A stretch of DNA of 64,000 nt from an uncultured Actinomycetota bacterium. Lineage in GTDB: Bacteria; Actinomycetota; Actinomycetes; JAFAQI01. The DNA lies in NCBI GenBank assembly GCA_963770565.1, contig CAVYQE010000011.1, positions 672,001-736,000 of the forward strand, written 5' to 3'. Below are positions 1-64,000 of the stretch, in pieces. The notes under the pieces were generated by a model that worked only from the letters and a program-made list of their open reading frames with translations, did no database searches and was not told the DNA's origin. Within the stretch, counting starts at the first letter, position 1; each line of letters begins with the position of its first letter. The position numbers and the translations under genes are program-made.

Positions 1-1
1 G

Positions 2-367
2 GTCTACCCGCCGATCGACCCGTTGTCATCGCTGTCGCGGTTGATGCGCAGCGGTGCCGGTCCCGGGCGCACCCGCGAAGACCATCTCGAGTTGGCCGCG
101 CAGTTGCTCGCTGCGCTGGCTCGAGCCCGACAGGTCCAGGAGCTTGCGGAGATCATCGGGATCTCCGCGCTCAGCAGCGCCGACCAGCCCTACCTGGACT
201 TCGCCACCCAGTTCGAGCAGTTGCTCGTCAACCAGCGTCGCGGTGAGAAGCGCTCGATGGAGGAGACGCTCGACCGATGCTGGGACGCGGTCAACGTCCT
301 GCCGACCCGCGAGCTCACCATGCTTTCGAGCCGGTTCCTCGAGGCCCATCCTCGAGCGGAGGCATGA
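2..367 (+). CDS. ntpB: V/A-type ATP synthase subunit B, C-terminal part (5'-truncated by window)
   Basis: Frame reads VYPPIDPLSSLSRLM...GPGRTREDH...ELAEIIG..AL..D..YL.F...FE, the typical V/A-ATPase B C-terminus; followed by a subunit D gene. Confidence 0.9.
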   Translation, partial: VYPPIDPLSSLSRLMRSGAGPGRTREDHLELAAQLLAALARARQVQELAEIIGISALSSADQPYLDFATQFEQLLVNQRRGEKRSMEETLDRCWDAVNVLPTRELTMLSSRFLEAHPRAEA

Positions 368-371
368 GCCG

Positions 372-980
372 ATGCCCGTCGCCAGGAGGATTCCACCGGG
401 TCGGGCCGGGCGGATGTGGTTGCGCGGCCGGCTGGACACCGCGACTCGCGGGCGTGACCAGCTGGACCGCAAGCTCCGCATCCTGATCTCGGAGCAGGAG
501 CGCCTGCAGGCCCGCGCGCAGGAGCGCCAGCAGGCGTGGACCAGTTCGTGCGCCGAGGCGCAGACCTGGTTGCTGCGCGTGACGCTCCTCGGCGGGCAGG
601 ATGCGGTACGCAATGCGACTCCGCTCGAACCGGCGCAGGTGCAGCTGTCCTGGGCGTCCACGATGGGACTGAGGTATCCGGACGATGCCGACCTCTCCGA
701 TGGCCCGGCGCGGTCGGTCTCGGGCAACTCGGCAATCGTTCCGGCGGTCGCCGCTTTCGGCGCCGCACTTCTGGCCGCAGCCCAGGTAGCGGTCGCCCAG
801 GAGGCCTTGCGCCTGGTCGAGGCCGAGGTCGCGGTGACCCGCCGCCGGTTGCGAGCGCTGGACAAGCGGTGGTTGCCCTGGCTACGAGCGCAGCTCGCGT
901 CCCTGGAGCTGACCCTCGATCAGGCCGAGCAGGAGGACGGGATGCGATTGCGCCGCGCGATTGACAGCTCGCCCGGCTAG
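372..980 (+). CDS. ntpD: V/A-type ATP synthase subunit D
   Basis: PPGRAGRMWLRGRL..A.RG...LDRK and TRRRLRALDKRWLP...L.Q.EQED coiled-coil signature; directly after subunit B. Confidence 0.85.
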   Translation: MPVARRIPPGRAGRMWLRGRLDTATRGRDQLDRKLRILISEQERLQARAQERQQAWTSSCAEAQTWLLRVTLLGGQDAVRNATPLEPAQVQLSWASTMGLRYPDDADLSDGPARSVSGNSAIVPAVAAFGAALLAAAQVAVAQEALRLVEAEVAVTRRRLRALDKRWLPWLRAQLASLELTLDQAEQEDGMRLRRAIDSSPG

Positions 981-1801
981 TGCCTTCGCCGCCGGCGTAC
1001 GAGTGACTCGCCCGGGCGCCAGCGGAATGTTAAGCCGATCACTACGGCGGATCCGAGTGCCCAGAAGCCAAGCACCGCAAGCTGTCCGTGGGTGAGAACT
1101 GGACCGGTCGGGTCAGGTCGAAAAAGATGCTCCGCCGCGATGGCGATTGACCGGACCGGGAGCGCAGCCGCGGCATGGCGGAGCCAGTCCGGCGAGCTCG
1201 TCGCGGGGAAGAAGACGTTGGAGATGAACGCAACCGGCAAGAGCGTTCCGTACGAGATTGCCAGCGCCGACTCCGCGTCCGAGACAAGTGTTCCGACGGC
1301 CAGTCCGACCAATGCGAAGCACACCATGCCGAGGGCGCACACCCCGATCAGATCCGGCACGACGCTGGCGTTGAATCGCGCATGCAGCAGCGTGGTGCCG
1401 AGGACGACAACCGCGGCGGCAGACGCCGCTCCCATCGCGATCGCCGCAACGATCCGTCCGGCAAAGTACGCCCACGACGGGAGCGGGGTGCTCCGGAAGC
1501 GCTTGAGTACGCCGTTCTCGCGAGCGGCAACGACCGAGGTCACGACGTTCACGTAGGAGGCGTTCAGCAAGCCGAAGACCGCCATCGCGGGCGTGAGGAA
1601 GTCGGCGTACTTCTGGCCGTTCAGGTCGCGGGGCGGGAAGCTCGGGCCGACCAGATCGAGAGCGACCAGAAGCATGAGCGGAATCACCAGAATGGTGAAT
1701 GTGCTCATACGGTTCCGCAACAGCAGTCGCAGCTGGTATCGGGTCTGCGCGCCCGCGAGCACGATCGTCGGTCGACGACGGTGCTGAACCGGAGCGGTCA
1801 T
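977..1801 (-). CDS. ABC-2 type exporter permease
   Basis: About 6 hydrophobic helices, RENGVLKRFRSTPLP motif, FISNVFFP; 4-nt overlap with ATPase gene. Confidence 0.9.
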   Translation of the reverse strand: MTAPVQHRRRPTIVLAGAQTRYQLRLLLRNRMSTFTILVIPLMLLVALDLVGPSFPPRDLNGQKYADFLTPAMAVFGLLNASYVNVVTSVVAARENGVLKRFRSTPLPSWAYFAGRIVAAIAMGAASAAAVVVLGTTLLHARFNASVVPDLIGVCALGMVCFALVGLAVGTLVSDAESALAISYGTLLPVAFISNVFFPATSSPDWLRHAAAALPVRSIAIAAEHLFRPDPTGPVLTHGQLAVLGFWALGSAVVIGLTFRWRPGESLVRRRRRH

Positions 1802-2769
1802 TGCGCTGTCCCCGTGACGGGTGGGTTGACGGTGGTGAGGTGAAGGTAGGCGTCTTCCAGCGACGGCCGGGTGACGGTAAGTCCGATGAGCTCTTCGCCG
1901 CGGTCATGTGCCCACGCAGTAACCGCGGCCAGGGTTTCGGTCGGCTTGGCGGTCGTGATCCGGACCTCGTGTGCGTCGGTCACCGTCATGGTCCATGGAC
2001 CGGCCTGGAGCTCGCCGTGCCATCCCGGGTACGGCTCCTGGAAGGAGATGATCGCCTCGCCGGCGTCTCGGCCGCCCAGCTCGTTGGGGGTTGACTCCGC
2101 GACGACCCGCCCTTTGCTCATGACGGCGACTCGGTCGGCGAGGTGTTGCACCTCGTCCATGTAGTGACTCGTCAAGAGGATCGTCTTGCCCAGCCGGCGC
2201 AGTTCGGCGACGAGCTCCCAGGCCTGATGGCGGGCACTGGGGTCGAAGCCGGTGGTCGGCTCGTCGAGGAAGATCACTTCGGGATCGCCCACGAGCGCAA
2301 GGGCGAGGTCGAGCCGGCGAAGCTGACCGCCGGACAGCCAGCGAACATGCTGGCGCGCCTGTCGCGAGAGGCCGACCAGCGTCATGACCTCGTCGACCTC
2401 GCGCCGCCTCGGATACAAGTCGGCAAACAATGCGACTGTCTCGCGAACGGTCAGGTCGCCGTCGATCCCGCCGGACTGAAGCACAACGCCGATGCGTTCG
2501 CGGAATCTCCGGTTCGCCCGCCAGGGGTCGACGCCCAGCACCCGAACGCTTCCAGAGTCAGGCTGGCGATGGCCTTCGAGAATCTCGACGGTCGTCGTCT
2601 TGCCCGCGCCGTTGGGTCCGAGGAGGGCAAAGACCTCACCGGTCAGGACCGTCAGCGACAGACCTCCGACCGCAACCAGGCCGCCGTACGTCTTATGGAC
2701 ATCGGACGCCTCAATCGCGGGAATCGGCTCGTTCGAGCGGGTCCCGCCGACTCGATCAGAGGGTTGCAT
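1798..2769 (-). CDS. ABC exporter ATP-binding protein (DrrA/CcmA-like)
   Basis: Walker A GPNGAGKTT, signature LSGGQ, Walker B IFLDEPT, H-loop SHYMDE. Confidence 0.95.
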   Translation of the reverse strand: MQPSDRVGGTRSNEPIPAIEASDVHKTYGGLVAVGGLSLTVLTGEVFALLGPNGAGKTTTVEILEGHRQPDSGSVRVLGVDPWRANRRFRERIGVVLQSGGIDGDLTVRETVALFADLYPRRREVDEVMTLVGLSRQARQHVRWLSGGQLRRLDLALALVGDPEVIFLDEPTTGFDPSARHQAWELVAELRRLGKTILLTSHYMDEVQHLADRVAVMSKGRVVAESTPNELGGRDAGEAIISFQEPYPGWHGELQAGPWTMTVTDAHEVRITTAKPTETLAAVTAWAHDRGEELIGLTVTRPSLEDAYLHLTTVNPPVTGTAQ

Positions 2770-2790
2770 AGCGTGATTTGCGGGCCGCTA

Positions 2791-3913
2791 GTGTCGCGCG
2801 TCATTAGTTCCTTTACATTGGGGTGAGTTCGCGTCATGCTGTGGCATGGCGCTGTTGACTGCAGGTGTGCAGATCCCTGAGGCGGACCGGGCGACGCTTC
2901 AGAGCTGGTCTCGGTCGACGTCGATCAAGGCCGGGCTGGTGACTCGGGCCAGGATCGTCCTTGCTGCCGGTGACGGCTTGGGCACGACCTCGATCGCTTC
3001 GAAGCTTGGGGTGTCCAGGCCGACGGTGATCCAGTGGCGTGAGCGGTATGCCGCCGAAGGCTTGGCCGGGCTGCAGGACGATCCGCGGTCGGGTCGGCCG
3101 AAGACGGTCGACGACGCGGCGATCCTGGCGATGACGCTCGACCCGCCGCCGGAGCGCCTTGGGGTGACGCACTGGTCCACCCGCCTGCTGGCGGCGGAGC
3201 TGAAGGTCGGCGATGCGACCGTGGCGCGGACGTGGCGCAAGTACTGCGTGCAGCCGTGGCGGCGCGGGACGTTCAAGTTCAGCACCGACCCTGAGTTGGT
3301 GGCGAAGGTCCACGACGTCGTCGGCCTCTACCTGAACCCGCCGGAGAAGGCAGTCGTGCTCTGCGTCGATGAGAAGAGCCAGATCCAGGCACTCGATCGG
3401 ACCGCCCCGATCCTGCCGATGCGCCCAGGGCTGCCGGAGAAGGCCACCCACGACTACAAGCGCAACGGCACCGCGACCTTGTTCGCCGCTCTAGAAGTCG
3501 CGACCGGCAAGGTCACCGACGCCGTCTATGAACGGCACGGAAAAGCCGAGTTCCTCGCGTTCATGAAGCAGGTCGCGAAGGCCTACCCGCGACGTGAGCT
3601 CCACGTCGTGCTGGACAACTACCACACCCACAAGCACACCGAAGTCCAAGCCTGGCTAGCGAAGAACCCTCGCGTCACCTTGCACTTCACACCCACATCG
3701 GGGTCGTGGATGAACATGGTCGAGATCTTTTTCGGGATCATCACCCGCCAAGCGATCCGGCGCGGCAGCTTCGCCAACGTCAAAGAACTCATGGTCGCGA
3801 TCAGCCGCTTCATCGACGGCTGGAACAACCGCTGCCACCCATTCACCTGGACAAAAACGGCGGACGAGATCCTGCCTCACGCCACCCGTCAAGCAACTTC
3901 AGACGCGCGACAC
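2791..3913 (+). mobile_element. IS630-family insertion sequence, complete
   Basis: Terminal IRs GTGTCGCGCGTC (2791-2802) and GACGCGCGACAC (3902-3913), extending to 16/19 identity; flanked by TA at 2789-2790 and 3914-3915 in CTAG context. Confidence 0.95.
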
Positions 3914-3916
3914 TAG
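2846..3916 (+). CDS. IS630 family transposase
   Basis: N-terminal HTH (RSGRP, THWSTR), DDE motifs VDEKSQIQ / VLDNY / SWMNMVE; stop codon formed by right end plus target TA. Confidence 0.95.
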   Translation: MALLTAGVQIPEADRATLQSWSRSTSIKAGLVTRARIVLAAGDGLGTTSIASKLGVSRPTVIQWRERYAAEGLAGLQDDPRSGRPKTVDDAAILAMTLDPPPERLGVTHWSTRLLAAELKVGDATVARTWRKYCVQPWRRGTFKFSTDPELVAKVHDVVGLYLNPPEKAVVLCVDEKSQIQALDRTAPILPMRPGLPEKATHDYKRNGTATLFAALEVATGKVTDAVYERHGKAEFLAFMKQVAKAYPRRELHVVLDNYHTHKHTEVQAWLAKNPRVTLHFTPTSGSWMNMVEIFFGIITRQAIRRGSFANVKELMVAISRFIDGWNNRCHPFTWTKTADEILPHATRQATSDARH

Positions 3917-4108
3917 TTGTGCCCGGGCGGCTCGCTCGGTCGCGACGATGAGATCGTCCTGCACTCCCATCGCGAGCAGCCGCCAACGAGCGCGCAGCAC
4001 GCATTGCGTGACGAGCTTCGCGGATGCGACGTCGGAGTATTCCGCGATGAGGTCCTCGACGAGGTGTGCGAGATCCTCGTTCAGCGGTGGAGCAGTCGGC
4101 GAGATCAT
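3899..4108 (-). CDS. Small helical protein (paralog of 21431-21658), C-terminus altered by IS630 insertion
   Basis: MISPTAPPLNEDLAHLVEDLIAEY...CVLRARWRLLAMGVQDDLIVATERAARAQL aligns by eye with 21431-21658. Confidence 0.7.
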   Translation of the reverse strand: MISPTAPPLNEDLAHLVEDLIAEYSDVASAKLVTQCVLRARWRLLAMGVQDDLIVATERAARAQLVSRV

Positions 4109-4166
4109 GGCCAGCCTTTGGTCGGGATGGTGATCCCACGTTTCCATCGGCGGCGGTTGGCTCACA

Positions 4167-4180
4167 GGGGCGAAAGTCCC
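4167..4180. promoter_or_regulatory. DosR/DevR-like box
   Basis: GGGGCGAAAGTCCC (rc GGGACTTTCGCCCC), ~60 bp upstream of 4108 start. Confidence 0.7.
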
Positions 4181-4231
4181 GACGCCGCACCGCCAATCGC
4201 CCTTCCACACGGGACCGGATGCGGCCCGCTC

Positions 4232-5128
4232 TCACGGGCTGCTGGGGAACTTCTCCAAGATCGCGCGAAGTCGCGCAGCGAACCGAATCGACTCGTCGTG
4301 CTCGCGTTGCCACACGTTGCGGCCGAAGATCAGCCCGGTCGCGCCTGCCTGGGCGGACTCCTCGGCCTTCGTGATCATGGCGTCGTCGCCGGCCTTTTCG
4401 CCACCTGAGATCAGGACGAGCGCATGGCCCGCCGACCGCACCACGGCATCGATCGCCTGTTGTGCGGAGAAGTCCTGGTCATAAGGCGCCGGCACGCTGG
4501 TTTTCTTGGTCGGGTTCGGGAAGTTGACCTTCACGACGTCGGCCCCGAGCTCACTGGCAACGCGCGCGGCATAGTCCACTGCGTAGAACGAGTTGTTGCC
4601 GCCCTTTCCGTCGATCGCACTTCCACGCGGGTACGACCAGACGACGAGCGGCATCCCCAACCGCTCGGCGTCGATCCGCACGCTGCGCAGCTGGTTGAAG
4701 TCGTGCTCCTGCGCCGGGCTTCCCACGTAGAGCGTGTAGCCCACCGCGTCCGCGCCGAGCCGGACCGCGTCCTCGACCGTGCCGTTGAGCGGCGACAGCG
4801 CCTCAGCGGACGAGGGGATCTCGGTCTTGCCATTGAGCTTGAGAATCAGCGGGACCTGCCCGGCGAACTCCCAGTAGAACTTCTCGGCGAGGCCGATCTG
4901 GATCGCAATCCCGTTGAATCCACCTTCCAGCGCGAGCTGGATGATGTAGCGCGGGTCACCGGCATCTGGGTTGGGCGCAAAGTCCCTCGGGCCGTGCTCG
5001 AGTCCCTGGTCGTAAGGAAGGAAAAGCGCGGTGCCGTTCCGCAGCCCGTGATCGAACAGGATGCGGTGCAGGCGGGCCTTCTTGCCTGTGGTCAGGCCGC
5101 GCTTGTGAAGCGGAAGTCGCTCAGTCAT
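4232..5128 (-). CDS. Class I (DhnA/FbaB-type) fructose-bisphosphate aldolase
   Basis: PYDQGLEHGP, AVRLGADAVGYTLYVGS, ELGADVVK, FGRNVWQ; downstream of gap. Confidence 0.9.
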   Translation of the reverse strand: MTERLPLHKRGLTTGKKARLHRILFDHGLRNGTALFLPYDQGLEHGPRDFAPNPDAGDPRYIIQLALEGGFNGIAIQIGLAEKFYWEFAGQVPLILKLNGKTEIPSSAEALSPLNGTVEDAVRLGADAVGYTLYVGSPAQEHDFNQLRSVRIDAERLGMPLVVWSYPRGSAIDGKGGNNSFYAVDYAARVASELGADVVKVNFPNPTKKTSVPAPYDQDFSAQQAIDAVVRSAGHALVLISGGEKAGDDAMITKAEESAQAGATGLIFGRNVWQREHDESIRFAARLRAILEKFPSSP

Positions 5129-5159
5129 GGCTGGCTCCGATCGTGGTGACGTGACTCGG

Positions 5160-6167
5160 CTACGCGGTAAGGCTTGCACCCACCAGGCGGCACAAGTCCG
5201 CGAGGCGGCAGGTGTAGCCGAACTCGTTGTCGTACCAGCCGAAGATCTTGACCAGCTCGCCGTTGACCTGGGTCAGCGGGGCGTCGTACACGCACGACGC
5301 CGGATCACCGATGATGTCGCGCGAGACGATCGGATCGGTGTTGTAGCGCAGGATCCCGGCCAGCGGTCCCTCGGCCGCGGCCCGGAAGGCCTCGTTGACC
5401 TCGTCGACGGTCGTCTCGCGCGAGACGATCGAGGTGAGATCCGTGAGCGAGCCGTCGTCAACCGGCACCCGGACTGCGATGCCATCGAGCCGGCCGACCA
5501 TGTCCTCGATCACCAGGCCACTCGTTCGAGCCGCGCCCGTCGATGTCGGGATGATGTTGACGCCGGCCGTCCGGCCTCGGTGCAGGTCCTTGTGCGGGGA
5601 GTCGAGGACGACCTGATCGTTGGTGTAGCCGTGGATCGTTGTCATGAAGCCCTTGACCAGCCCGAACGAGTCGTGCAGGACCTTCACCAGCGGTACGACG
5701 CAGTTCGTCGTGCAGGAAGCGTTCGAGATGATGTCGTGGACCGCGGGGTCGTAGTTGCCGTCGTTGACTCCCATCACGACCGTCAGGTCGACGACGCCCT
5801 TGCCGGGTGCGGAGATCAGCACCTTCTTGGCACCGGCCTTCAGGTGCAGCGCGGCATCGTCACGGCTGCGGAACTTGCCGGTCGACTCGATCACGATGTC
5901 GGCGCCGAGGGTGCCCCAGTCCAGCTTGGCCGGGTCCCGCTCGGCGGTGACGACGATGCGGCGCCCGTCGACGCTGATCGAGGTGTCGTCGTGCTCAACC
6001 GTGCGCCCGAAGCGCCCGTAGGTCGAGTCGTAGCGCAGGAGGTGAGCCAGCGTCGCCGTGTCGGTCAGGTCGTTGATCGCGACGATCTCGAGATCGGTCT
6101 CATCGGCCATCCGCAGCAAGCTCCGGCCGATCCGGCCGAATCCGTTGATGCCGATGCTGGTGCTCAT
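5160..6167 (-). CDS. gap: Type I glyceraldehyde-3-phosphate dehydrogenase
   Basis: GINGFGRIGR, SNASCTTNC, STGAA, WYDNE; RBS GGAGGA. Confidence 0.98.
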   Translation of the reverse strand: MSTSIGINGFGRIGRSLLRMADETDLEIVAINDLTDTATLAHLLRYDSTYGRFGRTVEHDDTSISVDGRRIVVTAERDPAKLDWGTLGADIVIESTGKFRSRDDAALHLKAGAKKVLISAPGKGVVDLTVVMGVNDGNYDPAVHDIISNASCTTNCVVPLVKVLHDSFGLVKGFMTTIHGYTNDQVVLDSPHKDLHRGRTAGVNIIPTSTGAARTSGLVIEDMVGRLDGIAVRVPVDDGSLTDLTSIVSRETTVDEVNEAFRAAAEGPLAGILRYNTDPIVSRDIIGDPASCVYDAPLTQVNGELVKIFGWYDNEFGYTCRLADLCRLVGASLTA

Positions 6168-6225
6168 GGTGTCCTCCGTGAAGTCGATGTAAGTCCAGGC
6201 TGTGTCAACAACCGTCGGGGGACTA

Positions 6226-6239
6226 GGGGCAAAGGTCCT
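6226..6239. promoter_or_regulatory. DosR/DevR-like box upstream of gap
   Basis: GGGGCAAAGGTCCT (rc AGGACCTTTGCCCC). Confidence 0.55.
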
Positions 6240-6296
6240 GCGATCGGCCGAGTCGGTCCCGAGATCCGGTCGTTGCGATCCGCGAGCAGCGAGCGG

Positions 6297-7079
6297 TCAG
6301 GCGATGGCGGGTGAGCGGTCCGCGACGCGACCACTCGTCGTACCGGTGGTCATGTATTCGACCACGCTCTGCCGGTCGAACTCGGCGGCCGGGCCGCTCG
6401 CGACCAGGTGCCCGAGCTGAAGCACCGCGATCCGGCCGGCGACCTCGAACACGTCGTTGAGGTTGTGCGAGATGACGATGACGGCGATGCCTTGCGAAGC
6501 CAGCCGCTTGATCAGGTCGAGGACCATCCGGGTCTGGGTCACGCCGAGCGCGGCGGTCGGCTCGTCCATAATCACGAGCCGGGAGTTCCACATCAGGGTC
6601 TTCGCGACGGCAACGGCCTGCCGCTGCCCGCCGGAGAGCGATCCGACGTGCTGCCGGATCGAGCGGACTGAGGTTACTGAGAGTCGATCAAGGGCGTTGG
6701 CCGCCGAGCGCTCCATCTTGTCTTCGTCCAACAGGAGGTGATGGCGGAGCTGCTCGCGGCCGAGGAAGAGGTTCTGGACGATGTCGAGGTTGTCGGACAG
6801 CGCCAGGTCCTGATACACGGTCTCGATGCCGAGCGTAGCCGCGTCCTTCGGGGAGCGCAGGTGGACCGGCTTGCCCTCCCAGAACATCTGGCCGCTGTCG
6901 GGGGCCCAGATGCCGGCAATGCACTTGATCAGCACCGACTTGCCCGCGCCGTTGTCGCCGGTAAGCGCCGTGACGACGCCGGCCGGAACGTCGAGAGTGA
7001 TGTCCTCGAGGGCACGCACCGGACCGAAGGACTTTCCGACGCCCTCTAGCCGCAACAGTGGAACCGGGCTCTCAGTCAT
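6297..7079 (-). CDS. Single-domain sugar (CUT2-type) ABC ATP-binding protein
   Basis: GDNGAGKS, GIETVYQDLAL, LSGGQRQ, MDEPTAALG, ISHN. Confidence 0.9.
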   Translation of the reverse strand: MTESPVPLLRLEGVGKSFGPVRALEDITLDVPAGVVTALTGDNGAGKSVLIKCIAGIWAPDSGQMFWEGKPVHLRSPKDAATLGIETVYQDLALSDNLDIVQNLFLGREQLRHHLLLDEDKMERSAANALDRLSVTSVRSIRQHVGSLSGGQRQAVAVAKTLMWNSRLVIMDEPTAALGVTQTRMVLDLIKRLASQGIAVIVISHNLNDVFEVAGRIAVLQLGHLVASGPAAEFDRQSVVEYMTTGTTSGRVADRSPAIA

Positions 7080-7148
7080 TCCTTCACCTCGGGCTTGCGC
7101 GATCCGTGCCGTCACCTCAAGTAGGTCACGATCACTAATCCCGGGCCA

Positions 7149-7162
7149 GGGCCGAAAGGCCC
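7149..7162. promoter_or_regulatory. DosR/DevR-like box
   Basis: GGGCCGAAAGGCCC palindrome upstream of 7079 start. Confidence 0.55.
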
Positions 7163-7203
7163 ACGCGGAGCAGGCAGTCGGACCTCAATGTCAGGCCGTC
7201 GGG

Positions 7204-8832
7204 TCAGGTCTGCTCGGGCACCATGTCGATCGCGCCGCAGGGACACTCGGCGACGCACAGCCCGCATCCCTTGCAGTGGTCGAAGTCGAAGGCGTACGAG
7301 CCGCTGCCGAGCTTGATGACGGCGTTGTCGGGGCAAACTCCGTAGCAGTTGTCGCAACCGAAACAGTTGCCGCATGACAGGCAGCGCCGGGCTTCGAACA
7401 AGGCAGTGGACTCGTCGAGACCGGCGTCGATCTCGTCGAAGGTCGATGCCCGGCGGGCCGCCTCGAGCTGTGCCTGCACCGACGGCGGTGCATCGGAGTA
7501 GTACCAGGTGTTGAGCCGGTCACTCGTCGCGAGCGCAGGTCGCGTGGGCGCCGCCCACTGCTCGTTGCGCAGCCAGGCATCGATGTTGCGGGCCGCTCGC
7601 TTGCCATGACCGATTGCCGTGGTCGCAGTTCGGTGTCCGGCGGTCATGTCGCCGCCGGCGAAGATCCCGGTGTGACCGGTCATCTGGTCCGAGCCGACCA
7701 TCACCGCGCCATCGCGGACCTCGATGCCCGTGACCTGGTCGAGAAGGCGAAGGTCGACGTCCTGTCCGAGCGCCAACACGACCGTGTCGGCATCGAGTTC
7801 CTCGAACTCGCCGGTCGGCTGCGGGAAGCCGCTCTCGTCGAGCTGCATCCGCTCGACCGTGACGTGTTCGCCGTCGGTCGCGGCGATCGTGGACAGCCAC
7901 TGGACTCGCACGCCTTCGGCGATCGCGGCCTCGAGGTCCTCAGAACGGGCCGGCATCTGCTCGCGGTTACGGCGGTAGACGATGACGGTGTCGGTGGCGC
8001 CCAGCCGCTTGGCGGTGCGGGCCGCGTCCATGGCGGTGTCGCCGCCGCCGTACACGATGACCCGGCGTCCGATGTTCGGCCGGTCGGCAGCGGCGTTGGT
8101 GTCGTGCAGCAGCGCGATCGCGTCGACGATCCGAGCCGAGTCGCCGGCGGGGATGTCGGCATGCTTGCTCACCTGCGCGCCGACCGCGAGCAGTACGGCG
8201 TCGGCGTTCTCGGCCTGCATGGTGGCGTCGAGGTCGTCCACCCGCGAGCCGGACCGGACCGTGATCCCCAGCGCGACCAGCCTGGCAATCTCGGCATCGA
8301 GAACGTTGCGAGGAAGGCGGTATTGCGGGATTCCGTAGCGCATCATTCCGCCGAGCTCGGGCTCGGCGTCGATGATCGTGACGTCGTGGCCGTAGCGCCG
8401 TAGCTGGTACGCCGCCGACAGACCGCACGGGCCGGAGCCGACGACGAGCACCCGCTTGCCGGTCGGCGCCGCGTCGACCGTGATCGACCAGCCGTTGGCG
8501 ATCGCCTGGTCACCGAGGAAGCGCTCGATCGAGTGGACCCCGACCGCCTCGTCGACCTGTGCACGATTGCACGCCGTCTCGCACGGGTGATAGCAGATCC
8601 GCCCCATCACCGCCGGCAACGGGTTGTCGACCATGATCTGCCGCCAGGCCTGCTCGTAGTCGGCCGATTCGGCGTGGTAGAGCCAGCCTTGGATGTTCTC
8701 CCCGGCCGGGCAGGCGTCGTTGCAGGGCGGCATCAGGTCGACGTACAGCGGCCGCTCGGTCCGCCACGTCCCAGTGAGGTTGGCTTTGCTGGTCGCGATG
8801 TCGAGCGTGATTGCGAAGGGCTTCTCGCTCAT
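7204..8832 (-). CDS. GltD/SudA-like FAD/NAD(P) oxidoreductase with C-terminal 2x[4Fe-4S] ferredoxin domain
   Basis: PPCNDACP...GRICYHPCETAC, GSGPCGLSAA, GGGDTAMD, CLSCGNCFGCDNCYGVCP, CKGCGLCVAECP; ATGA overlap with porB. Confidence 0.9.
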   Translation of the reverse strand: MSEKPFAITLDIATSKANLTGTWRTERPLYVDLMPPCNDACPAGENIQGWLYHAESADYEQAWRQIMVDNPLPAVMGRICYHPCETACNRAQVDEAVGVHSIERFLGDQAIANGWSITVDAAPTGKRVLVVGSGPCGLSAAYQLRRYGHDVTIIDAEPELGGMMRYGIPQYRLPRNVLDAEIARLVALGITVRSGSRVDDLDATMQAENADAVLLAVGAQVSKHADIPAGDSARIVDAIALLHDTNAAADRPNIGRRVIVYGGGDTAMDAARTAKRLGATDTVIVYRRNREQMPARSEDLEAAIAEGVRVQWLSTIAATDGEHVTVERMQLDESGFPQPTGEFEELDADTVVLALGQDVDLRLLDQVTGIEVRDGAVMVGSDQMTGHTGIFAGGDMTAGHRTATTAIGHGKRAARNIDAWLRNEQWAAPTRPALATSDRLNTWYYSDAPPSVQAQLEAARRASTFDEIDAGLDESTALFEARRCLSCGNCFGCDNCYGVCPDNAVIKLGSGSYAFDFDHCKGCGLCVAECPCGAIDMVPEQT

Positions 8833-9833
8833 CGCGCACCGCCTTCGGTGATGAGGCCGTAACGGGCGATGTTGCGGTCGGCGTCGGCTTGGATCCGGCC
8901 GATGACCTCTTCGTTGGGTTCCGGCCGGAACAAGTGCGCGTAGCGGCCCTGCAGCTTCAGGTAGTCGGTCACCGGGACGGGTCGACGGAGCGGCGTGACC
9001 TCGACGACCGCACCGTCCTCGGCCGCGAACACCGGGAACAGCCCGGTCTGGGTCGCGAGCCGGGCGATCAGGATGGTCTGGTTCGAGTCGGTCTCCCAAC
9101 CGAGCGGGCACGGCACCAGGACGTGCAGATAGCGCGCCCCGCGAAACTCCATCGCCCGCCGGACCTTCGCCTCGAGGTCGCGCAGGTCGGCGACGGTCGC
9201 GGTTGCGACGTACGGCAGCCGGTGCGCCATCGCGATCGTCGGCACATCCTTGCCCTGCCCGAACCGGTTGCCCGGGTGTGGACCAAGGGCAGGGGTCGTC
9301 GCAGTCCGTGCGGCCGGAGGCGTCGCGCCCGAGCGCTGGACGCCCGTGTTCATGTAGCCCTCGTTGTCGTAGCAGATGTAGAGCACGTCGTCGTTGCGCT
9401 CGAACATGCCGGACAGGCAGGCGAAGCCGATGTCGACCGTGCCGCCGTCGCCGCCCTGAGCAATGACTCGGATATCGGTGCGACCCTGCGCCTGCAGCGC
9501 GGCCGCGACCCCGGTGGCGACCGCGGCGGCATTGCCGAACAACGAGTGCAGCCACGGCACCTGCCAGGCCGACTCGGGGTAAGGCGTGGTGAAGACCTCG
9601 AGGCAGCCGGTCGCGTTGACGACGACCAGCTTTCCGCCGCTCGCCTCCAACGCGGTGTCCAGCGCGTAGCGGGCGCCGAGCGCCTCGCCGCAGCCGCGGC
9701 AGGCCCGGTGACCGCAGGTGATCGCGTTGGCCCGGTCGGTCTCGGACTGGACGGACTGCAGTTCGAGCGGGAGCAGTCGGTTGCCGACCGCGTGGCTGCC
9801 GACTTGGTAGAACTTCACCGGTGTTGCGGTCAT
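8829..9833 (-). CDS. porB: Pyruvate/2-oxoacid:acceptor oxidoreductase beta subunit (TPP-binding)
   Basis: ACRGCG, GGDGG...DIGF, YDNEGYMNTGVQRS, PCPLGW. Confidence 0.92.
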   Translation of the reverse strand: MTATPVKFYQVGSHAVGNRLLPLELQSVQSETDRANAITCGHRACRGCGEALGARYALDTALEASGGKLVVVNATGCLEVFTTPYPESAWQVPWLHSLFGNAAAVATGVAAALQAQGRTDIRVIAQGGDGGTVDIGFACLSGMFERNDDVLYICYDNEGYMNTGVQRSGATPPAARTATTPALGPHPGNRFGQGKDVPTIAMAHRLPYVATATVADLRDLEAKVRRAMEFRGARYLHVLVPCPLGWETDSNQTILIARLATQTGLFPVFAAEDGAVVEVTPLRRPVPVTDYLKLQGRYAHLFRPEPNEEVIGRIQADADRNIARYGLITEGGAR

Positions 9834-11032
9834 CGGGTGCCTCCGGTGCGCGCGGGTGTCGAGGGGAGTACGGCAGCGATCGCGGCGCGGTCGAGGTCGA
9901 GGAAGGTCAAGGGGTCGAGCGTGTCGCCTTCGGCGGCGGTGATCATCGTGCGAAGCGAGGAACGGGTGATCGGCCGGCCGCCGAGCCCGGCGATCACCGT
10001 CGAGATCTCGACGCCGGTGCCGGCCAGCGCGGAGCGGACATCGGTGGTGACGGTTTCGCCGCTACCGGGGGCCAGTGAGCGCTCCACCACCACCACTCGC
10101 CGTGCCCCGTCGATCGCGTCGCGAACGGCGGCCGCGGGGAACGGGCGGTACGACGTGATCCCGAGGACGCCGACCCGATGTCCATCGGCCCGCAGGCCGT
10201 CGACGGTGTCCTTGAGGGTGCCGAGCACTGAGCCGAGCGCGATCACGACGGTGTCGGAGTCGGCGCTGAGATACGGGGAGACCAAGGATGCGCCGGCCCG
10301 CCCGACGATCGACTCGAACCGCGACCCGACCTCGGGGATCACGCTGAGCGCGCGCTGATGAGCAGCGTGGGCGAGGTAGCGGACCTCGGTGAATGCCTCC
10401 GGACCGACCATGGCACCGATCGACACCGGCGCCTGCGGGTCGAGCACCTGCCGTGGCTGGTAGGCCGGCAGGAACTCGTCGACCTGCTCAGCAGTCGGCA
10501 ACTCGACCTGCTCGAAGGCGTGCGTGAGAACGAAGCCGTCCATGCAGACCATGACCGGCAGGGACAACTCCTCGGCGATCCGGAACGCCTGCACATGCAA
10601 GTCGACTGCCTGCTGGTTGTCCTCGGCGAACAGTTGCAGCCACCCGCAGTCGCGCTGGGACATGCTGTCGCTGTGGTCGTTCCAGATGTTGATGGGGGCA
10701 CCGATGGCGCGGTTGGCGACTGTCATGACGATCGGCAGACCAAGACCGGCGGCGTTGTAGAGCGCCTCGGCCATATAGAGCAGGCCCTGGCTCGCCGTTG
10801 CGGTGTAGGCACGGGCACCGGTGGCCGAAGCGCCGATCGCCACGGACAGGGCAGCGAACTCCGACTCGACGTTGATGAACTCGCACGGAGACAGTGATCC
10901 GTCCCAGACCATCCGGCTCAAGCCCTCGACGATGTGGGTCTGCGGGGTGATCGGGTATGCGCAGACCACTTCGGGGCGGCAGCGGGCGACCGCTTTGGCT
11001 ACTGCCACTGACCCTTCGAGCTGCTCAAACAC
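9830..11032 (-). CDS. porA: Pyruvate/2-oxoacid:acceptor oxidoreductase alpha subunit
   Basis: AYPITPQT, VESEFAALS, TATASQGL, ANRA, DGFVLTH. Confidence 0.92.
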   Translation of the reverse strand: MFEQLEGSVAVAKAVARCRPEVVCAYPITPQTHIVEGLSRMVWDGSLSPCEFINVESEFAALSVAIGASATGARAYTATASQGLLYMAEALYNAAGLGLPIVMTVANRAIGAPINIWNDHSDSMSQRDCGWLQLFAEDNQQAVDLHVQAFRIAEELSLPVMVCMDGFVLTHAFEQVELPTAEQVDEFLPAYQPRQVLDPQAPVSIGAMVGPEAFTEVRYLAHAAHQRALSVIPEVGSRFESIVGRAGASLVSPYLSADSDTVVIALGSVLGTLKDTVDGLRADGHRVGVLGITSYRPFPAAAVRDAIDGARRVVVVERSLAPGSGETVTTDVRSALAGTGVEISTVIAGLGGRPITRSSLRTMITAAEGDTLDPLTFLDLDRAAIAAVLPSTPARTGGTR

Positions 11033-11612
11033 CGGCTGCCTCCTGATGGCGGGTCTGCACGCTGTCGAAGGCTTCGCGCGCGGCGGCGGCGTTCTTCTCG
11101 CCGATCGGGCCGGCGAATCGTTCCTTCAGTGCGCGCTCGATGTCGGCGATCGGCACCACGCCGGTCAGCGCCGCGAAGCCCCCGAGCATCACGCCGTTGG
11201 GCAGCGGTCGGCCGAAGTGCCGCAGGGCGATCTCGGTTGCCGGCACGCAGACCACGCCGGCCCGGCCTTCGTCGGTCAGCTCGGTGAGGCCGAGTTCGGC
11301 GACCGGATGCGCGGAGTTGATGAGCACCACGCCGCCCGGCTTGAGTCCCTGGAAGACGTCGACCGCGTGGAGCAAGGTCGAGTCCAGGATGATGACCGCA
11401 TCCGGGGTGACGACGGGCTCGCGCAACCGGATCGGCCGGTCGTCAATCCGGCAGAACGACGCCACCGGGGCGCCCGCTCGCTCGGATCCGAAGCTCGGGA
11501 ACGCCTGAGCGGTGCTGCCGGCATCGAAAGCGGCGACCGAGAGCAACTCGGCGGCGGTCACCGCGCCTTGCCCGCCCCGCCCGTGGATCCGGACCTCATA
11601 CATGGCGGCCAC
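11025..11612 (-). CDS. porC: Pyruvate/2-oxoacid:acceptor oxidoreductase gamma subunit
   Basis: EVRIHGRGGQGAVTA, FPSFGSERAGAPV; start may be ATG at 11603. Confidence 0.92.
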   Translation of the reverse strand: MAAMYEVRIHGRGGQGAVTAAELLSVAAFDAGSTAQAFPSFGSERAGAPVASFCRIDDRPIRLREPVVTPDAVIILDSTLLHAVDVFQGLKPGGVVLINSAHPVAELGLTELTDEGRAGVVCVPATEIALRHFGRPLPNGVMLGGFAALTGVVPIADIERALKERFAGPIGEKNAAAAREAFDSVQTRHQEAAGV

Positions 11613-11672
11613 TGAGGTGGCACAGAATTCGGGTCATGACTTGATCGTGCGTGCCGGCCGGGCGCAGTGATA

Positions 11673-11707
11673 GGGGAATTGGTCCCGTGCTCGGGGTATT
11701 TCGACCC
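11673..11707. promoter_or_regulatory. Tandem DosR/DevR-like boxes upstream of the por operon
   Basis: GGGGAATTGGTCCC (11673-11686) and GGGTATTTCGACCC (11694-11707), 21 bp apart. Confidence 0.6.
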
Positions 11708-11731
11708 CGTCAGCCGCATCGGGTCGATGCG

Positions 11732-11929
11732 TTACCTCGCCGCCCTGCGGTGATGGACCTCGGTGTCGTTGCCGGGGAAGAGCAGGCCCTCGTGACCGGT
11801 GTCGGCCCACCGGACGAGGTACGGCGGTGCGCCGTCGGCGCCGTGCACCTCCAGGACCTCCGCATCCCGAACCGGGCCGTCGACGACCGGGGACTTGACC
11901 ACAAGCCGGTCTCCTGGTGATGCCTGCAC
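11732..11929 (-). CDS. DUF1918 domain protein (Rv0569-like)
   Basis: MQASPGDRLVV...EVLEVHGADGAPPYLVRW.D.GHE.L.FPG.D; RBS AAGGAGGAG. Confidence 0.9.
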   Translation of the reverse strand: MQASPGDRLVVKSPVVDGPVRDAEVLEVHGADGAPPYLVRWADTGHEGLLFPGNDTEVHHRRAAR

Positions 11930-11987
11930 GGCTCCTCCTTCGCTCGGATGTCACCCGGAGTGTGAGCCGACCGCGGGCCTGACTAAA

Positions 11988-12023
11988 GAGTCAGAGGTCA
12001 CCGCGCCCCAGGCCCAAGGTCCC
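11988..12023. promoter_or_regulatory. DosR/DevR-like boxes in divergent promoter
   Basis: AGGCCCAAGGTCCC (12010-12023) plus weaker GAGTCAGAGGTCAC (11988-12001). Confidence 0.55.
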
Positions 12024-12114
12024 TAGTCGCGGTCGCCCAGGGCGAGAAGAATCGACGTCGCAAGGCGATGCGCCGTCAGTCGGTGCGCGCCTTCGGGTGG
12101 ATCAGGAGAGTCCG

Positions 12115-13665
12115 ATGGACGATCGCGCCGAGGCTGTCAGCAACCGTCCGATTCCGTGGGCGGCCTGCGTAGAAACGCAATCCTCCGCCGTGTTCATGGC
12201 CGGTGACCGGGTGTTGAAGATGAAGAAGCCGATCCGGACCGCCTTTCTCGACTACAGCTCGCTCGAAGCCCGCGAAGCTGCCTGTGACTCGGAGGTGCGT
12301 CTCAACGCCCGGCTGAGCCCGGATGTGTATCTCGGGGTGGTCCACATCGGGCTGTACGACGGCGGCCCTGGCGAGCCGGTCGTCGTGATGCGTCGGCTCC
12401 AGGAGCGCGATCAGCTTCGGGTCCGGATGGCGCAGGGCGACCCGCAGCTGCGCGCGGAGATCCGCGAGGTGGCCCGGCGGATTGCCGTGTTCCACAGCGA
12501 GTGCGACGTCTACTCCGGACCCGACTCGGCCGGATCGTGGGAAGCCGTTCACGCCCGCTGGCTCGAGGAGTGCGACGAAATCGACCTGCTCGGGGACGCC
12601 ACGTCCGACGCCGAGGACCGGCGGGCATTGCGGGTGCTCGGGACGCGATACCTCGCCGGGCGCGAGCCGCTGTTCGATGGCCGCCTCCTTGACGGCCAGG
12701 TGCGGGAGGGTCACGGCGATCTCCGGTCCGAGCATGTCTACCTGACCTCGGACGGCCCGCGAATCATCGACTGCGTGGAGTTCGATCCGCAGCTGCGGGT
12801 CGCCGATGTGCTCTCCGACGTCGCGTTTCTCGCGATGGACCTCGAGCAGCGCGACCGGGCCGATCTCGCCGAAGCACTGCTCTCGGACTATCGGGAGTTC
12901 AGCGCGACGCAGTACCCGGAGTCCCTGCTCGAGTTCTACGTCGCCTATCGGGCCCTGGTGCGCGCCAAGGTCCACGCCATCCGTGCCCGGCAGATCGGCG
13001 TCACCGACCCCGAATCCGCCCGGCTCGTGCAGATGGCGCTGGTGCACCTGCGCCGGGCGATGCCGACGATGATCTGCGTCGGTGGCCTTCCGGGCACGGG
13101 CAAGTCGACGGTCAGCGAGGCGTTCGCGGCCACCCGCGACGCCGTTCATCTGTCCTCGGACGAGATCCGGCACGGGCTCGCGGCCGGCACCGGCAGCAGC
13201 GGCGATGGCGCGAAGTGGGAGACCGGCATCTACGCGACCGAGGTGACCGAGCGGGTCTATCGCGAGCTGTTCGGTCGGGCCGAGGCGGCCTTGCGCGAGG
13301 GCTACAGCGTGGTTCTCGATGCCTCCTGGCGCGACGCCGGGCGTCGTAGCCAGGCGCGCTCGGTGGCCGGGGCGTGCTGGAGCGTGCCGGTCGAAATCAG
13401 GTGCGATGTCGACCAGCGGGTGGCGTTGCAGCGCCTGACCGGGAGCCGACTGGGCTTCTCGCAGGCCGGCGTCGACGTCCGCGAGGAGATGCGCAACGCG
13501 TTCGCCGAATGGCCGACGGCGCGGGTGCTGACCACGAATCGCGACCTCGAGGCCACGCTGCGTGAGCTTGGCGAGTGGGTCGACGCTGAGGTGGTCGCCG
13601 TCACCGCGGGCGGAGGGTCGTCTCCACGAGACGCGCGATCTCCAGCTCTTCATGGGCAGCGATGA
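12115..13665 (+). CDS. Bifunctional APH-like kinase / AAA_33 P-loop protein (Rv2004c-like)
   Basis: KMKKP...FLDYS, REGHGDLRSEH, IIDCVEF, DVAFLAMDL, C-terminal GLPGTGKST and VVLDASW. Confidence 0.9.
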   Translation: MDDRAEAVSNRPIPWAACVETQSSAVFMAGDRVLKMKKPIRTAFLDYSSLEAREAACDSEVRLNARLSPDVYLGVVHIGLYDGGPGEPVVVMRRLQERDQLRVRMAQGDPQLRAEIREVARRIAVFHSECDVYSGPDSAGSWEAVHARWLEECDEIDLLGDATSDAEDRRALRVLGTRYLAGREPLFDGRLLDGQVREGHGDLRSEHVYLTSDGPRIIDCVEFDPQLRVADVLSDVAFLAMDLEQRDRADLAEALLSDYREFSATQYPESLLEFYVAYRALVRAKVHAIRARQIGVTDPESARLVQMALVHLRRAMPTMICVGGLPGTGKSTVSEAFAATRDAVHLSSDEIRHGLAAGTGSSGDGAKWETGIYATEVTERVYRELFGRAEAALREGYSVVLDASWRDAGRRSQARSVAGACWSVPVEIRCDVDQRVALQRLTGSRLGFSQAGVDVREEMRNAFAEWPTARVLTTNRDLEATLRELGEWVDAEVVAVTAGGGSSPRDARSPALHGQR

Positions 13666-14635
13666 CCAAGATCTGACACGTCGCGTCGGCCGCCGCGATT
13701 GCGCAGTCCGGCCGCGCATCGGCGTTCAACGCCGCGTCGAGGTCGACGCCGAGGTAGCCGACCCGCTCGCAACAGCGCCGCCGGATCTCCGCCGACCGTT
13801 CACCCACCCCTCCGGTGAACACGAGTACGTCGATTCCGCCGAGTGAAGCCGTCATTGCCGCGATCGCCGACGCAAGGCGGTGGAGGTAGACCTCGATCGC
13901 GAGGCGTGCCTCGGGGTCGTGTCGCGACAGGATCTCGGCCATGTCGGCGCTTCCGCTGAGCCCGAGCAGTCCGGAGCGATGCTCGAGGGCGTCGGTGACC
14001 TCGCGCGCGCTCAGCCCGGCGTGTTCCTCCAGCCAGGTGACCAGACCCGGGTCGAGCGATCCGCACCGGGTGGCCATGACGAGCCCGTCCAACGGCGTGA
14101 AGCCCATGGTGGTGTCGACCGACTCGCCGTCGAGCACCGCCGTGACCGAGCCGCCGGCGCCCAGATGGCAGACGACCACGCGCCGGGCTTGCGGGAGAAG
14201 CTGTCGAGTGCGGTGGGCCGACCAGGAGTGTGACAGGCCGTGGAAGCCGAAGCGCCGGATCGGCCATTGCTCGCGCCATTCCTTCGGCAACGCGTACGTG
14301 TAGGCCTCGGCCGGCATCGTGGCGTGGAAGGCGGTGTCGAAGCACCCGATGTGCGGCACGTCGGGCAGCAACCGGCGGGCGGCGTCGAGCGCGCTCAGCG
14401 ACTTCGGCTGGTGCAGCGGGGCGAGGTCGGTCAGCTCGCGCAGCCGGCGCTCGACCTGCTCGTCGATCACGGTCGGTGCGACGAACTCGGTCCCGCCGTG
14501 CACGATCCGATGACCGACCGCGTCGACCGCCGGCGCCGGTGCGGGAAGCTCGTCGAACGTTCCCTCGACGACCCCGTCGGCGACGAGGGCGACTTTGAGG
14601 GAGCTTGAGCCGGCGTTGACGGTCAGGACACGCAT
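13601..14635 (-). CDS. ackA: Acetate/propionate kinase
   Basis: VNAGSSSLK, GHRIVHGG, FDTAFH, FGFHGLSH, TMGFTPLDG, VFTGGVGE, EEL. Confidence 0.95.
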   Translation of the reverse strand: MRVLTVNAGSSSLKVALVADGVVEGTFDELPAPAPAVDAVGHRIVHGGTEFVAPTVIDEQVERRLRELTDLAPLHQPKSLSALDAARRLLPDVPHIGCFDTAFHATMPAEAYTYALPKEWREQWPIRRFGFHGLSHSWSAHRTRQLLPQARRVVVCHLGAGGSVTAVLDGESVDTTMGFTPLDGLVMATRCGSLDPGLVTWLEEHAGLSAREVTDALEHRSGLLGLSGSADMAEILSRHDPEARLAIEVYLHRLASAIAAMTASLGGIDVLVFTGGVGERSAEIRRRCCERVGYLGVDLDAALNADARPDCAIAAADATCQILVIAAHEELEIARLVETTLRPR

Positions 14636-17034
14636 CAGCCGGGCCAGGTCCAGCCCGAGATGTCGGGGCTGTCTTCGCCGTACTCGCGGGTGTAGGCACG
14701 CGCGTGCAGCCGCGCGTCCACCATGTCCTGGCGCACTCCGGCGGCACGTTCGCCGAGCGACGGCACACGGTCGATGACGTCGATGACGAGGTGGTAGCGG
14801 TCGAGGTTGTTCATCATCACCATGTCGAACGGGGTCGTCGTCGTCCCTTCTTCGATGTAGCCGCGGACATGCAGGTTGTGGTGGTTCGCCCGGCGGTACG
14901 TGAGGCGGTGAATCAGCCATGGATAGCCGTGGTAGGCGAACAGCACCGGCTGGTGCGTCGTGAACAACGCGTCGAACTGCGCGTCCGGCAGGCCGTGTGG
15001 GTGCTCGCTCTCGGGTTGGAGCCGCATCAGGTCGACGACGTTGATGACCCTGACCTTCAACTCCGGGAACCGGTCGCGAAGGATCGCGACGGCGGCGAGA
15101 GTTTCGGCGGTCGGGACATCGCCGGCACAGGCCATGACGACGTCGGGCACCTCACCTTCGTCGTTGCTGGCCCACTCCCAGATGCCCAAGCCGCGGCTGC
15201 AGTGGGCCTCGGCCTCGTCGATCGACAGGTAGGTCAACGCGGGCTGCTTGCCGGCGATCACGACGTTGACCCGGTTCTGTCCTCGCAGGCAGTGATCGAC
15301 GGTGACAAGCAACGTGTTGGCGTCCGGCGGAAGGTAGACCCGCACGATGCCGGCCTTCTTGTTGACGACGTGGTCGATGAAGCCGGGGTCCTGATGTGAG
15401 AAGCCGTTGTGATCCTGTCGCCAGACCAGGCTCGAGAGCAGGTAGTTCAACGATGCGATCGGTCGCCGCCAGGGGATGTCCTGGGTCGTCTTGAGCCACT
15501 TCGCGTGCTGATTGACCATCGAGTCGATGATGTGGATGAAGGCCTCGTAGCAGTTGAAGATGCCATGCCGGCCGGTCAGCAGATAACCCTCGAGCCAGCC
15601 CTGGCACAGATGCTCCGAAAGCACCTCCATCACGCGGCCGTCGGGGGAGAGGTGGTCGTCGCCGTCGACCGTTTCGGCCTCCCAGGCGCGATCGGTCACT
15701 TCGAACACGGCGTCGAGCCGGTTGGAAGCGGTCTCATCCGGTCCCATGACCCTGAAGGTCCGCGGGTTCTGCCGGATGACGTCGCGAAGGTATTGCCCCG
15801 CGACCCGCGTGGCCTCGGCGAGGTCCGCGGCCGGCCGACTCACCTCGACGGCGAAGCGGCGATAGTCCGGGAGCATGAGCTCGTCGAGCAGGATGCCGCC
15901 GTTCGCATGCGGGTTCGCACTCATCCGGGCCGGCCCGACCGGCGCGTGCGCGGTGATCTCCGGACGCACCGCCCCGGCGGAGTCGAACAGCTCCTCAGGT
16001 CGGTAGCTTCGCAGCCATTGCTCGAGCTGGACAAGGTGCTCCGGGTTGGTGCGCACCTCGCTCAGCGGGACCTGATGGGCCCGGAACGTCCCCTCGATCT
16101 TGACGCCGTCGACCACCTTGGGGCCGGTCCAGCCCTTCGGGGTGCGCAGCACGATCATCGGCCAGGTCGGCCGGTCCAGATTCCCGTTCGCGGCGCGTTC
16201 CCGGATTGACGCGATGTTATTGAGCGCGTCGTCGAGCGCGGCCGCCAGCTGCTGGTGGACATCGGCGGGGTCGGAGCCGGAGACGAAGATCGGCCGGTGC
16301 CCGTAGCCCTCGAGCAACTTGCGCAGCTCGGCTTCGGGGATTCGGGCCAGCACGGTGGGGTTGGCGATCTTGTAGCCGTTCAGGTGCAGGATCGGCAGCA
16401 CGGTGCCGTCGCGCTCGGGGTTGAGGAACTTGTTGGAGTGCCAGCTGGCCGCTAGTGGCCCGGTCTCGGCCTCGCCGTCGCCGATCACACAGGCCACGAT
16501 CAAGTCGGGGTTGTCGAACACCGCGCCGTAGGCATGCAGGAGCGAGTATCCGAGCTCGCCGCCCTCGTGGATCGAACCCGGTGTCTCCGGCGCGACATGG
16601 CTCGGGATCCCGCCGGGGAAGGAGAACTGGCGGAACAGCTGGAGCAGCCCGTCGGCATCGCGGCTGACGTGCGGGTAGACCTCGGTGTAGGTGCCCTCGA
16701 GGTAGGCGTTCGCCACGATGCCCGGGCCGCCGTGGCCAGGACCGATGACGTACATCATGTTGAGCCCGCGCAGGCGGATCTCCCGATTCAGGTGCGCGTA
16801 GACCAGGTTGAGTCCTGGCGTCGTTCCCCAGTGACCGAGCAGGCGCGGCTTGATGTGCTCGGGCTGCAGCGATTCACCCAGCAACGGGTTCGCCATCAGG
16901 TAGATCTGACCGACCGATAGGTAGTTCGCGGCCCGCCAGTACGCGTCGATGAGATCGAGGTCGGCCGGACTCAGCGGGCCGAGCGACGAACTCGGATCGA
17001 CGTCGGGTGTCGCGGTGACCGAGTGATCGCTCAT
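14635..17034 (-). CDS. xfp: Xylulose-5-P/fructose-6-P phosphoketolase
   Basis: [50 protein letters not shown]. Confidence 0.97.
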
Positions 17035-17194
17035 TACCAATCACTGTGTCACCGCAGCGGCAGTCCCTCCTCAGTGGCCCGTGCGAGGTGGACTATCCGG
17101 CCGAGCCCCCGCTCGCGCCGGCCATCTGCCGGGGTCGTGTCCATATGCATCGCGAGCGGGTTCGGATGGGGTGCGTGCGGCGTAGGTTTGCGCT

Positions 17195-17683
17195 GTGGTT
17201 CTCGACCGCCCGGCGACCGCCGACCACCCACCGCGCACCTCGCCGGCGGGTGGGGACATCGGGTCTAGGGGCCGGTCGGTGCGCCTCGGTCTGACCGCCG
17301 TCGCCGTGTTGCTCCTGCTGTACGGCACGATCGCCGGCACCGACGACATGTTCCCGTTCGGGCCGTTCCGGATGTACGCCGGCTACTACTCGCCGGACGG
17401 CGTGATCACCTCCAACGTGCTGCTGGCCAGGACGGCCGATGGCCAGGTGGTGACACCGACCCAAGCGGACATCGGCCTCGCCCGGGGCGACATCGAGGGG
17501 GAGCTCAACGCTTTTCGGGCCGACCCAGGCCGGCTGGGCGATCTCGCCCGGACCTTCCATCGACGCCACCCGGCCGCCTCGCCGTACGTCGCGATGTGGA
17601 TCGTGCAGAAGCGTTGGCAACTGCACGACCGCGCGGTCGACGGTCAGACCTCGGTCACCCTGGTCAGCTGGCGGGCCGGGTGA
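17195..17683 (+). CDS. Membrane-anchored hypothetical protein, partner of HTTM-like gene
   Basis: One TM helix then DDMFPFGPFRMYA; GTGA overlap with next gene; start uncertain. Confidence 0.65.
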   Translation: MVLDRPATADHPPRTSPAGGDIGSRGRSVRLGLTAVAVLLLLYGTIAGTDDMFPFGPFRMYAGYYSPDGVITSNVLLARTADGQVVTPTQADIGLARGDIEGELNAFRADPGRLGDLARTFHRRHPAASPYVAMWIVQKRWQLHDRAVDGQTSVTLVSWRAG

Positions 17684-18600
17684 CCGGCACCGGAGGGGTC
17701 GGCGTACCTGGTCGGGCCGGCCGGGCTGGCCGGGCTGCCGCGAGTGTCGAGAACTGGTGGTTCACGCCGTTGCCGCTGGGCCGGGTCGCGGCGATGCGGG
17801 TCGTGATCTATCTCTTCGCGTGGTTCGACGTCTACTTCTATGCGCCCAAGGTCACCGAGCGGGTCGACGCGACCAGCGCCTACCGCCCGCTCGCTGTGGA
17901 GCGCTACCTGCACCTGCCAATGCCTACGCACACGATCGCGCTCGCGGTCCAGATCGGCCTGCTGTGCTGCGCGACCGCGGCCGCCACCGGCCGCGCGGCC
18001 CGGATCCTCGGCGCGGTCACGTTCGCGCTCTACTTCGACTGGCTCGTCATGGGCGACTCGTTCGGATACGTGCCGCACGACCGGTTCGCGTTCGTCGTAG
18101 CGCTTGCGGTGTTGCCGACCGTGGGTCCGGCCCGACGTGGTGACCGAACGACCTCGCAACGGGTCGGCTGGGCGCTGCGCTGCATCCAGGTCGCGGTGGT
18201 CGCGACGTACGCGCTCGCGCCGTGGGCGAAGTTCCGCTACGGCGGATTCGACTGGGCGAACGGCGCGGTGTTGACGTGGGCGATCCTGCGTCGCGGCACC
18301 TTCCTCGGCACCCCGTTGCTGCGCGCACCACGGCTCCTGCACATCGCCCAATGGGGCATCCTCTGCGGCGAGCTGGTGTCGCCGGTGGTGTTGTTCCTCC
18401 GCGGTCGGTTCGTCTACATCGCCGTCGCGGCGATGCTGACGTTCCACTTGCTGTCGGAGGCCACGATCACGATCAGCTTCCTGCCGCACGTCCTGTGCAT
18501 CCTGGCGTTCCTGCCGCTCGAGCGCCTCGGCGAGCTCGGGTCTGCGGCATGGCTGCGCCGGCCCTGGGGCCCATCGGCGCCACTGCAGCCGAGTCCCTGA
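17680..18600 (+). CDS. HTTM-like polytopic membrane protein
   Basis: WWFTP...RVA.MR, SFGYVPHD, Y..A.WAKFRYGGFDWANG, GELVSP, FH motifs. Confidence 0.7.
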   Translation: MTGTGGVGVPGRAGRAGRAAASVENWWFTPLPLGRVAAMRVVIYLFAWFDVYFYAPKVTERVDATSAYRPLAVERYLHLPMPTHTIALAVQIGLLCCATAAATGRAARILGAVTFALYFDWLVMGDSFGYVPHDRFAFVVALAVLPTVGPARRGDRTTSQRVGWALRCIQVAVVATYALAPWAKFRYGGFDWANGAVLTWAILRRGTFLGTPLLRAPRLLHIAQWGILCGELVSPVVLFLRGRFVYIAVAAMLTFHLLSEATITISFLPHVLCILAFLPLERLGELGSAAWLRRPWGPSAPLQPSP

Positions 18601-18613
18601 GCGATCGTCAGCC

Positions 18614-19276
18614 CTACTTGTAGACCGCCTCGAGCAGCATCAGGCAGCCGTCGACGTGGCTGCTGTGGCGGTACTTCGCCCCGGCGACCAGCGGTGGCTC
18701 GAAGGTCAACTGGCTGAATCCACCGCCGCTGCAGTATTCGAAGCTGATCTTCGTCGCGCGGACCGCCAGGTAGTCGCCCTTTTCGACCGGGACGCTCACC
18801 TTGAACGACTCGATCGTGTACGGCGGGCCGTTGTCCTCGGTGGTGCCCTGACCCTTGTAGTGGATCACCGGGCCGTTGCGGACCACCTTGGCCTGCTGCG
18901 ATCCGAGCTTGGCCTTGACGATCTGTAGTCGGAACGTGCCGGGCACCCCGGCGACGATCATGATCTTTCCGATCGTGCCGTTCTTCGGCGCTCGCTGGTC
19001 GGTCTCGGGGTCAGGGCGCCGGTAGGCCTCAGTCATGACGCGGGTGCACTTGACCGTCTTGGGCTCACAGGGCTGGCCGCCGAACGCGTTCGACGGCTGA
19101 GATTGCCTTGTCAGCAGTGCGCCGAACGTTACCGGCTTCTTCCGGGCCGGTGCGGCCGCGTGGCCGATCGCGGGGAGCAAGGCGCTGATCGCCAGCGCGG
19201 CCACCAGGACGACCACGGTGAAGATTCCGAACGTGGCCCGCCTACGGGAGATCAAGAGCATCGTCCACCACCTCAC
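18614..19276 (-). CDS. Secreted basic beta-rich hypothetical protein
   Basis: Signal peptide ending GHA-AA, four Cys, Lys-rich. Confidence 0.75.
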   Translation of the reverse strand: MRWWTMLLISRRRATFGIFTVVVLVAALAISALLPAIGHAAAPARKKPVTFGALLTRQSQPSNAFGGQPCEPKTVKCTRVMTEAYRRPDPETDQRAPKNGTIGKIMIVAGVPGTFRLQIVKAKLGSQQAKVVRNGPVIHYKGQGTTEDNGPPYTIESFKVSVPVEKGDYLAVRATKISFEYCSGGGFSQLTFEPPLVAGAKYRHSSHVDGCLMLLEAVYK

Positions 19277-19331
19277 GAGTAGTAACTGTGTATAGCCCTT
19301 CTGGTGCCGCCGGGCAATGTCGCCGTTGGGC

Positions 19332-20081
19332 TCAGACCTCCAGGGTGTCGCATCGCCGCGCCACCTGGATCTCGCCGGTATAGGCGGCGGTCGCCTCGGC
19401 CAGCGTCCGGGACTCGTCGTTCCACGACACCAGGTGGGTGAGCATCAACCGGGATGCGCCGGCCCGGGTCGCGTGCTCGCCGGCCTCCCGGCCGGTCAGG
19501 TGGATGTCCGGCGGGTTGTCCTCGCCGTCGAGGTATGACGCCTCGCACAAGAACAGGTCGACGTCGCGGGCGAGATCGACCAGCGCGTCGCAAGGGGCGG
19601 TGTCCGCGCTGTAGGCGAGGGTGCGGCCGCCGGCGCTGACTCGCATGCCGTAGGTCTCGACCGGATGGTTGACCCGGCGAAGGTCGACCTCGAACGGCCC
19701 GATGCGCACCGTGCTGTCGACCCCCACCGGGTGGAAGCCGTAGACCGAGCCGAGCAGTTCTTCGGCGTTGCGCGGGTAGGCGCGATGGACCGCGTCCTTG
19801 ATGCCGCTCGGGCCGTAGATCGGGAGCCGCGGTGCGGCCCCGTCGGGGTGGTATCGCCGCGCATACGCGTAGGTGATGAGGTCCAGGTAGTGGTCGCCGT
19901 GCAGATGCGAGACGACCACCGCATCCGGGCCGAGCAGCCCGCAGGTCTTGTCCAGCGTGCCGGTCGATCCGTTGCCGACGTCGAGCAGCAGGCGGAACCC
20001 GTCCTGCTCGATCAGGTACGACGAGCAACCCGAGTCGGCGGCCGGAAAGGTGCCGGCGCAGCCGAGAATCGTGAGTTTCAC
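19332..20081 (-). CDS. MBL-fold metallohydrolase (RNase Z/Rv1339-like phosphodiesterase)
   Basis: LTILGC.G.FP...CSSYL, SHLHGDH, YSADT, HLTGREAG, LTHL. Confidence 0.9.
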   Translation of the reverse strand: MKLTILGCAGTFPAADSGCSSYLIEQDGFRLLLDVGNGSTGTLDKTCGLLGPDAVVVSHLHGDHYLDLITYAYARRYHPDGAAPRLPIYGPSGIKDAVHRAYPRNAEELLGSVYGFHPVGVDSTVRIGPFEVDLRRVNHPVETYGMRVSAGGRTLAYSADTAPCDALVDLARDVDLFLCEASYLDGEDNPPDIHLTGREAGEHATRAGASRLMLTHLVSWNDESRTLAEATAAYTGEIQVARRCDTLEV

Positions 20082-20150
20082 GGCCGGCTCGACCGGGGGT
20101 CGGCAACGTCATCCACGCCAGAACAATACGGGTTGCCGGGATCGGTTCTG

Positions 20151-20186
20151 AGGGCCTTCGTCCCTTGATGTCGGGCCGTTCGCCAC
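20151..20186. promoter_or_regulatory. Tandem DosR/DevR-like boxes between MBL hydrolase and acg
   Basis: AGGGCCTTCGTCCC (20151-20164) and GGGCCGTTCGCCAC (20173-20186). Confidence 0.65.
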
Positions 20187-20312
20187 TGTCGCCAGGACCG
20201 GCCGGCGTCAATGCTCAAGGTAGGAGCCGTCCTGACCTCAGCGGGTTCGCGGCGGTTCGCACATCCCGGGCGTTGCCCGATCGGCGACGCGGCCACCGGA
20301 GAGGAGTGCGTC

Positions 20313-21317
20313 ATGCCATCGAAGATCAGTCATTCCGACCTCAGCGAGTCGCAGGTCAACTGGGTGGTCAGTCAGGCGACCCGAGCACCATCGGTCTGCA
20401 ACACCCAGCCATGGCGGTTCCAGTGGGACGGCAAAACCTTCTCGTTGATCGCCGATCTTGGTCGTGGCCTGGTGGTCAGTGACCCGGTCGGCCGCGAACT
20501 TGTGATCAGTTGCGGGGCGGCGCTGTTCAACCTCCGGCTCGCTTTGCGGCATCTCGGGCTGCAGGGCCGGGTTCAGATCTTTCCCGACCGAAAGGACCCA
20601 CACCTGCTCGCGACCGTCGACGTTGTGGACGGGACTCCGATCGAGCCCGCCGAGAAGCGCTGGTTCACCGCGTTGCCGCGGCGGCACACCCACCGGACCC
20701 GGTTCAGCGATCGCCCGATGAGCCCGGCGCTCGCCGTACGACTGCAAGAGGCGGCGGAGTCAGAGGGTGCAGTTCTCGAGTACGTCCGCGACCCCGGCCC
20801 GACTCGCCGGATCCTGGACCTGGCCCGGACCGCTGAAGCGTTGCGCGCGAGTGATCCCGAGGCGCAGGCCGAGATGGCGCAGTGGACCCCGGAACCGAGC
20901 AGCGCCCGGCGCGACGGCGTACCCGCGCGCTCCTACAGTTCTGGCCCGCCGGCGGCAGGCCAGGGCGACCTTGCCGGTCGCGACTTCGACCTGGGTCGCG
21001 ACTTCGGCCGCGCCGAGCCCGAGCAGCAGCCACCGACCGCGATCGCGGCCCTTGTCACCGAGGGTGACCTTGCCCCCGACTGGCTCCAGGCCGGCCAAGC
21101 GCTCGAGGCGGTCTTGCTCGCCGCCGCGGCGGAGTGGTCGTTTGCTTCCATTCACAGTCGGATCACCGAGGTTCCCAACCTGCGGGCCGAGTTGCGGCGC
21201 GAACTTGCCACCGCCGGTTATCCGCAGCTCCTCCTTCGGTTCGGCTACGCCGAGGCCACGGCGACCACCCCGCGCCGCCCGACCGCGGAGGTCATCGACC
21301 TCACCGCGCGAGCCTGA
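20313..21317 (+). CDS. acg: Acg-family FMN-binding nitroreductase-like protein
   Basis: RAPSVCNTQPWRF, DPVGRELVISCGAALFNL, RRHTHR, WLQAGQALE, PQLLLRFG, TPRRP. Confidence 0.92.
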   Translation: MPSKISHSDLSESQVNWVVSQATRAPSVCNTQPWRFQWDGKTFSLIADLGRGLVVSDPVGRELVISCGAALFNLRLALRHLGLQGRVQIFPDRKDPHLLATVDVVDGTPIEPAEKRWFTALPRRHTHRTRFSDRPMSPALAVRLQEAAESEGAVLEYVRDPGPTRRILDLARTAEALRASDPEAQAEMAQWTPEPSSARRDGVPARSYSSGPPAAGQGDLAGRDFDLGRDFGRAEPEQQPPTAIAALVTEGDLAPDWLQAGQALEAVLLAAAAEWSFASIHSRITEVPNLRAELRRELATAGYPQLLLRFGYAEATATTPRRPTAEVIDLTARA

Positions 21318-21354
21318 TCAAAGCTGGTCAGGGCCCGGCTGACTATGCGCAGTG

Positions 21355-21368
21355 GGGACCTTCGGCCC
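21355..21368. promoter_or_regulatory. DosR/DevR-like box
   Basis: GGGACCTTCGGCCC, ~60 bp upstream of 21431 start. Confidence 0.7.
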
Positions 21369-21430
21369 TACCCGTCCAGCAGGTCCCGATCTGAAACTTG
21401 GTGAGCGGAGCCCACCGAGGAGTGTGAGCA

Positions 21431-21658
21431 ATGAGCGTTGCGCAGCAGACCCAACTTCGTGACGACACGCTCGACCTCGTCAGCCGCTTGGTCCTGGAGT
21501 ACGACGGACGGGTTCCGCCGGCCGTGGTGATCCGTTGCCTTTCACAGGTCCGCTGGGAACTGCAGGCGGTTGGACTCCACGATGACCTGATCGATCTCAC
21601 CGAGCAGCGCGCGCGGATGCGGCTGGACGATCGGCCCGGAGCACGCGGCGCCGCCTGA
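21431..21658 (+). CDS. Small helical protein (paralog of 3899-4108)
   Basis: RBS GAGGAG; LVSRLVLEY...VIRCL...RWEL.A.G..DDLI...E.RAR.RL. Confidence 0.8.
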   Translation: MSVAQQTQLRDDTLDLVSRLVLEYDGRVPPAVVIRCLSQVRWELQAVGLHDDLIDLTEQRARMRLDDRPGARGAA

Positions 21659-21707
21659 ACAACGGCGAGGGCTCCCGCCGCGGCGGGGTGAAGAGCAAGA
21701 TGTCGTC

Positions 21708-22160
21708 ATGGCGGCGAAACCGAGGCAATCGACACCGGTGCGGTTCCCGGTCACGGCGCGCTGGGTCGTGCCGTTCTTCGGCTTGGCCGCGATCGGGTTG
21801 CTGACCTGGAGCATCTGGCTGGGTCTGTCCCTTCCCACGCATGCGACCGCGGACAACTACCGAGCAGCCTGGGTGGGGGTCGACGTGCTCGAGGTAGTCG
21901 CCCTCGGGTGCGTCGCGGTGTTCGCGCGAAAGGGCGATCCGCGGGTCGAGCTGCCGGCGGTCGGCTGTGCCGTTCTTCTGCTGGTCGATGCCTGGTTCGA
22001 CATCATGACCGCCGCGACGGCGTCGGCGCGGACCGAGGCGATCGTGCTCGCGGTCGTCGGCGAGCTCCCGCTCGCCGCCTGCTGCTGGTGGATCGCGCTG
22101 CACGTCGAGGGCGTGGTCCGGCTTGGTCGTCGGGGTGCCCTCGGCGAGTCCGACGACTAA
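21708..22160 (+). CDS. 4-TM hypothetical membrane protein
   Basis: Four hydrophobic segments, AWVGVD, LLVDAWFD, ELP. Confidence 0.8.
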   Translation: MAAKPRQSTPVRFPVTARWVVPFFGLAAIGLLTWSIWLGLSLPTHATADNYRAAWVGVDVLEVVALGCVAVFARKGDPRVELPAVGCAVLLLVDAWFDIMTAATASARTEAIVLAVVGELPLAACCWWIALHVEGVVRLGRRGALGESDD

Positions 22161-22241
22161 GTGTTGGCCGCCGATTGGCGTAAGCCCATAGCGGCCCTTG
22201 GCACCCTTGGGGTTCGGTCGCCGGCCGCCGAGGAATCCTTC

Positions 22242-22676
22242 ATGGGAGAGCGCACGCGTACGGCCTTGGACCATCCGCACCCTTGCGGGGCGTGCGGTGC
22301 GCCCTGGTCGCGGACCGAGCGGGCGGTGCGGTTCGAGCCGGACGGGGTCGAGATCTGGGTTCCCGTCGACCGCGACGGGAAGTGCTCCGCGGCGTGCTGG
22401 GACATCAGCATCGAGAAGTACGACCAGGAGCTCGTACGTCGAACCGACCTCACGATGTCCTATCGCTGGCTCCATCACCGCCGGGGCCGGCCGGACGAGC
22501 CGGTGTCCGACGCCCTGCAGGACGTTCGCAAGGCGCTGATCGAGGGCGTCGACGAGGACGACGCAGGCGCCGAACTGGTGACCGTCATGGAGGAGCCGGC
22601 CGGCGTGTCGATCGACCGTTCGCTGGCGAACATCTCGCTGCTCGAGCGCGCCGTCCCGGCCGCCCGGGAGGCGTGA
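22242..22676 (+). CDS. Hypothetical protein with N-terminal CxxC
   Basis: RBS GAGGAA; HPCGACG and CSAAC; GC3-rich codon usage. Confidence 0.6.
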   Translation: MGERTRTALDHPHPCGACGAPWSRTERAVRFEPDGVEIWVPVDRDGKCSAACWDISIEKYDQELVRRTDLTMSYRWLHHRRGRPDEPVSDALQDVRKALIEGVDEDDAGAELVTVMEEPAGVSIDRSLANISLLERAVPAAREA

Positions 22677-22701
22677 GCGGCGCCAGGCGTCGTCGCCGCG
22701 C

Positions 22702-23595
22702 TCAGGCGTTGATGTGCCAGAGCGCGTCCAGCCGCTGGGCGATGTAGTCGTGCGGTGAGAGCCCGGCCTTGGTGGCGAGCTCCTCGATCCGAGCAACGAT
22801 GGTCGGGTCGTCGATCACGATCGAGTTCGTGGCCGGGGGCGGAGTCGGGGTAGGAGTGGGCGCCGGCACCGCGAGCGGTTGGAGCACGGTTGCGTCGCCT
22901 TGGGTGGCCAGCAATGCCTCGAACGTCGCGGTCGAGTAGAAGAAGTGGCCTTCGACGCCGTAGCTCGTTCCCCACGAGTTGACCAACTCCCACAAGTCGG
23001 CGGTCGCGTCGTACCCGATGCACTCGTACTCGTGCCCACCGCGCACGGTTGCGCCCTTGGCGATGGCGACCAGACCCTTGGCGTCCGGGGTGTCGAACGA
23101 GGTGTACCAGTCAGAGCCGATGATGAACGGCCCGGTCTGGATCGCGGTCTGTGCTGCCGCAATCGAGGTGATGTGGGTGTAGCCGGAGATCAGGCCGGCC
23201 TTCGTCGCTGCCTTGGCAACTGACAGGCCGGAGGAGCCGTGGTCGTTCGGCGGGTACGGGCCATCGCCGTCGATCGTCTCGGCGGCGCTGTAGAGGCTGA
23301 GCGCTTCGGTCTCGTCGAGCTTCAGCCCTTTGGCGATCATGTCGGTCAGGCTGTCGAAGCCTGGTTCGGTGCCGAGCGCACCGGTCGCTGCATTTCCCGT
23401 GCAAGCGCCGACTGATTTCTGGTCGAGCACCGGGATCTTGCGGTCCCAGCGCGCGGTTGCGACGGTTCCGTCGGCCTTGACCAGGTAGGCCAGCGACCGG
23501 GAGTCGTGGTGCACGTGGCGGCCGAGCGGCTTGCCCTCGACCGGCGTCTCCGGGATGTTGCGGTGCGTGATCGTGTAGAGCGAGCTGTCCGTCAT
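22702..23595 (-). CDS. Papain-like (C1) cysteine peptidase with Pro/Thr linker and small C-terminal domain
   Basis: DQKSVGACTGNA (Q..C), GGHEYECIGYD (H), NSWG..YG.EG (N); RBS GGAGGA. Confidence 0.85.
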   Translation of the reverse strand: MTDSSLYTITHRNIPETPVEGKPLGRHVHHDSRSLAYLVKADGTVATARWDRKIPVLDQKSVGACTGNAATGALGTEPGFDSLTDMIAKGLKLDETEALSLYSAAETIDGDGPYPPNDHGSSGLSVAKAATKAGLISGYTHITSIAAAQTAIQTGPFIIGSDWYTSFDTPDAKGLVAIAKGATVRGGHEYECIGYDATADLWELVNSWGTSYGVEGHFFYSTATFEALLATQGDATVLQPLAVPAPTPTPTPPPATNSIVIDDPTIVARIEELATKAGLSPHDYIAQRLDALWHINA

Positions 23596-23965
23596 CGTTC
23601 GTCCTCCGTGCCCGAGAAGGATGTGCCTAGGGGTGAGTGCGGACATGTTCAGTGCGCACCAATGGCGCCGCGCCCGGCGAGGTCTTCGGCAACCGGCTCG
23701 TGCAGCGTGGGCGAGGGAGCGCGGGATCGGCTGTCTTCCCTGGAGGTTGCGGTGGGTCGATCGGCGAGGTCGACCGGGGTCGGTCTACCACCGCAGGTAG
23801 AGGTCGTCAATGAGCGTCACCCGACCGGACGTGTCGCGGTGTCAGCGGGTGACACCCCTTTGCGCGCAGGCGTTGGCACGTCATGATCAGTCGGTCGGAC
23901 CGCGCCCGCGCGGTCCGGAGGTACGCCGTGGGCCGTGCCTGCAGGTGCACCGGACGGGAGGAACG

Positions 23966-25534
23966 ATGGGCTCGAGGAAGCGAGTGGGGCCGACGGCGGC
24001 GACGGCGGCGCCGGCGGTTGCCACTGATGCGGCCTTCGCACCGGGCGGCTCGTCGACGGCGCGCAAGCGCCGGACTCTGCGCAACATCTCCGAGGTGCGG
24101 CACTTCTTCCGGACCAACGACGTCCCGATCTATTTCGTCGGCGCGACCCCCTTCAACCTGCTCGGTCTCGACCGATGGGTGCGCGACTTGTGGTTCGTGG
24201 CCTACTACGACGGCTGGGACGGCGCGCACCCGCGGATGTTCACGCCGAAACACAAGCCGTACACCGAGTTCGGCAGTGGCGAGGAGATCAACAACTGGCT
24301 GCTGAACAACCCCGAGGTACGGGCATTCATGGGCCGCGGGCTGCGGCCGGGTGTTCGGCCGAAGGTCGCGATGGTGTTCTTCAACGAGGAGACCGAGGCG
24401 ATCTGCGCCGAACTCGGCTACGACCTGATCCTGCCGCCGGCCGCGCTGCGGGAGCATCTGGACTCGAAGCTCGTCACGACCCGGCTCGGCAACGAGGCGG
24501 GCGCGCTGAGCGTGCCGAACACTCTCACCAAGGTCGACGACTGGGAAGGCCTGTGCAAGGCGGCCGCGAAGGCCGGGCTCGGCGAGGACCTGGTGGTCCA
24601 GACGCCGTACGGCGACTCCGGCAAGACCACCTTCTTTGTCAGCTCGGAGACCGACTGGAAGAAACACCAGAAGGAGATCGTCGGTCAGGACGTCAAGGTC
24701 ATGAAGCGGATCAACAACCGCCCGGTCGCGGTCGAGGCGGTGCTCACCCGGTGCGGGACGGTGGTCGGGCCGTTCATGTCGGAGCTCACCGGCTACACGA
24801 AGCTCACTCCTTATCGCGGTGGTTGGTGCGGCAACGAGATGTTCGCCGACGTGTTGTCTGGCCAGCTGCGCAAGAAGGCGACCAAGCTGGTTCGCCGACT
24901 CGGCAAGCGCTTGGCGGCAGAGGGCTACCGCGGCTTCTTCGAAGTCGACGTCCTGGTCGACACCGACACCGACGAGGTCTATCTCGGCGAGTTGAACCCG
25001 CGGATCAGCGGTGCATCCGCGATCACCAACGTGACCGCGGGGGCGTATGCGGATGTGCCGCTGTTCCTGTTCCACCTGTTGGAGTTCATGGACATCGACT
25101 TCGACCTCGACGTCGACGAGATCAACAAGCGTTGGCAGGCCCTCGCCGGCGAAGACGTGTGGAGCCAGATGATCATCAAGGAGACCTCGCCCGGCGTCCA
25201 GCTGATCGACACGACCGCCCGCACCGGGCAGTACGCCCTGGACGGCAGTGGTGCGCTGGTCTTCCGGCGGGCCGGGCTCGACTGGCACCAGCTGCAGAAC
25301 GAGTCGGAGGCGTTCTACCTCCGGATCTACGGCCCGGGGGACTACCGCTGGAAAGGCGCTGACCTCGGCGTTCTTGTCACTAAAGGTCGACTACAGGTCG
25401 AGACTGCGTCCGGCGCCACCGCGCTGACGATCCGGGCCCGGCACCTGATCGACTCGATCCGGGCCGAGTACTCGGGAACTGCGCTGGCCGACCCGGCTGA
25501 GGTCAAGAAGCACGTCGGGGTGAAGTCGGTCTGA
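23966..25534 (+). CDS. ATP-grasp ligase of unknown substrate (biotin carboxylase-like fold)
   Basis: LDSKLVTT, VVQTPYGDSGKTTFFV, GFFEVDVL, YLGELNPRISG. Confidence 0.85.
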   Translation: MGSRKRVGPTAATAAPAVATDAAFAPGGSSTARKRRTLRNISEVRHFFRTNDVPIYFVGATPFNLLGLDRWVRDLWFVAYYDGWDGAHPRMFTPKHKPYTEFGSGEEINNWLLNNPEVRAFMGRGLRPGVRPKVAMVFFNEETEAICAELGYDLILPPAALREHLDSKLVTTRLGNEAGALSVPNTLTKVDDWEGLCKAAAKAGLGEDLVVQTPYGDSGKTTFFVSSETDWKKHQKEIVGQDVKVMKRINNRPVAVEAVLTRCGTVVGPFMSELTGYTKLTPYRGGWCGNEMFADVLSGQLRKKATKLVRRLGKRLAAEGYRGFFEVDVLVDTDTDEVYLGELNPRISGASAITNVTAGAYADVPLFLFHLLEFMDIDFDLDVDEINKRWQALAGEDVWSQMIIKETSPGVQLIDTTARTGQYALDGSGALVFRRAGLDWHQLQNESEAFYLRIYGPGDYRWKGADLGVLVTKGRLQVETASGATALTIRARHLIDSIRAEYSGTALADPAEVKKHVGVKSV

Positions 25535-25654
25535 CCGACCGACCCGTTGCCGGCCATCGCCTGGCCGGTGTGCGAGTCTCGGGCACGGTACGGCGCGCGA
25601 CCACAGTCGGGTGCAGGCGCGGTCTGCGCGGTAGTCCGGGACGAGGAGGGTCAG

Positions 25655-26857
25655 GTGATCGGGGGCGATCCATCCCGGGTGCCGAGCGGCGTGGCCCTGG
25701 ACAACTGGCAACTCGCCCCTAACCTGCACTGGTCGTTCCAGCACATCGCCGACTTCCTGCCGACCGCATCGATCTCGCGCGGCGTTGGACCGGTCGCGCT
25801 GCTGCCGTTGGCGGCGTCGGCGATCAGCGAGATCGTCGTGCCGTGGAGCCGCGGACCTGAGGCCGGCCAGAGCCAGCGCACGGTCGGCGATGTCATCGCC
25901 TCGTCGATGACCGACGGCTGGATGTTGTTGCACCGCGGTCACGTGCTCGCTGAGGAATACTTCGGCAGCCTGGACGTCGGCACCCCGCATCTGCTGATGT
26001 CGGTCACCAAGTCGATGGTCGGTTGCGTGGCCGGCTCCATGGTCGACAGCGGCGCGATCGACCCCGAGGCGGAGTTGACCGCGTACGTTCCGGCGCTCGC
26101 AGCCTCCGGGTACGCCGGTGCGACGGTTCGGCACCTGCTCGACATGCGCTCCGGCATCGACTTCTCCGAGGACTATCTCGATCCGGACGCACATGTGCGG
26201 GTGCTCGAGGAGGCGATCGGCTGGGCCCCGCGCCGGACGCCGGGCGTGCCGACGACGATGTACGACTACCTGCTCACGTTGGCGCAGAAGGGCCCGCACG
26301 GCGGGCCGTTCGAGTATCGGTCGTGCGAGAGCGACGTCCTCGGCTGGATCTGCGAGGCCGCCAGCGGGATGCGGATGCCGGACCTGATGTCCGAGCTGCT
26401 GTGGGGCCGGATCGGCGCCGAGTACGACGCCAACATCGCGATCGACTCGATCGGCGTCGGCATGTTTGACGGCGGGATGAGCGCGGCGCTGCGCGACCTG
26501 GTGCGATTCGGGGCGATGATCCTGGCGGAGGGCACCTCGCTCACCGGGGCCCACGTGGTGTCACCGGCGTGGGTCGCCGACACGTTCGCCGGCGGCCCGG
26601 ACTCGCGCGCGGCGTTCGCGGCCAGCCCGACCGAGACCTTGATGACCGGCGGGATGTATCGCAACCAGTTCTGGTCGCCGTCGGCCGACCCGGATGTCGT
26701 GATCTGCCTGGGGATCCACGGCCAGATGATCTACGTCAACCGCCGGGCTGAGGTCGTCGCGGCGAAGCTGTCGAGCTGGCCGACGCCGCAGGACCCCGGT
26801 CTGCTCTTTGCCGCGCTCGATGCGTTCGACGCGGTCGCCAACGCCCTGTCGCTCTGA
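25655..26857 (+). CDS. Serine hydrolase, beta-lactamase family (NylB 6-aminohexanoate-dimer hydrolase-like)
   Basis: SxxK SVTKS, LLDMRSG, FEYRSCE, YRNQFW, LGIHGQ. Confidence 0.88.
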   Translation: MIGGDPSRVPSGVALDNWQLAPNLHWSFQHIADFLPTASISRGVGPVALLPLAASAISEIVVPWSRGPEAGQSQRTVGDVIASSMTDGWMLLHRGHVLAEEYFGSLDVGTPHLLMSVTKSMVGCVAGSMVDSGAIDPEAELTAYVPALAASGYAGATVRHLLDMRSGIDFSEDYLDPDAHVRVLEEAIGWAPRRTPGVPTTMYDYLLTLAQKGPHGGPFEYRSCESDVLGWICEAASGMRMPDLMSELLWGRIGAEYDANIAIDSIGVGMFDGGMSAALRDLVRFGAMILAEGTSLTGAHVVSPAWVADTFAGGPDSRAAFAASPTETLMTGGMYRNQFWSPSADPDVVICLGIHGQMIYVNRRAEVVAAKLSSWPTPQDPGLLFAALDAFDAVANALSL

Positions 26858-26934
26858 CTTTCGGGCCTTTCGGCACCGGCTGCCGACCGTTGCGGCGGAT
26901 CAAGACGCGGTAAGCGACTGCCGACGTTTCTTGG

Positions 26935-28005
26935 GTGACCCCGAGCCCGGCTGCGTTCGTCGAGGTCGACGTCACCTTCCGCGCCGTCGACGCCGGATCG
27001 AGCGTCGACGGCTGGCTCCCCGGCATGTTCGCCGCCGCGTGGCCGTCGTACCGGGCCTGGTTCCTTTCCGAAGGCGAAGCGGCCCGACCGTCGTACGCCG
27101 AGTGTGCCGAGCAGTTGCGATGGCACATGCCCGAGCTGGCCGGTACTTACGACGCGTTGGTTGAGGCGGTCGGTGGCGGCGACATCGAGGCGCGCTTCCT
27201 CAGCCACTGGTGCCCGCCGCCGCTCGCGACGGCTTGTTCGCTCGGCGTCTGGCCGGGCGGACCCAACGTGCTGGTCCGCAACTACGACTTCCCGCTCCAG
27301 CAGTGCGATACGACCGTGCTCGCGTCGGTGTGGCACGGCCCGCGCGTGCTGGCGATGAGCGACTGCCTCTGGGGTGCGGTCGATGGCATCAACGAGCACG
27401 GTCTCGCGGTGGCGATCGCGTTCGGCGGACGCCGCGTGGTCGGGCCGGGATTCGGGATCGGCCTGGTCGTGCGCTACGTCCTCGAGGTGGCTCGTTCAGT
27501 GGCGGAGGCGATCGAGCTGCTGGCTCGACTGCCGGTCAGCATGGCGTACAACGTCGGCCTGATCGACCGGCTCGGGCACGGTGCGATCGTTGCGGTGGCA
27601 CCGGATCGGCCGGCCGTCGTAACGCCGGCGCTCACTGCGGGCAACCGGCAGGGCCCGACCGAGTGGCCGGAGCACGCCGCGATGTGCGCGACCGTCGAGC
27701 GCGAGGAAGCGCTCGGTGTTGCCATCGCCGACCCGCAGCTGACCGCCGCCGGTCTCGTCCAGACCTTCCTGCACCCGCCGGTGTGGCGCGATCCCGCGAC
27801 GACGCCGTGGGGGACGGTTTACACCGCGGCGTACGACAGCGACTGGGGCACCCTGGACCTGCTGTGGCCGGACGAGGCGTGGCGCTTGTCGGTGCACGAC
27901 GCCGTTGACGGCAGGCGGATCCGTCGCTCCTGGGTGGCGATGCCGACTGCGGTCTGGCCGGTGGAGGGCGACTCCTGGGCGATGCCGGTCCCGGTGGGCT
28001 GGTAG
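26935..28005 (+). CDS. C45 family autoproteolytic acyltransferase/hydrolase (Ntn fold)
   Basis: HMPEL, A-CS putative cleavage site/nucleophile, LVRNYDF, DGINEHGL. Confidence 0.85.
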   Translation: MTPSPAAFVEVDVTFRAVDAGSSVDGWLPGMFAAAWPSYRAWFLSEGEAARPSYAECAEQLRWHMPELAGTYDALVEAVGGGDIEARFLSHWCPPPLATACSLGVWPGGPNVLVRNYDFPLQQCDTTVLASVWHGPRVLAMSDCLWGAVDGINEHGLAVAIAFGGRRVVGPGFGIGLVVRYVLEVARSVAEAIELLARLPVSMAYNVGLIDRLGHGAIVAVAPDRPAVVTPALTAGNRQGPTEWPEHAAMCATVEREEALGVAIADPQLTAAGLVQTFLHPPVWRDPATTPWGTVYTAAYDSDWGTLDLLWPDEAWRLSVHDAVDGRRIRRSWVAMPTAVWPVEGDSWAMPVPVGW

Positions 28006-28036
28006 TCGCTCGTTCGCGACCGCACGGTTCGCCACG

Positions 28037-28561
28037 TCAGCCGGCGACGGTGGCCGCCTTCGCAATCGCGCGCACTGTTGCACCGAGGTCGGCCCCGGCA
28101 CGCCCGTTGTAGAGCGGGCCGGTTCCGTCGGTCAATAGCAGGCCGGCCATGGCGACCCCGCGGGCCGCGGGTGCGAGCGGTGCGGACAGGACGCCGGCGA
28201 GTTGCCGGATGTCTCGTTCTGCGGCAACGATTCGGCCGCGCTGCAGTGGCACCTGACGGCCGGTGCCCGAAGGCGGCCGCTGCGCCCGGCTGATCAGCTC
28301 GCGCCAGTCGTCGGCCAGGCGCTGCCGCGACGTCGATGCCATCAGCAGCTGGGCGCGGGTGGCCAGCAGCCGGCTGGTCTCGGGCTCGTGACCGGCAGCG
28401 AGCCGACGGTCGAGCGATGCGCCGCGCAACCGGCTCAGCAGCCGGGTCAGCCGAGTGACCGGCCGGATCACATAGCCGGCGCCGCCCCGCGTGTCGATGA
28501 CGAGCACCTGCGCGGGTGCGCCGACGTCGATGGCCGGGAAGCGGGACTGTGTCGTCGTCAT
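28037..28561 (-). CDS. Conserved-looking hypothetical protein
   Basis: LDRRLAAG, ARGVA...LLTDGTGPLY; divergent from AraC regulator. Confidence 0.7.
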   Translation of the reverse strand: MTTTQSRFPAIDVGAPAQVLVIDTRGGAGYVIRPVTRLTRLLSRLRGASLDRRLAAGHEPETSRLLATRAQLLMASTSRQRLADDWRELISRAQRPPSGTGRQVPLQRGRIVAAERDIRQLAGVLSAPLAPAARGVAMAGLLLTDGTGPLYNGRAGADLGATVRAIAKAATVAG

Positions 28562-28613
28562 GGCCCGATTCTCCCGGTGACGGCGACGAGGCAGGTGTGG
28601 CATTATTGTCCTT

Positions 28614-29600
28614 ATGCGCGACAAAACTGCCAACCCTCGGCCGCGCGAGGTGGCCCTCCTGGTCTATGACGGCGTGCAGATGTTCGACCTCGGGGTGGCG
28701 TGCGAGGTCTTCGGCGTCGACCAGTCCGAGCTGTTCGGTGTTCCGTGGTACCGGCTGTCGATGTGTGCGGCCGTGCCGGGCCCGGTCACGGTCGATGGCG
28801 GATACTCGTTGCAGGTGCCGTACGGGCTCGACCGGCTCCGCCGGGCCGAGACGATCGTCGTACCTCCGACCGAGCGCGCAGCCGAGGTGCCCGAGGAGGT
28901 TCTCGCGGCGCTGCGGCGGGCGCATGCCCGCGGCCGGCGGATCGTCTCGCTGTGCACCGGCGCCTTCGTGCTTGCCGCGGCCGGCTTGCTCGACGGCCGG
29001 CGGGCCACGACGCACTGGACCGAGTGCGATGCCTTAGCGCGGGCATTTCCGCGGGTCAACGTCGACCCCGACGTCTTGTACGTCGATGAGGGCGATCTGA
29101 TGACCTCGGCGGGCTCGGCCGCGGGGATCGATCTGCTGCTGCATGTCGTACGACAGGACTACGGCAGCGAGGTCGCCACCCAGCTCGCGCGCCAGTTGGT
29201 CGTGCCGCCGCACCGCGACGGCGGCCAGGCGCAATACATCGAGACACCGATGCCGAAGGTAGCCAGCACGAACCTGTTCGCCGAGACCGTCGACTGGTTG
29301 CAGCAGCACCTGGCCGAGCCGGTCACGATCGAGGACCTGGCGGGCCGCGCTGCGATGAGCCCACGGACGTTCGCGCGGCAGTTCCTCGCCAGCACCGGGA
29401 CGACGCCGTACCAGTGGTTGCTGCGGCAGCGGGTGCAACATGCGCAGCGACTGCTCGAGACCTCTGACCTGACCATCGACGTGGTGGCCTGGAAGAGCGG
29501 ATTCGTGAGCTCGGACAACCTGCGCAAGCACTTCAAGCGGAGCGTCAAGACCACACCGCAGGGCTACCGGAACGTCTTCAAGGCCAGGGTGGCCAGCTGA
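28614..29600 (+). CDS. GlxA/AdpA-type AraC regulator with DJ-1/PfpI domain
   Basis: SLCTGAF, ATTHW, TSAGSAAGID, RDGGQAQY, C-terminal AraC HTH. Confidence 0.95.
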   Translation: MRDKTANPRPREVALLVYDGVQMFDLGVACEVFGVDQSELFGVPWYRLSMCAAVPGPVTVDGGYSLQVPYGLDRLRRAETIVVPPTERAAEVPEEVLAALRRAHARGRRIVSLCTGAFVLAAAGLLDGRRATTHWTECDALARAFPRVNVDPDVLYVDEGDLMTSAGSAAGIDLLLHVVRQDYGSEVATQLARQLVVPPHRDGGQAQYIETPMPKVASTNLFAETVDWLQQHLAEPVTIEDLAGRAAMSPRTFARQFLASTGTTPYQWLLRQRVQHAQRLLETSDLTIDVVAWKSGFVSSDNLRKHFKRSVKTTPQGYRNVFKARVAS

Positions 29601-29610
29601 CTCGCTGGTG

Positions 29611-30420
29611 CTAGTGCAGCCCCGCGGCGAACACCCGGTCCTCGGTCGACTTCTTGGCCGGCACACCCTGCAGGTCGCGCCGGGTGATCGCCAGAAACGC
29701 GACCAGCACAACGATCAGGCCGGTCGTGACCAGGCTGACGTGACCGTCGCCCCAGCCTCGCCCGCCAACCTTGGTCGACTTGCCGAGCCAGTCCGCAACC
29801 GATGCGCCAAGCGGCCGGGTCAGCACGTAGGCGGTCCAGAAGGTCAGGATCGGGTTGGCGCCGAACCCCCAGAAGGCGACCGCCGGGATGATGATCAAAC
29901 CGGCGAACAGCAGCGCGGAGGAGAAGTAGCCGAGGTGCAGCGTGGTCGCGGTCAGGTCACCCACCGCTGTGCCGAGGGCGAAGGTCGCCACCACGGTCGC
30001 CCAGTAGAACGCCTCCCGGCGGAAGGTGTCGACGCTGTGGATCGACAGCGTGCCCTCGGTGTGCTGCCAGGTGACGAACACGGCGGCGAGTGCGACGGCG
30101 TAGAGCGCCGATGAGGCGATGTAGGGGACCCCGAAGCCGACGTGGAGAACGTCGGCGGCCATCGTGCCGAACACGCCGACCATCACGACCGCGAACCAGT
30201 AGGTCCAGGCCAGGTAGCGCCGCATCGACAGTTGCACCGCGAGCGCAGCGACGAAGCCGGCGAACCCGATCAGCACGGCGACCTTAGGGTCGATCCGGTG
30301 GACCAGGTAGTCCGAGGTGGCCTCGCCCATCGCGGTCGACAACGCCTTGATGACCCAGAAGTAGATCGTGATCTCCGGCACCCGCAACGCTCGTGCGGTT
30401 GCCACTGCGCGGTTGGTCAT
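29611..30420 (-). CDS. COG4705/DUF347 repeat membrane protein
   Basis: VPEIT.YFW.IK..ST.MGE..SD, REAFYW..V..TFALGTA.GD, FW.AYVLTRPLGAS. Confidence 0.88.
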   Translation of the reverse strand: MTNRAVATARALRVPEITIYFWVIKALSTAMGEATSDYLVHRIDPKVAVLIGFAGFVAALAVQLSMRRYLAWTYWFAVVMVGVFGTMAADVLHVGFGVPYIASSALYAVALAAVFVTWQHTEGTLSIHSVDTFRREAFYWATVVATFALGTAVGDLTATTLHLGYFSSALLFAGLIIIPAVAFWGFGANPILTFWTAYVLTRPLGASVADWLGKSTKVGGRGWGDGHVSLVTTGLIVVLVAFLAITRRDLQGVPAKKSTEDRVFAAGLH

Positions 30421-30544
30421 GGCGCCTCCTCGCCGATCACTACAGCATGTCGTAGCTGAGGCAAACCTGAAGAGCGTTTCAGCCTTTGCGGGCCGAGCGA
30501 GATCGGGCTGGTCGGGCCAGTGGCGTGCATGCCAGTGTGGTCGG

Positions 30545-31159
30545 GTGTTGTTCGAACAGCGGCTGAAGGTCGGGATCCACGACGGGTCGATCACGGTGAT
30601 CTTCCGCCGGTGGAAGCGGCCCCAGGTCGTCGCCGGTGGTCACTACCGGACCGGGGTCGACATGATCGCGGTCGACACGGTCGATGTGGTTGCGCCCTCG
30701 GCCATCACTCTCCGGGACGCCAAACGGGCCGGCTACCTCTCCGTCGAGGCAGTGGTGCGCGATCTTCGCGGAGCCGACGATCTGCCGGTCTACCGAATCC
30801 GGCTGCACCGGCTCGACTCGCCCGACCCGCGCGATGTCCTTGCTGCTGTGGCGGTGCTGAGCGCGGCCGAGGTCGCCGAGATCGACAAACGGCTGGCCCG
30901 GCTGGATGCGGCCAGCTCGCACGGCCCATGGACGAGCCGCGCGTTGGGAATGATCGCGGAGCAACCCGACGTACGAGCACCCGACCTTGCTGCGTCGGTC
31001 GGGCTAGAGACGGCCGTCTTCAAGCTCGACATCCGCAAGCTCAAGGCGCTCGGTCTCACGTTGAGCCAGCCGGTCGGCTACCGGTTGTCGCGGCGCGGCC
31101 GCGCTTACCGGACGGCGGTCGCGGACCGCGCGGAGCGCTTGGAGACAATGACATCGTGA
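30545..31159 (+). CDS. ASCH-like domain + winged-helix hypothetical protein
   Basis: GI.DG.ITV.FRRWKRPQV, DA.RAGY, FK.DIRKLK.LGLT.S..VGYRLS.RG. Confidence 0.8.
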   Translation: MLFEQRLKVGIHDGSITVIFRRWKRPQVVAGGHYRTGVDMIAVDTVDVVAPSAITLRDAKRAGYLSVEAVVRDLRGADDLPVYRIRLHRLDSPDPRDVLAAVAVLSAAEVAEIDKRLARLDAASSHGPWTSRALGMIAEQPDVRAPDLAASVGLETAVFKLDIRKLKALGLTLSQPVGYRLSRRGRAYRTAVADRAERLETMTS

Positions 31160-31548
31160 CATCACTAGATGCCGAGGAACTGCTGGTCACGCACATCAGC
31201 AACCACGACTACGCGGACACGGTCCAGCGACTGGAAGCCGAGCTGGCCCGGCGCCTGGTCCCGGTCTTCGCCCGGATCGACCACGCCGCCAATGCGAGCG
31301 CGGTCGGCCTCGACATGCCGCCGACGATGGTGCTGGTCTTCGGCAACCCGAAGGCCGGTACGCCGGTCATGCTCCAGCAGCCCGAGATCGCGATCGAGCT
31401 CCCGCTCCGAATCCTGGTTCGCCAGGCCGGCGAGGACGTGATGGTGCAATATCGCGATCCTGCCGAGCTCGCCGAGAGCTATGGGTTGGCCGACGATGTG
31501 GTCGCACCGTTCCACGTGATCGCCGACATCATCAACACCGCGCTGTAG
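31156..31548 (+). CDS. DUF302 domain protein
   Basis: VFARIDHA.NA..VG, LVFGNPKAGTP.M, ELPLRILV; GTGA overlap. Confidence 0.9.
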   Translation: MTSLDAEELLVTHISNHDYADTVQRLEAELARRLVPVFARIDHAANASAVGLDMPPTMVLVFGNPKAGTPVMLQQPEIAIELPLRILVRQAGEDVMVQYRDPAELAESYGLADDVVAPFHVIADIINTAL

Positions 31549-31578
31549 CCGAGGTCCAGCGCCGAACCGTGGTGCTCG

Positions 31579-32937
31579 TCACCGGATCGGGTCGGCGGCT
31601 GCGGCGGCCCGCAGGACGGTCGCGTCTGCCCAACGCCGTCCGATCAGTTGGAGGCCCACCGGCAGGCCGTCGCGCCCAGTGCCGATCGGGATGGATGCGG
31701 CGGGCAGGCCGGCGAGGTTGGCCGGCAGCGCAAGTGCGCACCACGCGTCGAACGACTCGGGCACCGGTTGGCCGTCGATGGTGGCCGGCGCTAGCCGGCC
31801 GACCTCGAACGCGGTGACCGGCATCGTGGGTGTCAGCAGCACGTCGAAGTTGTCGAAGAAGGCGTCCCACATCGTGGCGTACAGGGCTCGCTCGTGTTGC
31901 GAGTCGAGATACTGCCGGGCTGAGTACGACGCGCCGGCCATGGCGATCGCGGCGGCGTCGGCGCCGACCAGCGCCGGATTCGCCTCAACCAGCGGCCCCT
32001 CGGAGGCGTAGCCCTCCGGCATCGCGATCGAGTCCCACAGCGCGAGCGGATCGACCACCTCAGGATGCGCGACGCTGAGGTGTGCACCGGCGTCGCTGAT
32101 CGCGTCGATCGTCGCTCGGAACGACGCGCGCACATCGGGGTCGACCGCTGCGTACCCGAGGTCTTCGGAGACCGCGACTCGGAGCCCGTCCCAGCCGGGC
32201 GAAGTGACCGCGGCGAGATAATTGGCCGGCGGCGCGGGGTAGCTCAGCCAGTCATCTGCCGACGGTCCGGCCATGACGGACAGCGCCAGAGCGAGGTCGC
32301 GGACCGAGCCGGCGATCGGACCGGTCACCGAAATCGTCGGCCAGCCGCGGAATCCGGGCATCTTCGGGACCAGGCCGAAGCTCGGCTTCAAGCCATAAGT
32401 GCCGCAGAACGCGGACGGGATCCGGATCGAGCCACCGCCATCGGTACCGAGTGCCAGCGGGACCATGCCACCGGCCACCGAGGCTGCGGCGCCGCCGCTC
32501 GACCCGCCACTGGTCCGCGTCGGGTCGGCGGGATTGCGGGTCACGCCGTACAGCTCGTTGGCAGTGGTGCCGCGGTAGCAGAACTCCGGGTTGTTGGTCT
32601 TGCCGACGATGACCGCGCCGGCGTCGAGCAGCCGTCCGACGCAGGCGCAGTCGGACGGCGCGATGAAGTCGCCGAGTGCTCGCGAGCCGTTGGTGGCGGG
32701 CAGGCCGGCCACCCAGATGTGGTCCTTGACCGAGATCGGTACGCCGGCCAGCGAGCCGGTTCGCTCGCCGCGGTCCACCTCGGCGGCTCGAGCCAGCGCG
32801 GCCTCCCCGGTGACGACCGTGAACGCGCCGATGCCCGGGTCTACCTGGGAGATCCGCTCCAGCGCGTCGGAAACCGCGGCCACCGCGCTGGTCGACCCTT
32901 CGCGGATCGCGGCTGCGGTCTGCCAGGCGTCAATCAC
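31579..32937 (-). CDS. Amidase signature family enzyme
   Basis: SVKD, GKTN.PEF, GGSSGG, GTDGGGSIRIPS. Confidence 0.95.
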   Translation of the reverse strand: MIDAWQTAAAIREGSTSAVAAVSDALERISQVDPGIGAFTVVTGEAALARAAEVDRGERTGSLAGVPISVKDHIWVAGLPATNGSRALGDFIAPSDCACVGRLLDAGAVIVGKTNNPEFCYRGTTANELYGVTRNPADPTRTSGGSSGGAAASVAGGMVPLALGTDGGGSIRIPSAFCGTYGLKPSFGLVPKMPGFRGWPTISVTGPIAGSVRDLALALSVMAGPSADDWLSYPAPPANYLAAVTSPGWDGLRVAVSEDLGYAAVDPDVRASFRATIDAISDAGAHLSVAHPEVVDPLALWDSIAMPEGYASEGPLVEANPALVGADAAAIAMAGASYSARQYLDSQHERALYATMWDAFFDNFDVLLTPTMPVTAFEVGRLAPATIDGQPVPESFDAWCALALPANLAGLPAASIPIGTGRDGLPVGLQLIGRRWADATVLRAAAAADPIR

Positions 32938-34418
32938 GGCTCCATGCGCTCGTGCGGTAGTAGGGCAGCGTGGTGCGCCACGGCCTCCTCGAGGCTCGCC
33001 TGCTCGGCGACGGCGATCCGCGTCTCGGCCTCGACGTCGATCGACCGGGCGAAAACGTAGTAGAGGACCGCTGAGATCGGTAGCCCGATGAACAGCGAGA
33101 TGTCAGCACCGTGCAACTTGTGGGAGACGAAGCCGACGTAGGCCGTCCCGATCGAGAAGAACGGCACCATGCAAGCGAAACCGACCATGTAGGCGCTAAT
33201 ACCTCGCCAGCCCCAACGGCCGTACATCCCGTTCGGGTTGAAGATCTCAGCGATCGCGTAATGGCCGCGTCTCACCACGTAGTAGTCGACCAGGTTGACC
33301 GCCGTCCAGGGGATGAAGAAATACAGCACGAGCAGCAGGAAGTCCTCGAAGTGGCTGAGGAAGTGGCTGGTCGAGGCCAAGGCACCGATCAGCGAAAGTG
33401 CGGCCGTGAAGCCGATCGTGATGATGCGCACGGTGATCGTTGGCGTGACCCGCTTGAACGAGTCGATCGCGCTGATCAGCGTCAGGGATCCGCCGTACAT
33501 GTTCAGTGCGGTGACCGACACCAGGCCGATCGCGGCGAGGATCAGCACGATTGCGCCGAATCCGTCGAACACCTTGTCACCGACCGTGTTGAGCTCCGGG
33601 ATCGCGGTGCCGCTGAAGTCGGCACCCGCCCAACCGGCGAGGAGCGCCCCGACGACCATCAGCCAGGCACCACCGAGTGCAGAGCCCCAATAGGTCCAGT
33701 AGAACGTCTTGCGCACCGTCACGCTGGGCGGCAGGTAGCGGGAGTAGTCCGAGACGTAGATCGCCCAGCTGATCTGGTAGCCCGCAACCACACCGAACTG
33801 CGCGAGGAACGGCGTCCACTTGAAGCCACTGAAGGTGAACGACCCGGCCGGATAGTGCAGGGTGAAGACCGCAATCGTGAAAATGCCGAAGATCGCCAGC
33901 ATCAGGAAGGTCAGCACCTGCTCGGCCCGGTGGATCAGGTCGTAGCCGACGAGGGCGATGACGAAAGCCACCACGGTGGCGATGACGACCCATAGCTTCA
34001 CCGCGCCGTGCGCGGTCACATGCATGGCGTCTCCGGCCAGGATCGTGTTGAAGATGTTGAAGCCGAAGTACTGGACGTAGGCGAACAACCACACCAGTAG
34101 GGCGCCCACGTAGCCGAACTGTGGCCGCGACTGGATCATCTGCGGCAGCCCGAGTTGCGGACCCTGGGCCGAGTGGAACGCCATGAACAGCGTCCCCAGC
34201 AAGGTGCCGAGCAGAATCGAGATCAGTGACCAGGTCAGGTTGCCGCCGTCGTAGAAGCTGATCAGGCCCACTGCGAGGGTGGCGATCTGTGCGTTTGACA
34301 TGAACCACAGCGGTCCGAGGTGCCAGAGCTTGCCGTGCCGTTCGTTCAAGGGCACGTAGTCGATCGACCGAACCTCGACGCCACTAATCCGGGGCTGGTC
34401 CTGCTGGGTGATTGTCAT
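32934..34418 (-). CDS. NCS1 (purine-cytosine permease family) transporter
   Basis: IDYVP..ERHG, QGPQLGLPQMIQSRPQFG, SDYSRYLP, PWTAVNLVDY. Confidence 0.93.
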   Translation of the reverse strand: MTITQQDQPRISGVEVRSIDYVPLNERHGKLWHLGPLWFMSNAQIATLAVGLISFYDGGNLTWSLISILLGTLLGTLFMAFHSAQGPQLGLPQMIQSRPQFGYVGALLVWLFAYVQYFGFNIFNTILAGDAMHVTAHGAVKLWVVIATVVAFVIALVGYDLIHRAEQVLTFLMLAIFGIFTIAVFTLHYPAGSFTFSGFKWTPFLAQFGVVAGYQISWAIYVSDYSRYLPPSVTVRKTFYWTYWGSALGGAWLMVVGALLAGWAGADFSGTAIPELNTVGDKVFDGFGAIVLILAAIGLVSVTALNMYGGSLTLISAIDSFKRVTPTITVRIITIGFTAALSLIGALASTSHFLSHFEDFLLLVLYFFIPWTAVNLVDYYVVRRGHYAIAEIFNPNGMYGRWGWRGISAYMVGFACMVPFFSIGTAYVGFVSHKLHGADISLFIGLPISAVLYYVFARSIDVEAETRIAVAEQASLEEAVAHHAALLPHERMEP

Positions 34419-34488
34419 CGCTGCACTTTGCACTATTGGTGCGGTGTTGGGAAGGGGTTGCGCCGATCAAGATCAGTGGCGGCTCGGG

Positions 34489-35445
34489 TCAGCTCCCGGC
34501 CATCACGGATAGCAGTTCATAGCCCGCGTGGGATGCGGCGATCCCGGTGATCTCGGCGTGGTCGTAGGCAGGAGATACCTCGACGATGTCGGCGGAGACG
34601 AGCTGCGCGCCGGTCAGGCCTCTGAGGACGCCGAGCAGCTCGCGCGAGGTCATTCCGCCGGCTTCGGGCGTGCCGGTGCCGGGTGCGTGGGCGGGGTCGA
34701 GGACGTCGATGTCGACCGAGACGTACACCGGTCGATCGCCGAGCCGTTCGCGCATCCGCTCGATCGTGCCGTTCACCCCGAGCGCATCCAGCTCCGTGCA
34801 GTGGATGGTGGCGAAGCCGAGGTCAGCTGACTCGGGTAGGTCGCTGGGTTGGTAGAGCGGGCCGCGGATGCCGATGTGCAGGCAGTGGTCGCGGTCGAGC
34901 AGCCCTTCCTCGGACGCCCGCCGGAACGGCGTCCCGTGGGTGAACGGCTCGCCGAAGTAGGTGTCCCAGGTGTCGAGATGGGCGTCGAAGTGCAGTACGG
35001 CGATCGGCCCGTGCGTCGCATGCATCACCCGTAGCAACGGCAGCGCGATCGTGTGGTCGCCGCCGAGGGTAAGGAGCCGGGCACCGCTCGATACCAGCTC
35101 GGCGGCGCCGGCTTCGATCTGGGAGATCGCCTCGGAGATGTCGAACGGGTTGACCGCGATGTCGCCGGCGTCGACCACCTGCTGGGCGCCGAACGGCGAA
35201 ACGCCGAGGGCCGGGTTGTAGGGGCGGAGCAGGCGCGAGCTCTGCCGGATATGCGACGGCCCGAACCGCGCGCCAGGGCGATAGCTGACTCCGCTGTCGA
35301 AGGGGATGCCGACCACCGCGACGTCAACAGCGGCCGCGACGTCCTCGAGGCGCGGCAGCCGGGCGAACGTCGACAGGCCGGCATAGCGGGGCACGACCGA
35401 AGCATCGGTCGGCCCGACCGGACGATCCTGGCCGGCGGAGCTCAC
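34489..35445 (-). CDS. speB: Agmatinase / guanidinobutyrase-type ureohydrolase
   Basis: [36 protein letters not shown]; start uncertain. Confidence 0.9.
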
Positions 35446-35500
35446 GCCGACAGTATTGCCGCTCGCCACCCGCTGGTGACCAGTAGGCGAAGATGCGTGC

Positions 35501-37774
35501 ATGGTTCGGGCGGTGATGGCCGCGCTCCGCCGCTACCAGGGGCTCGGAGCGGTACGCCGGGCTGCGCGGGCGGCGATCGTGATGCCCGGGATGTTCGCGG
35601 TCGGCGACAAGGTCATCGGTGATCCGACCGTCGCGACCTTCGCCGCCTTCGGCAGCTTCGCAATGGTCCTGCTGGTCAACTTCGGCGGGTCGCTCCGCGA
35701 GCGGCTGGAGGCGCAGGTCGCGCTCTCGGTCACCGCCGCCGCCCTGGTGTGTCTAGGCACCCTGGTGTCGCGGACGACCTGGCTGGCGGTCGTGACGATG
35801 GCGGTGGTCGGGTTCGGCGTACTGTTCGCGGGCGTCGTCAGCTCGGTTCTCGCGAGCGCAACCACCGCGCTGCTGCTGGCCTTCATCCTTCCCGTCTCGC
35901 TCGCCGCGGCGCCATCGGCGATCCCGTACCGGCTCGAAGGGTGGGGGCTGGCCTGCGGCGCCGCGCTGCTTGCGATGGCGCTGCTGTGGCCGGCGCGTAC
36001 GCCGGACCCGTTGCGAACGGCGGCCGCCGATGCCTGCCGCGCGCTGTCCGAACGGCTCCGTTCCGATATCGCGTTCCACGTCGGCGGCGGCGTGGGGGAG
36101 TCTGCCGCCGGGCATGAGCTCGCGGTCGAGGGGGCGAGGAACGCGGTCGCCGCCTTGCACAAGACCTTCCTCGAGACGCCGTACCGACCCACCGGGTTGG
36201 GGACCGCAGCACGAACGATCGTGCGGTTGGTCGACGAACTGAACTGGCTGGATGTCGTGCTGGCGTACGAGCATCCGGTGTCGGGACCGGTGTCTCCGGA
36301 TCGGCCGAGCATCGCGGTCAAGCAGGCTGCCGCGACGGTGCTCGCGCAGTGCGCCGACCTGTTGCAACGTCCGGAGCAGTCGCCGGAGTCGTTGCGCGAG
36401 GCACTGGCCACCTTGCATGGGGCGCTCGAGGCGATGGAGGTCGACGCGACCTTCGAGCTGCCGGTGGTTCGCGCACCGGCCATGGCCGCTGGCGGTATGG
36501 ATGACGACCAAGTGGTCGAGTTCGTGACCTCGCTGGACCCGAGCTTCCGCGCCCAGGAGCTGAGCTTCGCGGTCGCGCTGGTCGGGCTCAACGTGGATCG
36601 AACCGTCACGGCGGAACGCCGTGGGTGGTGGCAGCGACTGCTCGGTCAGCAGCCGGACGGAGTGGCTGGCCCGCTCTCCGCCGCCCGGGAGCGAGCCGGC
36701 GCACATCTCGAGCTGCACTCGGTCTGGTTGCACAACAGCGTGCGCGGGGCCGCGGCTCTGGCGAGCGCCGTCCTCATCGCGGACCTGACCGGTGTGCAGC
36801 ACTCGTTCTGGGTCGTGCTCGGCACCTTGTCCGTACTTCGGTCCAACGCGCTCAACACCGGGCAGAACGCGCTGCGCGGCGTCCTCGGCACGTCTGCCGG
36901 CTTCGTGCTCGGTGCGATCCTGCTCAAGCTCATCGGCACCGATCCCACATTGCTGTGGATCCTGCTACCGATCGTGGTCCTGCTCGCCGGCATCGCTCCG
37001 GCGCTGGTGTCGTTCGCCGCCGGACAAGCCGCGTTCACCTTGACCTTGGTGATCCTCTACAACATCGTCCAACCGGTCGGGTGGCGGGTGGGGTTGCTCC
37101 GGGTCGAGGACGTCGCGCTGGGGTGTGCGGTCAGCGTTGCGGTTGGGATGCTGTTCTGGCCGCGTGGAGCGGTGGCGACGCTACGCACCGCGCTCGCTGA
37201 GGCGTACGCCGACAGTGCGACGTACCTTCACAACGCGGTGATCTACGGCGCGAACCGCTGTGACGCCGGGCGCGCCCCGTCGGTCGAGCCCACTACGGAA
37301 GCCGTCCTGGCCGCGGCGTCGTCGCGACGCCTCGACGACACCTTCCGCAGCTATCTCGCCGAGAACGGGCCTAAGCACGTGTCGCTGGCCGAGATCACCA
37401 GCCTGGTCACGGGCGTTGCGGCCCTGCGGCTTGCGGCCGACGCGATCGTGGATCTCTGGGAAAGTGACCATGAGCGAGGAGGAGACCGCGCCGCCGCGCG
37501 CGAGGAGCTGCTGACCAACAGTGCCATCGTCCGCGGGTGGTACGCCGACTTCGCGAACAGCCTGCTCAGGACGCGCGAGCCACCAGCGCCGCTCCGCCAC
37601 GATCGCGCCGCCAACGGTCGCCTGGTCGACGCGGTGCGTCGCGACCTGCGGACCGACGACGGCCGCTCGACCGCGGTAGCCGTCCGAGTGATCTGGACCG
37701 CTGACCATCTCGACGCCGCGCGGCGCCTGCAGCAATCGATTGTGGGTGCGGCCCGCGCCGCCTCGACGAACTGA
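35501..37774 (+). CDS. FUSC-family membrane protein
   Basis: Two TM bundles with a helical linker, [22 protein letters not shown]. Confidence 0.85.
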
Positions 37775-37819
37775 CCCGTGGCCGAATTTCGGCCTCTTTG
37801 GAGCGCAGCGTCTCAGGTC

Positions 37820-38606
37820 TCAGTGACCGTGCGGGTTGGGGGAGTGCGTCGGATGCGGTTGCTGCGTCGGGTGCGGTTGCTTGCGTCGGGTGCGGCTTCT
37901 TCGTCGGGTGCGGCTTCTTGGTCGGGTGCGGGCTCTTGGTCGGGTGCGGGCTCTTGGTCGGGTGCGGGCTCTTGGTCGGGTGCGGGCTCTTGGTCGGGTG
38001 CGGGCTCTTGGTCGGGTGCGGACTCTTGGTCGGGTGCGGACTCTTGACCGGATGAGTCGGGTGGTTCGAGGGCGTCGGCTGCGCCGGTTGAGTCGGGGCT
38101 GCCGAGGATCCTGGGCGGTGGCTCCCGCTGGTGACGCCGACCGGCGCGGTGGCGCTGGAGGTCGGGGTCACGGCCGGGTTGGGCTTCGGCCCGGATGAAG
38201 GGGCGCCCGGCGTGGGGGTCGTCGCCGGTCGCGGCGCCGGCGTCGCGGAAGTGTGGTGCGAGGGGTGCGGGTAGAAGATGTCGTCGACGACCGTCCTGAC
38301 CGCATGCGGCGTGTGACCGGTCGCCGCGACCGCGACCCCGCCGGCAACCACGATGCCGCCGGCAATGCTCGCTGCGGCGGCCCAGCCTGAGAGTCGACCG
38401 ACAAGCCGGCCGAACGGGGATCGCCGCGTTGCCTGGTGGGCCCGGAAGTACCGGAGCGCTTCCTGTTCGCCGCGGGCCGGACCGTCGTCCGAAGCCCGGA
38501 GCGTAGTGAGCAGGTCCTCGACCGGTCCGCCGACATGCGAGGTCGCCGCGAAGAGTTGCTCGCACTCTTCGTCGGACAGCTCGCGGTCGCGCGGTTCGTC
38601 AGTCAT
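37820..38606 (-). CDS. Putative membrane anti-sigma factor with Pro/Thr/His-rich extracellular tail; apparent +1 frameshift near 37881
   Basis: Directly follows ECF sigma; one TM; PT-rich tail with (PTKSPH)n. As written the ORF runs to 37566; removing one base gives a stop at 37820. Confidence 0.7.
37885..38046. repeat. 18-bp tandem repeat x9 encoding PHPTKS/K
   Basis: GTCGGGTGCGG(G/A)CTCTTG-type units (two read GTCGGGTGCGGCTTCTTS); two more degenerate units at 37848-37884. Confidence 0.95.
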
Positions 38607-38607
38607 G

Positions 38608-39189
38608 TCACTCCTCTACCGAACCAAGCGGGATTTCCGTTACACCGTCGCCGAGGATCCGGGCGAGCGTACGAAGCCCGCGATGGGACAGGACCCGCAC
38701 GGTGCCGGGCTTCTTGCCGACGATCCGAGCCACCTGCTCGACGCTGAGTCCGGCGATCGCCCGCAATGTCACGATCTCCGCCTGGTCGGTGGGGAGCTGC
38801 CGGATCAGCGCCATCGCGGCGTCGGTGCCCGAATGCTCCGCAGCCTCGGCCTCGACGTCGGACCCCGACGGGCCGTCGATATCGGTCAACGGCCGGTCGA
38901 GCACCTCGGGTCGGCGCGCTCGTCGGCGTACCTCGTCGACCCATCGCCGGCGCGCCATCGTGAGCACCCACGCGTGAAAGCTGCCGAGGTCGTCATCGCG
39001 GAAGGTGCGCATGGACTTGATGATCGACACCCAGGTGTCACTCGCGACATCGTCGATCAGGTCGGCGCTGGCGAAGGACGCGAGGTAGCGGAGCACGACC
39101 GGCCGGGTATGGCGGAACAGCTGTGTGAACGCCGCCTCGTCACCGGCTCGCGCCAGTCGAAGGACGTCCGGAAACTGTTCGGGTTGCAC
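38608..39189 (-). CDS. ECF RNA polymerase sigma factor
   Basis: A.AGDEAAF, DD..SDTW, W..T.ARRR..D..RR, region 4 LP.DQAE...GTVRV..HRGL; start GTG 39189 or ATG 39213. Confidence 0.93.
   Translation of the reverse strand: MQPEQFPDVLRLARAGDEAAFTQLFRHTRPVVLRYLASFASADLIDDVASDTWVSIIKSMRTFRDDDLGSFHAWVLTMARRRWVDEVRRRARRPEVLDRPLTDIDGPSGSDVEAEAAEHSGTDAAMALIRQLPTDQAEIVTLRAIAGLSVEQVARIVGKKPGTVRVLSHRGLRTLARILGDGVTEIPLGSVEE
38618..38643 (-). promoter_or_regulatory. Putative ECF promoter inside sigma 3' end driving the anti-sigma gene
   Basis: Minus strand GTAAC-N17-CGGT. Confidence 0.5.
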
Positions 39190-39250
39190 GGCATCCCATC
39201 GGCTCAGATGCACGGTTGGTCAAGAAAACCGATCCGTAGCCGCCCGGACT

Positions 39251-39276
39251 GTAACGCTCTGCGGGTTGCGGGCGAT
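39251..39276 (+). promoter_or_regulatory. Putative ECF (SigD-like) promoter
   Basis: GTAAC-N17-CGAT, ~60 bp upstream of 39336. Confidence 0.6.
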
Positions 39277-39335
39277 TACGCAGCGAGTCCACCACCAACC
39301 GGTATTACCCGCGACTCGGCAAGGAGAAGATCACC

Positions 39336-39779
39336 ATGAACCGGATCTCCCAGGCAGGAACCTTCCTCGGCACGGCCGCGCTCAGCCTGGCGGCAGTCGC
39401 CGGCCCGGCCGCGGGCGCCACGCATACCAACGCCAAGCCCACCAAGCTGGTGCACACCCATCTCACGCTCAAGGCAACGCAGGAGCGGGTCACCAAGAAC
39501 GACAAGTTCAAGGCCACCGTCGTGGCCAAGCTGCGTGCGAGGAAGGCTGGTCTCGCGGGCGAGACCGTCGACCTCGAGCAGCACGCCAAGGGCGCGACGA
39601 AGTGGGTCGACACCGGACTGACGGGCACCACGGCGGCTGACGGCACCGCGTCGTTTGCCTTCGTTCAGGGCGCCACGACCGTGCAGTACCGCGTCGTCTT
39701 CGCCGGCGACTCGGCGTACGCCAAGTCGCACAGCGGCACCGTCACGATCCGCAAGTTCAAGGCGGCCTCCGCAAGCTAG
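39336..39779 (+). CDS. Secreted basic Ig-like beta-sandwich protein
   Basis: Signal peptide AGA-T, T..DG.ASF, YRVVFAGD..Y..S.S; RBS AAGGAGA. Confidence 0.8.
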   Translation: MNRISQAGTFLGTAALSLAAVAGPAAGATHTNAKPTKLVHTHLTLKATQERVTKNDKFKATVVAKLRARKAGLAGETVDLEQHAKGATKWVDTGLTGTTAADGTASFAFVQGATTVQYRVVFAGDSAYAKSHSGTVTIRKFKAASAS

Positions 39780-39833
39780 CTGCGAAGCCTGCGGCTGACC
39801 GCTGGTAAGGCGTGGGGTGGGTGGCGACGAGCG

Positions 39834-41018
39834 CTACCCACCCCACGCGCCTGCCCCGATCACGCCGTCGTCGACGAGCCGTTCGATCTCGGCCGGGTCG
39901 AACCCGGCGAGCTCGGTCAGAACCGTTATCGCGTCCGCACCGAGATCCGAGGCGGCGCGCACCGGCGGGTCGGAGTCGCGCCACCGCATCGCTGAGGTCG
40001 CCGAGATGACCGGGCCGATTCCGGGTTGGTCGATCTGCTGAAGAGGCGCCGGCATCGCTTCGGCGGTCTCGGCCAGTGAGCGGAACGGTCCCCACAACAC
40101 CCGCGCCTCGGTCAACGCGCCGGTGATCGCGGCGAGGTCGTGTGCGCCGAACCACGGCTCGAGGATGGTCGAGATCTCGGCCCGGAGCCGATATCGCGCC
40201 GACTCATCGCGGATCAGATCGACGTCGTGCTCGGCCTCGAGCGTCGCGATCGCCGCGCCACTGCCGGTGACGCCGATCAGCGCCCGCCATTGCGACGGTG
40301 TCAGCGCGACGACCATCACGTACCGGCCGTCTGCGGTCGCGAAGTCGCGACCGTAACTGCCGTAGATCGCGTTGCCCTGCCGGTCGCGGTCCTGACCGCT
40401 CGCCGCGACCTCCGAGAACCAGCCGAGGTTCGCGACGCCGGCGAGCGCGACATCGGCGAGCGCGATGTCGATCCGAGCACCCGCACCACTTCGGTCGCGG
40501 CGATGCAACGCGGCGAGCAATGCAGTGGTCACCGTCATCCCGGTCAGCAGGTCCCAGGCCGGCAGCACGTGGTTGACCGGCCCGATCTGCGCCTCCGGCC
40601 CGGTGACGAACGGGACTCCGGTCTCGGCATTGACGGTGTAGTCGACCGCCGGCCGCCCATCGCGGGTGCCCTCGATGTGGACATGGATCAAGTCCGGGCG
40701 GCGGCGGCTCAGTGTCTCCCACGACAGCCAGTCCGCGGCGACCGCGTTGTCAACGAGCACGCCGCGGTCCGTGCCGGGCGCGCAGATCAGCCGGAGCGCA
40801 ACCTCGCGGCCCTGCTCGCTGTGCAGGTCGAGGGTGATCGAGAGCTTGCCGCGGTTGAGCGCCGACCAGTACAGACTGCGGCCGTTCGGCGCGAGCGGCC
40901 ACCGGTTGACGTCGACCGCCCCGCCGAGTGGGTCGATTCGCACGACGGTGGCCCCGAGCTGCGCCAGCGCCAGTCCGGCCGAAGGGCCGGCGACGAACGT
41001 CGCCAGCTCGATGACCAC
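39834..41018 (-). CDS. Family III (CaiB/BaiF) CoA-transferase, mesaconyl-CoA C1-C4 transferase-like
   Basis: FVAGP..G..LAQLGA, SLYW..LNRGK, AVDYTVN, VNHVLPAWD; true start probably upstream (see findings). Confidence 0.85.
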   Translation of the reverse strand: MVIELATFVAGPSAGLALAQLGATVVRIDPLGGAVDVNRWPLAPNGRSLYWSALNRGKLSITLDLHSEQGREVALRLICAPGTDRGVLVDNAVAADWLSWETLSRRRPDLIHVHIEGTRDGRPAVDYTVNAETGVPFVTGPEAQIGPVNHVLPAWDLLTGMTVTTALLAALHRRDRSGAGARIDIALADVALAGVANLGWFSEVAASGQDRDRQGNAIYGSYGRDFATADGRYVMVVALTPSQWRALIGVTGSGAAIATLEAEHDVDLIRDESARYRLRAEISTILEPWFGAHDLAAITGALTEARVLWGPFRSLAETAEAMPAPLQQIDQPGIGPVISATSAMRWRDSDPPVRAASDLGADAITVLTELAGFDPAEIERLVDDGVIGAGAWGG

Positions 41019-41241
41019 AAGACCGGTGAGCGGGGCCGTTTCGGGCCAGGGAGTGCTGACGGCGACACCCCTCTCTCATCCGTCGTGCGGCGCCCCAGTA
41101 TCTCGTTCGGAGTCCCTGGCTCGATCGCGGATCGGCTGCCGACCAGCGGAACATCTGCGACTGGTTTGCGACCGGGCCGCCACAGACTGCCGGCACAAGT
41201 TCGGTGCTCCAAGGCGGCCCGGCAAGACCAGGGGAAGAACC

Positions 41242-41898
41242 ATGCCCAGCAAGCGAATCGCGTATCTCACCACCGGTGTGGCGCTCGGTGCCGTTGCGGC
41301 CCTGACTGGCTGTTCGAGCTCGAGCGGCTCGATCTCGGGCTTGCAAAGTATTGCGTCGCCCGCTGCTGCGACCGGCGGCGGATCACCGGCCGGAGGGTCG
41401 CCAGCGGCATCGACCGATCCGCTTCAGGGAATCATCGGCTCCGGCGGTCCGCTCGATGTCAGCAAGGTGTGCGCGGCGGTCCCTCCGGCCGACGTCCAGA
41501 AGCTGTTCAAGGCCACGGCATCGGCACCGGCGCTGGCCTCCTACCCCGGCGAGTGCAACTGGGGTGGCGGCGGGATCACCGTCGATATCTTCCCCAATGA
41601 CGCGGACAAGTCGCTGTACGGCGGAGGTGCCGTTTCGCCGGCAACCGGTGCCCATCTGTCCGGGGTGGGTGACCTCGCACAGTGGACCCAGCCGGTCCCG
41701 GGTCACACCGTGCCGTTCCTGGTCGCGCACAAGGGAAGCATCTCGATCAGCGTCAGCCCGAGCCTCAATGTCGATCAGACCTCGATCGCCTACACCGGCA
41801 GCGCGCCGTTCTTCGACGTGTCCAAGGCGGAAGCGTTGAAGTACGCGACCGAGGAGGGTCAGATCTGTAACGACATCTTCTCGGCGATGAGCTCCTGA
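41242..41898 (+). CDS. Putative lipoprotein
   Basis: Lipobox LTGC after hydrophobic stretch, S/P/A linker, Cys-containing globular domain. Confidence 0.8.
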   Translation: MPSKRIAYLTTGVALGAVAALTGCSSSSGSISGLQSIASPAAATGGGSPAGGSPAASTDPLQGIIGSGGPLDVSKVCAAVPPADVQKLFKATASAPALASYPGECNWGGGGITVDIFPNDADKSLYGGGAVSPATGAHLSGVGDLAQWTQPVPGHTVPFLVAHKGSISISVSPSLNVDQTSIAYTGSAPFFDVSKAEALKYATEEGQICNDIFSAMSS

Positions 41899-41908
41899 GA
41901 CGACGTCT

Positions 41909-44524
41909 TCAGGGCGTGAGCACGACGCTGAGCGTCGTTTCCGCCGTGAACAGGTCGTTCGCGGTGGCGGTCAGCCCGCCGCTCGAGCCCGCCGAACTGG
42001 ACGGCGCGGAGTCGGCGAGCAGCGTGCTGATCCGGCCGCCGCCGGTGCCGATCTCGGAGCTCCGAACTGTCGCGGCAGGCGAGCCGGCCCACGCGGTGAC
42101 GTCCGAGGACTTCACCGCCCAGTACGAAACCACGACGTCGCCCGCGGCGGCCATGCCGACGCTCGGAGTGGCGACTGCGCTTTCGGTCTGATGTGCGCCT
42201 GCACCGGCCAGACCGGGCGCGACCGTCGGGCTGACGCCCGAATACGCCACGACCTGAAGACTGCCCTTGATCGTGGCGGGGAATTGAACGCTGACCGTTG
42301 ACCCCGGGTCCGTCGTCGACGCGACCTTGCTCCACACCATCGTTGTCATGACCGGATTGCGTACCGTGCCGACCGGGGTCCAACCCGCAGGCGTGGCGAT
42401 CGGAGCAGTGCCGACGGCAGAGGCGGTGAGCAGCAGCTCATCGCCGGCATCGGCCGTGGTCGGGATGGTCACACTCGGCGACGCGGAGTCGACGGTCGTT
42501 CCGCTCGCGCCGGAGAACGCGATAGGTGACAAGGGCGGCGCCGGCGAAGAGACCGACGTCGAGCAGATGCCGAATGGTCCGCACAGGTCAGCTGTATCCG
42601 CGTCGGCCGCATGACCCAGCAGCGGAAGGCGGAGCAGTTCCTCGGCCGTCTTCAGCAACGAGTAGTGGGAGAAGTGGGCGCCGGACACGACGTGGGTGGT
42701 GTACGGCGAAATCACGATGTTCGGCACGACGCAGTCGGTGGCCGACGAGGACGTGCAGCTCTCGCCGTTCGAGCCGCCGCGGCCCTCGTCCCAGGTGACA
42801 TCGATCAGCAGGTTCCCGTTCCTGTAGTCGGGGCCCCCGGTCAGAATCGGGATCCACTTCGCCAGCCACGCGTCGCCCCCGGCGACGAGATCCGGGCACG
42901 ACGCGTCGCTGGGCGGCAGCTCGTGCATGTCGTCACAGGGGCCGGGCGTAACAAACGAGAACCCCGGCAGCGTGCCGCCCGTGACCGCGGCGACGAGCGG
43001 ACCGGATGTCGTCGTACCCAGCGGTACGTCGTGGGTCCCACAGTCTCCGGCACTCGGCGCCCCGATCGGCATCGCCGAGTACGACGCCGCCGGGTTGTGC
43101 CGGCCCAGGTAGTACTGGCTCGGCGGCTCGGTGCCGGTCTGGGGAGTGTGGTCGCAGTTGGCCGGCATGTATTCCTCGTAGCTGCGCCAGTTCGGGTCGG
43201 CCTCCGAGAAGATGCTCGGCGCGGCGTAGTAGCCGAGCGAGTCACCCGTCGCGCCCTGAGTGCTGCCGCTGGTCATGGCCAGGTAGTTGGGATAGCTCGG
43301 GTGTGTGACGGCGTGGTAGTCGCTGGTGCTGCCGCACTGTGACAGCAGCGACTTGTCGATGTACGACGCGCTCGGGTCGCCCGGGATTTGGTTGGTCGTG
43401 GTGCCGTAGGAGCGGTTCTCCATCACGATCCAGAGCACCTTGGAGATGTGCGGCGTCTGACCGGCCATCGAGCCGCAGAGCGAGCTCGGGACGGTCGAGT
43501 CCTGGTTCGGCGTCGACAGCCCGAAGTGACCGGCCAGGCTGTTCGTGCCGGCATCCGCGGCGTGCGCGAGGTGCGACAGCCCGAGGAGGTCTTCGACCCC
43601 CTTGGTGATGGAGTAGGCATCGAGGAAGGTCGCGACGTTGCCGCCGTGGTTGTAGGGGTACACCACCCACAACGGCACATGGCAGCTCTCCTGCTTGCCC
43701 GCAAGGTCGGCGGTTTGGTTGGTGCAGTTCTCCCCGGTGGTCGAGTCGGCGCCGGAGCCCTCGTCATCGGTGATGATCAGCGCGGTGGTGCCGGCCTGAT
43801 ACGACGCCGAGGCGACGAACTTCGGCAGGAACTGGCTGAGGAAGGTGTCCTGCGTGCGGAGCGGCGACCCGCCTTCGCCGACGTGATCCTGTGTCGGGGA
43901 GAGCCACGTGAAGCCGGGCAAGGAGTTGGCGTCGAGGGCGGACCAGAATGCTCCGCTGTCGGGCGTTGTCAGCGAGCCGACCGGCACGACGTCGTCAGCG
44001 CAGTCGACGTTGGGGTAGAACAACCAGGGATCATGGCCGATCTTGGTGATGCCTGTGATCGTGGTCTGTTCGCACTTGGACGTTGCGCCTTCTACGAAGT
44101 TGCGCCAACCAACACCGGCGGCGGCCGACTGACTGAACAGGCTCGGTGCGGAGCTGCTGCAGGTTGCAACCGAGCCGCACCCAGGTGGGCTCTTGGCCGG
44201 ATACTGCCCGGCTGTTGCGGCCAGGTAGTTCGCGGCGCTGGTGTGGGTTGCGGCGTACATCTCGGTTGCCACGCCGCAACGTGACGTCAATGTGTTGTTC
44301 ATGTACGGCGCCGAAGCGCTACCCATCACCTGGTCGTAACTTTCGTTCTCCAGATACATCACGACGACGTGCTTGATCGCTGGCGCACTGCCGGCGTTGC
44401 CGCACAATGCGAGGGCACTTGCGGCGTGTGTCGTGCTGGCGCCGGTCGCGACGGTCGCGATGGCGAGAAGAATCGTTGCGAGATAACGGAAAACTGCGGT
44501 GCTACGAGTCTGCCGTCTTCTCAT
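41909..44524 (-). CDS. Secreted tandem two-domain phosphoesterase (AcpA/PLC-like) with C-terminal beta domain
   Basis: Repeated HVVVMYLENESY..THTSAANY..DEG and KVLWIVMENRSY..THPSYPNY..DMH..WDEG; signal peptide. Confidence 0.85.
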   Translation of the reverse strand: MRRRQTRSTAVFRYLATILLAIATVATGASTTHAASALALCGNAGSAPAIKHVVVMYLENESYDQVMGSASAPYMNNTLTSRCGVATEMYAATHTSAANYLAATAGQYPAKSPPGCGSVATCSSSAPSLFSQSAAAGVGWRNFVEGATSKCEQTTITGITKIGHDPWLFYPNVDCADDVVPVGSLTTPDSGAFWSALDANSLPGFTWLSPTQDHVGEGGSPLRTQDTFLSQFLPKFVASASYQAGTTALIITDDEGSGADSTTGENCTNQTADLAGKQESCHVPLWVVYPYNHGGNVATFLDAYSITKGVEDLLGLSHLAHAADAGTNSLAGHFGLSTPNQDSTVPSSLCGSMAGQTPHISKVLWIVMENRSYGTTTNQIPGDPSASYIDKSLLSQCGSTSDYHAVTHPSYPNYLAMTSGSTQGATGDSLGYYAAPSIFSEADPNWRSYEEYMPANCDHTPQTGTEPPSQYYLGRHNPAASYSAMPIGAPSAGDCGTHDVPLGTTTSGPLVAAVTGGTLPGFSFVTPGPCDDMHELPPSDASCPDLVAGGDAWLAKWIPILTGGPDYRNGNLLIDVTWDEGRGGSNGESCTSSSATDCVVPNIVISPYTTHVVSGAHFSHYSLLKTAEELLRLPLLGHAADADTADLCGPFGICSTSVSSPAPPLSPIAFSGASGTTVDSASPSVTIPTTADAGDELLLTASAVGTAPIATPAGWTPVGTVRNPVMTTMVWSKVASTTDPGSTVSVQFPATIKGSLQVVAYSGVSPTVAPGLAGAGAHQTESAVATPSVGMAAAGDVVVSYWAVKSSDVTAWAGSPAATVRSSEIGTGGGRISTLLADSAPSSSAGSSGGLTATANDLFTAETTLSVVLTP

Positions 44525-44685
44525 CAAGACACCCCTGAGCTCGGCCGAACGTCACTCGTGCAACGGTTTCGATCAACTCAAAGCGCGTGTGCAGCCTAAG
44601 AACGGCATACCCACGTAATGGCGCCCTCTATCTGAAGGTCCGGCAAACGCTGGGCGACAACTAGTGCATCGCGCGCGGATGAGTC

Positions 44686-45093
44686 CTATTGATTGAGTGG
44701 TTTGCGCTGTTTGACGATCGACCAGGCGAACCATCCTGCAACGGCAAGCAAGCCGAGGCCGACGCAGAACAACGCGATCGGTGTCGATTTAGACGAGGTG
44801 TAGGCGGTGTCACCGGTCGCACGCGCGTTGACGGTCTTGCCGATGTCGCCTCTGTCGACACCGTCGACGGTGCCTAGCACGACGTGACCGTTGCCGAGCA
44901 GGCTGCCACCGGCGACCCAGCTGCCGCTGCAGACGGTCGATCCGCCGTGCAGGCCGTCGACGTGGTGACAGTCGGTGACGGTCACGACCACCTTGGCGCC
45001 GCTCGACTGCTCATGCAATCGCCAGGCTCCGCCGGCAAACACGCCGAGGCCGCAGAGGATCAGCGCGACCGTCAAGCCCTTGAGAATCGCCAT
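44686..45093 (-). CDS. 2-TM membrane protein (DUF3592-like layout)
   Basis: TM, beta domain with 2 Cys, TM. Confidence 0.65.
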   Translation of the reverse strand: MAILKGLTVALILCGLGVFAGGAWRLHEQSSGAKVVVTVTDCHHVDGLHGGSTVCSGSWVAGGSLLGNGHVVLGTVDGVDRGDIGKTVNARATGDTAYTSSKSTPIALFCVGLGLLAVAGWFAWSIVKQRKPLNQ

Positions 45094-45103
45094 CTCGCGG
45101 TGC

Positions 45104-46744
45104 CTACACCGACCGGCCGTGACCCGCGGTGTAGCGGAGCCAGGATGCGGCACCGATCGCCCGCTTGTAGGTCGGCGGCGGGTCGAGCCGCAGCACCAGC
45201 CGCCCGTTCGACTCGACCAAGGTCGCTCGGTCGCCGACCAGCCATCGGAACGGCGTGGGCAAGGCGATCGGCTTGTCCGGCAGCACGGCGTCGCGTGCGG
45301 TCAGCGGCCGGCGAGCGATCTCCTGCCCCCGGCGGAGCTCGAGGCCGAGGCGGAGCTCGTATCCCGCGGTCGGGCGCAACAACCGTCGCCCCACGCCGGC
45401 CAGCTCGACATCGCCGGCAAAACGAACGCCGCCTTCGGCGGCATCGACAGTCACTGGTCCGGACCAGACCGGGTCGCCGACCCTGGTCGTCACCCTGACC
45501 GTGCCACGCGGCTCGACGCCGGCCAGGCCGTCGAGCAGGTCGTGCACCTGCCCCTCGAGCCGCAGCAGAGTGCCGTCGACCGTGGCGCGCGACACGACCG
45601 CGAGATAGGGGCGCTTCGCCCACCCAAGCTGTTGCCAGCCCTGGTCGGTCACATCCAAGACCGCGTCCGCCCGGGGGTTGTCGGCGTACGCGGCGGTCCA
45701 GCGCAGTCGAGCGTCGGTGGCCACCAGGTCGCTCGACGCCGACTCGGTGACGGCCAGGTCGGCGGCGGCGAGTGCGCGCTCAACGTCGCCCTGGCCGATC
45801 ATGAACGCGCCGATCCGGCAACCGAGCGGGATGTCGTCGTTGCCTGCTGAGCGATCGGGAATCGCGATTCCGGCGCAGTAGTCGCGCGCGGTCTCCATCA
45901 GCTCGCCGCGATCCGCCGGTGCGGCCTCGCGCAGCTCGCGCAGGAAGACCATCAGGTCGAGGGCCAGGAAACGGGCGTCCTTCGCCGCGCGCAGGGCGGC
46001 TGGCGCACCCGAGTCGTCGAGGTAGGCGTCGATCCGGCGGTTGACTTCGATCCGGTCGTGCCAGCGCCTGAGGTCACGGCGGTTGGTGATGGACAGTGCG
46101 CCAGCCGAGCGCCGGACGTTCCAGACGTAGACCAGGTCCGGCACGATCGCGATCCGACCGGCCCGGCAGTAGGCCTCCGTGACGAAGAGCAGGTCCTCAT
46201 AGAGCAGACCGGCCGGAAAGGTCAGCCCGGCCTCCTCCACGAACGAGCGCCGGTAGAGCTTGTTCCACGGTGGCGTGTCGTGCAGCTGCGCGGGCCGATC
46301 GAGGATCCCGTCGAGGACGGTCGCGCTGCGATAGAAGTCGCGGTAGGCGGGGATGTAGCGGGTCGGATCGTGGTGGCGCCGGACGAACTCGCCGCAGGCC
46401 AGGTCGGCATCGGCGCGCTCGGCCGCGCCGGACAGCTTCTCGCAGGCGCGCCGGGTGAGAACGTCGTCGCTGTCGCAGAACATCAGGTACCGGCCGGTCG
46501 CGACCGCCATGCCGTCGTTGCGCGGGGCGCTGCAGCCGCCGCTGTTGGCTTCGCGCCGAAGCACCGTGATCCGCGGGTCAGCGGCGGCGAGCAGCGCCGT
46601 CACGGCCGGCGTCTCGTCGGTCGAGGCGTCGTCGACCACGATGATCTCGATGTCGCGAAGGGTCTGGCGCATGACCGAACGGACCGCGGTGGGCAGATGG
46701 GTGGCGTCGTTGTACCCGATCACGATCACGCTGACGAGCGCCAC
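45104..46744 (-). CDS. GT2 family glycosyltransferase (TarS-like)
   Basis: VSVIV..YN, VDDASTD, SGG.SAPRN.G, FCDSDD, WNKLYRR, YED. Confidence 0.92.
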   Translation of the reverse strand: MALVSVIVIGYNDATHLPTAVRSVMRQTLRDIEIIVVDDASTDETPAVTALLAAADPRITVLRREANSGGCSAPRNDGMAVATGRYLMFCDSDDVLTRRACEKLSGAAERADADLACGEFVRRHHDPTRYIPAYRDFYRSATVLDGILDRPAQLHDTPPWNKLYRRSFVEEAGLTFPAGLLYEDLLFVTEAYCRAGRIAIVPDLVYVWNVRRSAGALSITNRRDLRRWHDRIEVNRRIDAYLDDSGAPAALRAAKDARFLALDLMVFLRELREAAPADRGELMETARDYCAGIAIPDRSAGNDDIPLGCRIGAFMIGQGDVERALAAADLAVTESASSDLVATDARLRWTAAYADNPRADAVLDVTDQGWQQLGWAKRPYLAVVSRATVDGTLLRLEGQVHDLLDGLAGVEPRGTVRVTTRVGDPVWSGPVTVDAAEGGVRFAGDVELAGVGRRLLRPTAGYELRLGLELRRGQEIARRPLTARDAVLPDKPIALPTPFRWLVGDRATLVESNGRLVLRLDPPPTYKRAIGAASWLRYTAGHGRSV

Positions 46745-46827
46745 CGCCGGAGACTATTCCGGACCCGTACCGGCCGCGGAACGGCGGGCCGGGGCCGACC
46801 GACCGGCCCGATACGCTGGATGCCACC

Positions 46828-47589
46828 ATGTTGCCCCCGTTTGGCCGTTTTGCGTATGCCCTCGCCCTGGCCGTTGTGACCGCGCTCAGCACCCCGCACG
46901 CCGCCACCCTGCATCAGCGCGCCTTCCCGAGCTCCGGTGCGGTGGGCTACGACGTCGGCGACTCCTCCTGCTCGACCACGCTGCCGACTGGCGGCTCCTT
47001 CGCCGTCGTGGGCGCGACCGCCGGAAAGCCCTTCCACCCCTCGACCTGCCTGGCGGCCGAGTACGCCTGGGCCAAGACCCTGACCTACCGGCCGCAGTAC
47101 TACATCAACCTCGCCGACCCCGGCCACCGGAGCTCGCACTGGGGCGATGGCGGTCCGCGGACCTGCCACCGTAAGCCCAAGTACGACCTCGGCTGCGCCT
47201 ACGACTACGGCGTGAAGACCGCGACCACGGCGCTGCAGTACGTCAAGGCAGTGGGCAGCACCGGCCAGGGCCGGTGGTGGCTCGACGTCGAGCCCGACAA
47301 CACGTGGGGCACCGGCCGGGCCGGCATCGCGGCCAACCTGGCCGACATCCAGGGCGCCCTGCACTACCTGCGGACCCGGTCGCACGTCTCGGCCGGGATC
47401 TACACCGAGACCAGCTGGTGGCTGCAGATCACCGGCGGCGCTCGGATGTCGCGTACCGCGGTGTGGGGCGGCGGGGCGAACAGCCGGCATCACGCCCGGC
47501 AGAACTGCCGGCCGCATTCGATCACCGGCGGGCGCGCGCTGCTCGCGCAATGGATCACCGGTACGGTCGACCACGACCTCGCCTGCTAG
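46828..47589 (+). CDS. Secreted GH25-like TIM-barrel protein
   Basis: Signal peptide, GYDV, WWLDVE..N.W, GIYT, D.DLAC C-terminus. Confidence 0.6.
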   Translation: MLPPFGRFAYALALAVVTALSTPHAATLHQRAFPSSGAVGYDVGDSSCSTTLPTGGSFAVVGATAGKPFHPSTCLAAEYAWAKTLTYRPQYYINLADPGHRSSHWGDGGPRTCHRKPKYDLGCAYDYGVKTATTALQYVKAVGSTGQGRWWLDVEPDNTWGTGRAGIAANLADIQGALHYLRTRSHVSAGIYTETSWWLQITGGARMSRTAVWGGGANSRHHARQNCRPHSITGGRALLAQWITGTVDHDLAC

Positions 47590-47709
47590 CGCTGAATCCT
47601 CGCCATCCGGGGCCGCGCTGAGCACCGCCCGCGGCGGCACCGGCGAATTGCCGCGGCGCGGCCCGCTGTGCGAGCATTCGCCCCGCTCGGAGGCAATGGA
47701 GGGGATCTG

Positions 47710-48816
47710 ATGTCAGCACCGGCCACGGTGACCGGCGGACCGGACCGGCGAACTGCTCGAGGCCACCGGGCACGTCGCACCATCGTTTGTGTTGCCGCGT
47801 TGTCGATCCTGCCCGCGGTCGGCCTGGTGGCTACCGCAACTCCGACCTCAGCCGTACCGACGTACACGTTCATCCAAGTGCCCAACGGCGGCTACGGGGT
47901 CGGGGTCAACCCGAAGACCGACACGATCTACGAGAGTGGCGTCGGCACCGTGTCGGTCATCAACGGCGCAACCGGGAAGGTCACCGCCACCATCGCCGAC
48001 TCGGGCAAGCAGCCCGGTGACATCGCGGTCGACCCGACCAGGAACCTGGTCTACGTCGCCAACGAGGGCTCGGGCACGATCACCGTCATCAACGGAAAGA
48101 CCAACAAGGTCCGCCACACCATCAAGGTCGGCCACGATCCGGTCAGCATCGCCGTCAACACCAAGAAGGACCTCGTCTACGTCGCCAACACCAACTCGAA
48201 CACCGTGTCGGTCATCAACGGCAGGACTGACAAGGTCGCGCACACGGTCAAAGTGCGCCATCACCCAAACTACGTCGCCGTCAACGTCAGGACCGGGACG
48301 GTCTACGCCACCTTCGAGGGCGTCCCGGGCTCGCAGAACGGAAGCACCTACTTCTTCCACGCGGGCGTGGCGGTCATCTCCGGCAAGACGAACAAGGTCA
48401 CCCGGCTGGTCAGGCCGGCCTCGGAGTCCGGCAGCTCGGCCGACGGGGTCGCGGTCGACCCCGGCACCGGCCGGGTGTACGTGGTCTTCGACTACGCGTA
48501 CGGCGCGGTGCTGGTGCTGAACGGCAAGACCGACAAGGTCATCACGAACATCTCCGTCGGCAGCTATCCCAACATGATCGCGCTGAACCCGGCCAAGCAC
48601 CTGATGTACGTCGGGTGGAGCGACGCGAACCAGCAGGGGATCAAGGTGTCGTTCGTCAAGCTGGGCAGCGGCCGGGTCATCGGCAACTACGGCGAGGAGC
48701 AAGGTCAGACCGGTATGGCGATCAACCCGGTCACCAACCGCACCTACATCTCCTCCAACGATCTCTACCTCGGCGGCGACTTCACGACCGGCCTGGAAGT
48801 GATCCACGGCACGTAG
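47710..48816 (+). CDS. Secreted YncE/YVTN-repeat beta-propeller protein
   Basis: Repeated P..IAV....VYVAN..S.TVSVING.T.KV..TI.VG. Confidence 0.92.
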   Translation: MSAPATVTGGPDRRTARGHRARRTIVCVAALSILPAVGLVATATPTSAVPTYTFIQVPNGGYGVGVNPKTDTIYESGVGTVSVINGATGKVTATIADSGKQPGDIAVDPTRNLVYVANEGSGTITVINGKTNKVRHTIKVGHDPVSIAVNTKKDLVYVANTNSNTVSVINGRTDKVAHTVKVRHHPNYVAVNVRTGTVYATFEGVPGSQNGSTYFFHAGVAVISGKTNKVTRLVRPASESGSSADGVAVDPGTGRVYVVFDYAYGAVLVLNGKTDKVITNISVGSYPNMIALNPAKHLMYVGWSDANQQGIKVSFVKLGSGRVIGNYGEEQGQTGMAINPVTNRTYISSNDLYLGGDFTTGLEVIHGT

Positions 48817-49004
48817 CCGCCGCGTCGAGCCGGAGATGAATAATCCACGCCCGAGGTTGCTAAGCCGACCCGGTCCGGGGTAGGACGATCTTGCCCCTGG
48901 GTGACCGCATTCGCTGTTACGCCGTCGCGGAGCGGAGCCCAGGAAGCCCGTCCGGCCCACCCGTCCGGCCCGGTCGTGACGGCAACTCTCGACTTGGAGG
49001 CACA

Positions 49005-49646
49005 ATGAGCAGCAGCGGGAGCATCGATCTGAAGCTCGAGGTGGTCGTCATCCCGGTCGCCGATCCGGACCGCTCGAAGGACTTCTACGGGGGCCTCGGC
49101 TGGCGGCTCGATGCCGACTTCCCGTTCGACAACGGCTTCCGGGTCGTTCAGTTCACCCCGCCGGGGTCGGCCACGTCGATCCAGTTCGGCACGAAGATCA
49201 CCTCCGCGGCGCCCGGCTCGGCCCAGGGCCTCTACCTGGTCGTCTCCGATATCCAGGCGGCATGCGATGCGCTGCTGGCCCACGGGGCGAAGGTCAGCGA
49301 GGTCTTCCACTCCGGGACGCCCGGCGCCCAGCTCCAGACGGACGACACCAGCGGGCGGATCAGCGGACCGGCTCCCGACCACAAGACGTACAGCTCGTTC
49401 GCGACGTTCGCCGACCCGGATGGCAACGGCTGGCTGCTCCAGGAGGTCACGTCGCGACTTCCCGGCCGCGTCGACCCCGCTGAGACCGCCTTCGGGTCCG
49501 TCCCCGACCTGGCGGATGCGCTCCGGCGCGCGGCGGCCGCGCACGGCGAGCACGAGAAGCGCATCGGTCAGGCCGACGAGAACTGGCCGGACTGGTACGC
49601 CGCGTACATGGTCGCTGAGCAGACGGGCGTGGACCTGCCGTCATGA
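49005..49646 (+). CDS. VOC/glyoxalase family protein with C-terminal extension
   Basis: LEVVVIPV.D.DRSK.FY, QFTPPGS, F.DPDGNGWLLQE; tail AHGEHE...WPDWYA.YM. Confidence 0.9.
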   Translation: MSSSGSIDLKLEVVVIPVADPDRSKDFYGGLGWRLDADFPFDNGFRVVQFTPPGSATSIQFGTKITSAAPGSAQGLYLVVSDIQAACDALLAHGAKVSEVFHSGTPGAQLQTDDTSGRISGPAPDHKTYSSFATFADPDGNGWLLQEVTSRLPGRVDPAETAFGSVPDLADALRRAAAAHGEHEKRIGQADENWPDWYAAYMVAEQTGVDLPS

Positions 49647-50986
49647 CCGATGCCGACTTCGACGTCATCGTCCTCGGCGCCGGCTCGCCGGGCGAGCATT
49701 GTGCGGGTGCGCTCGCTGCGGGCGGGCTGCGGGTGGCGGTCGTCGAACGCGAGCTGGTCGGCGGTGAGTGCTCGTACTGGGCGTGCATCCCGTCGAAGAC
49801 GCTGCTGCGTCCCGGTGAGGCGGTTCATGCCGCCAACGACGCGGCCGGGTCCGCCACCGTCGACGTGGAGGCGGCCCTTGCCTGGCGTGACTTCATGGTC
49901 TCGGGCTACTCGGACGCCGGTCAGGAGAAGTGGCTGGCCGGCAACGGCATCACCCTGATCCGTGGCAGCGGCCGACTCACCGGCCCCGGTGCGGTCGACG
50001 TGGACGGTGCCCGCCACACCGCCCGGCACGTGGTCATCGCGACCGGCGCGGACGCGGTCGTGCCGCCGATCCCCGGCCTCCGCGAGCTCGACGGGATCTG
50101 GACCAACCGCGAGGTGACCGGCATGAAGGCCGTGCCCCGCCGCCTCCTCGTGCTCGGCGGCGGACCGGTCGGCGTCGAGATGGCCCAGGCGGTACGCCGG
50201 TTCGGCGGTGAGGTCGCAATCGTCGAGAGCGGTGCTCGCGTGCTCGGGCGCGAGGCCGCACCGCTGGGTGAGGCGCTCGGCACCGTGCTGGCGGGCGACG
50301 GCATCGAGCTGCATCTCGGCGTGAGTGCCACGGCGGCCCGGCGGGAGGGCAGCGAGTATGTCGTCGAGCTCGACGATGGAAGCCAGCTACAGGGCGATCA
50401 CCTGTTGGTTGCTACCGGGCGCAAGCCGCGGGTGACGAACCTGGGGCTGGACACGGTCGGCGTCACGGTCGAGGGTCGCGGCGTACCGGTGGATGCGCAG
50501 CTGAGAGTGGCTGACGGGCTGTGGGCGATCGGCGACGCGACCGGGATCTGGCAGCTGACGCACGTCGGCAAGTACCAGGGTGACGTGGTCGCCGCCAACA
50601 TCCTCGGCGAGTCACGGACGGCGAACTACGAGGCAGTGCCGCGGGTCGTCTTCACCGATCCGGAGGCTGCCGCGGTCGGCGATACGACGGCGTCTTTCAG
50701 CGGGACCGCCTTGCTCCGGGAGGTCGCGAAGATGGAGACCTACTCGCGGGCGTATGCCGACAGCAACGGCTTCCTGACGCTGCTCAGCGACGGCGAGCGC
50801 CTCACCGGTGCTTACGCCCTCGGCCCGGAGGCGGGCGAGTGGCTGCAGCAAGCGACGCTGGCGATCCGGGCCAAGGTCCAGCTCGACGTGCTGGTCGACA
50901 CGATTCAGCCGTTCCCGACCTTCTCCGAGATCTACGCTGGCGCGCTCGGCGCGCTTCGTACGTCGATTCGTACACCGGGCGCCTAG
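49643..50986 (+). CDS. Class I pyridine nucleotide-disulfide oxidoreductase
   Basis: [32 protein letters not shown]-terminal QPFPTFSE. Confidence 0.92.
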
Positions 50987-51030
50987 GCGCCCGATGTACC
51001 CCAGTTCGCGCGTAGTAGAGGACGGCTGAG

Positions 51031-51912
51031 GTGCCCTGGCTACCCGACTTCGTCAGTGCGGTGGAGCTGGCCCGGGTGCAGACTCGCGATGCCGCGCTCG
51101 CCGACCCGGCCGCGTCGTACCTGCAGGCGCTCAGTCGCGGCGAGACCCGCGACCTGGAGGCCGCCTGGCCGGGCAAGGTCGTGGTCTACGACCCCCGCGC
51201 CGGGGAGATCAGGGGTCACCACCGGCTCCGCAGGTTCATCCACGACAACCACGCCTGGTTCGACGCGCACGACGCGCGGATCGAGCGGGTGGCGTCCACC
51301 TGCGCCGGCCGGCGGGCGGTCCTGGAGCTGCTAGTGCGCCTGACCGTCGATGACGGAGAGCAGGTCGCCTGGCCGATCGCCGTCGTGGCCGAGTCGCCCG
51401 ACGACCTGTCGGTGGTGTTCCGCACGTACTGCAGCCAATGGCCGGTCTCCGGGCAGCGGCCCGTCCGAGCGGCCATCCTGCCTCCGGGCGACGAAGGCCT
51501 CGCCGACGTGGTCGCCCGCTTCCACTCGGCGCTGGACTCCGGTGACGCCGAAGCGATCGTGAACGCCTTCGCCGCCGACGGGTACTACGGCGAGCCGATC
51601 GGCCGGCATCCGGTCCACCACGGCGCCGCCGAGCTTCGCGATTTCTTCGCCGAGCGGCTACGCGACGGCGGGATCGGCCTGCAGCACTGCGCGGTCACCG
51701 ACGACGGGGTCCGTTGCGCGCTGGAGTACAACTGCGTCCGCTGGGGCTCCGAGGACCTGGCCCCGCAAGCGGGAATAGGTGTCTACGAGCGTCGGCCGGA
51801 CGGATTGCTGGCTGCGGCCCGCGTGTACGACGACGTCGTACCCCCGACTATCGGCCATGGGGCCGGGGTACGCCAGGAAGTCAACAACCCGACGCGGTCG
51901 AAAGGCGGCTAA
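51031..51912 (+). CDS. Tandem SnoaL/NTF2-like protein
   Basis: Two NTF2-like repeats (DPRAGEIRG; F..DG...EP.G...G..EL..FF), ARVYDD. Confidence 0.75.
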   Translation: MPWLPDFVSAVELARVQTRDAALADPAASYLQALSRGETRDLEAAWPGKVVVYDPRAGEIRGHHRLRRFIHDNHAWFDAHDARIERVASTCAGRRAVLELLVRLTVDDGEQVAWPIAVVAESPDDLSVVFRTYCSQWPVSGQRPVRAAILPPGDEGLADVVARFHSALDSGDAEAIVNAFAADGYYGEPIGRHPVHHGAAELRDFFAERLRDGGIGLQHCAVTDDGVRCALEYNCVRWGSEDLAPQAGIGVYERRPDGLLAAARVYDDVVPPTIGHGAGVRQEVNNPTRSKGG

Positions 51913-52490
51913 TGATGAGGTCCGACATCGTGCCGGGCGGCGTGTTTCCCGACTACTCACTCCCTGACCACACCGGCACCGTCCGCTCGCTGTCCGAGGT
52001 GCAGGGCGACGACCCGATGATCCTCACGCTCGCGCGCGGCCACTACTGCCCGAAGGAGCATCAGCAGCATCGGGAGCTGGCGGGCTTCCAGTCGAAGGTC
52101 GCGGTCGCGTACACCCAGATCGCGACGATCGCGACCGACGAGCACCACACCCTGCAGGAGTTCCGCCTAGCGGTCGGCGCCCAGTGGCCGTTCTTCTCCG
52201 ACCCGGAACGGACCGTCCAGCGCGACCTCGACATCAAGGAGTACACCGACCCGGACAACGACCCGATGATCCCGCACACCTTCGTGCTGAAGCCGGGGCT
52301 GGTGATTCACACGATCTACAACGGTTATTGGTTCTGGGGCCGGCCGTCGGTGGTCGAGCTGTGGCACGACCTGCGCGTCGCGTTCAGCGAGGTCCGGCCG
52401 GACTGGGATCTCAGCAAGCCCGGCCTGCGGGAGGCGTGGGACGCCGGCGACTACTCGCCGTTCCACGGTTGGGACAAGAAGGCCAAGTAA
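51912..52490 (+). CDS. Redoxin/AhpC-TSA-like thioredoxin-fold protein
   Basis: PG..FPDY.LPDH.G, RGHYCPKE, SDPER, PHTFVL. Confidence 0.85.
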   Translation: MMRSDIVPGGVFPDYSLPDHTGTVRSLSEVQGDDPMILTLARGHYCPKEHQQHRELAGFQSKVAVAYTQIATIATDEHHTLQEFRLAVGAQWPFFSDPERTVQRDLDIKEYTDPDNDPMIPHTFVLKPGLVIHTIYNGYWFWGRPSVVELWHDLRVAFSEVRPDWDLSKPGLREAWDAGDYSPFHGWDKKAK

Positions 52491-52503
52491 CCGACGCTCC
52501 GCC

Positions 52504-52559
52504 CGCTCGCCGCTCGTCGCTCGCCGCTCGTCGCTCGTCGCTCGTCGCTCGTCGCTCGA
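52504..52559. repeat. 7-bp tandem repeat (CGCTCGY)x8
   Basis: cgctcgc cgctcgt cgctcgc cgctcgt x4 cgctcga, between convergent stop codons. Confidence 0.9.
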
Positions 52560-52564
52560 CGCCG

Positions 52565-52867
52565 TCAGCCGGCGCCGCTCTTCGCCGGGTCATTCGGGTG
52601 CGGCGAGAGCGGCGTGACCTCGTCGGTTCGCCAGATCCGCAGCGGCATCGAGGCGAGAATGCCTTCGAGCCCGTCGGCGTCGGGTGCCGAGAACAGGCCG
52701 ATGGTGCGCCACTCGCCGGGCTGCAGGGGTGGGCGCCACAGCCGGAGCAGGTGCCCTTGGGCGGCGAGCTCGCGCGAGCGTGCGGCTTCGCGCTGCCGGA
52801 CCTCGTCGACTGCTTCCTCGGAGGTTCCTTCGGGCACGTGCGCGGTCATGCTGACGAGATACTCGAT
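52565..52867 (-). CDS. Muconolactone delta-isomerase family protein (apparent ATC start or pseudogene)
   Basis: EYLV.MT..VP, RE.ARS.EL..QG.L.RLWR.P, L.SMPL..W...V.PL..HPN. Confidence 0.8.
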   Translation of the reverse strand: MEYLVSMTAHVPEGTSEEAVDEVRQREAARSRELAAQGHLLRLWRPPLQPGEWRTIGLFSAPDADGLEGILASMPLRIWRTDEVTPLSPHPNDPAKSGAG

Positions 52868-53011
52868 CGGGCACCTCCTCGACCGCTGGCCTTTCGCCAC
52901 GCCAGGATTTCGCGCTGGCAGGTCGCTCGTGGTGCACGATAACGCCGACCTGCGGCGACCTGCGCAACGGTTCGGCTGATTCGGCCCGCGGCTGTCCTGG
53001 ATACTGCATGG

Positions 53012-53722
53012 ATGAACACAGGGCGCAGGGCGTCGGTCAGGTTGCGGGCAGCGGTTGTGGTCGGAACAGCGGCGCTCGTCGGCGTGTCGGTGGCGCCACC
53101 GGCGTGGGGCAGCGGCAAGGACCGCGAGTTCGCCGGCTACCTCGTCCACCGGGCTGGTGGAATCCGCGCGGTTGCCGCCGAGTTCACCATCCCCACCACC
53201 ACGTGCAAGAGCAACAACCAGATCGCGCTCGGCCCCGGCGTCTACCTGCAGCAGACCACGCTCGATGCGAGTAACGGAGTCGCAACTGGCGTCTACGAGG
53301 AGGTGGAATGCCTCGCCGCGGGGCAGGCCGGCAGCTTGTACGTCGGGATCTTCATCAATGCGATGGCCCACAAGACGCTCGTGGTCTCGCCCGGTGACGT
53401 CATCGGCGTGTCCCTGAAGCGCAGCGGCGGAAAGATCGCCGTCAAGGCGATCGACCACACGACGAAGACGACGATCACCGGGACCGGCAAGGAGAAGCAT
53501 GCCGAGACCTATGCGCTGTTCGGCTACTACCAGCCCGGAACCACGGCCTGGCAGCATCCGCACACCAGCCCGACGCCGTACACGTTTGCGACCGTCAACG
53601 GCGCGGCGCTGTCGAAGGCGCATCCTCGCGCCATCAACTGCGTGCGCGGCCACACCGTGCAGTTCCGGCCCAGCAAGATCACGCACGGCGAAGACTTCAC
53701 GATCACCTTCGTTCACAGCTGA
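53012..53722 (+). CDS. Secreted protein, G1 (peptidase A4) glutamic-peptidase-like fold
   Basis: Signal peptide; FAGY..., V.AEFTIPT.TC, V.PGDVI.VS resemble the G1 scaffold. Confidence 0.55.
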   Translation: MNTGRRASVRLRAAVVVGTAALVGVSVAPPAWGSGKDREFAGYLVHRAGGIRAVAAEFTIPTTTCKSNNQIALGPGVYLQQTTLDASNGVATGVYEEVECLAAGQAGSLYVGIFINAMAHKTLVVSPGDVIGVSLKRSGGKIAVKAIDHTTKTTITGTGKEKHAETYALFGYYQPGTTAWQHPHTSPTPYTFATVNGAALSKAHPRAINCVRGHTVQFRPSKITHGEDFTITFVHS

Positions 53723-53803
53723 CCCGCCGCCGCAGTGCCGGCCGGGGGAGCGGTGGCGGCGTGTCTAACTAGATCAATATAAGTGGTCTGCTACAGTAAT
53801 CTC

Positions 53804-53878
53804 ATGACCGCGCTCCACTCCCGCCGCCACATCGACCTCGAGCGGGTAGCCAGCGCCGTGTGTCTCGTCCTCGCCTGA
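53804..53878 (+). CDS. Putative Cys-containing leader peptide MTALHSRRHIDLERVASAVCLVLA
   Basis: RRHIDL.RVASA.C motif typical of actinobacterial leader peptides before sulfur genes; absent from the ORF track. Confidence 0.8.
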   Translation: MTALHSRRHIDLERVASAVCLVLA

Positions 53879-53925
53879 CGTCCGCCGCCGCCTCTGCGGC
53901 TCCGTTCGATCGAGGAAGTTCCCCG

Positions 53926-54420
53926 ATGACCATGACCGATCTATCCGTGTCTCATTCCCTCGACACCGAGAACCTCGCGGCGCTGGTCCGCGAGTTCGCC
54001 GACAACCCGACGGCCTGGCTGGGCGGCGTCCGATTCGTCGCGGACGAGCGCTGGTGGACCCGGCTGCATTCCGACGAGACCGTCGACGTGTGGCTGCTCA
54101 CCTGGGTCCAGGACACCGGGACCGATCTGCACGATCACGGCGCCAGTGCGGGCGCCTTCACCGTCGTCTCCGGTCGGCTCGAAGAGGTCCGGCCGTCCGG
54201 GCCGACGGCGACGTTGGCCGCCACGACGCTGCAGCCCGGTGAGGTGCGCCGGATCGAGCCGGGTGCGGTCCACGACGTACGAAGCCCGTCAAAGGTGCCG
54301 GCAATCAGCATCCACGCCTACTCGCCGCCGTTGCGCGAGATGACCTTCTACGAGCTGACCGGCGCCGGGCCCGTTCCCACCCGCACGGTCGCTACCGCAG
54401 CCGATTGGAGCCACGCATGA
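53926..54420 (+). CDS. Cysteine dioxygenase family cupin
   Basis: VWLLTW, LHDHG.S.GA, G.L.E, VHDV, SIHAYSPPL. Confidence 0.9.
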   Translation: MTMTDLSVSHSLDTENLAALVREFADNPTAWLGGVRFVADERWWTRLHSDETVDVWLLTWVQDTGTDLHDHGASAGAFTVVSGRLEEVRPSGPTATLAATTLQPGEVRRIEPGAVHDVRSPSKVPAISIHAYSPPLREMTFYELTGAGPVPTRTVATAADWSHA

Positions 54421-54806
54421 CCACCGCCACGATCGATACCGTCCTCACCGAGGTCCGGCACCGGCTCGAGCGGCTAGGCCCGCGCGACGCCCAGATCGCG
54501 GCCGCCGCCGGCGCGCTGCTCGTCGACATCCGTCCCGAGGTCAACCGCCGGGGCGAAGGCGAGATCCCGGGTGCGATCGCCGTCGACCGCAACGTCCTTG
54601 AGTGGCGGCTCGACCCCGCGTCGGACGCCCGCATCGCGCAGGCGTCGTACGACGCGTGGATCGTCTTGTTCTGCAACGAGGGCTACGCGTCGAGCCTGGC
54701 CGCGGCCTCGCTGCAGGAGCTCGGCGTCTCGATGGCGACCGACATGATCGGCGGCTACCGCGCCTGGAGGGCGCTCGGGCTCCCGGTCACGCCGCCTTCT
54801 GAGTGA
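54417..54806 (+). CDS. Single-domain rhodanese
   Basis: LLVDIRP, EIPGA, RNVLEWRLDP, CNEGYASSLAA, GGY.AW; ATGA overlap. Confidence 0.92.
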   Translation: MTTATIDTVLTEVRHRLERLGPRDAQIAAAAGALLVDIRPEVNRRGEGEIPGAIAVDRNVLEWRLDPASDARIAQASYDAWIVLFCNEGYASSLAAASLQELGVSMATDMIGGYRAWRALGLPVTPPSE

Positions 54807-54981
54807 CCACCTCGTTGTCCGCCATTTGGTGGACCGGGACGTCTTCGGATCTCAGCGCACAGCCGCTGCCGGTACCTCTGCCCACCGGCTGCTAGGCGGA
54901 CTGATCAAGACCGATCGACCGACAAGGGCAGCGGACCTTCGGCTCTGCCGGTGACCTCGCCATCGTGGTCGTGTCATACGA

Positions 54982-57171
54982 GTGGTGACCGCAGGCAGGT
55001 TGGCCACCGTGACGGCTGCGGTGTTGTTGCTGCTTCCGGCGTCGGCCGCTTTGGCGGTGACCGGTCACCGGCCGCACTCAGGGTCGGCCGCGGTGCCAGG
55101 GTCGCAGCTGCCACCACGAGCGACGAATGCCGCACTGCCTCCTGAGCAGCTCCGCGGCCGAGGGGCCTGCCAGCACCTTCGTCCGACCGGTAGCCACCGG
55201 GTCTCAGTGTGCGTCGCAGGCCTCGAACCGCTGACCGCATCCGGCTTGCAGGCGGTTGTCGCTGATACCAGCTCGGGGGCGTCTCGCTCGCTGCTGAGCA
55301 CCTGCTCGACGAGTGCGATCGCAGATCGTTTCGTGACGTGCGCAACGGCACGAGGCGACTTTGTGGTGAGGCGACGTGAGCCCGGTCGGACCGCCGTACA
55401 TCGGGCGCCGCTAGCGATCGTCCAGATCTGGCAGACGTCGTCCGGGTCGTTGGTGATCCACCACTCCGTCTATGTCGATGAGCTTGGCGGGACGGGTCGC
55501 GCACTCGGTTCCGTTCAGGTGGCCTTGGCCAACTCGCACGTTCGAAGCGGGCACAACGTGATCGGGGTGGAGCGTCGGCACCGACTGACGCCGCGTCATA
55601 CCTCCGTTTGGCATCTCGTCGATCGCGAGGTGCTGCGCGATGGCGCCGCGACGAGCCAACGCACGGGAGTCGCCTATCTGGTGCGGAGCGAGGCTGGAAC
55701 TGCGCCGTCGGAGTTCGCAACAGTCGGATCGCATGCCTGGCGGTGCAACGGAGTCGGCACAAACGCCGGTTGTGTTGCGCCGTTGGTGATGCCCACCCTC
55801 ACTCTCGATGCGAACGTCTCGGGCGTTCTCGACCTGGTTGCACGTCAACTCAGCGAGGCCCAACTGGACGGCGCGCCAGGTGCGCCGGGGACCAGTCGGC
55901 CGCTTCGTGCCGTCACTCCCTCGGTGGAATCCGCCCAGCGCACCGCAGACTGTGCGGGCCTGACGCCGGACGGTCAGTTCGATGGTTGCAGCGTGTATCC
56001 GCCGGTCAACTCGGTCCAGGCCGGCGCTGCAGACAGTCCCGACGTGCGCGCACTTGCCCCTGCCGCGACCGCAGCGGCGACAGCGGCGATGCGGTCGTTC
56101 ACGTCGGTCGACCACATCCTGCCCGGTGACCGGTTCTACGAGGAAGCACAGGTGCGCACCGATCGAACCGGCCCCCGCATCATGATCGTGGGCGACTCGA
56201 TCTCTGAAGGCCACGAGGGCGAGTCGACCTGGCGCTACCGGCTGTGGCAGGAGCTTACGGTCAACAACGCCGACGCAACCTTTGTCGGGCCTTGGATCGG
56301 TACCGATCTCTTGGAGCCGCTGAGCTATAGCGGCCCGACGCCGCCGCACGACGGGTTGTACCGGCCGGGGATCGAGTTCGACAGTGCCAACGACGCTCAA
56401 TGGGGCTGGACCTTGGACGCCGCTACGTCGACGATCCAGGCCACGGTCGCGTCGTACCAGCCGGACGTCATCCTCGTCGAGCTGGGCTATAACGACCTGG
56501 CGTTCGGGGTGCATACCCCGGCCGGCCTCGTCGATGAACTCGGCACCTTCGTTCAGAACGCTCGAGCCGCCAACCCGAACGTGACGGTCGTCGTCAGCAA
56601 CGTGGTGCACCGGGACCCGGGCACCACGTCGGCCACCATCGAGACGGCCATCACGACGTACGACGGCGACCTGCCGGCCGCCATCGCCGGCCTGTCGACG
56701 TCCGGGTCTCCGGTCTATCTGGCCGACGTCGACTCGCAATACCCAACGCCACAAGACACCTACGACGGGCTGCACCCCAACAACGTCGGCGAATATGCCA
56801 TCGCCGGAGCGTTTGCCACCAGCCTGTCGGCCGACGCCGGGATCGGGGCGCCGATCCCGGCCAGCGTGATCCCGACCAGCGTGGTCGTCCCTCCGCTTGC
56901 CACGCCGACCGGCCTCACTGCTGTCGCGTCGGCGGGCGGGACCGTCACGCTGACGTGGAACCACGCCTTCGGCGCCACTGCGTATGACCTCTATGCGGCT
57001 GACCTCACCAAGGGCCAGGCCCTGACCCTGTCGTCAAGCACGGTCGGCGCCGACGGAATCGTGCGGACCGTGCTGTATCACGGCGACACGTATGAGTTCG
57101 CTGTCAGCAGCGAGTTCGGCTCATCCTCGGGCTCGACCAGCAGCCCCGTCACAGTGGTCACAACGGCCTGA
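54982..57171 (+). CDS. Secreted multidomain protein: degenerate NucA/NucB-like region + SGNH/GDSL hydrolase + FnIII
   Basis: Signal peptide; SGNH blocks GDSIS, ELGYND, DGLHPN; C-terminal PTGLTA..LTW..Y..Y.F.V FnIII. Confidence 0.8.
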   Translation: MVTAGRLATVTAAVLLLLPASAALAVTGHRPHSGSAAVPGSQLPPRATNAALPPEQLRGRGACQHLRPTGSHRVSVCVAGLEPLTASGLQAVVADTSSGASRSLLSTCSTSAIADRFVTCATARGDFVVRRREPGRTAVHRAPLAIVQIWQTSSGSLVIHHSVYVDELGGTGRALGSVQVALANSHVRSGHNVIGVERRHRLTPRHTSVWHLVDREVLRDGAATSQRTGVAYLVRSEAGTAPSEFATVGSHAWRCNGVGTNAGCVAPLVMPTLTLDANVSGVLDLVARQLSEAQLDGAPGAPGTSRPLRAVTPSVESAQRTADCAGLTPDGQFDGCSVYPPVNSVQAGAADSPDVRALAPAATAAATAAMRSFTSVDHILPGDRFYEEAQVRTDRTGPRIMIVGDSISEGHEGESTWRYRLWQELTVNNADATFVGPWIGTDLLEPLSYSGPTPPHDGLYRPGIEFDSANDAQWGWTLDAATSTIQATVASYQPDVILVELGYNDLAFGVHTPAGLVDELGTFVQNARAANPNVTVVVSNVVHRDPGTTSATIETAITTYDGDLPAAIAGLSTSGSPVYLADVDSQYPTPQDTYDGLHPNNVGEYAIAGAFATSLSADAGIGAPIPASVIPTSVVVPPLATPTGLTAVASAGGTVTLTWNHAFGATAYDLYAADLTKGQALTLSSSTVGADGIVRTVLYHGDTYEFAVSSEFGSSSGSTSSPVTVVTTA

Positions 57172-57246
57172 CAAGCGGTGTCACCCTGGCCTGGCGCACC
57201 TGCCGCGTGGTAGTCAGAGGCGTAAGGCGACGGAGGGAGCCGGGCC

Positions 57247-57729
57247 ATGAGCGACGACCACCCAACGACACCCATTGGTGGCGCCGCCGCCCCCGGCGTC
57301 GGGGGAGCGGGACCCGCCCAACCGGGACCACCCGATCCAGCTCCGGCCGAAACTCGCGATCGCTGGCTCTACGGCCTCGGGTCAGTCGGTATCGGCGTGC
57401 TCGCCCTCCTGATCGCCTACATCGTCTTTGTCTTGAAGGGGTCGCCGTCGACCGGCGCTACCGCACTGGGCGCGATTGCCAGCCCGATCGCCGCGATGGT
57501 CGCGGCGTACTTCGGCGTCCAGGCCTCCACGTCTGCGGCCAAGGACTCACAGGCCTCGGCGAAGACCGCCCAGAAGGCGGCGCTTGACTCGCAGGCGAAC
57601 GCGCAGAGTGCGCATGAGCAGAAGAGCGCCGCGCTGGCGCAGGCCGCTTCGGCTCTGACCGCATTGGAGATGCGGGGGCATGGCGACGACGCGGACGCGA
57701 TTCGAAGCAGGTTCCCGGGCAGCCAGTGA
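57247..57729 (+). CDS. 2-TM membrane protein with Ala/Gln-rich coiled-coil tail
   Basis: RBS GGAGGGAG; two hydrophobic helices ending AAYFGVQ. Confidence 0.7.
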   Translation: MSDDHPTTPIGGAAAPGVGGAGPAQPGPPDPAPAETRDRWLYGLGSVGIGVLALLIAYIVFVLKGSPSTGATALGAIASPIAAMVAAYFGVQASTSAAKDSQASAKTAQKAALDSQANAQSAHEQKSAALAQAASALTALEMRGHGDDADAIRSRFPGSQ

Positions 57730-57740
57730 TACGTCGACAT

Positions 57741-57756
57741 TTCGGGAAGGCCCGAA
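57741..57756. promoter_or_regulatory. Inverted-repeat operator upstream of ArsR gene
   Basis: TTCGGG-AAGG-CCCGAA, 25 bp before start. Confidence 0.55.
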
Positions 57757-57780
57757 GCGTCGCTGCATTAGCGTCGGGTC

Positions 57781-58506
57781 GTGGGAGCAGATCTTGCCAA
57801 GGTGGCCCGGCTGCTGGCCAACCCGGCCCGCGCCAGGATGGTCGTGTCCCTGCTTGACGGTCGGCCGTGTTCGGCGGGGGAGTTGGGCCGGACGGCCGCG
57901 GTGAAGGCGTCGACGGCAAGTGAACATCTCGCCGACCTTGTCGCCGGCGGCCTGGTGTCCGTCCGGGTCGAGGGTCGGCACCGATACTTCTCGATCGCCT
58001 CGCCCGAGGTGGCTCAGGCGTTGGAGGCCTTCTCGCAGATCTGCCCGACCGAGGAGGTGCATTCACTGCGACAGTCGGCGGAGATGCGGGCGTTGGGCTA
58101 CGCCCGGACCTGCTACGACCATCTCGCCGGCGTCCTCGGGGTCGCGTTCTTCGACGGTCTCCAGGCGGCCGGCTGGCTGACCGTCGACGGCGACGCGATT
58201 GCCGTCACCACTCATGGGCAGGCGCGTCTCGACGACCTGGGCATCGATGTTGCGGCGCTGCGTAGTCAGCGGCGTAGCTTCGCGCGGCCGTGCCTGGACT
58301 GGACCGAGCGCAAGCCCCATCTCGCCGGGTCGCTCGCCGCGGCGCTGACCTCAGTCGCGCTGGAGCGGGGCTGGCTCGAGCGACACGAGCGGCGGCGAGG
58401 GCTGTCGATCACCCCCGCGGGCAAGCGGTACATGCCCATACACCTCGACCTGGTCATCCCGCCGGATCCGACGGCGAACGGCAGCACTGCTCGCGCGGTT
58501 GCCTGA
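57781..58506 (+). CDS. ArsR/SmtB regulator with C-terminal extension
   Basis: LANPARA, STASEHL, GRHRYF, ARTCYDHLAG, CLDWTER..HLAG. Confidence 0.92.
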   Translation: MGADLAKVARLLANPARARMVVSLLDGRPCSAGELGRTAAVKASTASEHLADLVAGGLVSVRVEGRHRYFSIASPEVAQALEAFSQICPTEEVHSLRQSAEMRALGYARTCYDHLAGVLGVAFFDGLQAAGWLTVDGDAIAVTTHGQARLDDLGIDVAALRSQRRSFARPCLDWTERKPHLAGSLAAALTSVALERGWLERHERRRGLSITPAGKRYMPIHLDLVIPPDPTANGSTARAVA

Positions 58507-58562
58507 CCCGCAACGCACGAGCATGCTGACCGGCACGTGCCGACCGCCGTACGGAGGACCTG

Positions 58563-58997
58563 ATGACCGAGGACAGACCCGCAGGCATTGAGGGAATCGC
58601 GCCGACCGGGCGGCTGTCGTATGAGCCGGCGATGGATCTGGTGTCCGAGCCCGGTGACCCCAGCGGCTCGAAGTGCAGGTGGCTCTTGGCGCCGCTCCCG
58701 GAGTCCTGGTCCGACTTCGTCCTCAGCGAGTGGGAGCTGGAACGGATCGGGTGGACCGACCTGCACCCTCACGACGAGACCAACATCGTGGTCGAAGGCG
58801 AGTTGCACGTGGAGTGTGAAGGCGAGACCGTCGTCGTCGGCCCGCGCGGCACGGTGCAGGTGCCGGCCGGAAAGGTCGGGCGGTATTGGGCACCCGTCTA
58901 CGCGCGCATGATCGCCGTGTACGGCCCCAACCCGACTGGCGCCAGGACCGAGTACGGCGAGTACTGGGAGATCCCGTCCGACGACCCGTCTAGGTGA
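58563..58997 (+). CDS. Cupin domain protein (EutQ/DUF861-like)
   Basis: WTDLHPHDETN.V.EGELH, VPAG; RBS GGAGGA. Confidence 0.8.
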   Translation: MTEDRPAGIEGIAPTGRLSYEPAMDLVSEPGDPSGSKCRWLLAPLPESWSDFVLSEWELERIGWTDLHPHDETNIVVEGELHVECEGETVVVGPRGTVQVPAGKVGRYWAPVYARMIAVYGPNPTGARTEYGEYWEIPSDDPSR

Positions 58998-60231
58998 TCG
59001 AGCCCCAGTCCCAGTCGTCCGCCGGCGAAAGGGTGGTGAGCTCGGGCACCGGAACGCTCCCGGGGTATTTGATCCCGTTGCCCGTGCTGATGACCATGAC
59101 GACGTCGCGAGGGTCGATCCAGCCGGACTCCCGGAGTTGCGCGACCGCCGCCAGCGCAACCCCGGTTTCGGGACAGACGAGCAATCCTTGCGTTCGCGCA
59201 TACTGCTGCTGAGCGCGAAGGGCGGCGTCGTCGTCGACGGCGACCGCCACGCCTTCGGTCTCCCTGATGGCCTGCAGGATGAGCCGGTCCCCGAGCGGCT
59301 TCGGGACGTTGATGCCGAACGCCGCGGTGTGCGCTCCGACCCAGGGCTCGCAGTGGTCCGCGCCCGCGTCGAATGCACGCACGACCGGTGCGCAACCGGT
59401 GGCTTGGGCGGCGACGAGGCGGGGGGCCGGGCCATCGATCAGGCCCATTTCCCTGAGCTCGCCGAGCGCCTTGTGGATCCCGATCAGGCCGACGCCGCCG
59501 CCGGTCGGGTAGACGACGACGTCGGGCGTCTTCCCTTCGAGCTGTTCGACGAACTCGAGCGCGATCGTCTTCTTGCCCTCGATCCGGTAGGGCTCCTTCA
59601 GGGTCGACGCGTCGTACAGGCCCGGCGTGCTCGACACGGCACGCGCGACGATCGCGCCCGCATCGCTGATCAGACCATTGACCAGCGCCACAGAGGCTCC
59701 GGTCGCGAGACATTCGACCCGGGTGATGAAGGGCGCGTCGAGCGGCATCACCACGCCGAGCTCGAGCCGATGCAGCGCCGCGTACGCCGCCCAGGCCGCG
59801 CCGGCGTTTCCGTTGGTCGGCATGATCATCCGCCGGACTCCGAGCTCGGCGGCGCGCGCGACCCCGACGGCTGCGCCACGGGCCTTGAATGTCCCCGTCG
59901 GCAGGACGCCGTCGTCCTTGACGAGCAGCCGCGGGACACCGAGCTCGCGGCCCAGTCTGTCCGCGGCGTGCAATGGCGTCATGCCCTCCCCGAAGCCGAG
60001 CCGGTACGTCGCGCCCCGGACCGGCAGTAACTCGGCGTAGCGCCAGAGCGTGGAAGCGCGGTCGGCCAGCGCCTCCGCGGTCATGCTCGCGCAAGCTTGC
60101 TCCAGGTCATAACGCGCCAGCAGCGGTGCGTCGCAGGCCGGACAAAGGTGTTGGATCGAGTCCGGCGGGAGCTCCGTCGTACACCGTGAGCACTGCAACC
60201 CGGTCAGTGTCGATGGTGGCGGCGTAGGCAA
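58990..60231 (-). CDS. Threonine synthase-like PLP enzyme with N-terminal Zn ribbon
   Basis: CSRC..CPAC, GEGMTPL, PTGTFKARG, PTGGGVG, TGNGIK. Confidence 0.9.
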   Translation of the reverse strand: MPTPPPSTLTGLQCSRCTTELPPDSIQHLCPACDAPLLARYDLEQACASMTAEALADRASTLWRYAELLPVRGATYRLGFGEGMTPLHAADRLGRELGVPRLLVKDDGVLPTGTFKARGAAVGVARAAELGVRRMIMPTNGNAGAAWAAYAALHRLELGVVMPLDAPFITRVECLATGASVALVNGLISDAGAIVARAVSSTPGLYDASTLKEPYRIEGKKTIALEFVEQLEGKTPDVVVYPTGGGVGLIGIHKALGELREMGLIDGPAPRLVAAQATGCAPVVRAFDAGADHCEPWVGAHTAAFGINVPKPLGDRLILQAIRETEGVAVAVDDDAALRAQQQYARTQGLLVCPETGVALAAVAQLRESGWIDPRDVVMVISTGNGIKYPGSVPVPELTTLSPADDWDWGSIT

Positions 60232-60475
60232 GGCAGGTCCCTACTCAAATCGGATGAGGACGGTTGGGCGGCCTCATCGAGAAGTTAGCGGTCGACGCCG
60301 CGGAGCGCGCGCGAACCCCGGCGCGATCGTCCTCAACCCAACGCACCGGGGCGCATAGGCGTCAACCGCAGGGGAAGAACGACGACGACCACCCGGTCGA
60401 CACTGGAACGAGATCGAGGAGAGCGCCCTGACGACGGCCTTGTGGAGTGCAGACCCGCGCGTGGACAACGGGCCT

Positions 60476-61708
60476 ATGCCGGCGATCGCCCACAGGCTCA
60501 AGTCGCGGCTCGAACCGCTCGGGACGTTCGCGACCCGGCTCGACCCGACAGCGAACAGCCTCAACGCGATTCGGCTCGTCCTGGCCGCGACGGTGATCGT
60601 GTCGCACTCGTGGTCAATCGGGCGCTACGGCCGCGCGCCGACCCTGGGCGGCTTCACGCCGGGCGGCTGGGCGGTCGACGCCTTCTTCGTGCTCAGTGGC
60701 TACCTGATCACCGGTAGTCGGCTGAACAACAGCTTGGTGTCCTACCTCAGGCGGCGTGTGCTGCGGATCTACCCAGGGTTCGTGGTGTGCCTGCTCAGCG
60801 TGGTGATCATCTTCGCGCCGATCGGCTACCTCCATCTCCATCACACGTTGCGGGGCTACGCCTCGACCCCCAATTCTCCGATCCGGTACCTGTTGGCCAA
60901 CCTCGGTCTCAAGATGCATCTGCCGGCAGTGGCGGGCACGCCCGGTGGTGGCCGGGCGTGGGCAGGCACGCTGTGGACGTTGTACTTCGAGTTCCTGTGC
61001 TACCTGATCGTGGGCCTCGTGGCGTGCTGGGGTGCCTTCCGCCGCCGTCCGATCATCGCGGCGCTGATGCTGGCTGTTGCTACTACGGTCAGCTTCCAGA
61101 ACGACCACGTCGGCCATCACACCGACACCTCCAACCTGATCCGGCTGTTGCCGTTCTTCCTCGCCGGTTCGGTGGTCTATCTGCTGCGCGACCGGATCCC
61201 GTGCACGTGGTGGCTGGCCGTGACCTGTGCGGCGGCGCTGGTTGTCGTACCGGACTGCGGCCCACGGTTCGTCGTCATCTGCGCCCTGCCGCTGACCTAC
61301 CTGTTGCTCTATCTCGGTGCCGTCGTCCCGATCGCGTTGGGCCGCCGCAATGACATCTCGTACGGCCTCTACATGTACGGGTACCCCGTCCAGGAGGCCG
61401 TCCGCTACCTCCACTTCTCGTCCCAGCTGTTGTTCATCGCCGCCTCGATCGGCGCCACCATCCCGCTGGCCGTGGCCTCCTGGTTCATCGTCGAGCACCC
61501 GGCAATGGGCTGGGCGTCGGCCAAGCCGCGGCCGATGCCGGCGGTGCGACAACTCAACGAACCGCGGGCGTCAGTGACCGCCGTGCTCGCTTGGTCAACG
61601 GGCGGCGGGCCACGCGGTCGGAGTCGCGGCGATCCTCAGTGGTCCAGAACGCTCCGGGCGCGAGCCGCCGTACGTCGAGATGCAGGCGCTCCTCGTCGCG
61701 GCGGTTGA
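60476..61708 (+). CDS. Acyltransferase 3 (OafA-like) membrane protein
   Basis: N..R..LA..VI.SH, VD.FF.LSGYLI, RR.LRIYP, LWTL..E..CY, ISYG.Y.Y, SW..VE. Confidence 0.92.
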   Translation: MPAIAHRLKSRLEPLGTFATRLDPTANSLNAIRLVLAATVIVSHSWSIGRYGRAPTLGGFTPGGWAVDAFFVLSGYLITGSRLNNSLVSYLRRRVLRIYPGFVVCLLSVVIIFAPIGYLHLHHTLRGYASTPNSPIRYLLANLGLKMHLPAVAGTPGGGRAWAGTLWTLYFEFLCYLIVGLVACWGAFRRRPIIAALMLAVATTVSFQNDHVGHHTDTSNLIRLLPFFLAGSVVYLLRDRIPCTWWLAVTCAAALVVVPDCGPRFVVICALPLTYLLLYLGAVVPIALGRRNDISYGLYMYGYPVQEAVRYLHFSSQLLFIAASIGATIPLAVASWFIVEHPAMGWASAKPRPMPAVRQLNEPRASVTAVLAWSTGGGPRGRSRGDPQWSRTLRARAAVRRDAGAPRRGG

Positions 61709-61774
61709 TCACGACGAACAGCACGGTGACCGGGACGGCGCGGCTGCGACGCGCGGGCCACGGCAAGACTGGCG

Positions 61775-62248
61775 CTACGCCTCGTTGCCCGCTCCCGTGG
61801 CGGCTCCGTCGACGAGCGCCTGGAGATCGATGGTCGGGGTGTGTCGCTGTGCAGCCAGCGCGACGTACGTCTGGCCGAGGGCGTCCTTCGCCGCACCGAG
61901 GATGGTGCTGACCAGCGCCAGGTCGCGGGCGAGGTCCGCGGACGATTCACTGGCGACGATGTGGCTCCAGACCGCTTCCTCGAGCACGTTGATCGCGGTC
62001 TGCACCTCGGCCAGGCTGAATCCGGCCTCGAACCGCTCGCGCGCGATGACGTCGACCTTCTGCGTCATCGCGAGGGTGCTCGGCTGGCGCGTGCACTCGA
62101 TGAGGACGCCGTACAGCTCGCCCAGCTTCATCGCGATGAACGGCGGCCCGGCCTGACGGTAGTGGTCGGCACGCGCGCGGGCGAGCGCCGACTCGGCTGT
62201 TTGCAGGATGCCCGGTCCGGCGCTTTCCAGGTCGGCGGCAAGGTCCAT
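61775..62248 (-). CDS. All-helical protein (RsbRD-N/globin-sensor-like layout)
   Basis: ARER.EAGFSL.EVQ.A...LEEAVW; DosR-like box upstream. Confidence 0.65.
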   Translation of the reverse strand: MDLAADLESAGPGILQTAESALARARADHYRQAGPPFIAMKLGELYGVLIECTRQPSTLAMTQKVDVIARERFEAGFSLAEVQTAINVLEEAVWSHIVASESSADLARDLALVSTILGAAKDALGQTYVALAAQRHTPTIDLQALVDGAATGAGNEA

Positions 62249-62284
62249 GCTCGCAGTGTTGCGCGCCTCCAGGCGAGTTGTGCA

Positions 62285-62298
62285 GGGACCAACGTCCC
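62285..62298. promoter_or_regulatory. DosR/DevR-like box
   Basis: GGGACCAACGTCCC palindrome 37-50 bp upstream of 62248. Confidence 0.65.
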
Positions 62299-62331
62299 GA
62301 CTTCGGCGCGATGCCTCCTGTCGGGGAGCGG

Positions 62332-62637
62332 TTAGTGCTCGGTGACGACGTTCAGGTCGATGAACTCGGGCGGCCCTTCGAAGATGTCCGCCATCAGTTC
62401 TCGGATGGACGCCAGCTGATCAGCGCGGTTCGGGTCGTTCTCTCTCGCGCGGGCGCGCTCCTCGCTCTCGAAGACGACGAGCGTGCAGACCCGGCTCGGG
62501 TCGTTCTGGTCGCGCATCATCGTCGAGCGGACGAGCCCTGACCCCGGCTGCTCCGCCGCTTGCAGCTGGCTGGCCAACTCGGGCAGGTCGTCGCCCTTGC
62601 CCGGCTTCAAGCGCATCGTGATGAGCTGTGCCCACAT
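62332..62637 (-). CDS. ABM/Dabb-family dimeric alpha-beta barrel protein
   Basis: KPGK, PG.GL, D..DP...LVVFESEE.A, GPP; RBS AAGGAG. Confidence 0.8.
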   Translation of the reverse strand: MWAQLITMRLKPGKGDDLPELASQLQAAEQPGSGLVRSTMMRDQNDPSRVCTLVVFESEERARARENDPNRADQLASIRELMADIFEGPPEFIDLNVVTEH

Positions 62638-62858
62638 GGCGGTGCTCCTTCGCTGGAATGAACCGATCCGCGGTGCACTGCGCGGCACTGCGGTGCTGGG
62701 TAAGCCGCCCGACCCTATTGGCGTCCCGGCAGTCTGTCGACGGGGAGCCACGCCGGTCCGCGGTGGGTGGGCGCTTGCGGGAGTTCGCATTGGTCCTCCG
62801 GGCGCCGTCGGCATGGCTAGAGTGACGCCACGGATCGGCTTGGTCTGGGGGGACCGCG

Positions 62859-64000
62859 ATGGTCACGCTTTCGGGGCGCACGCTAGGCGCTGCCGTCTCA
62901 GCTGTGGTGCTGGCCGGTGCGGTGGCGCCGGTTGGGACCGGCACAACCGCGCGGGCGAGCACCCCGGTCACGGCTTCGGCCGAGTCGGCGACCCGGTCCG
63001 GCGCGGCCACTCCAACAGTGCCGTCGACCGGCCACTTTCATGCGTTGCGGGCGCCGGCCCGCGCGGTCTCCCGCGCGTTCGCCGCTGGATCGGTTCGGAC
63101 CTTCACGATCGCCGGCCGTCGCGGGCTGCCCGCGCATGGAATCCGCGCGGTTGCCCTGACGGTGACGGCTGCGCCCACGTCGGGGCTCAGCCAACTGTGG
63201 GTCGGTAGCGCCGCGAAGCGGCCCAGCGTCCCGACCCTTGAAGCCGGCAAGGGCACCACGTCGGCGTTCGCGATCGTGCCGCTGACATCGTCGGGACGGC
63301 TACGGATCTGGAACGGCGCGCATCAGACTCGAATGACCGTGGACATCACCGGGTGGTTCTCGGCGAGATCCGAGGCCGGGACTGCGGGGTTGTTCAGCCG
63401 CCTCGCCGGACGCCAGGTCGCGACGATGAAGGTGCCGGCCCACAAGGCGCGTGCGGTCCGGCTCGACCGGAAGCAGGACGTGCCGAGCAAGGACGTCGGA
63501 TCCTTGCTGTTGCGGATCCGCACCACCGGCGCGAAGCGCGGCGGCCTGCTTGGAATCGGGTCGGTGCTGTCGGCGGCTACCCACGTGACCAGCCTGGCGT
63601 ACGGCGTCGGCTCGTCGGAGGACCTTGCCGTGACGGCGCTGAACCGCGCGGGCAAGGTCGTCGTACGAAACTCCGGGTCGAAGCCGCTCACCGTGTCGCT
63701 CGACGCGATGGGCTGGTTCAGCGCCGGGACGGACAAGCATGCGTTCGGCGATGTGCTGTCGGTCACGCGCGGCGCAAAGGTGCTGTCCGGCCGGCGGGTG
63801 GGCGGATCAGCGATCGCAACCAAGGTGACCCAGGCCGGTGGGATTCCCGCGGTCGGAGCGGGAGCCGCGCCGACGATGGTCCTGGTCAGCGCGGTTGCTA
63901 CTGCGCCGACTAAGAGCGGCTCGCTCACGGTCGAGCCCGACCACGCGAGTGCGACCCGGTTCTCCTCGCTCGAGCTGCGGGCGCACAAGGCGCGGGCTGG
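62859..64000 (+). CDS. Large secreted protein with repeated actinobacterial extracellular beta domains (3'-truncated by window)
   Basis: MVTLSGRTLGAAV... signal peptide; IAGRRGLPAHGIRAVALTVT, VDITGWF and LDAMGWF repeats; no stop seen before window end. Confidence 0.75.
   Translation, partial: MVTLSGRTLGAAVSAVVLAGAVAPVGTGTTARASTPVTASAESATRSGAATPTVPSTGHFHALRAPARAVSRAFAAGSVRTFTIAGRRGLPAHGIRAVALTVTAAPTSGLSQLWVGSAAKRPSVPTLEAGKGTTSAFAIVPLTSSGRLRIWNGAHQTRMTVDITGWFSARSEAGTAGLFSRLAGRQVATMKVPAHKARAVRLDRKQDVPSKDVGSLLLRIRTTGAKRGGLLGIGSVLSAATHVTSLAYGVGSSEDLAVTALNRAGKVVVRNSGSKPLTVSLDAMGWFSAGTDKHAFGDVLSVTRGAKVLSGRRVGGSAIATKVTQAGGIPAVGAGAAPTMVLVSAVATAPTKSGSLTVEPDHASATRFSSLELRAHKARA

Follow-up and report, generated by a model that had tools for sequence, protein, structure and literature searches.

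We conclude, at a probability of about 80%, that the palindromes lying between genes of the region are predicted sites of a DosR/DevR-type response regulator, through which an accessory island would join the organism's DosR regulon. The window, the whole stretch of DNA that was analysed, is 64,000 nucleotides long, and its features are collected in Table 1. In silico, the identity, enrichment and architecture of the sites are supported, a regulator and a kinase are encoded in the genome, and other genomes conserve the oxidoreductase and V-ATPase boxes; from this we infer that the regulator binds, which signal induces it, whether it activates or represses, and what its physiological role is.

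Table 1. Genes and DosR-type boxes of the window; distances run from box centre to the start named.
Feature	Positions	Strand	Remarks
V/A-type ATPase operon, 3' end	2..980	+	Subunit B C-terminus 2-367, subunit D ~414-980; Pfam ATP-synt_VA_C, ATP-synt_D
IS630-family (DDE_3) transposase inside island	2846..3916	+	Pfam DDE_3 and HTH domains
Small gene A, three-helix-bundle dimerization domain	3899..4108	-	69 aa; NCBIfam NF046112, 29.5 bits (cut-off 25)
Box	4164..4183	.	Score 17.9; 65.5 bp before small gene A ATG
GAPDH then DhnA/DeoC-type class I aldolase, operon	4232..6167	-	GAPDH 5160-6167; aldolase 4232-5179
Weak box	6223..6242	.	Score 10.3; 1 mismatch to published core; 65.5 bp before GAPDH ATG
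Single-domain sugar-type ABC ATPase	6297..7115	-	Pfam ABC_tran; RbsA-like half
Box	7146..7165	.	Score 13.4; exact published core; just after oxidoreductase operon, 40.5 bp before GTG 7115 of ABC ATPase
2-oxoacid:acceptor oxidoreductase operon, four genes	7204..11612	-	Gamma 11025-11612, alpha 9830-11032, beta 8829-9833, GltD-like/ferredoxin 7204-8832
Tandem boxes	11670..11710	.	11670-11689 score 10.9; 11691-11710 score 7.9; 21 bp apart; proximal box 67.5 bp before gamma-subunit start
DUF1918 protein	11732..11929	-	PF08940, E 2.9e-27; Pfam family of Rv0569
Box pair	11985..12026	.	12007-12026 score 13.8; weak partner 11985-12004 score 4.5; 22 bp apart; divergent DUF1918/kinase-like intergenic
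APH-like phosphotransferase and P-loop (AAA_33) protein	12097..13665	+	Pfam APH, AAA_33; first annotated as Rv2004c-like
Phosphoketolase Xfp and acetate kinase AckA	13601..17040	-	Xfp 14635-17040, AckA 13601-14635; translationally coupled, TGATG overlap
Metallo-beta-lactamase-fold (MBL) hydrolase, RNase Z/cyclic-nucleotide phosphodiesterase-like	19332..20081	-	Pfam Lactamase_B_2; NF041851 218 bits, under cut-off 400
Tandem boxes	20148..20189	.	20148-20167 score 10.9; 20170-20189 score 14.4; 22 bp apart; divergent MBL/Acg intergenic
Acg-family FMN-binding oxidoreductase	20313..21317	+	NF047509 292.5 (cut-off 199); best PDB match 2ymv (Acg nitroreductase), E 1.4e-23
Box	21352..21371	.	Score 17.7; exact published core; 69.5 bp before small gene B
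Small gene B, paralogue of gene A	21431..21658	+	75 aa; tblastn 40% identity, E 4e-7
Box beyond the range first annotated	26860..26879	.	Score 12.3; 65.5 bp before AAT-family gene 26935-28005
Strongest box of window	62282..62301	.	Score 19.7; perfect GGGAC-CAAC-GTCCC; 43.5 bp before ATG 62248

The first-pass annotation had described the palindrome as GGGAC-N4-GNCCC and equated it with the DosR/DevR site. A DosR-like sequence is indeed present at each of its ten sites, but the pattern was too strict: GGGACNNNNGNCCC fits only two of them (4167 and 21355), with one further match at 62285 that had not been listed. The published DosR/DevR core GGGHCNWWNGNCCC, at no more than one mismatch, fits nine of the ten, all intergenic, the exception being 11988. 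A de novo matrix started from intergenic seeds with its central bases free converged on nTAGGG[A/C]C[G/C]WW[C/G]G[T/G]CCCTAn, and training without the window's contig, C11, gave the same motif. The equation with the DosR/DevR site holds, since this matrix equals the published box, given in a supplement legend as NNNGGGHCNWWNGNCCCBNN (PMC2947987). The intergenic set came from a home-made codon-bias gene caller that covered 84% of the genome. Because training on intergenic sites flatters the full matrix, a held-out matrix trained solely on the other ten contigs, together with the published consensus, was used as an offset. The held-out matrix reached a score of at least 8 at just 20 of the ~64,000 window positions; the ten sites scored, in order, 17.9, 10.3, 13.4, 10.9, 7.9, 4.5, 13.8, 10.9, 14.4 and 17.7, those at 6223, 11670, 11691 and 11985 being the weak island boxes.

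The evidence for the motif is its placement and not its number in the whole window. Across the window, neither the strict pattern (4 matches versus 2.06 expected; at least 4 in 16 of 100 shuffles) nor GGGNCNNNNGNCCC (4 versus 4.84 expected) is above chance; GGGACNNNNGTCCC with up to two mismatches occurs 35 times versus 82.4 expected, and GGGHCNWWNGNCCC with up to one mismatch gives 27 strand matches (16 sites) versus 17.1 ± 5.3, with at least 27 in 6 of 100 shuffles. Such counts, none of them above the shuffle expectation, would suit a reading of the palindromes as G+C-rich inverted repeats that arose by chance, or as structural elements (hairpin terminators, REP-like repeats), serving no regulator. 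So would GGGCCGAAAGGCCC at 7149, which could fold into a hairpin (5-bp stem, GAAA loop) right after an operon, and the presence in the genome of other intergenic palindrome families, such as CGGTC-N4-GACCG (114 intergenic versus 37 coding). However, the intergenic DNA of the island, 1,394 bp in all, holds nine GGGHCNWWNGNCCC sites (at most one mismatch) versus 0.30 ± 0.55 expected, a number reached by 0 of 2,000 dinucleotide-preserving shuffles; the motif thus survives the comparison with shuffled intergenic DNA by which the annotation had proposed to check it. Genome-wide, the exact core is found at 41 intergenic versus 9 coding sites, a 24-fold difference by density, and five of the seven perfect GGGAC-N4-GTCCC sites are intergenic versus 1.1 expected. 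On contig C11, where intergenic DNA makes up 11.4%, the held-out matrix at a score of at least 14 finds 16 intergenic versus 3 coding sites.

The architecture of the sites bears on the same question. The annotated tandem copies stand, at spacings of 21, 22 and 22 bp, yet of the three partner boxes two score low, at 7.9 and 4.5. Around 56 primary sites, 22 bp was the sole offset between 12 and 60 bp at which partner boxes occurred (5 counts, 4 pairs, ~0.06 expected per offset). The distance from box centre to called start codon is 42-44 bp in 11 of 50 site-gene pairs, and values of 65-70 bp also recur. According to passages of PMC3177182, boxes in tandem are a hallmark, the P site lying at -42.5 and the S site at -63.5. 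We found no sigma-70-like promoter, nor a clear -10 hexamer (TANNNT) at the expected distance. No terminator-like site was found to coincide with any box, and the box at 7146-7165 is itself not terminator-like. Furthermore, the central WW and the TA/TA flanks emerged in the de novo matrix unseeded, and placement is conserved across families while the sequence drifts inside the consensus. A chance or structural origin is thus largely refuted by the shuffles, the 22-bp partners and the cross-genome conservation of the boxes, and we regard it as extremely unlikely.

The regulator had been placed outside the window, and this is borne out: the genome carries two DosR orthologues, as the annotation's reading needs, and a DosS-like kinase on another contig, C1. 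A full-length match (E 1.4e-79) links DosR1 (C1:1007358-1008017) to the DevR structure 3c3w, and the recognition helix, FLAEKTVKNYVS, is identical. The second paralogue (C1:981305-981946) is 82% identical to the first, has the same recognition helix and lies in an operon with a BON-domain gene. The 578-aa kinase next to dosR1 has a GAF-GAF-HisKA_3, DosS/DosT-like layout and matches DevS/DosT GAF-A domains (E ~1e-49). The surrounding island contains boxed USP, cydABDC (box 23.9), arcABC and ADH genes, as well as nitroreductase and CBS genes. It is conceivable that the boxes are true operators of a non-hypoxic response, run mainly by the second DosR paralogue or as a general stress or developmental programme like that of OsdR in Streptomyces; the reading of the island as anaerobic energy metabolism would then be wrong or incomplete. 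Consistent with this, the two recognition helices are identical and only the second paralogue has a box before its own operon (C1:982472, score 16.3), with no box of at least 11 directly upstream of dosR1 or dosS; OsdR, according to parts of PMC5069765, controls genes of stress and development and binds sites of the DevR type. In contrast, the close match of the kinase to the heme GAF-A domain of DevS/DosT, and a regulon dominated by low-oxygen functions (cytochrome bd, the arginine deiminase pathway, USPs, Acg and 2-oxoacid oxidoreductase), make a non-hypoxic response unlikely.

The annotation took the V-type ATPase for a neighbour of the DosR-linked genes. It does adjoin the island, but is more than a neighbour, as its operon has boxes of its own and these are widely conserved. 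The operon begins 6.6 kb before the window (L003:10356, contig C11:665356); the genes there match subunits I, c/K, F, E, A and B, and its boxes lie at L003:10156 (16.8) and L003:10277 (13.8; centre 69.5 bp before the ATG). Among 76 named actinobacterial loci, which as kin are not independent samples, 33 have a box at a score of at least 10 and 20 at a score of at least 12 (shuffles 3.05 and 1.04; coding controls 1/76), and 14 of 30 V-ATPase boxes sit 56-77 bp before the start of the first gene, as the 69.5-bp box does here. Intervals far upstream of the operon are likewise enriched (11/70), and therefore some of these matches may belong to neighbouring genes.

The gamma, alpha and beta subunits of the annotated POR are confirmed as a 2-oxoacid oxidoreductase, by Pfam (POR, POR_N, PFOR_II, TPP_enzyme_C, Fer4_20, Pyr_redox_2 and Fer4 across the operon) and by NCBIfam (bits versus cut-off: TIGR02175 199/81, NF009410 730/516, TIGR02179 61.2/60.05), but the name fixes too much. 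In the fourth subunit the delta ferredoxin, a PorD-type 2x[4Fe-4S] domain, is joined in one protein to a GltD-like, NAD(P)-binding flavoprotein, so the enzyme is probably linked to pyridine nucleotides. Alpha, beta and gamma match not only the PadG, PadI and PadE models of the NADH-dependent phenylglyoxylate dehydrogenase PadE-I (E 4e-79, 3e-58 and 6e-48) but also PorA, PorB and PorC, and all scores fall below the equivalog cut-offs of both sets, so that no substrate is assignable. As in NAD-dependent 2-oxoacid oxidoreductases with an added flavoprotein module, of which PadE-I is an example, the operon includes a gene for a subunit that binds flavin and NAD(P); what differs is its GltD type with the fused PorD ferredoxin domain. 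Within 150 bp upstream of the operon, 11 of 27 further genomes of the class carry a box of at least 10 (shuffles 0.28; coding controls 0/27), kin here again not being independent. The four-gene order is kept in seven relatives, and a box right after the GltD/ferredoxin gene, as at 7146, recurs in three (G028, G037 and G010). Since no score of at least 10 occurs at 16 of 27 oxidoreductase and 43 of 76 V-ATPase loci, these box links are frequent and not universal.

Sugar-phosphate metabolism, which the annotation had made the core of a DosR-controlled route, fared less well. GAPDH (TIGR01534, 408 bits versus a cut-off of 367) and the aldolase (222 versus 277, below NCBIfam equivalog cut-offs) do have a box in front, but it is weak and recurs only in the congener G003, a relative too near to inform. 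Xfp (NCBIfam phosphoketolase, 1458 versus 962) and AckA (TIGR00016, 353.8 versus 293.4) lack one: the best score in 17035-17278 is 4.2, a score of at least 9 within 400 bp upstream occurs at only 2 of 17 Xfp loci, and Xfp-AckA is without a box in 15 of 16 relatives, the congener included. Xfp-AckA is thus inside the island yet outside the predicted direct DosR targets.

The annotated gene identities (V-ATPase B and D, DeoC/DhnA-type aldolase, GAPDH, oxidoreductase gamma/alpha/beta, DUF1918, Xfp, AckA and the Acg family) were borne out. The annotation's dormancy-type members are likewise present, with DUF1918, Acg-family and APH/P-loop kinase-like proteins at boxed promoters, the last a putative counterpart of Rv2004c. 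Rv0569 is itself a DUF1918 protein (passages of PMC2998474) and Rv2004c a dosR-regulon gene with phosphotransferase activity (passages of PMC8701281). The Acg start is likely ATG 20313, preceded by GGAGAGGAG, and not 20211. Small genes A and B are the sole two copies in the genome. The gene after the 62282 box encodes a 157-aa hypothetical protein (61775-62248, minus strand), and its spacing is as would be expected for a leaderless transcript. The island could instead be a recently acquired mobile block whose boxes are relics of donor regulation unused by the host; the IS630 transposase within it points this way, as does the patchy presence of its operons in the family (oxidoreductase 3/35, V-ATPase gene 2 2/35, Xfp 5/35, aldolase 1/35). 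Against this, the host DosR and DosS genes are intact, the same motif marks the core dosR island, and G003 keeps the boxes (both at 20148 and 20170, and the position between DUF1918 and the kinase-like gene) with substitutions that stay inside the consensus. In addition, most relatives sampled have DosR orthologues of at least 57% identity, so donor and host would read the same sites, and we consider unused relics very improbable.

The predicted regulon resembles that of M. tuberculosis DevR/DosR in its box (GGGHC-NWWN-GNCCC in a 20-bp palindrome), regulator fold, recognition helix and heme-GAF kinase, in its tandem boxes in helical phase with the proximal box ~42 bp from the start, and in targets (USP, Acg/Rv3131 nitroreductase-like, DUF1918, CBS and an APH-type protein). 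Unlike in M. tuberculosis, predicted boxes here also precede the V/A-ATPase genes, those of the four-subunit oxidoreductase with its NAD(P)-binding subunit, and the GAPDH-aldolase and three-helix-bundle genes, and the host, an uncultured actinobacterium from soil, carries two DosR copies. None of these four is named as a DosR target in the literature searched; Table S6 of the Rhodococcus equi study and Gerasimova et al. 2011, both outside that search, may list some. Gerasimova et al. reportedly predicted DosR regulons in other actinobacteria in silico with a Park-type 20-bp consensus scan. The same approach appears in the R. equi genome paper, whose text in part mentions Xfp and DosR-regulon homologues, apart and not linked (PMC2947987). 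In Streptomyces coelicolor, OsdR/OsdK provides a DevR orthologue outside mycobacteria with a conserved palindrome, AGGGCCGATCGGCCCT; its consensus centre is G/C-rich (GATC), whereas WW is found here, as in mycobacteria. OsdR targets cluster round the regulator gene, among them USPs, a nitroreductase, pyruvate phosphate dikinase and Nar2; the main text of that paper is without the word 'ATPase', and its passages on the targets name no oxidoreductase operon (PMC5069765, in part). The V/A-ATPase shares subunits I, c/K, F, E, A, B and D in its operon with those of Enterococcus hirae (Ntp) and Thermus thermophilus and, by alignment, keeps the membrane glutamate of V-type c subunits in GLAEGIAIYGL; the literature searched held no description of DosR-box control of such ATPases.

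Under a DosR-type reading, the heme-GAF kinase on C1 would, by homology, sense low O2, NO or CO and phosphorylate one or both DosR paralogues. DosR dimers would occupy a strong primary box and cooperate in binding a weaker one two helical turns (21-22 bp) off, and the promoter-proximal box, ~42-43 bp upstream of the transcription start, would activate transcription. The predicted direct targets are the V/A-type ATPase and oxidoreductase operons, the ABC ATPase, GAPDH-aldolase (the weakest case), DUF1918, the APH/P-loop kinase-like gene, the MBL hydrolase, Acg, the two small three-helix-bundle proteins and two genes farther along the window. The island would thus belong to a familiar type of DosR regulon, extended by a conserved energy module that is possibly novel. 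Predicted boxes before V-ATPase and oxidoreductase operons recur in many actinobacterial lineages, which suggests a low-oxygen energy programme common to many relatives.

The accepted DosR/DevR box is a 20-bp palindrome, NNNGGGHCNWWNGNCCCBNN, according to a supplement legend (PMC2947987), and we took it as our criterion, with G6 and C8 as the critical positions. From the window sequence alone, the first-pass annotation had listed ten copies of a GGGAC-N4-GNCCC palindrome. DosR-like sequence is indeed present at all ten, but the strict pattern fits only those with cores at 4167 and 21355, and also a perfect palindrome at 62285 that had not been listed. Nine of the ten, the exception being 11988, fit the published 14-bp core with no more than one mismatch, and every one of these nine lies in intergenic DNA. 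Across all 64 kb, neither the strict pattern (4 matches versus 2.06 expected), nor GGGNC-N4-GNCCC (4 versus 4.84), nor GGGAC-N4-GTCCC with up to two mismatches (35 versus 82) rose above shuffled sequence, and the published core with at most one mismatch gave 27 strand matches versus 17.1 +/- 5.3, a count reached in 6 of 100 shuffles. Since whole-window counts are not above chance, positional tests were used in their place. The island's intergenic DNA (1,394 bp within 2770-21707) holds 9 core sites with at most one mismatch, versus 0.30 +/- 0.55 in 2000 dinucleotide-preserving shuffles of the same segments, none of which reached 9. The boxes are thus commoner here than in shuffled intergenic DNA, the comparison on which the annotation had staked its claim.

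Across the host genome (4.43 Mb in 11 contigs, ~68% G+C; closest named relative found, an uncultured Frankiaceae MAG), intergenic DNA contains the exact core 41 times and coding DNA 9 times, a 24-fold ratio by density, which is only 2.2-fold for the core with one mismatch. Intergenic here means outside the genes of a purpose-built codon-bias gene caller, whose calls cover 84% of the genome; unannotated genes in the intergenic set would dilute the contrast rather than inflate it. A weight matrix built de novo, by iterating and palindromising from intergenic seeds that differ from GGGAC-N4-GTCCC at one position at most, the four central bases being unconstrained, converged on nTAGGG[A/C]C[G/C]WW[C/G]G[T/G]CCCTAn. 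This is the same consensus as the published box, and its central WW and TA flanks were not present in the seed. To avoid circularity, the matrix was rebuilt from all contigs but C11, which carries the window. At a score of at least 14, this held-out matrix finds 16 intergenic and 3 coding sites on C11, where intergenic DNA makes up 11.4% of the sequence, and only 20 of the ~64,000 window positions score at least 8. The initial claim is confirmed in part: the sites exist and their placement is not random, but the pattern was overstated and one partner site is marginal. Two other palindromes, CGGTC-N4-GACCG (114 intergenic versus 37 coding genome-wide) and GGCTC-N4-GAGCC (53 versus 9), appear to make up one or two families of REP-like elements or operators unconnected with DosR.

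Tandem copies 21-22 bp apart had also been described. Such pairs do stand at three island promoters, but two of the three partners are weak, and no partner box is detectable at 4164, 6223, 7146 or 21352. When 56 primary intergenic sites (score at least 13) were scanned over 12-60 bp for a second box (score at least 5), the only populated offset was 22 bp, with 5 counts from 4 pairs and ~0.06 expected per offset. In one study, tandem, helically phased boxes are called the hallmark of all DevR promoters, the primary and secondary DevR sites of tgs1-Rv3131 are placed at -42.5 and -63.5, and weak secondary boxes are said to be poorly conserved (PMC3177182).

With start codons chosen by a gene caller blind to the sites, the box centre lies 42-44 bp before the start codon in 11 of 50 site-gene pairs (score at least 13, within 130 bp), a class represented in the window by 61775-62248 only. 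A second class has its centre 65-70 bp before start codons with Shine-Dalgarno sequences; it includes small genes A and B, GAPDH, the oxidoreductase gamma gene, the first V-ATPase gene and 26935. We infer that genes of the first class may be leaderless and that those of the second may have leaders of ~23-27 nt; it counts against this reading that TANNNT, the -10 hexamer, did not turn up at any constant spacing from the box centres. A sigma-70 consensus scan returned 0 promoters, and a search for RNA runs covering 4100-14000 listed none.

Predicted DosR boxes and features of the window and of related loci. Window coordinates are used unless a contig or locus is named (C1, another contig of the host genome; L003, the C11 stretch around the V-ATPase operon start; L005, a C1 stretch; G042, another genome of the class). 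Boxes are given by their 20-bp start, 3 bp before the core; scores of window boxes are from the held-out matrix.
Feature	Coordinates (strand)	Box start (score)	Remarks
IS630-family transposase	2846-3916 (+)		flanked by an ABC exporter pair and small gene A, whose stop region its 3' end overlaps (3899-3916)
Small gene A	3899-4108 (-)	4164 (17.9)	three-helix-bundle domain, NF046112
GAPDH-aldolase		6223 (10.3)	box before the genes, weak
Single-domain ABC ATPase		7146 (13.4)	box before the gene
Oxidoreductase operon	7204-11612 (-)	11670 (10.9), 11691 (7.9)	pair 21 bp apart, second partner weak
Divergent DUF1918 and APH + P-loop genes	12097-13665 (APH + AAA_33)	11985 (4.5), 12007 (13.8)	pair 22 bp apart, first partner weak; 12007 between the two genes
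AckA	13601-14635 (-)
Xfp	14635-17040 (-)
Three genes from Xfp to the MBL gene	17279-19276
MBL hydrolase	19332-20081 (-)	20148 (10.9), 20170 (14.4)	pair 22 bp apart, between the divergent MBL and Acg-family genes
Acg family	to 21317 (+)	as for MBL hydrolase
Small gene B	21431-21658 (+)	21352 (17.7)	only paralogue of small gene A
CGGTC-N4-GACCG example	23747-23800
Further intergenic box		26860 (12.3)	beyond the range first annotated
Further intergenic box		62282 (19.7)	beyond the range first annotated
Acidic-protein gene	L003:9690-10106 (-)	L003:10156 (16.8)	138 aa, very acidic, no known family; divergent from the V-ATPase operon; box centred ~59 bp before its ATG
First DosR orthologue, dosR1	C1:1007358-1008017		219 aa
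Second DosR paralogue	C1:981305-981946
Second paralogue with BON-domain gene	C1:981305-982439 (L005:6302-7439)	(16.3)	co-oriented; box centred 42 bp before the BON-domain gene start
DosS/DosT-type kinase	C1:1010721-1012457		578 aa
Xfp near a DosR orthologue	G042:C1:4298628-4304691		complete genome

A search for a GerE-type regulator in the window found none, which bears out the expectation that the DosR-type regulator is encoded elsewhere; contig C1 carries the kinase and two DosR orthologues, whose existence somewhere in the genome had been named as decisive. The dosR1 product aligns over its full length to M. tuberculosis DevR (3c3w, E 1.4e-79), and its DNA-reading helix, FLAEKTVKNYVS, is identical to that of DevR. 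The second paralogue is 82% identical to the first, has the same helix and also aligns over its full length to 3c3w (E 8.5e-79). The kinase has the architecture GAF-GAF-HisKA_3-HATPase_c, and the first of the two GAF domains aligns with the heme domains of DosT/DevS at E 8e-50 to 2e-47 (7.7e-50 to 2vzw; DevS GAF-A ~1e-48), consistent with a kinase of DosS/DosT type with a predicted heme GAF-A. By homology, the DosR mechanism is predicted to be as in M. tuberculosis.

The region C1:975-1020 kb is a typical DosR regulon core. High-scoring boxes around dosR/dosS precede several universal stress proteins and an ABC transporter, and the core island (985-1016 kb) includes the best box of the genome, at cydABDC (23.9), together with boxes at the arginine deiminase operon arcA-arcB-arcC (12.2), at a gene for a 902-aa GNAT + NDP-forming acyl-CoA synthetase (Pat-like acetyltransferase; 21.7) and at a zinc alcohol dehydrogenase gene. 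Acg-like nitroreductase and CBS-domain genes are found in the region as well. Directly upstream of the first dosR or of dosS, no box scores at least 11. DosR orthologues of at least 57% identity occur in most of 60 relatives, and because nearly all relevant genomes have DosR, correlating its presence with that of boxes at the oxidoreductase or V-ATPase operon has no discriminating power.

Within the island, the Acg-family protein scores 292.5 bits against NCBIfam NF047509 (cut-off 199) over profile positions 2-319 of 319, and its best PDB match is Acg (2ymv). The longest Acg ORF begins at 20211, and a strong Shine-Dalgarno sequence, GGAGAGGAG, lies ahead of an ATG at 20313; since the family and PDB alignments start just after this ATG, automated annotation may over-extend the gene. 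Rv2004c is described as a dosR-regulon phosphotransferase (PMC8701281), and the APH + AAA_33 gene is a putative counterpart by domain content and this description only. GAPDH had been counted in the boxed route. It does have a box, but a weak one that is conserved only in a near-identical congener, and no more than 3 of 60 relatives have an aldolase homologue, which makes its conservation uninformative. The IS630-family transposase may be a sign that the island was rearranged recently. The stretch from Xfp to the MBL gene holds genes for a 134-aa protein, a weakly HTTM-like 306-aa membrane protein and a 220-aa protein, which lack a solid family match and are all conserved in the close congener G003.

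Xfp and AckA, also placed by the first-pass annotation among the boxed genes, do not belong there. Both are intact (phosphoketolase Xfp 1458 versus a cut-off of 962; AckA 353.8 versus 293.4 for TIGR00016) and translationally coupled, with the AckA ATG sharing a base with the Xfp stop (TGATG), but the best box score in the 240 bp upstream of Xfp is only 4.2. As a negative control, among 17 Xfp loci (our own and those of 16 published relatives, leaving out L143 and L154 from unpublished genomes and the 5'-truncated L155), a score of at least 9 within 400 bp upstream occurs in only 2. In G042, Xfp lies ~3 kb from a DosR orthologue yet the 400 bp upstream of it contain no box scoring at least 9; Xfp may thus owe its association with DosR islands to proximity and not to the motif. 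Pfam and PDB alignments of AckA that begin at profile position ~65-82 suggested a truncated pseudogene. This is ruled out by the DNA, which encodes a canonical N-terminus at the TGATG overlap and a shorter internal segment, the same arrangement as in G003. The 344-aa protein keeps the N-terminal motif NAGSSSLK and is without ~45 residues of the usual N-terminal domain.

The V-type ATPase had been regarded as merely adjacent to the boxed island. This was too cautious, for the operon itself is boxed and is a predicted and widely conserved target. The window starts with the end of subunit B, followed by subunit D, and the operon begins 6.6 kb upstream of the window in the order two genes, then I, c/K, F, E, A, B and D by Pfam; the first two genes gave no family match. 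The membrane Glu of the c subunit is kept (GLAEGIAIYGL aligns to V-type c subunits). A box scoring 13.8 is centred 69.5 bp before the first ATG of the operon, the box at L003:10156 lies 121 bp further up and nearer the divergent acidic-protein gene, and a perfect box (21.2) stands ahead of a neighbouring ABC ATPase. Between these features, a CtpF-like P-type ATPase has no box of its own scoring at least 11. The ORF at 23810-25534, considered as a second V-ATPase subunit, was ruled out because it has no family match.

Of 6 published relatives that carry the second gene of the operon, 4 have a strong box at the operon start. We then surveyed 80 named loci out of 444 reported relatives, of which 76 had at least 1 kb upstream (L059, L064, L065 and L092 were dropped), and compared a 550-bp window over the operon start with mononucleotide shuffles, two coding windows and a window 2 kb further upstream. 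A score of at least 10 was found at 33 of 76 loci (shuffles 3.05; each coding window 1/76; 2 kb up 11/70), at least 12 at 20 of 76 (1.04; 1/76; 5/70) and at least 14 at 8 of 76 (0.33; 0/76; 4/70). The enrichment 2 kb further up indicates that the neighbourhood is often a DosR island, so that some matches may serve neighbouring genes. One 50-bp bin holds 18 of the 33 matches, and the box is centred 56-77 bp before the first gene's start in 14 of the 30 loci with a placeable start. Kin are not independent, and the conservation fractions given for this operon, the oxidoreductase operon, Xfp and the regulator are therefore descriptive rather than formal tests. The hosts include species of Nocardioides, Cellulomonas, Pedococcus, Phycicoccus, Lentzea, Actinomadura and Hamadaea and many MAGs.

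The second boxed operon had been annotated as POR. It does encode a gamma-alpha-beta 2-oxoacid:acceptor oxidoreductase of the pyruvate/ketoisovalerate group, but one that does not qualify as a four-subunit Por-type pyruvate:ferredoxin oxidoreductase: the Por equivalog cut-offs are all missed (PorA 443 versus 550, PorB 326 versus 405, PorC 212 versus 270) and only subfamily models pass (TIGR02175, 199 versus 81; TIGR02179, 61.2 versus 60.05). The fourth gene, to which the TIGR02179 match belongs, encodes a GltD-like NAD(P)-binding flavoprotein (NF009410, 730 versus a cut-off of 516) fused to a PorD-type ferredoxin domain; electrons would probably pass to or from NAD(P). The four-gene order is kept in 7 relatives, with a box at most 100 bp upstream of the gamma gene in 4 and, in 3, a box immediately behind the fourth gene like the one at 7146. 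In an even sample of 400 class genomes, 28 others have the gamma gene, 27 of them with usable upstream DNA. A box within 150 bp upstream scores at least 10 in 11 of the 27 and at least 12 in 10 of the 27, versus 0.28 and 0.06 in shuffles and 0/27 in an equal coding window.

DosR-type regulons are established outside M. tuberculosis, and a DosR regulon here is therefore ordinary. The OsdR regulon of Streptomyces has EMSA-verified sites (PMC5069765), DosR boxes are predicted in silico in Rhodococcus equi (PMC2947987), DosR-type regulons are also described in M. avium and M. abscessus, and in M. smegmatis two devR clusters are hypoxia-induced and a putative POR/KOR is up 4-fold, not tied to DosR (PMC2799521). 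The literature searched yielded no DosR box at a V/A-type ATPase operon, with an earlier listing possible, for example, in Gerasimova 2011 or in supplements. Nor did its accessible parts link DosR to an NAD(P)-linked 2-oxoacid oxidoreductase operon, where an earlier listing in comparative studies is possible. In the available part of the R. equi paper, DosR and phosphoketolase are mentioned separately and not linked (PMC2947987).

Taken as a whole, the DosR part of the first-pass reading was largely right, the boxed Xfp-AckA was wrong and GAPDH is weak. Among the dormancy switches of actinobacteria, DosR has been studied most. To our knowledge, however, the targets described so far reveal little about how cells that do not respire maintain their energy and membrane potential. 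Our comparisons suggest that, beyond the well-studied mycobacteria, the switch may be wired to a second rotary ATPase, of the V/A type, and to a 2-oxoacid oxidoreductase that has an NAD(P)-binding subunit of its own. We tentatively propose, giving it roughly one chance in three, that in many Actinomycetota DosR directly switches on the V/A-type ATPase and the NAD(P)-linked 2-oxoacid oxidoreductase, which together would form a conserved module for energy maintenance at low oxygen. When respiration stalls, the V-ATPase would sustain the membrane potential by consuming ATP made in substrate-level steps (lower glycolysis, cleavage of acetyl-phosphate or acetyl-CoA, arginine deiminase), and the oxidoreductase would balance pyridine nucleotides and ferredoxin. 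Both box links are seen again, at conserved spacing, in cultured, harmless genera (Nocardioides, Cellulomonas, Pedococcus, Phycicoccus, Lentzea, Actinomadura and others), and the idea is thus directly testable there. If true, it would explain, in concrete and testable terms, how actinobacteria that are largely aerobic keep up their energy supply in hypoxic dormancy.
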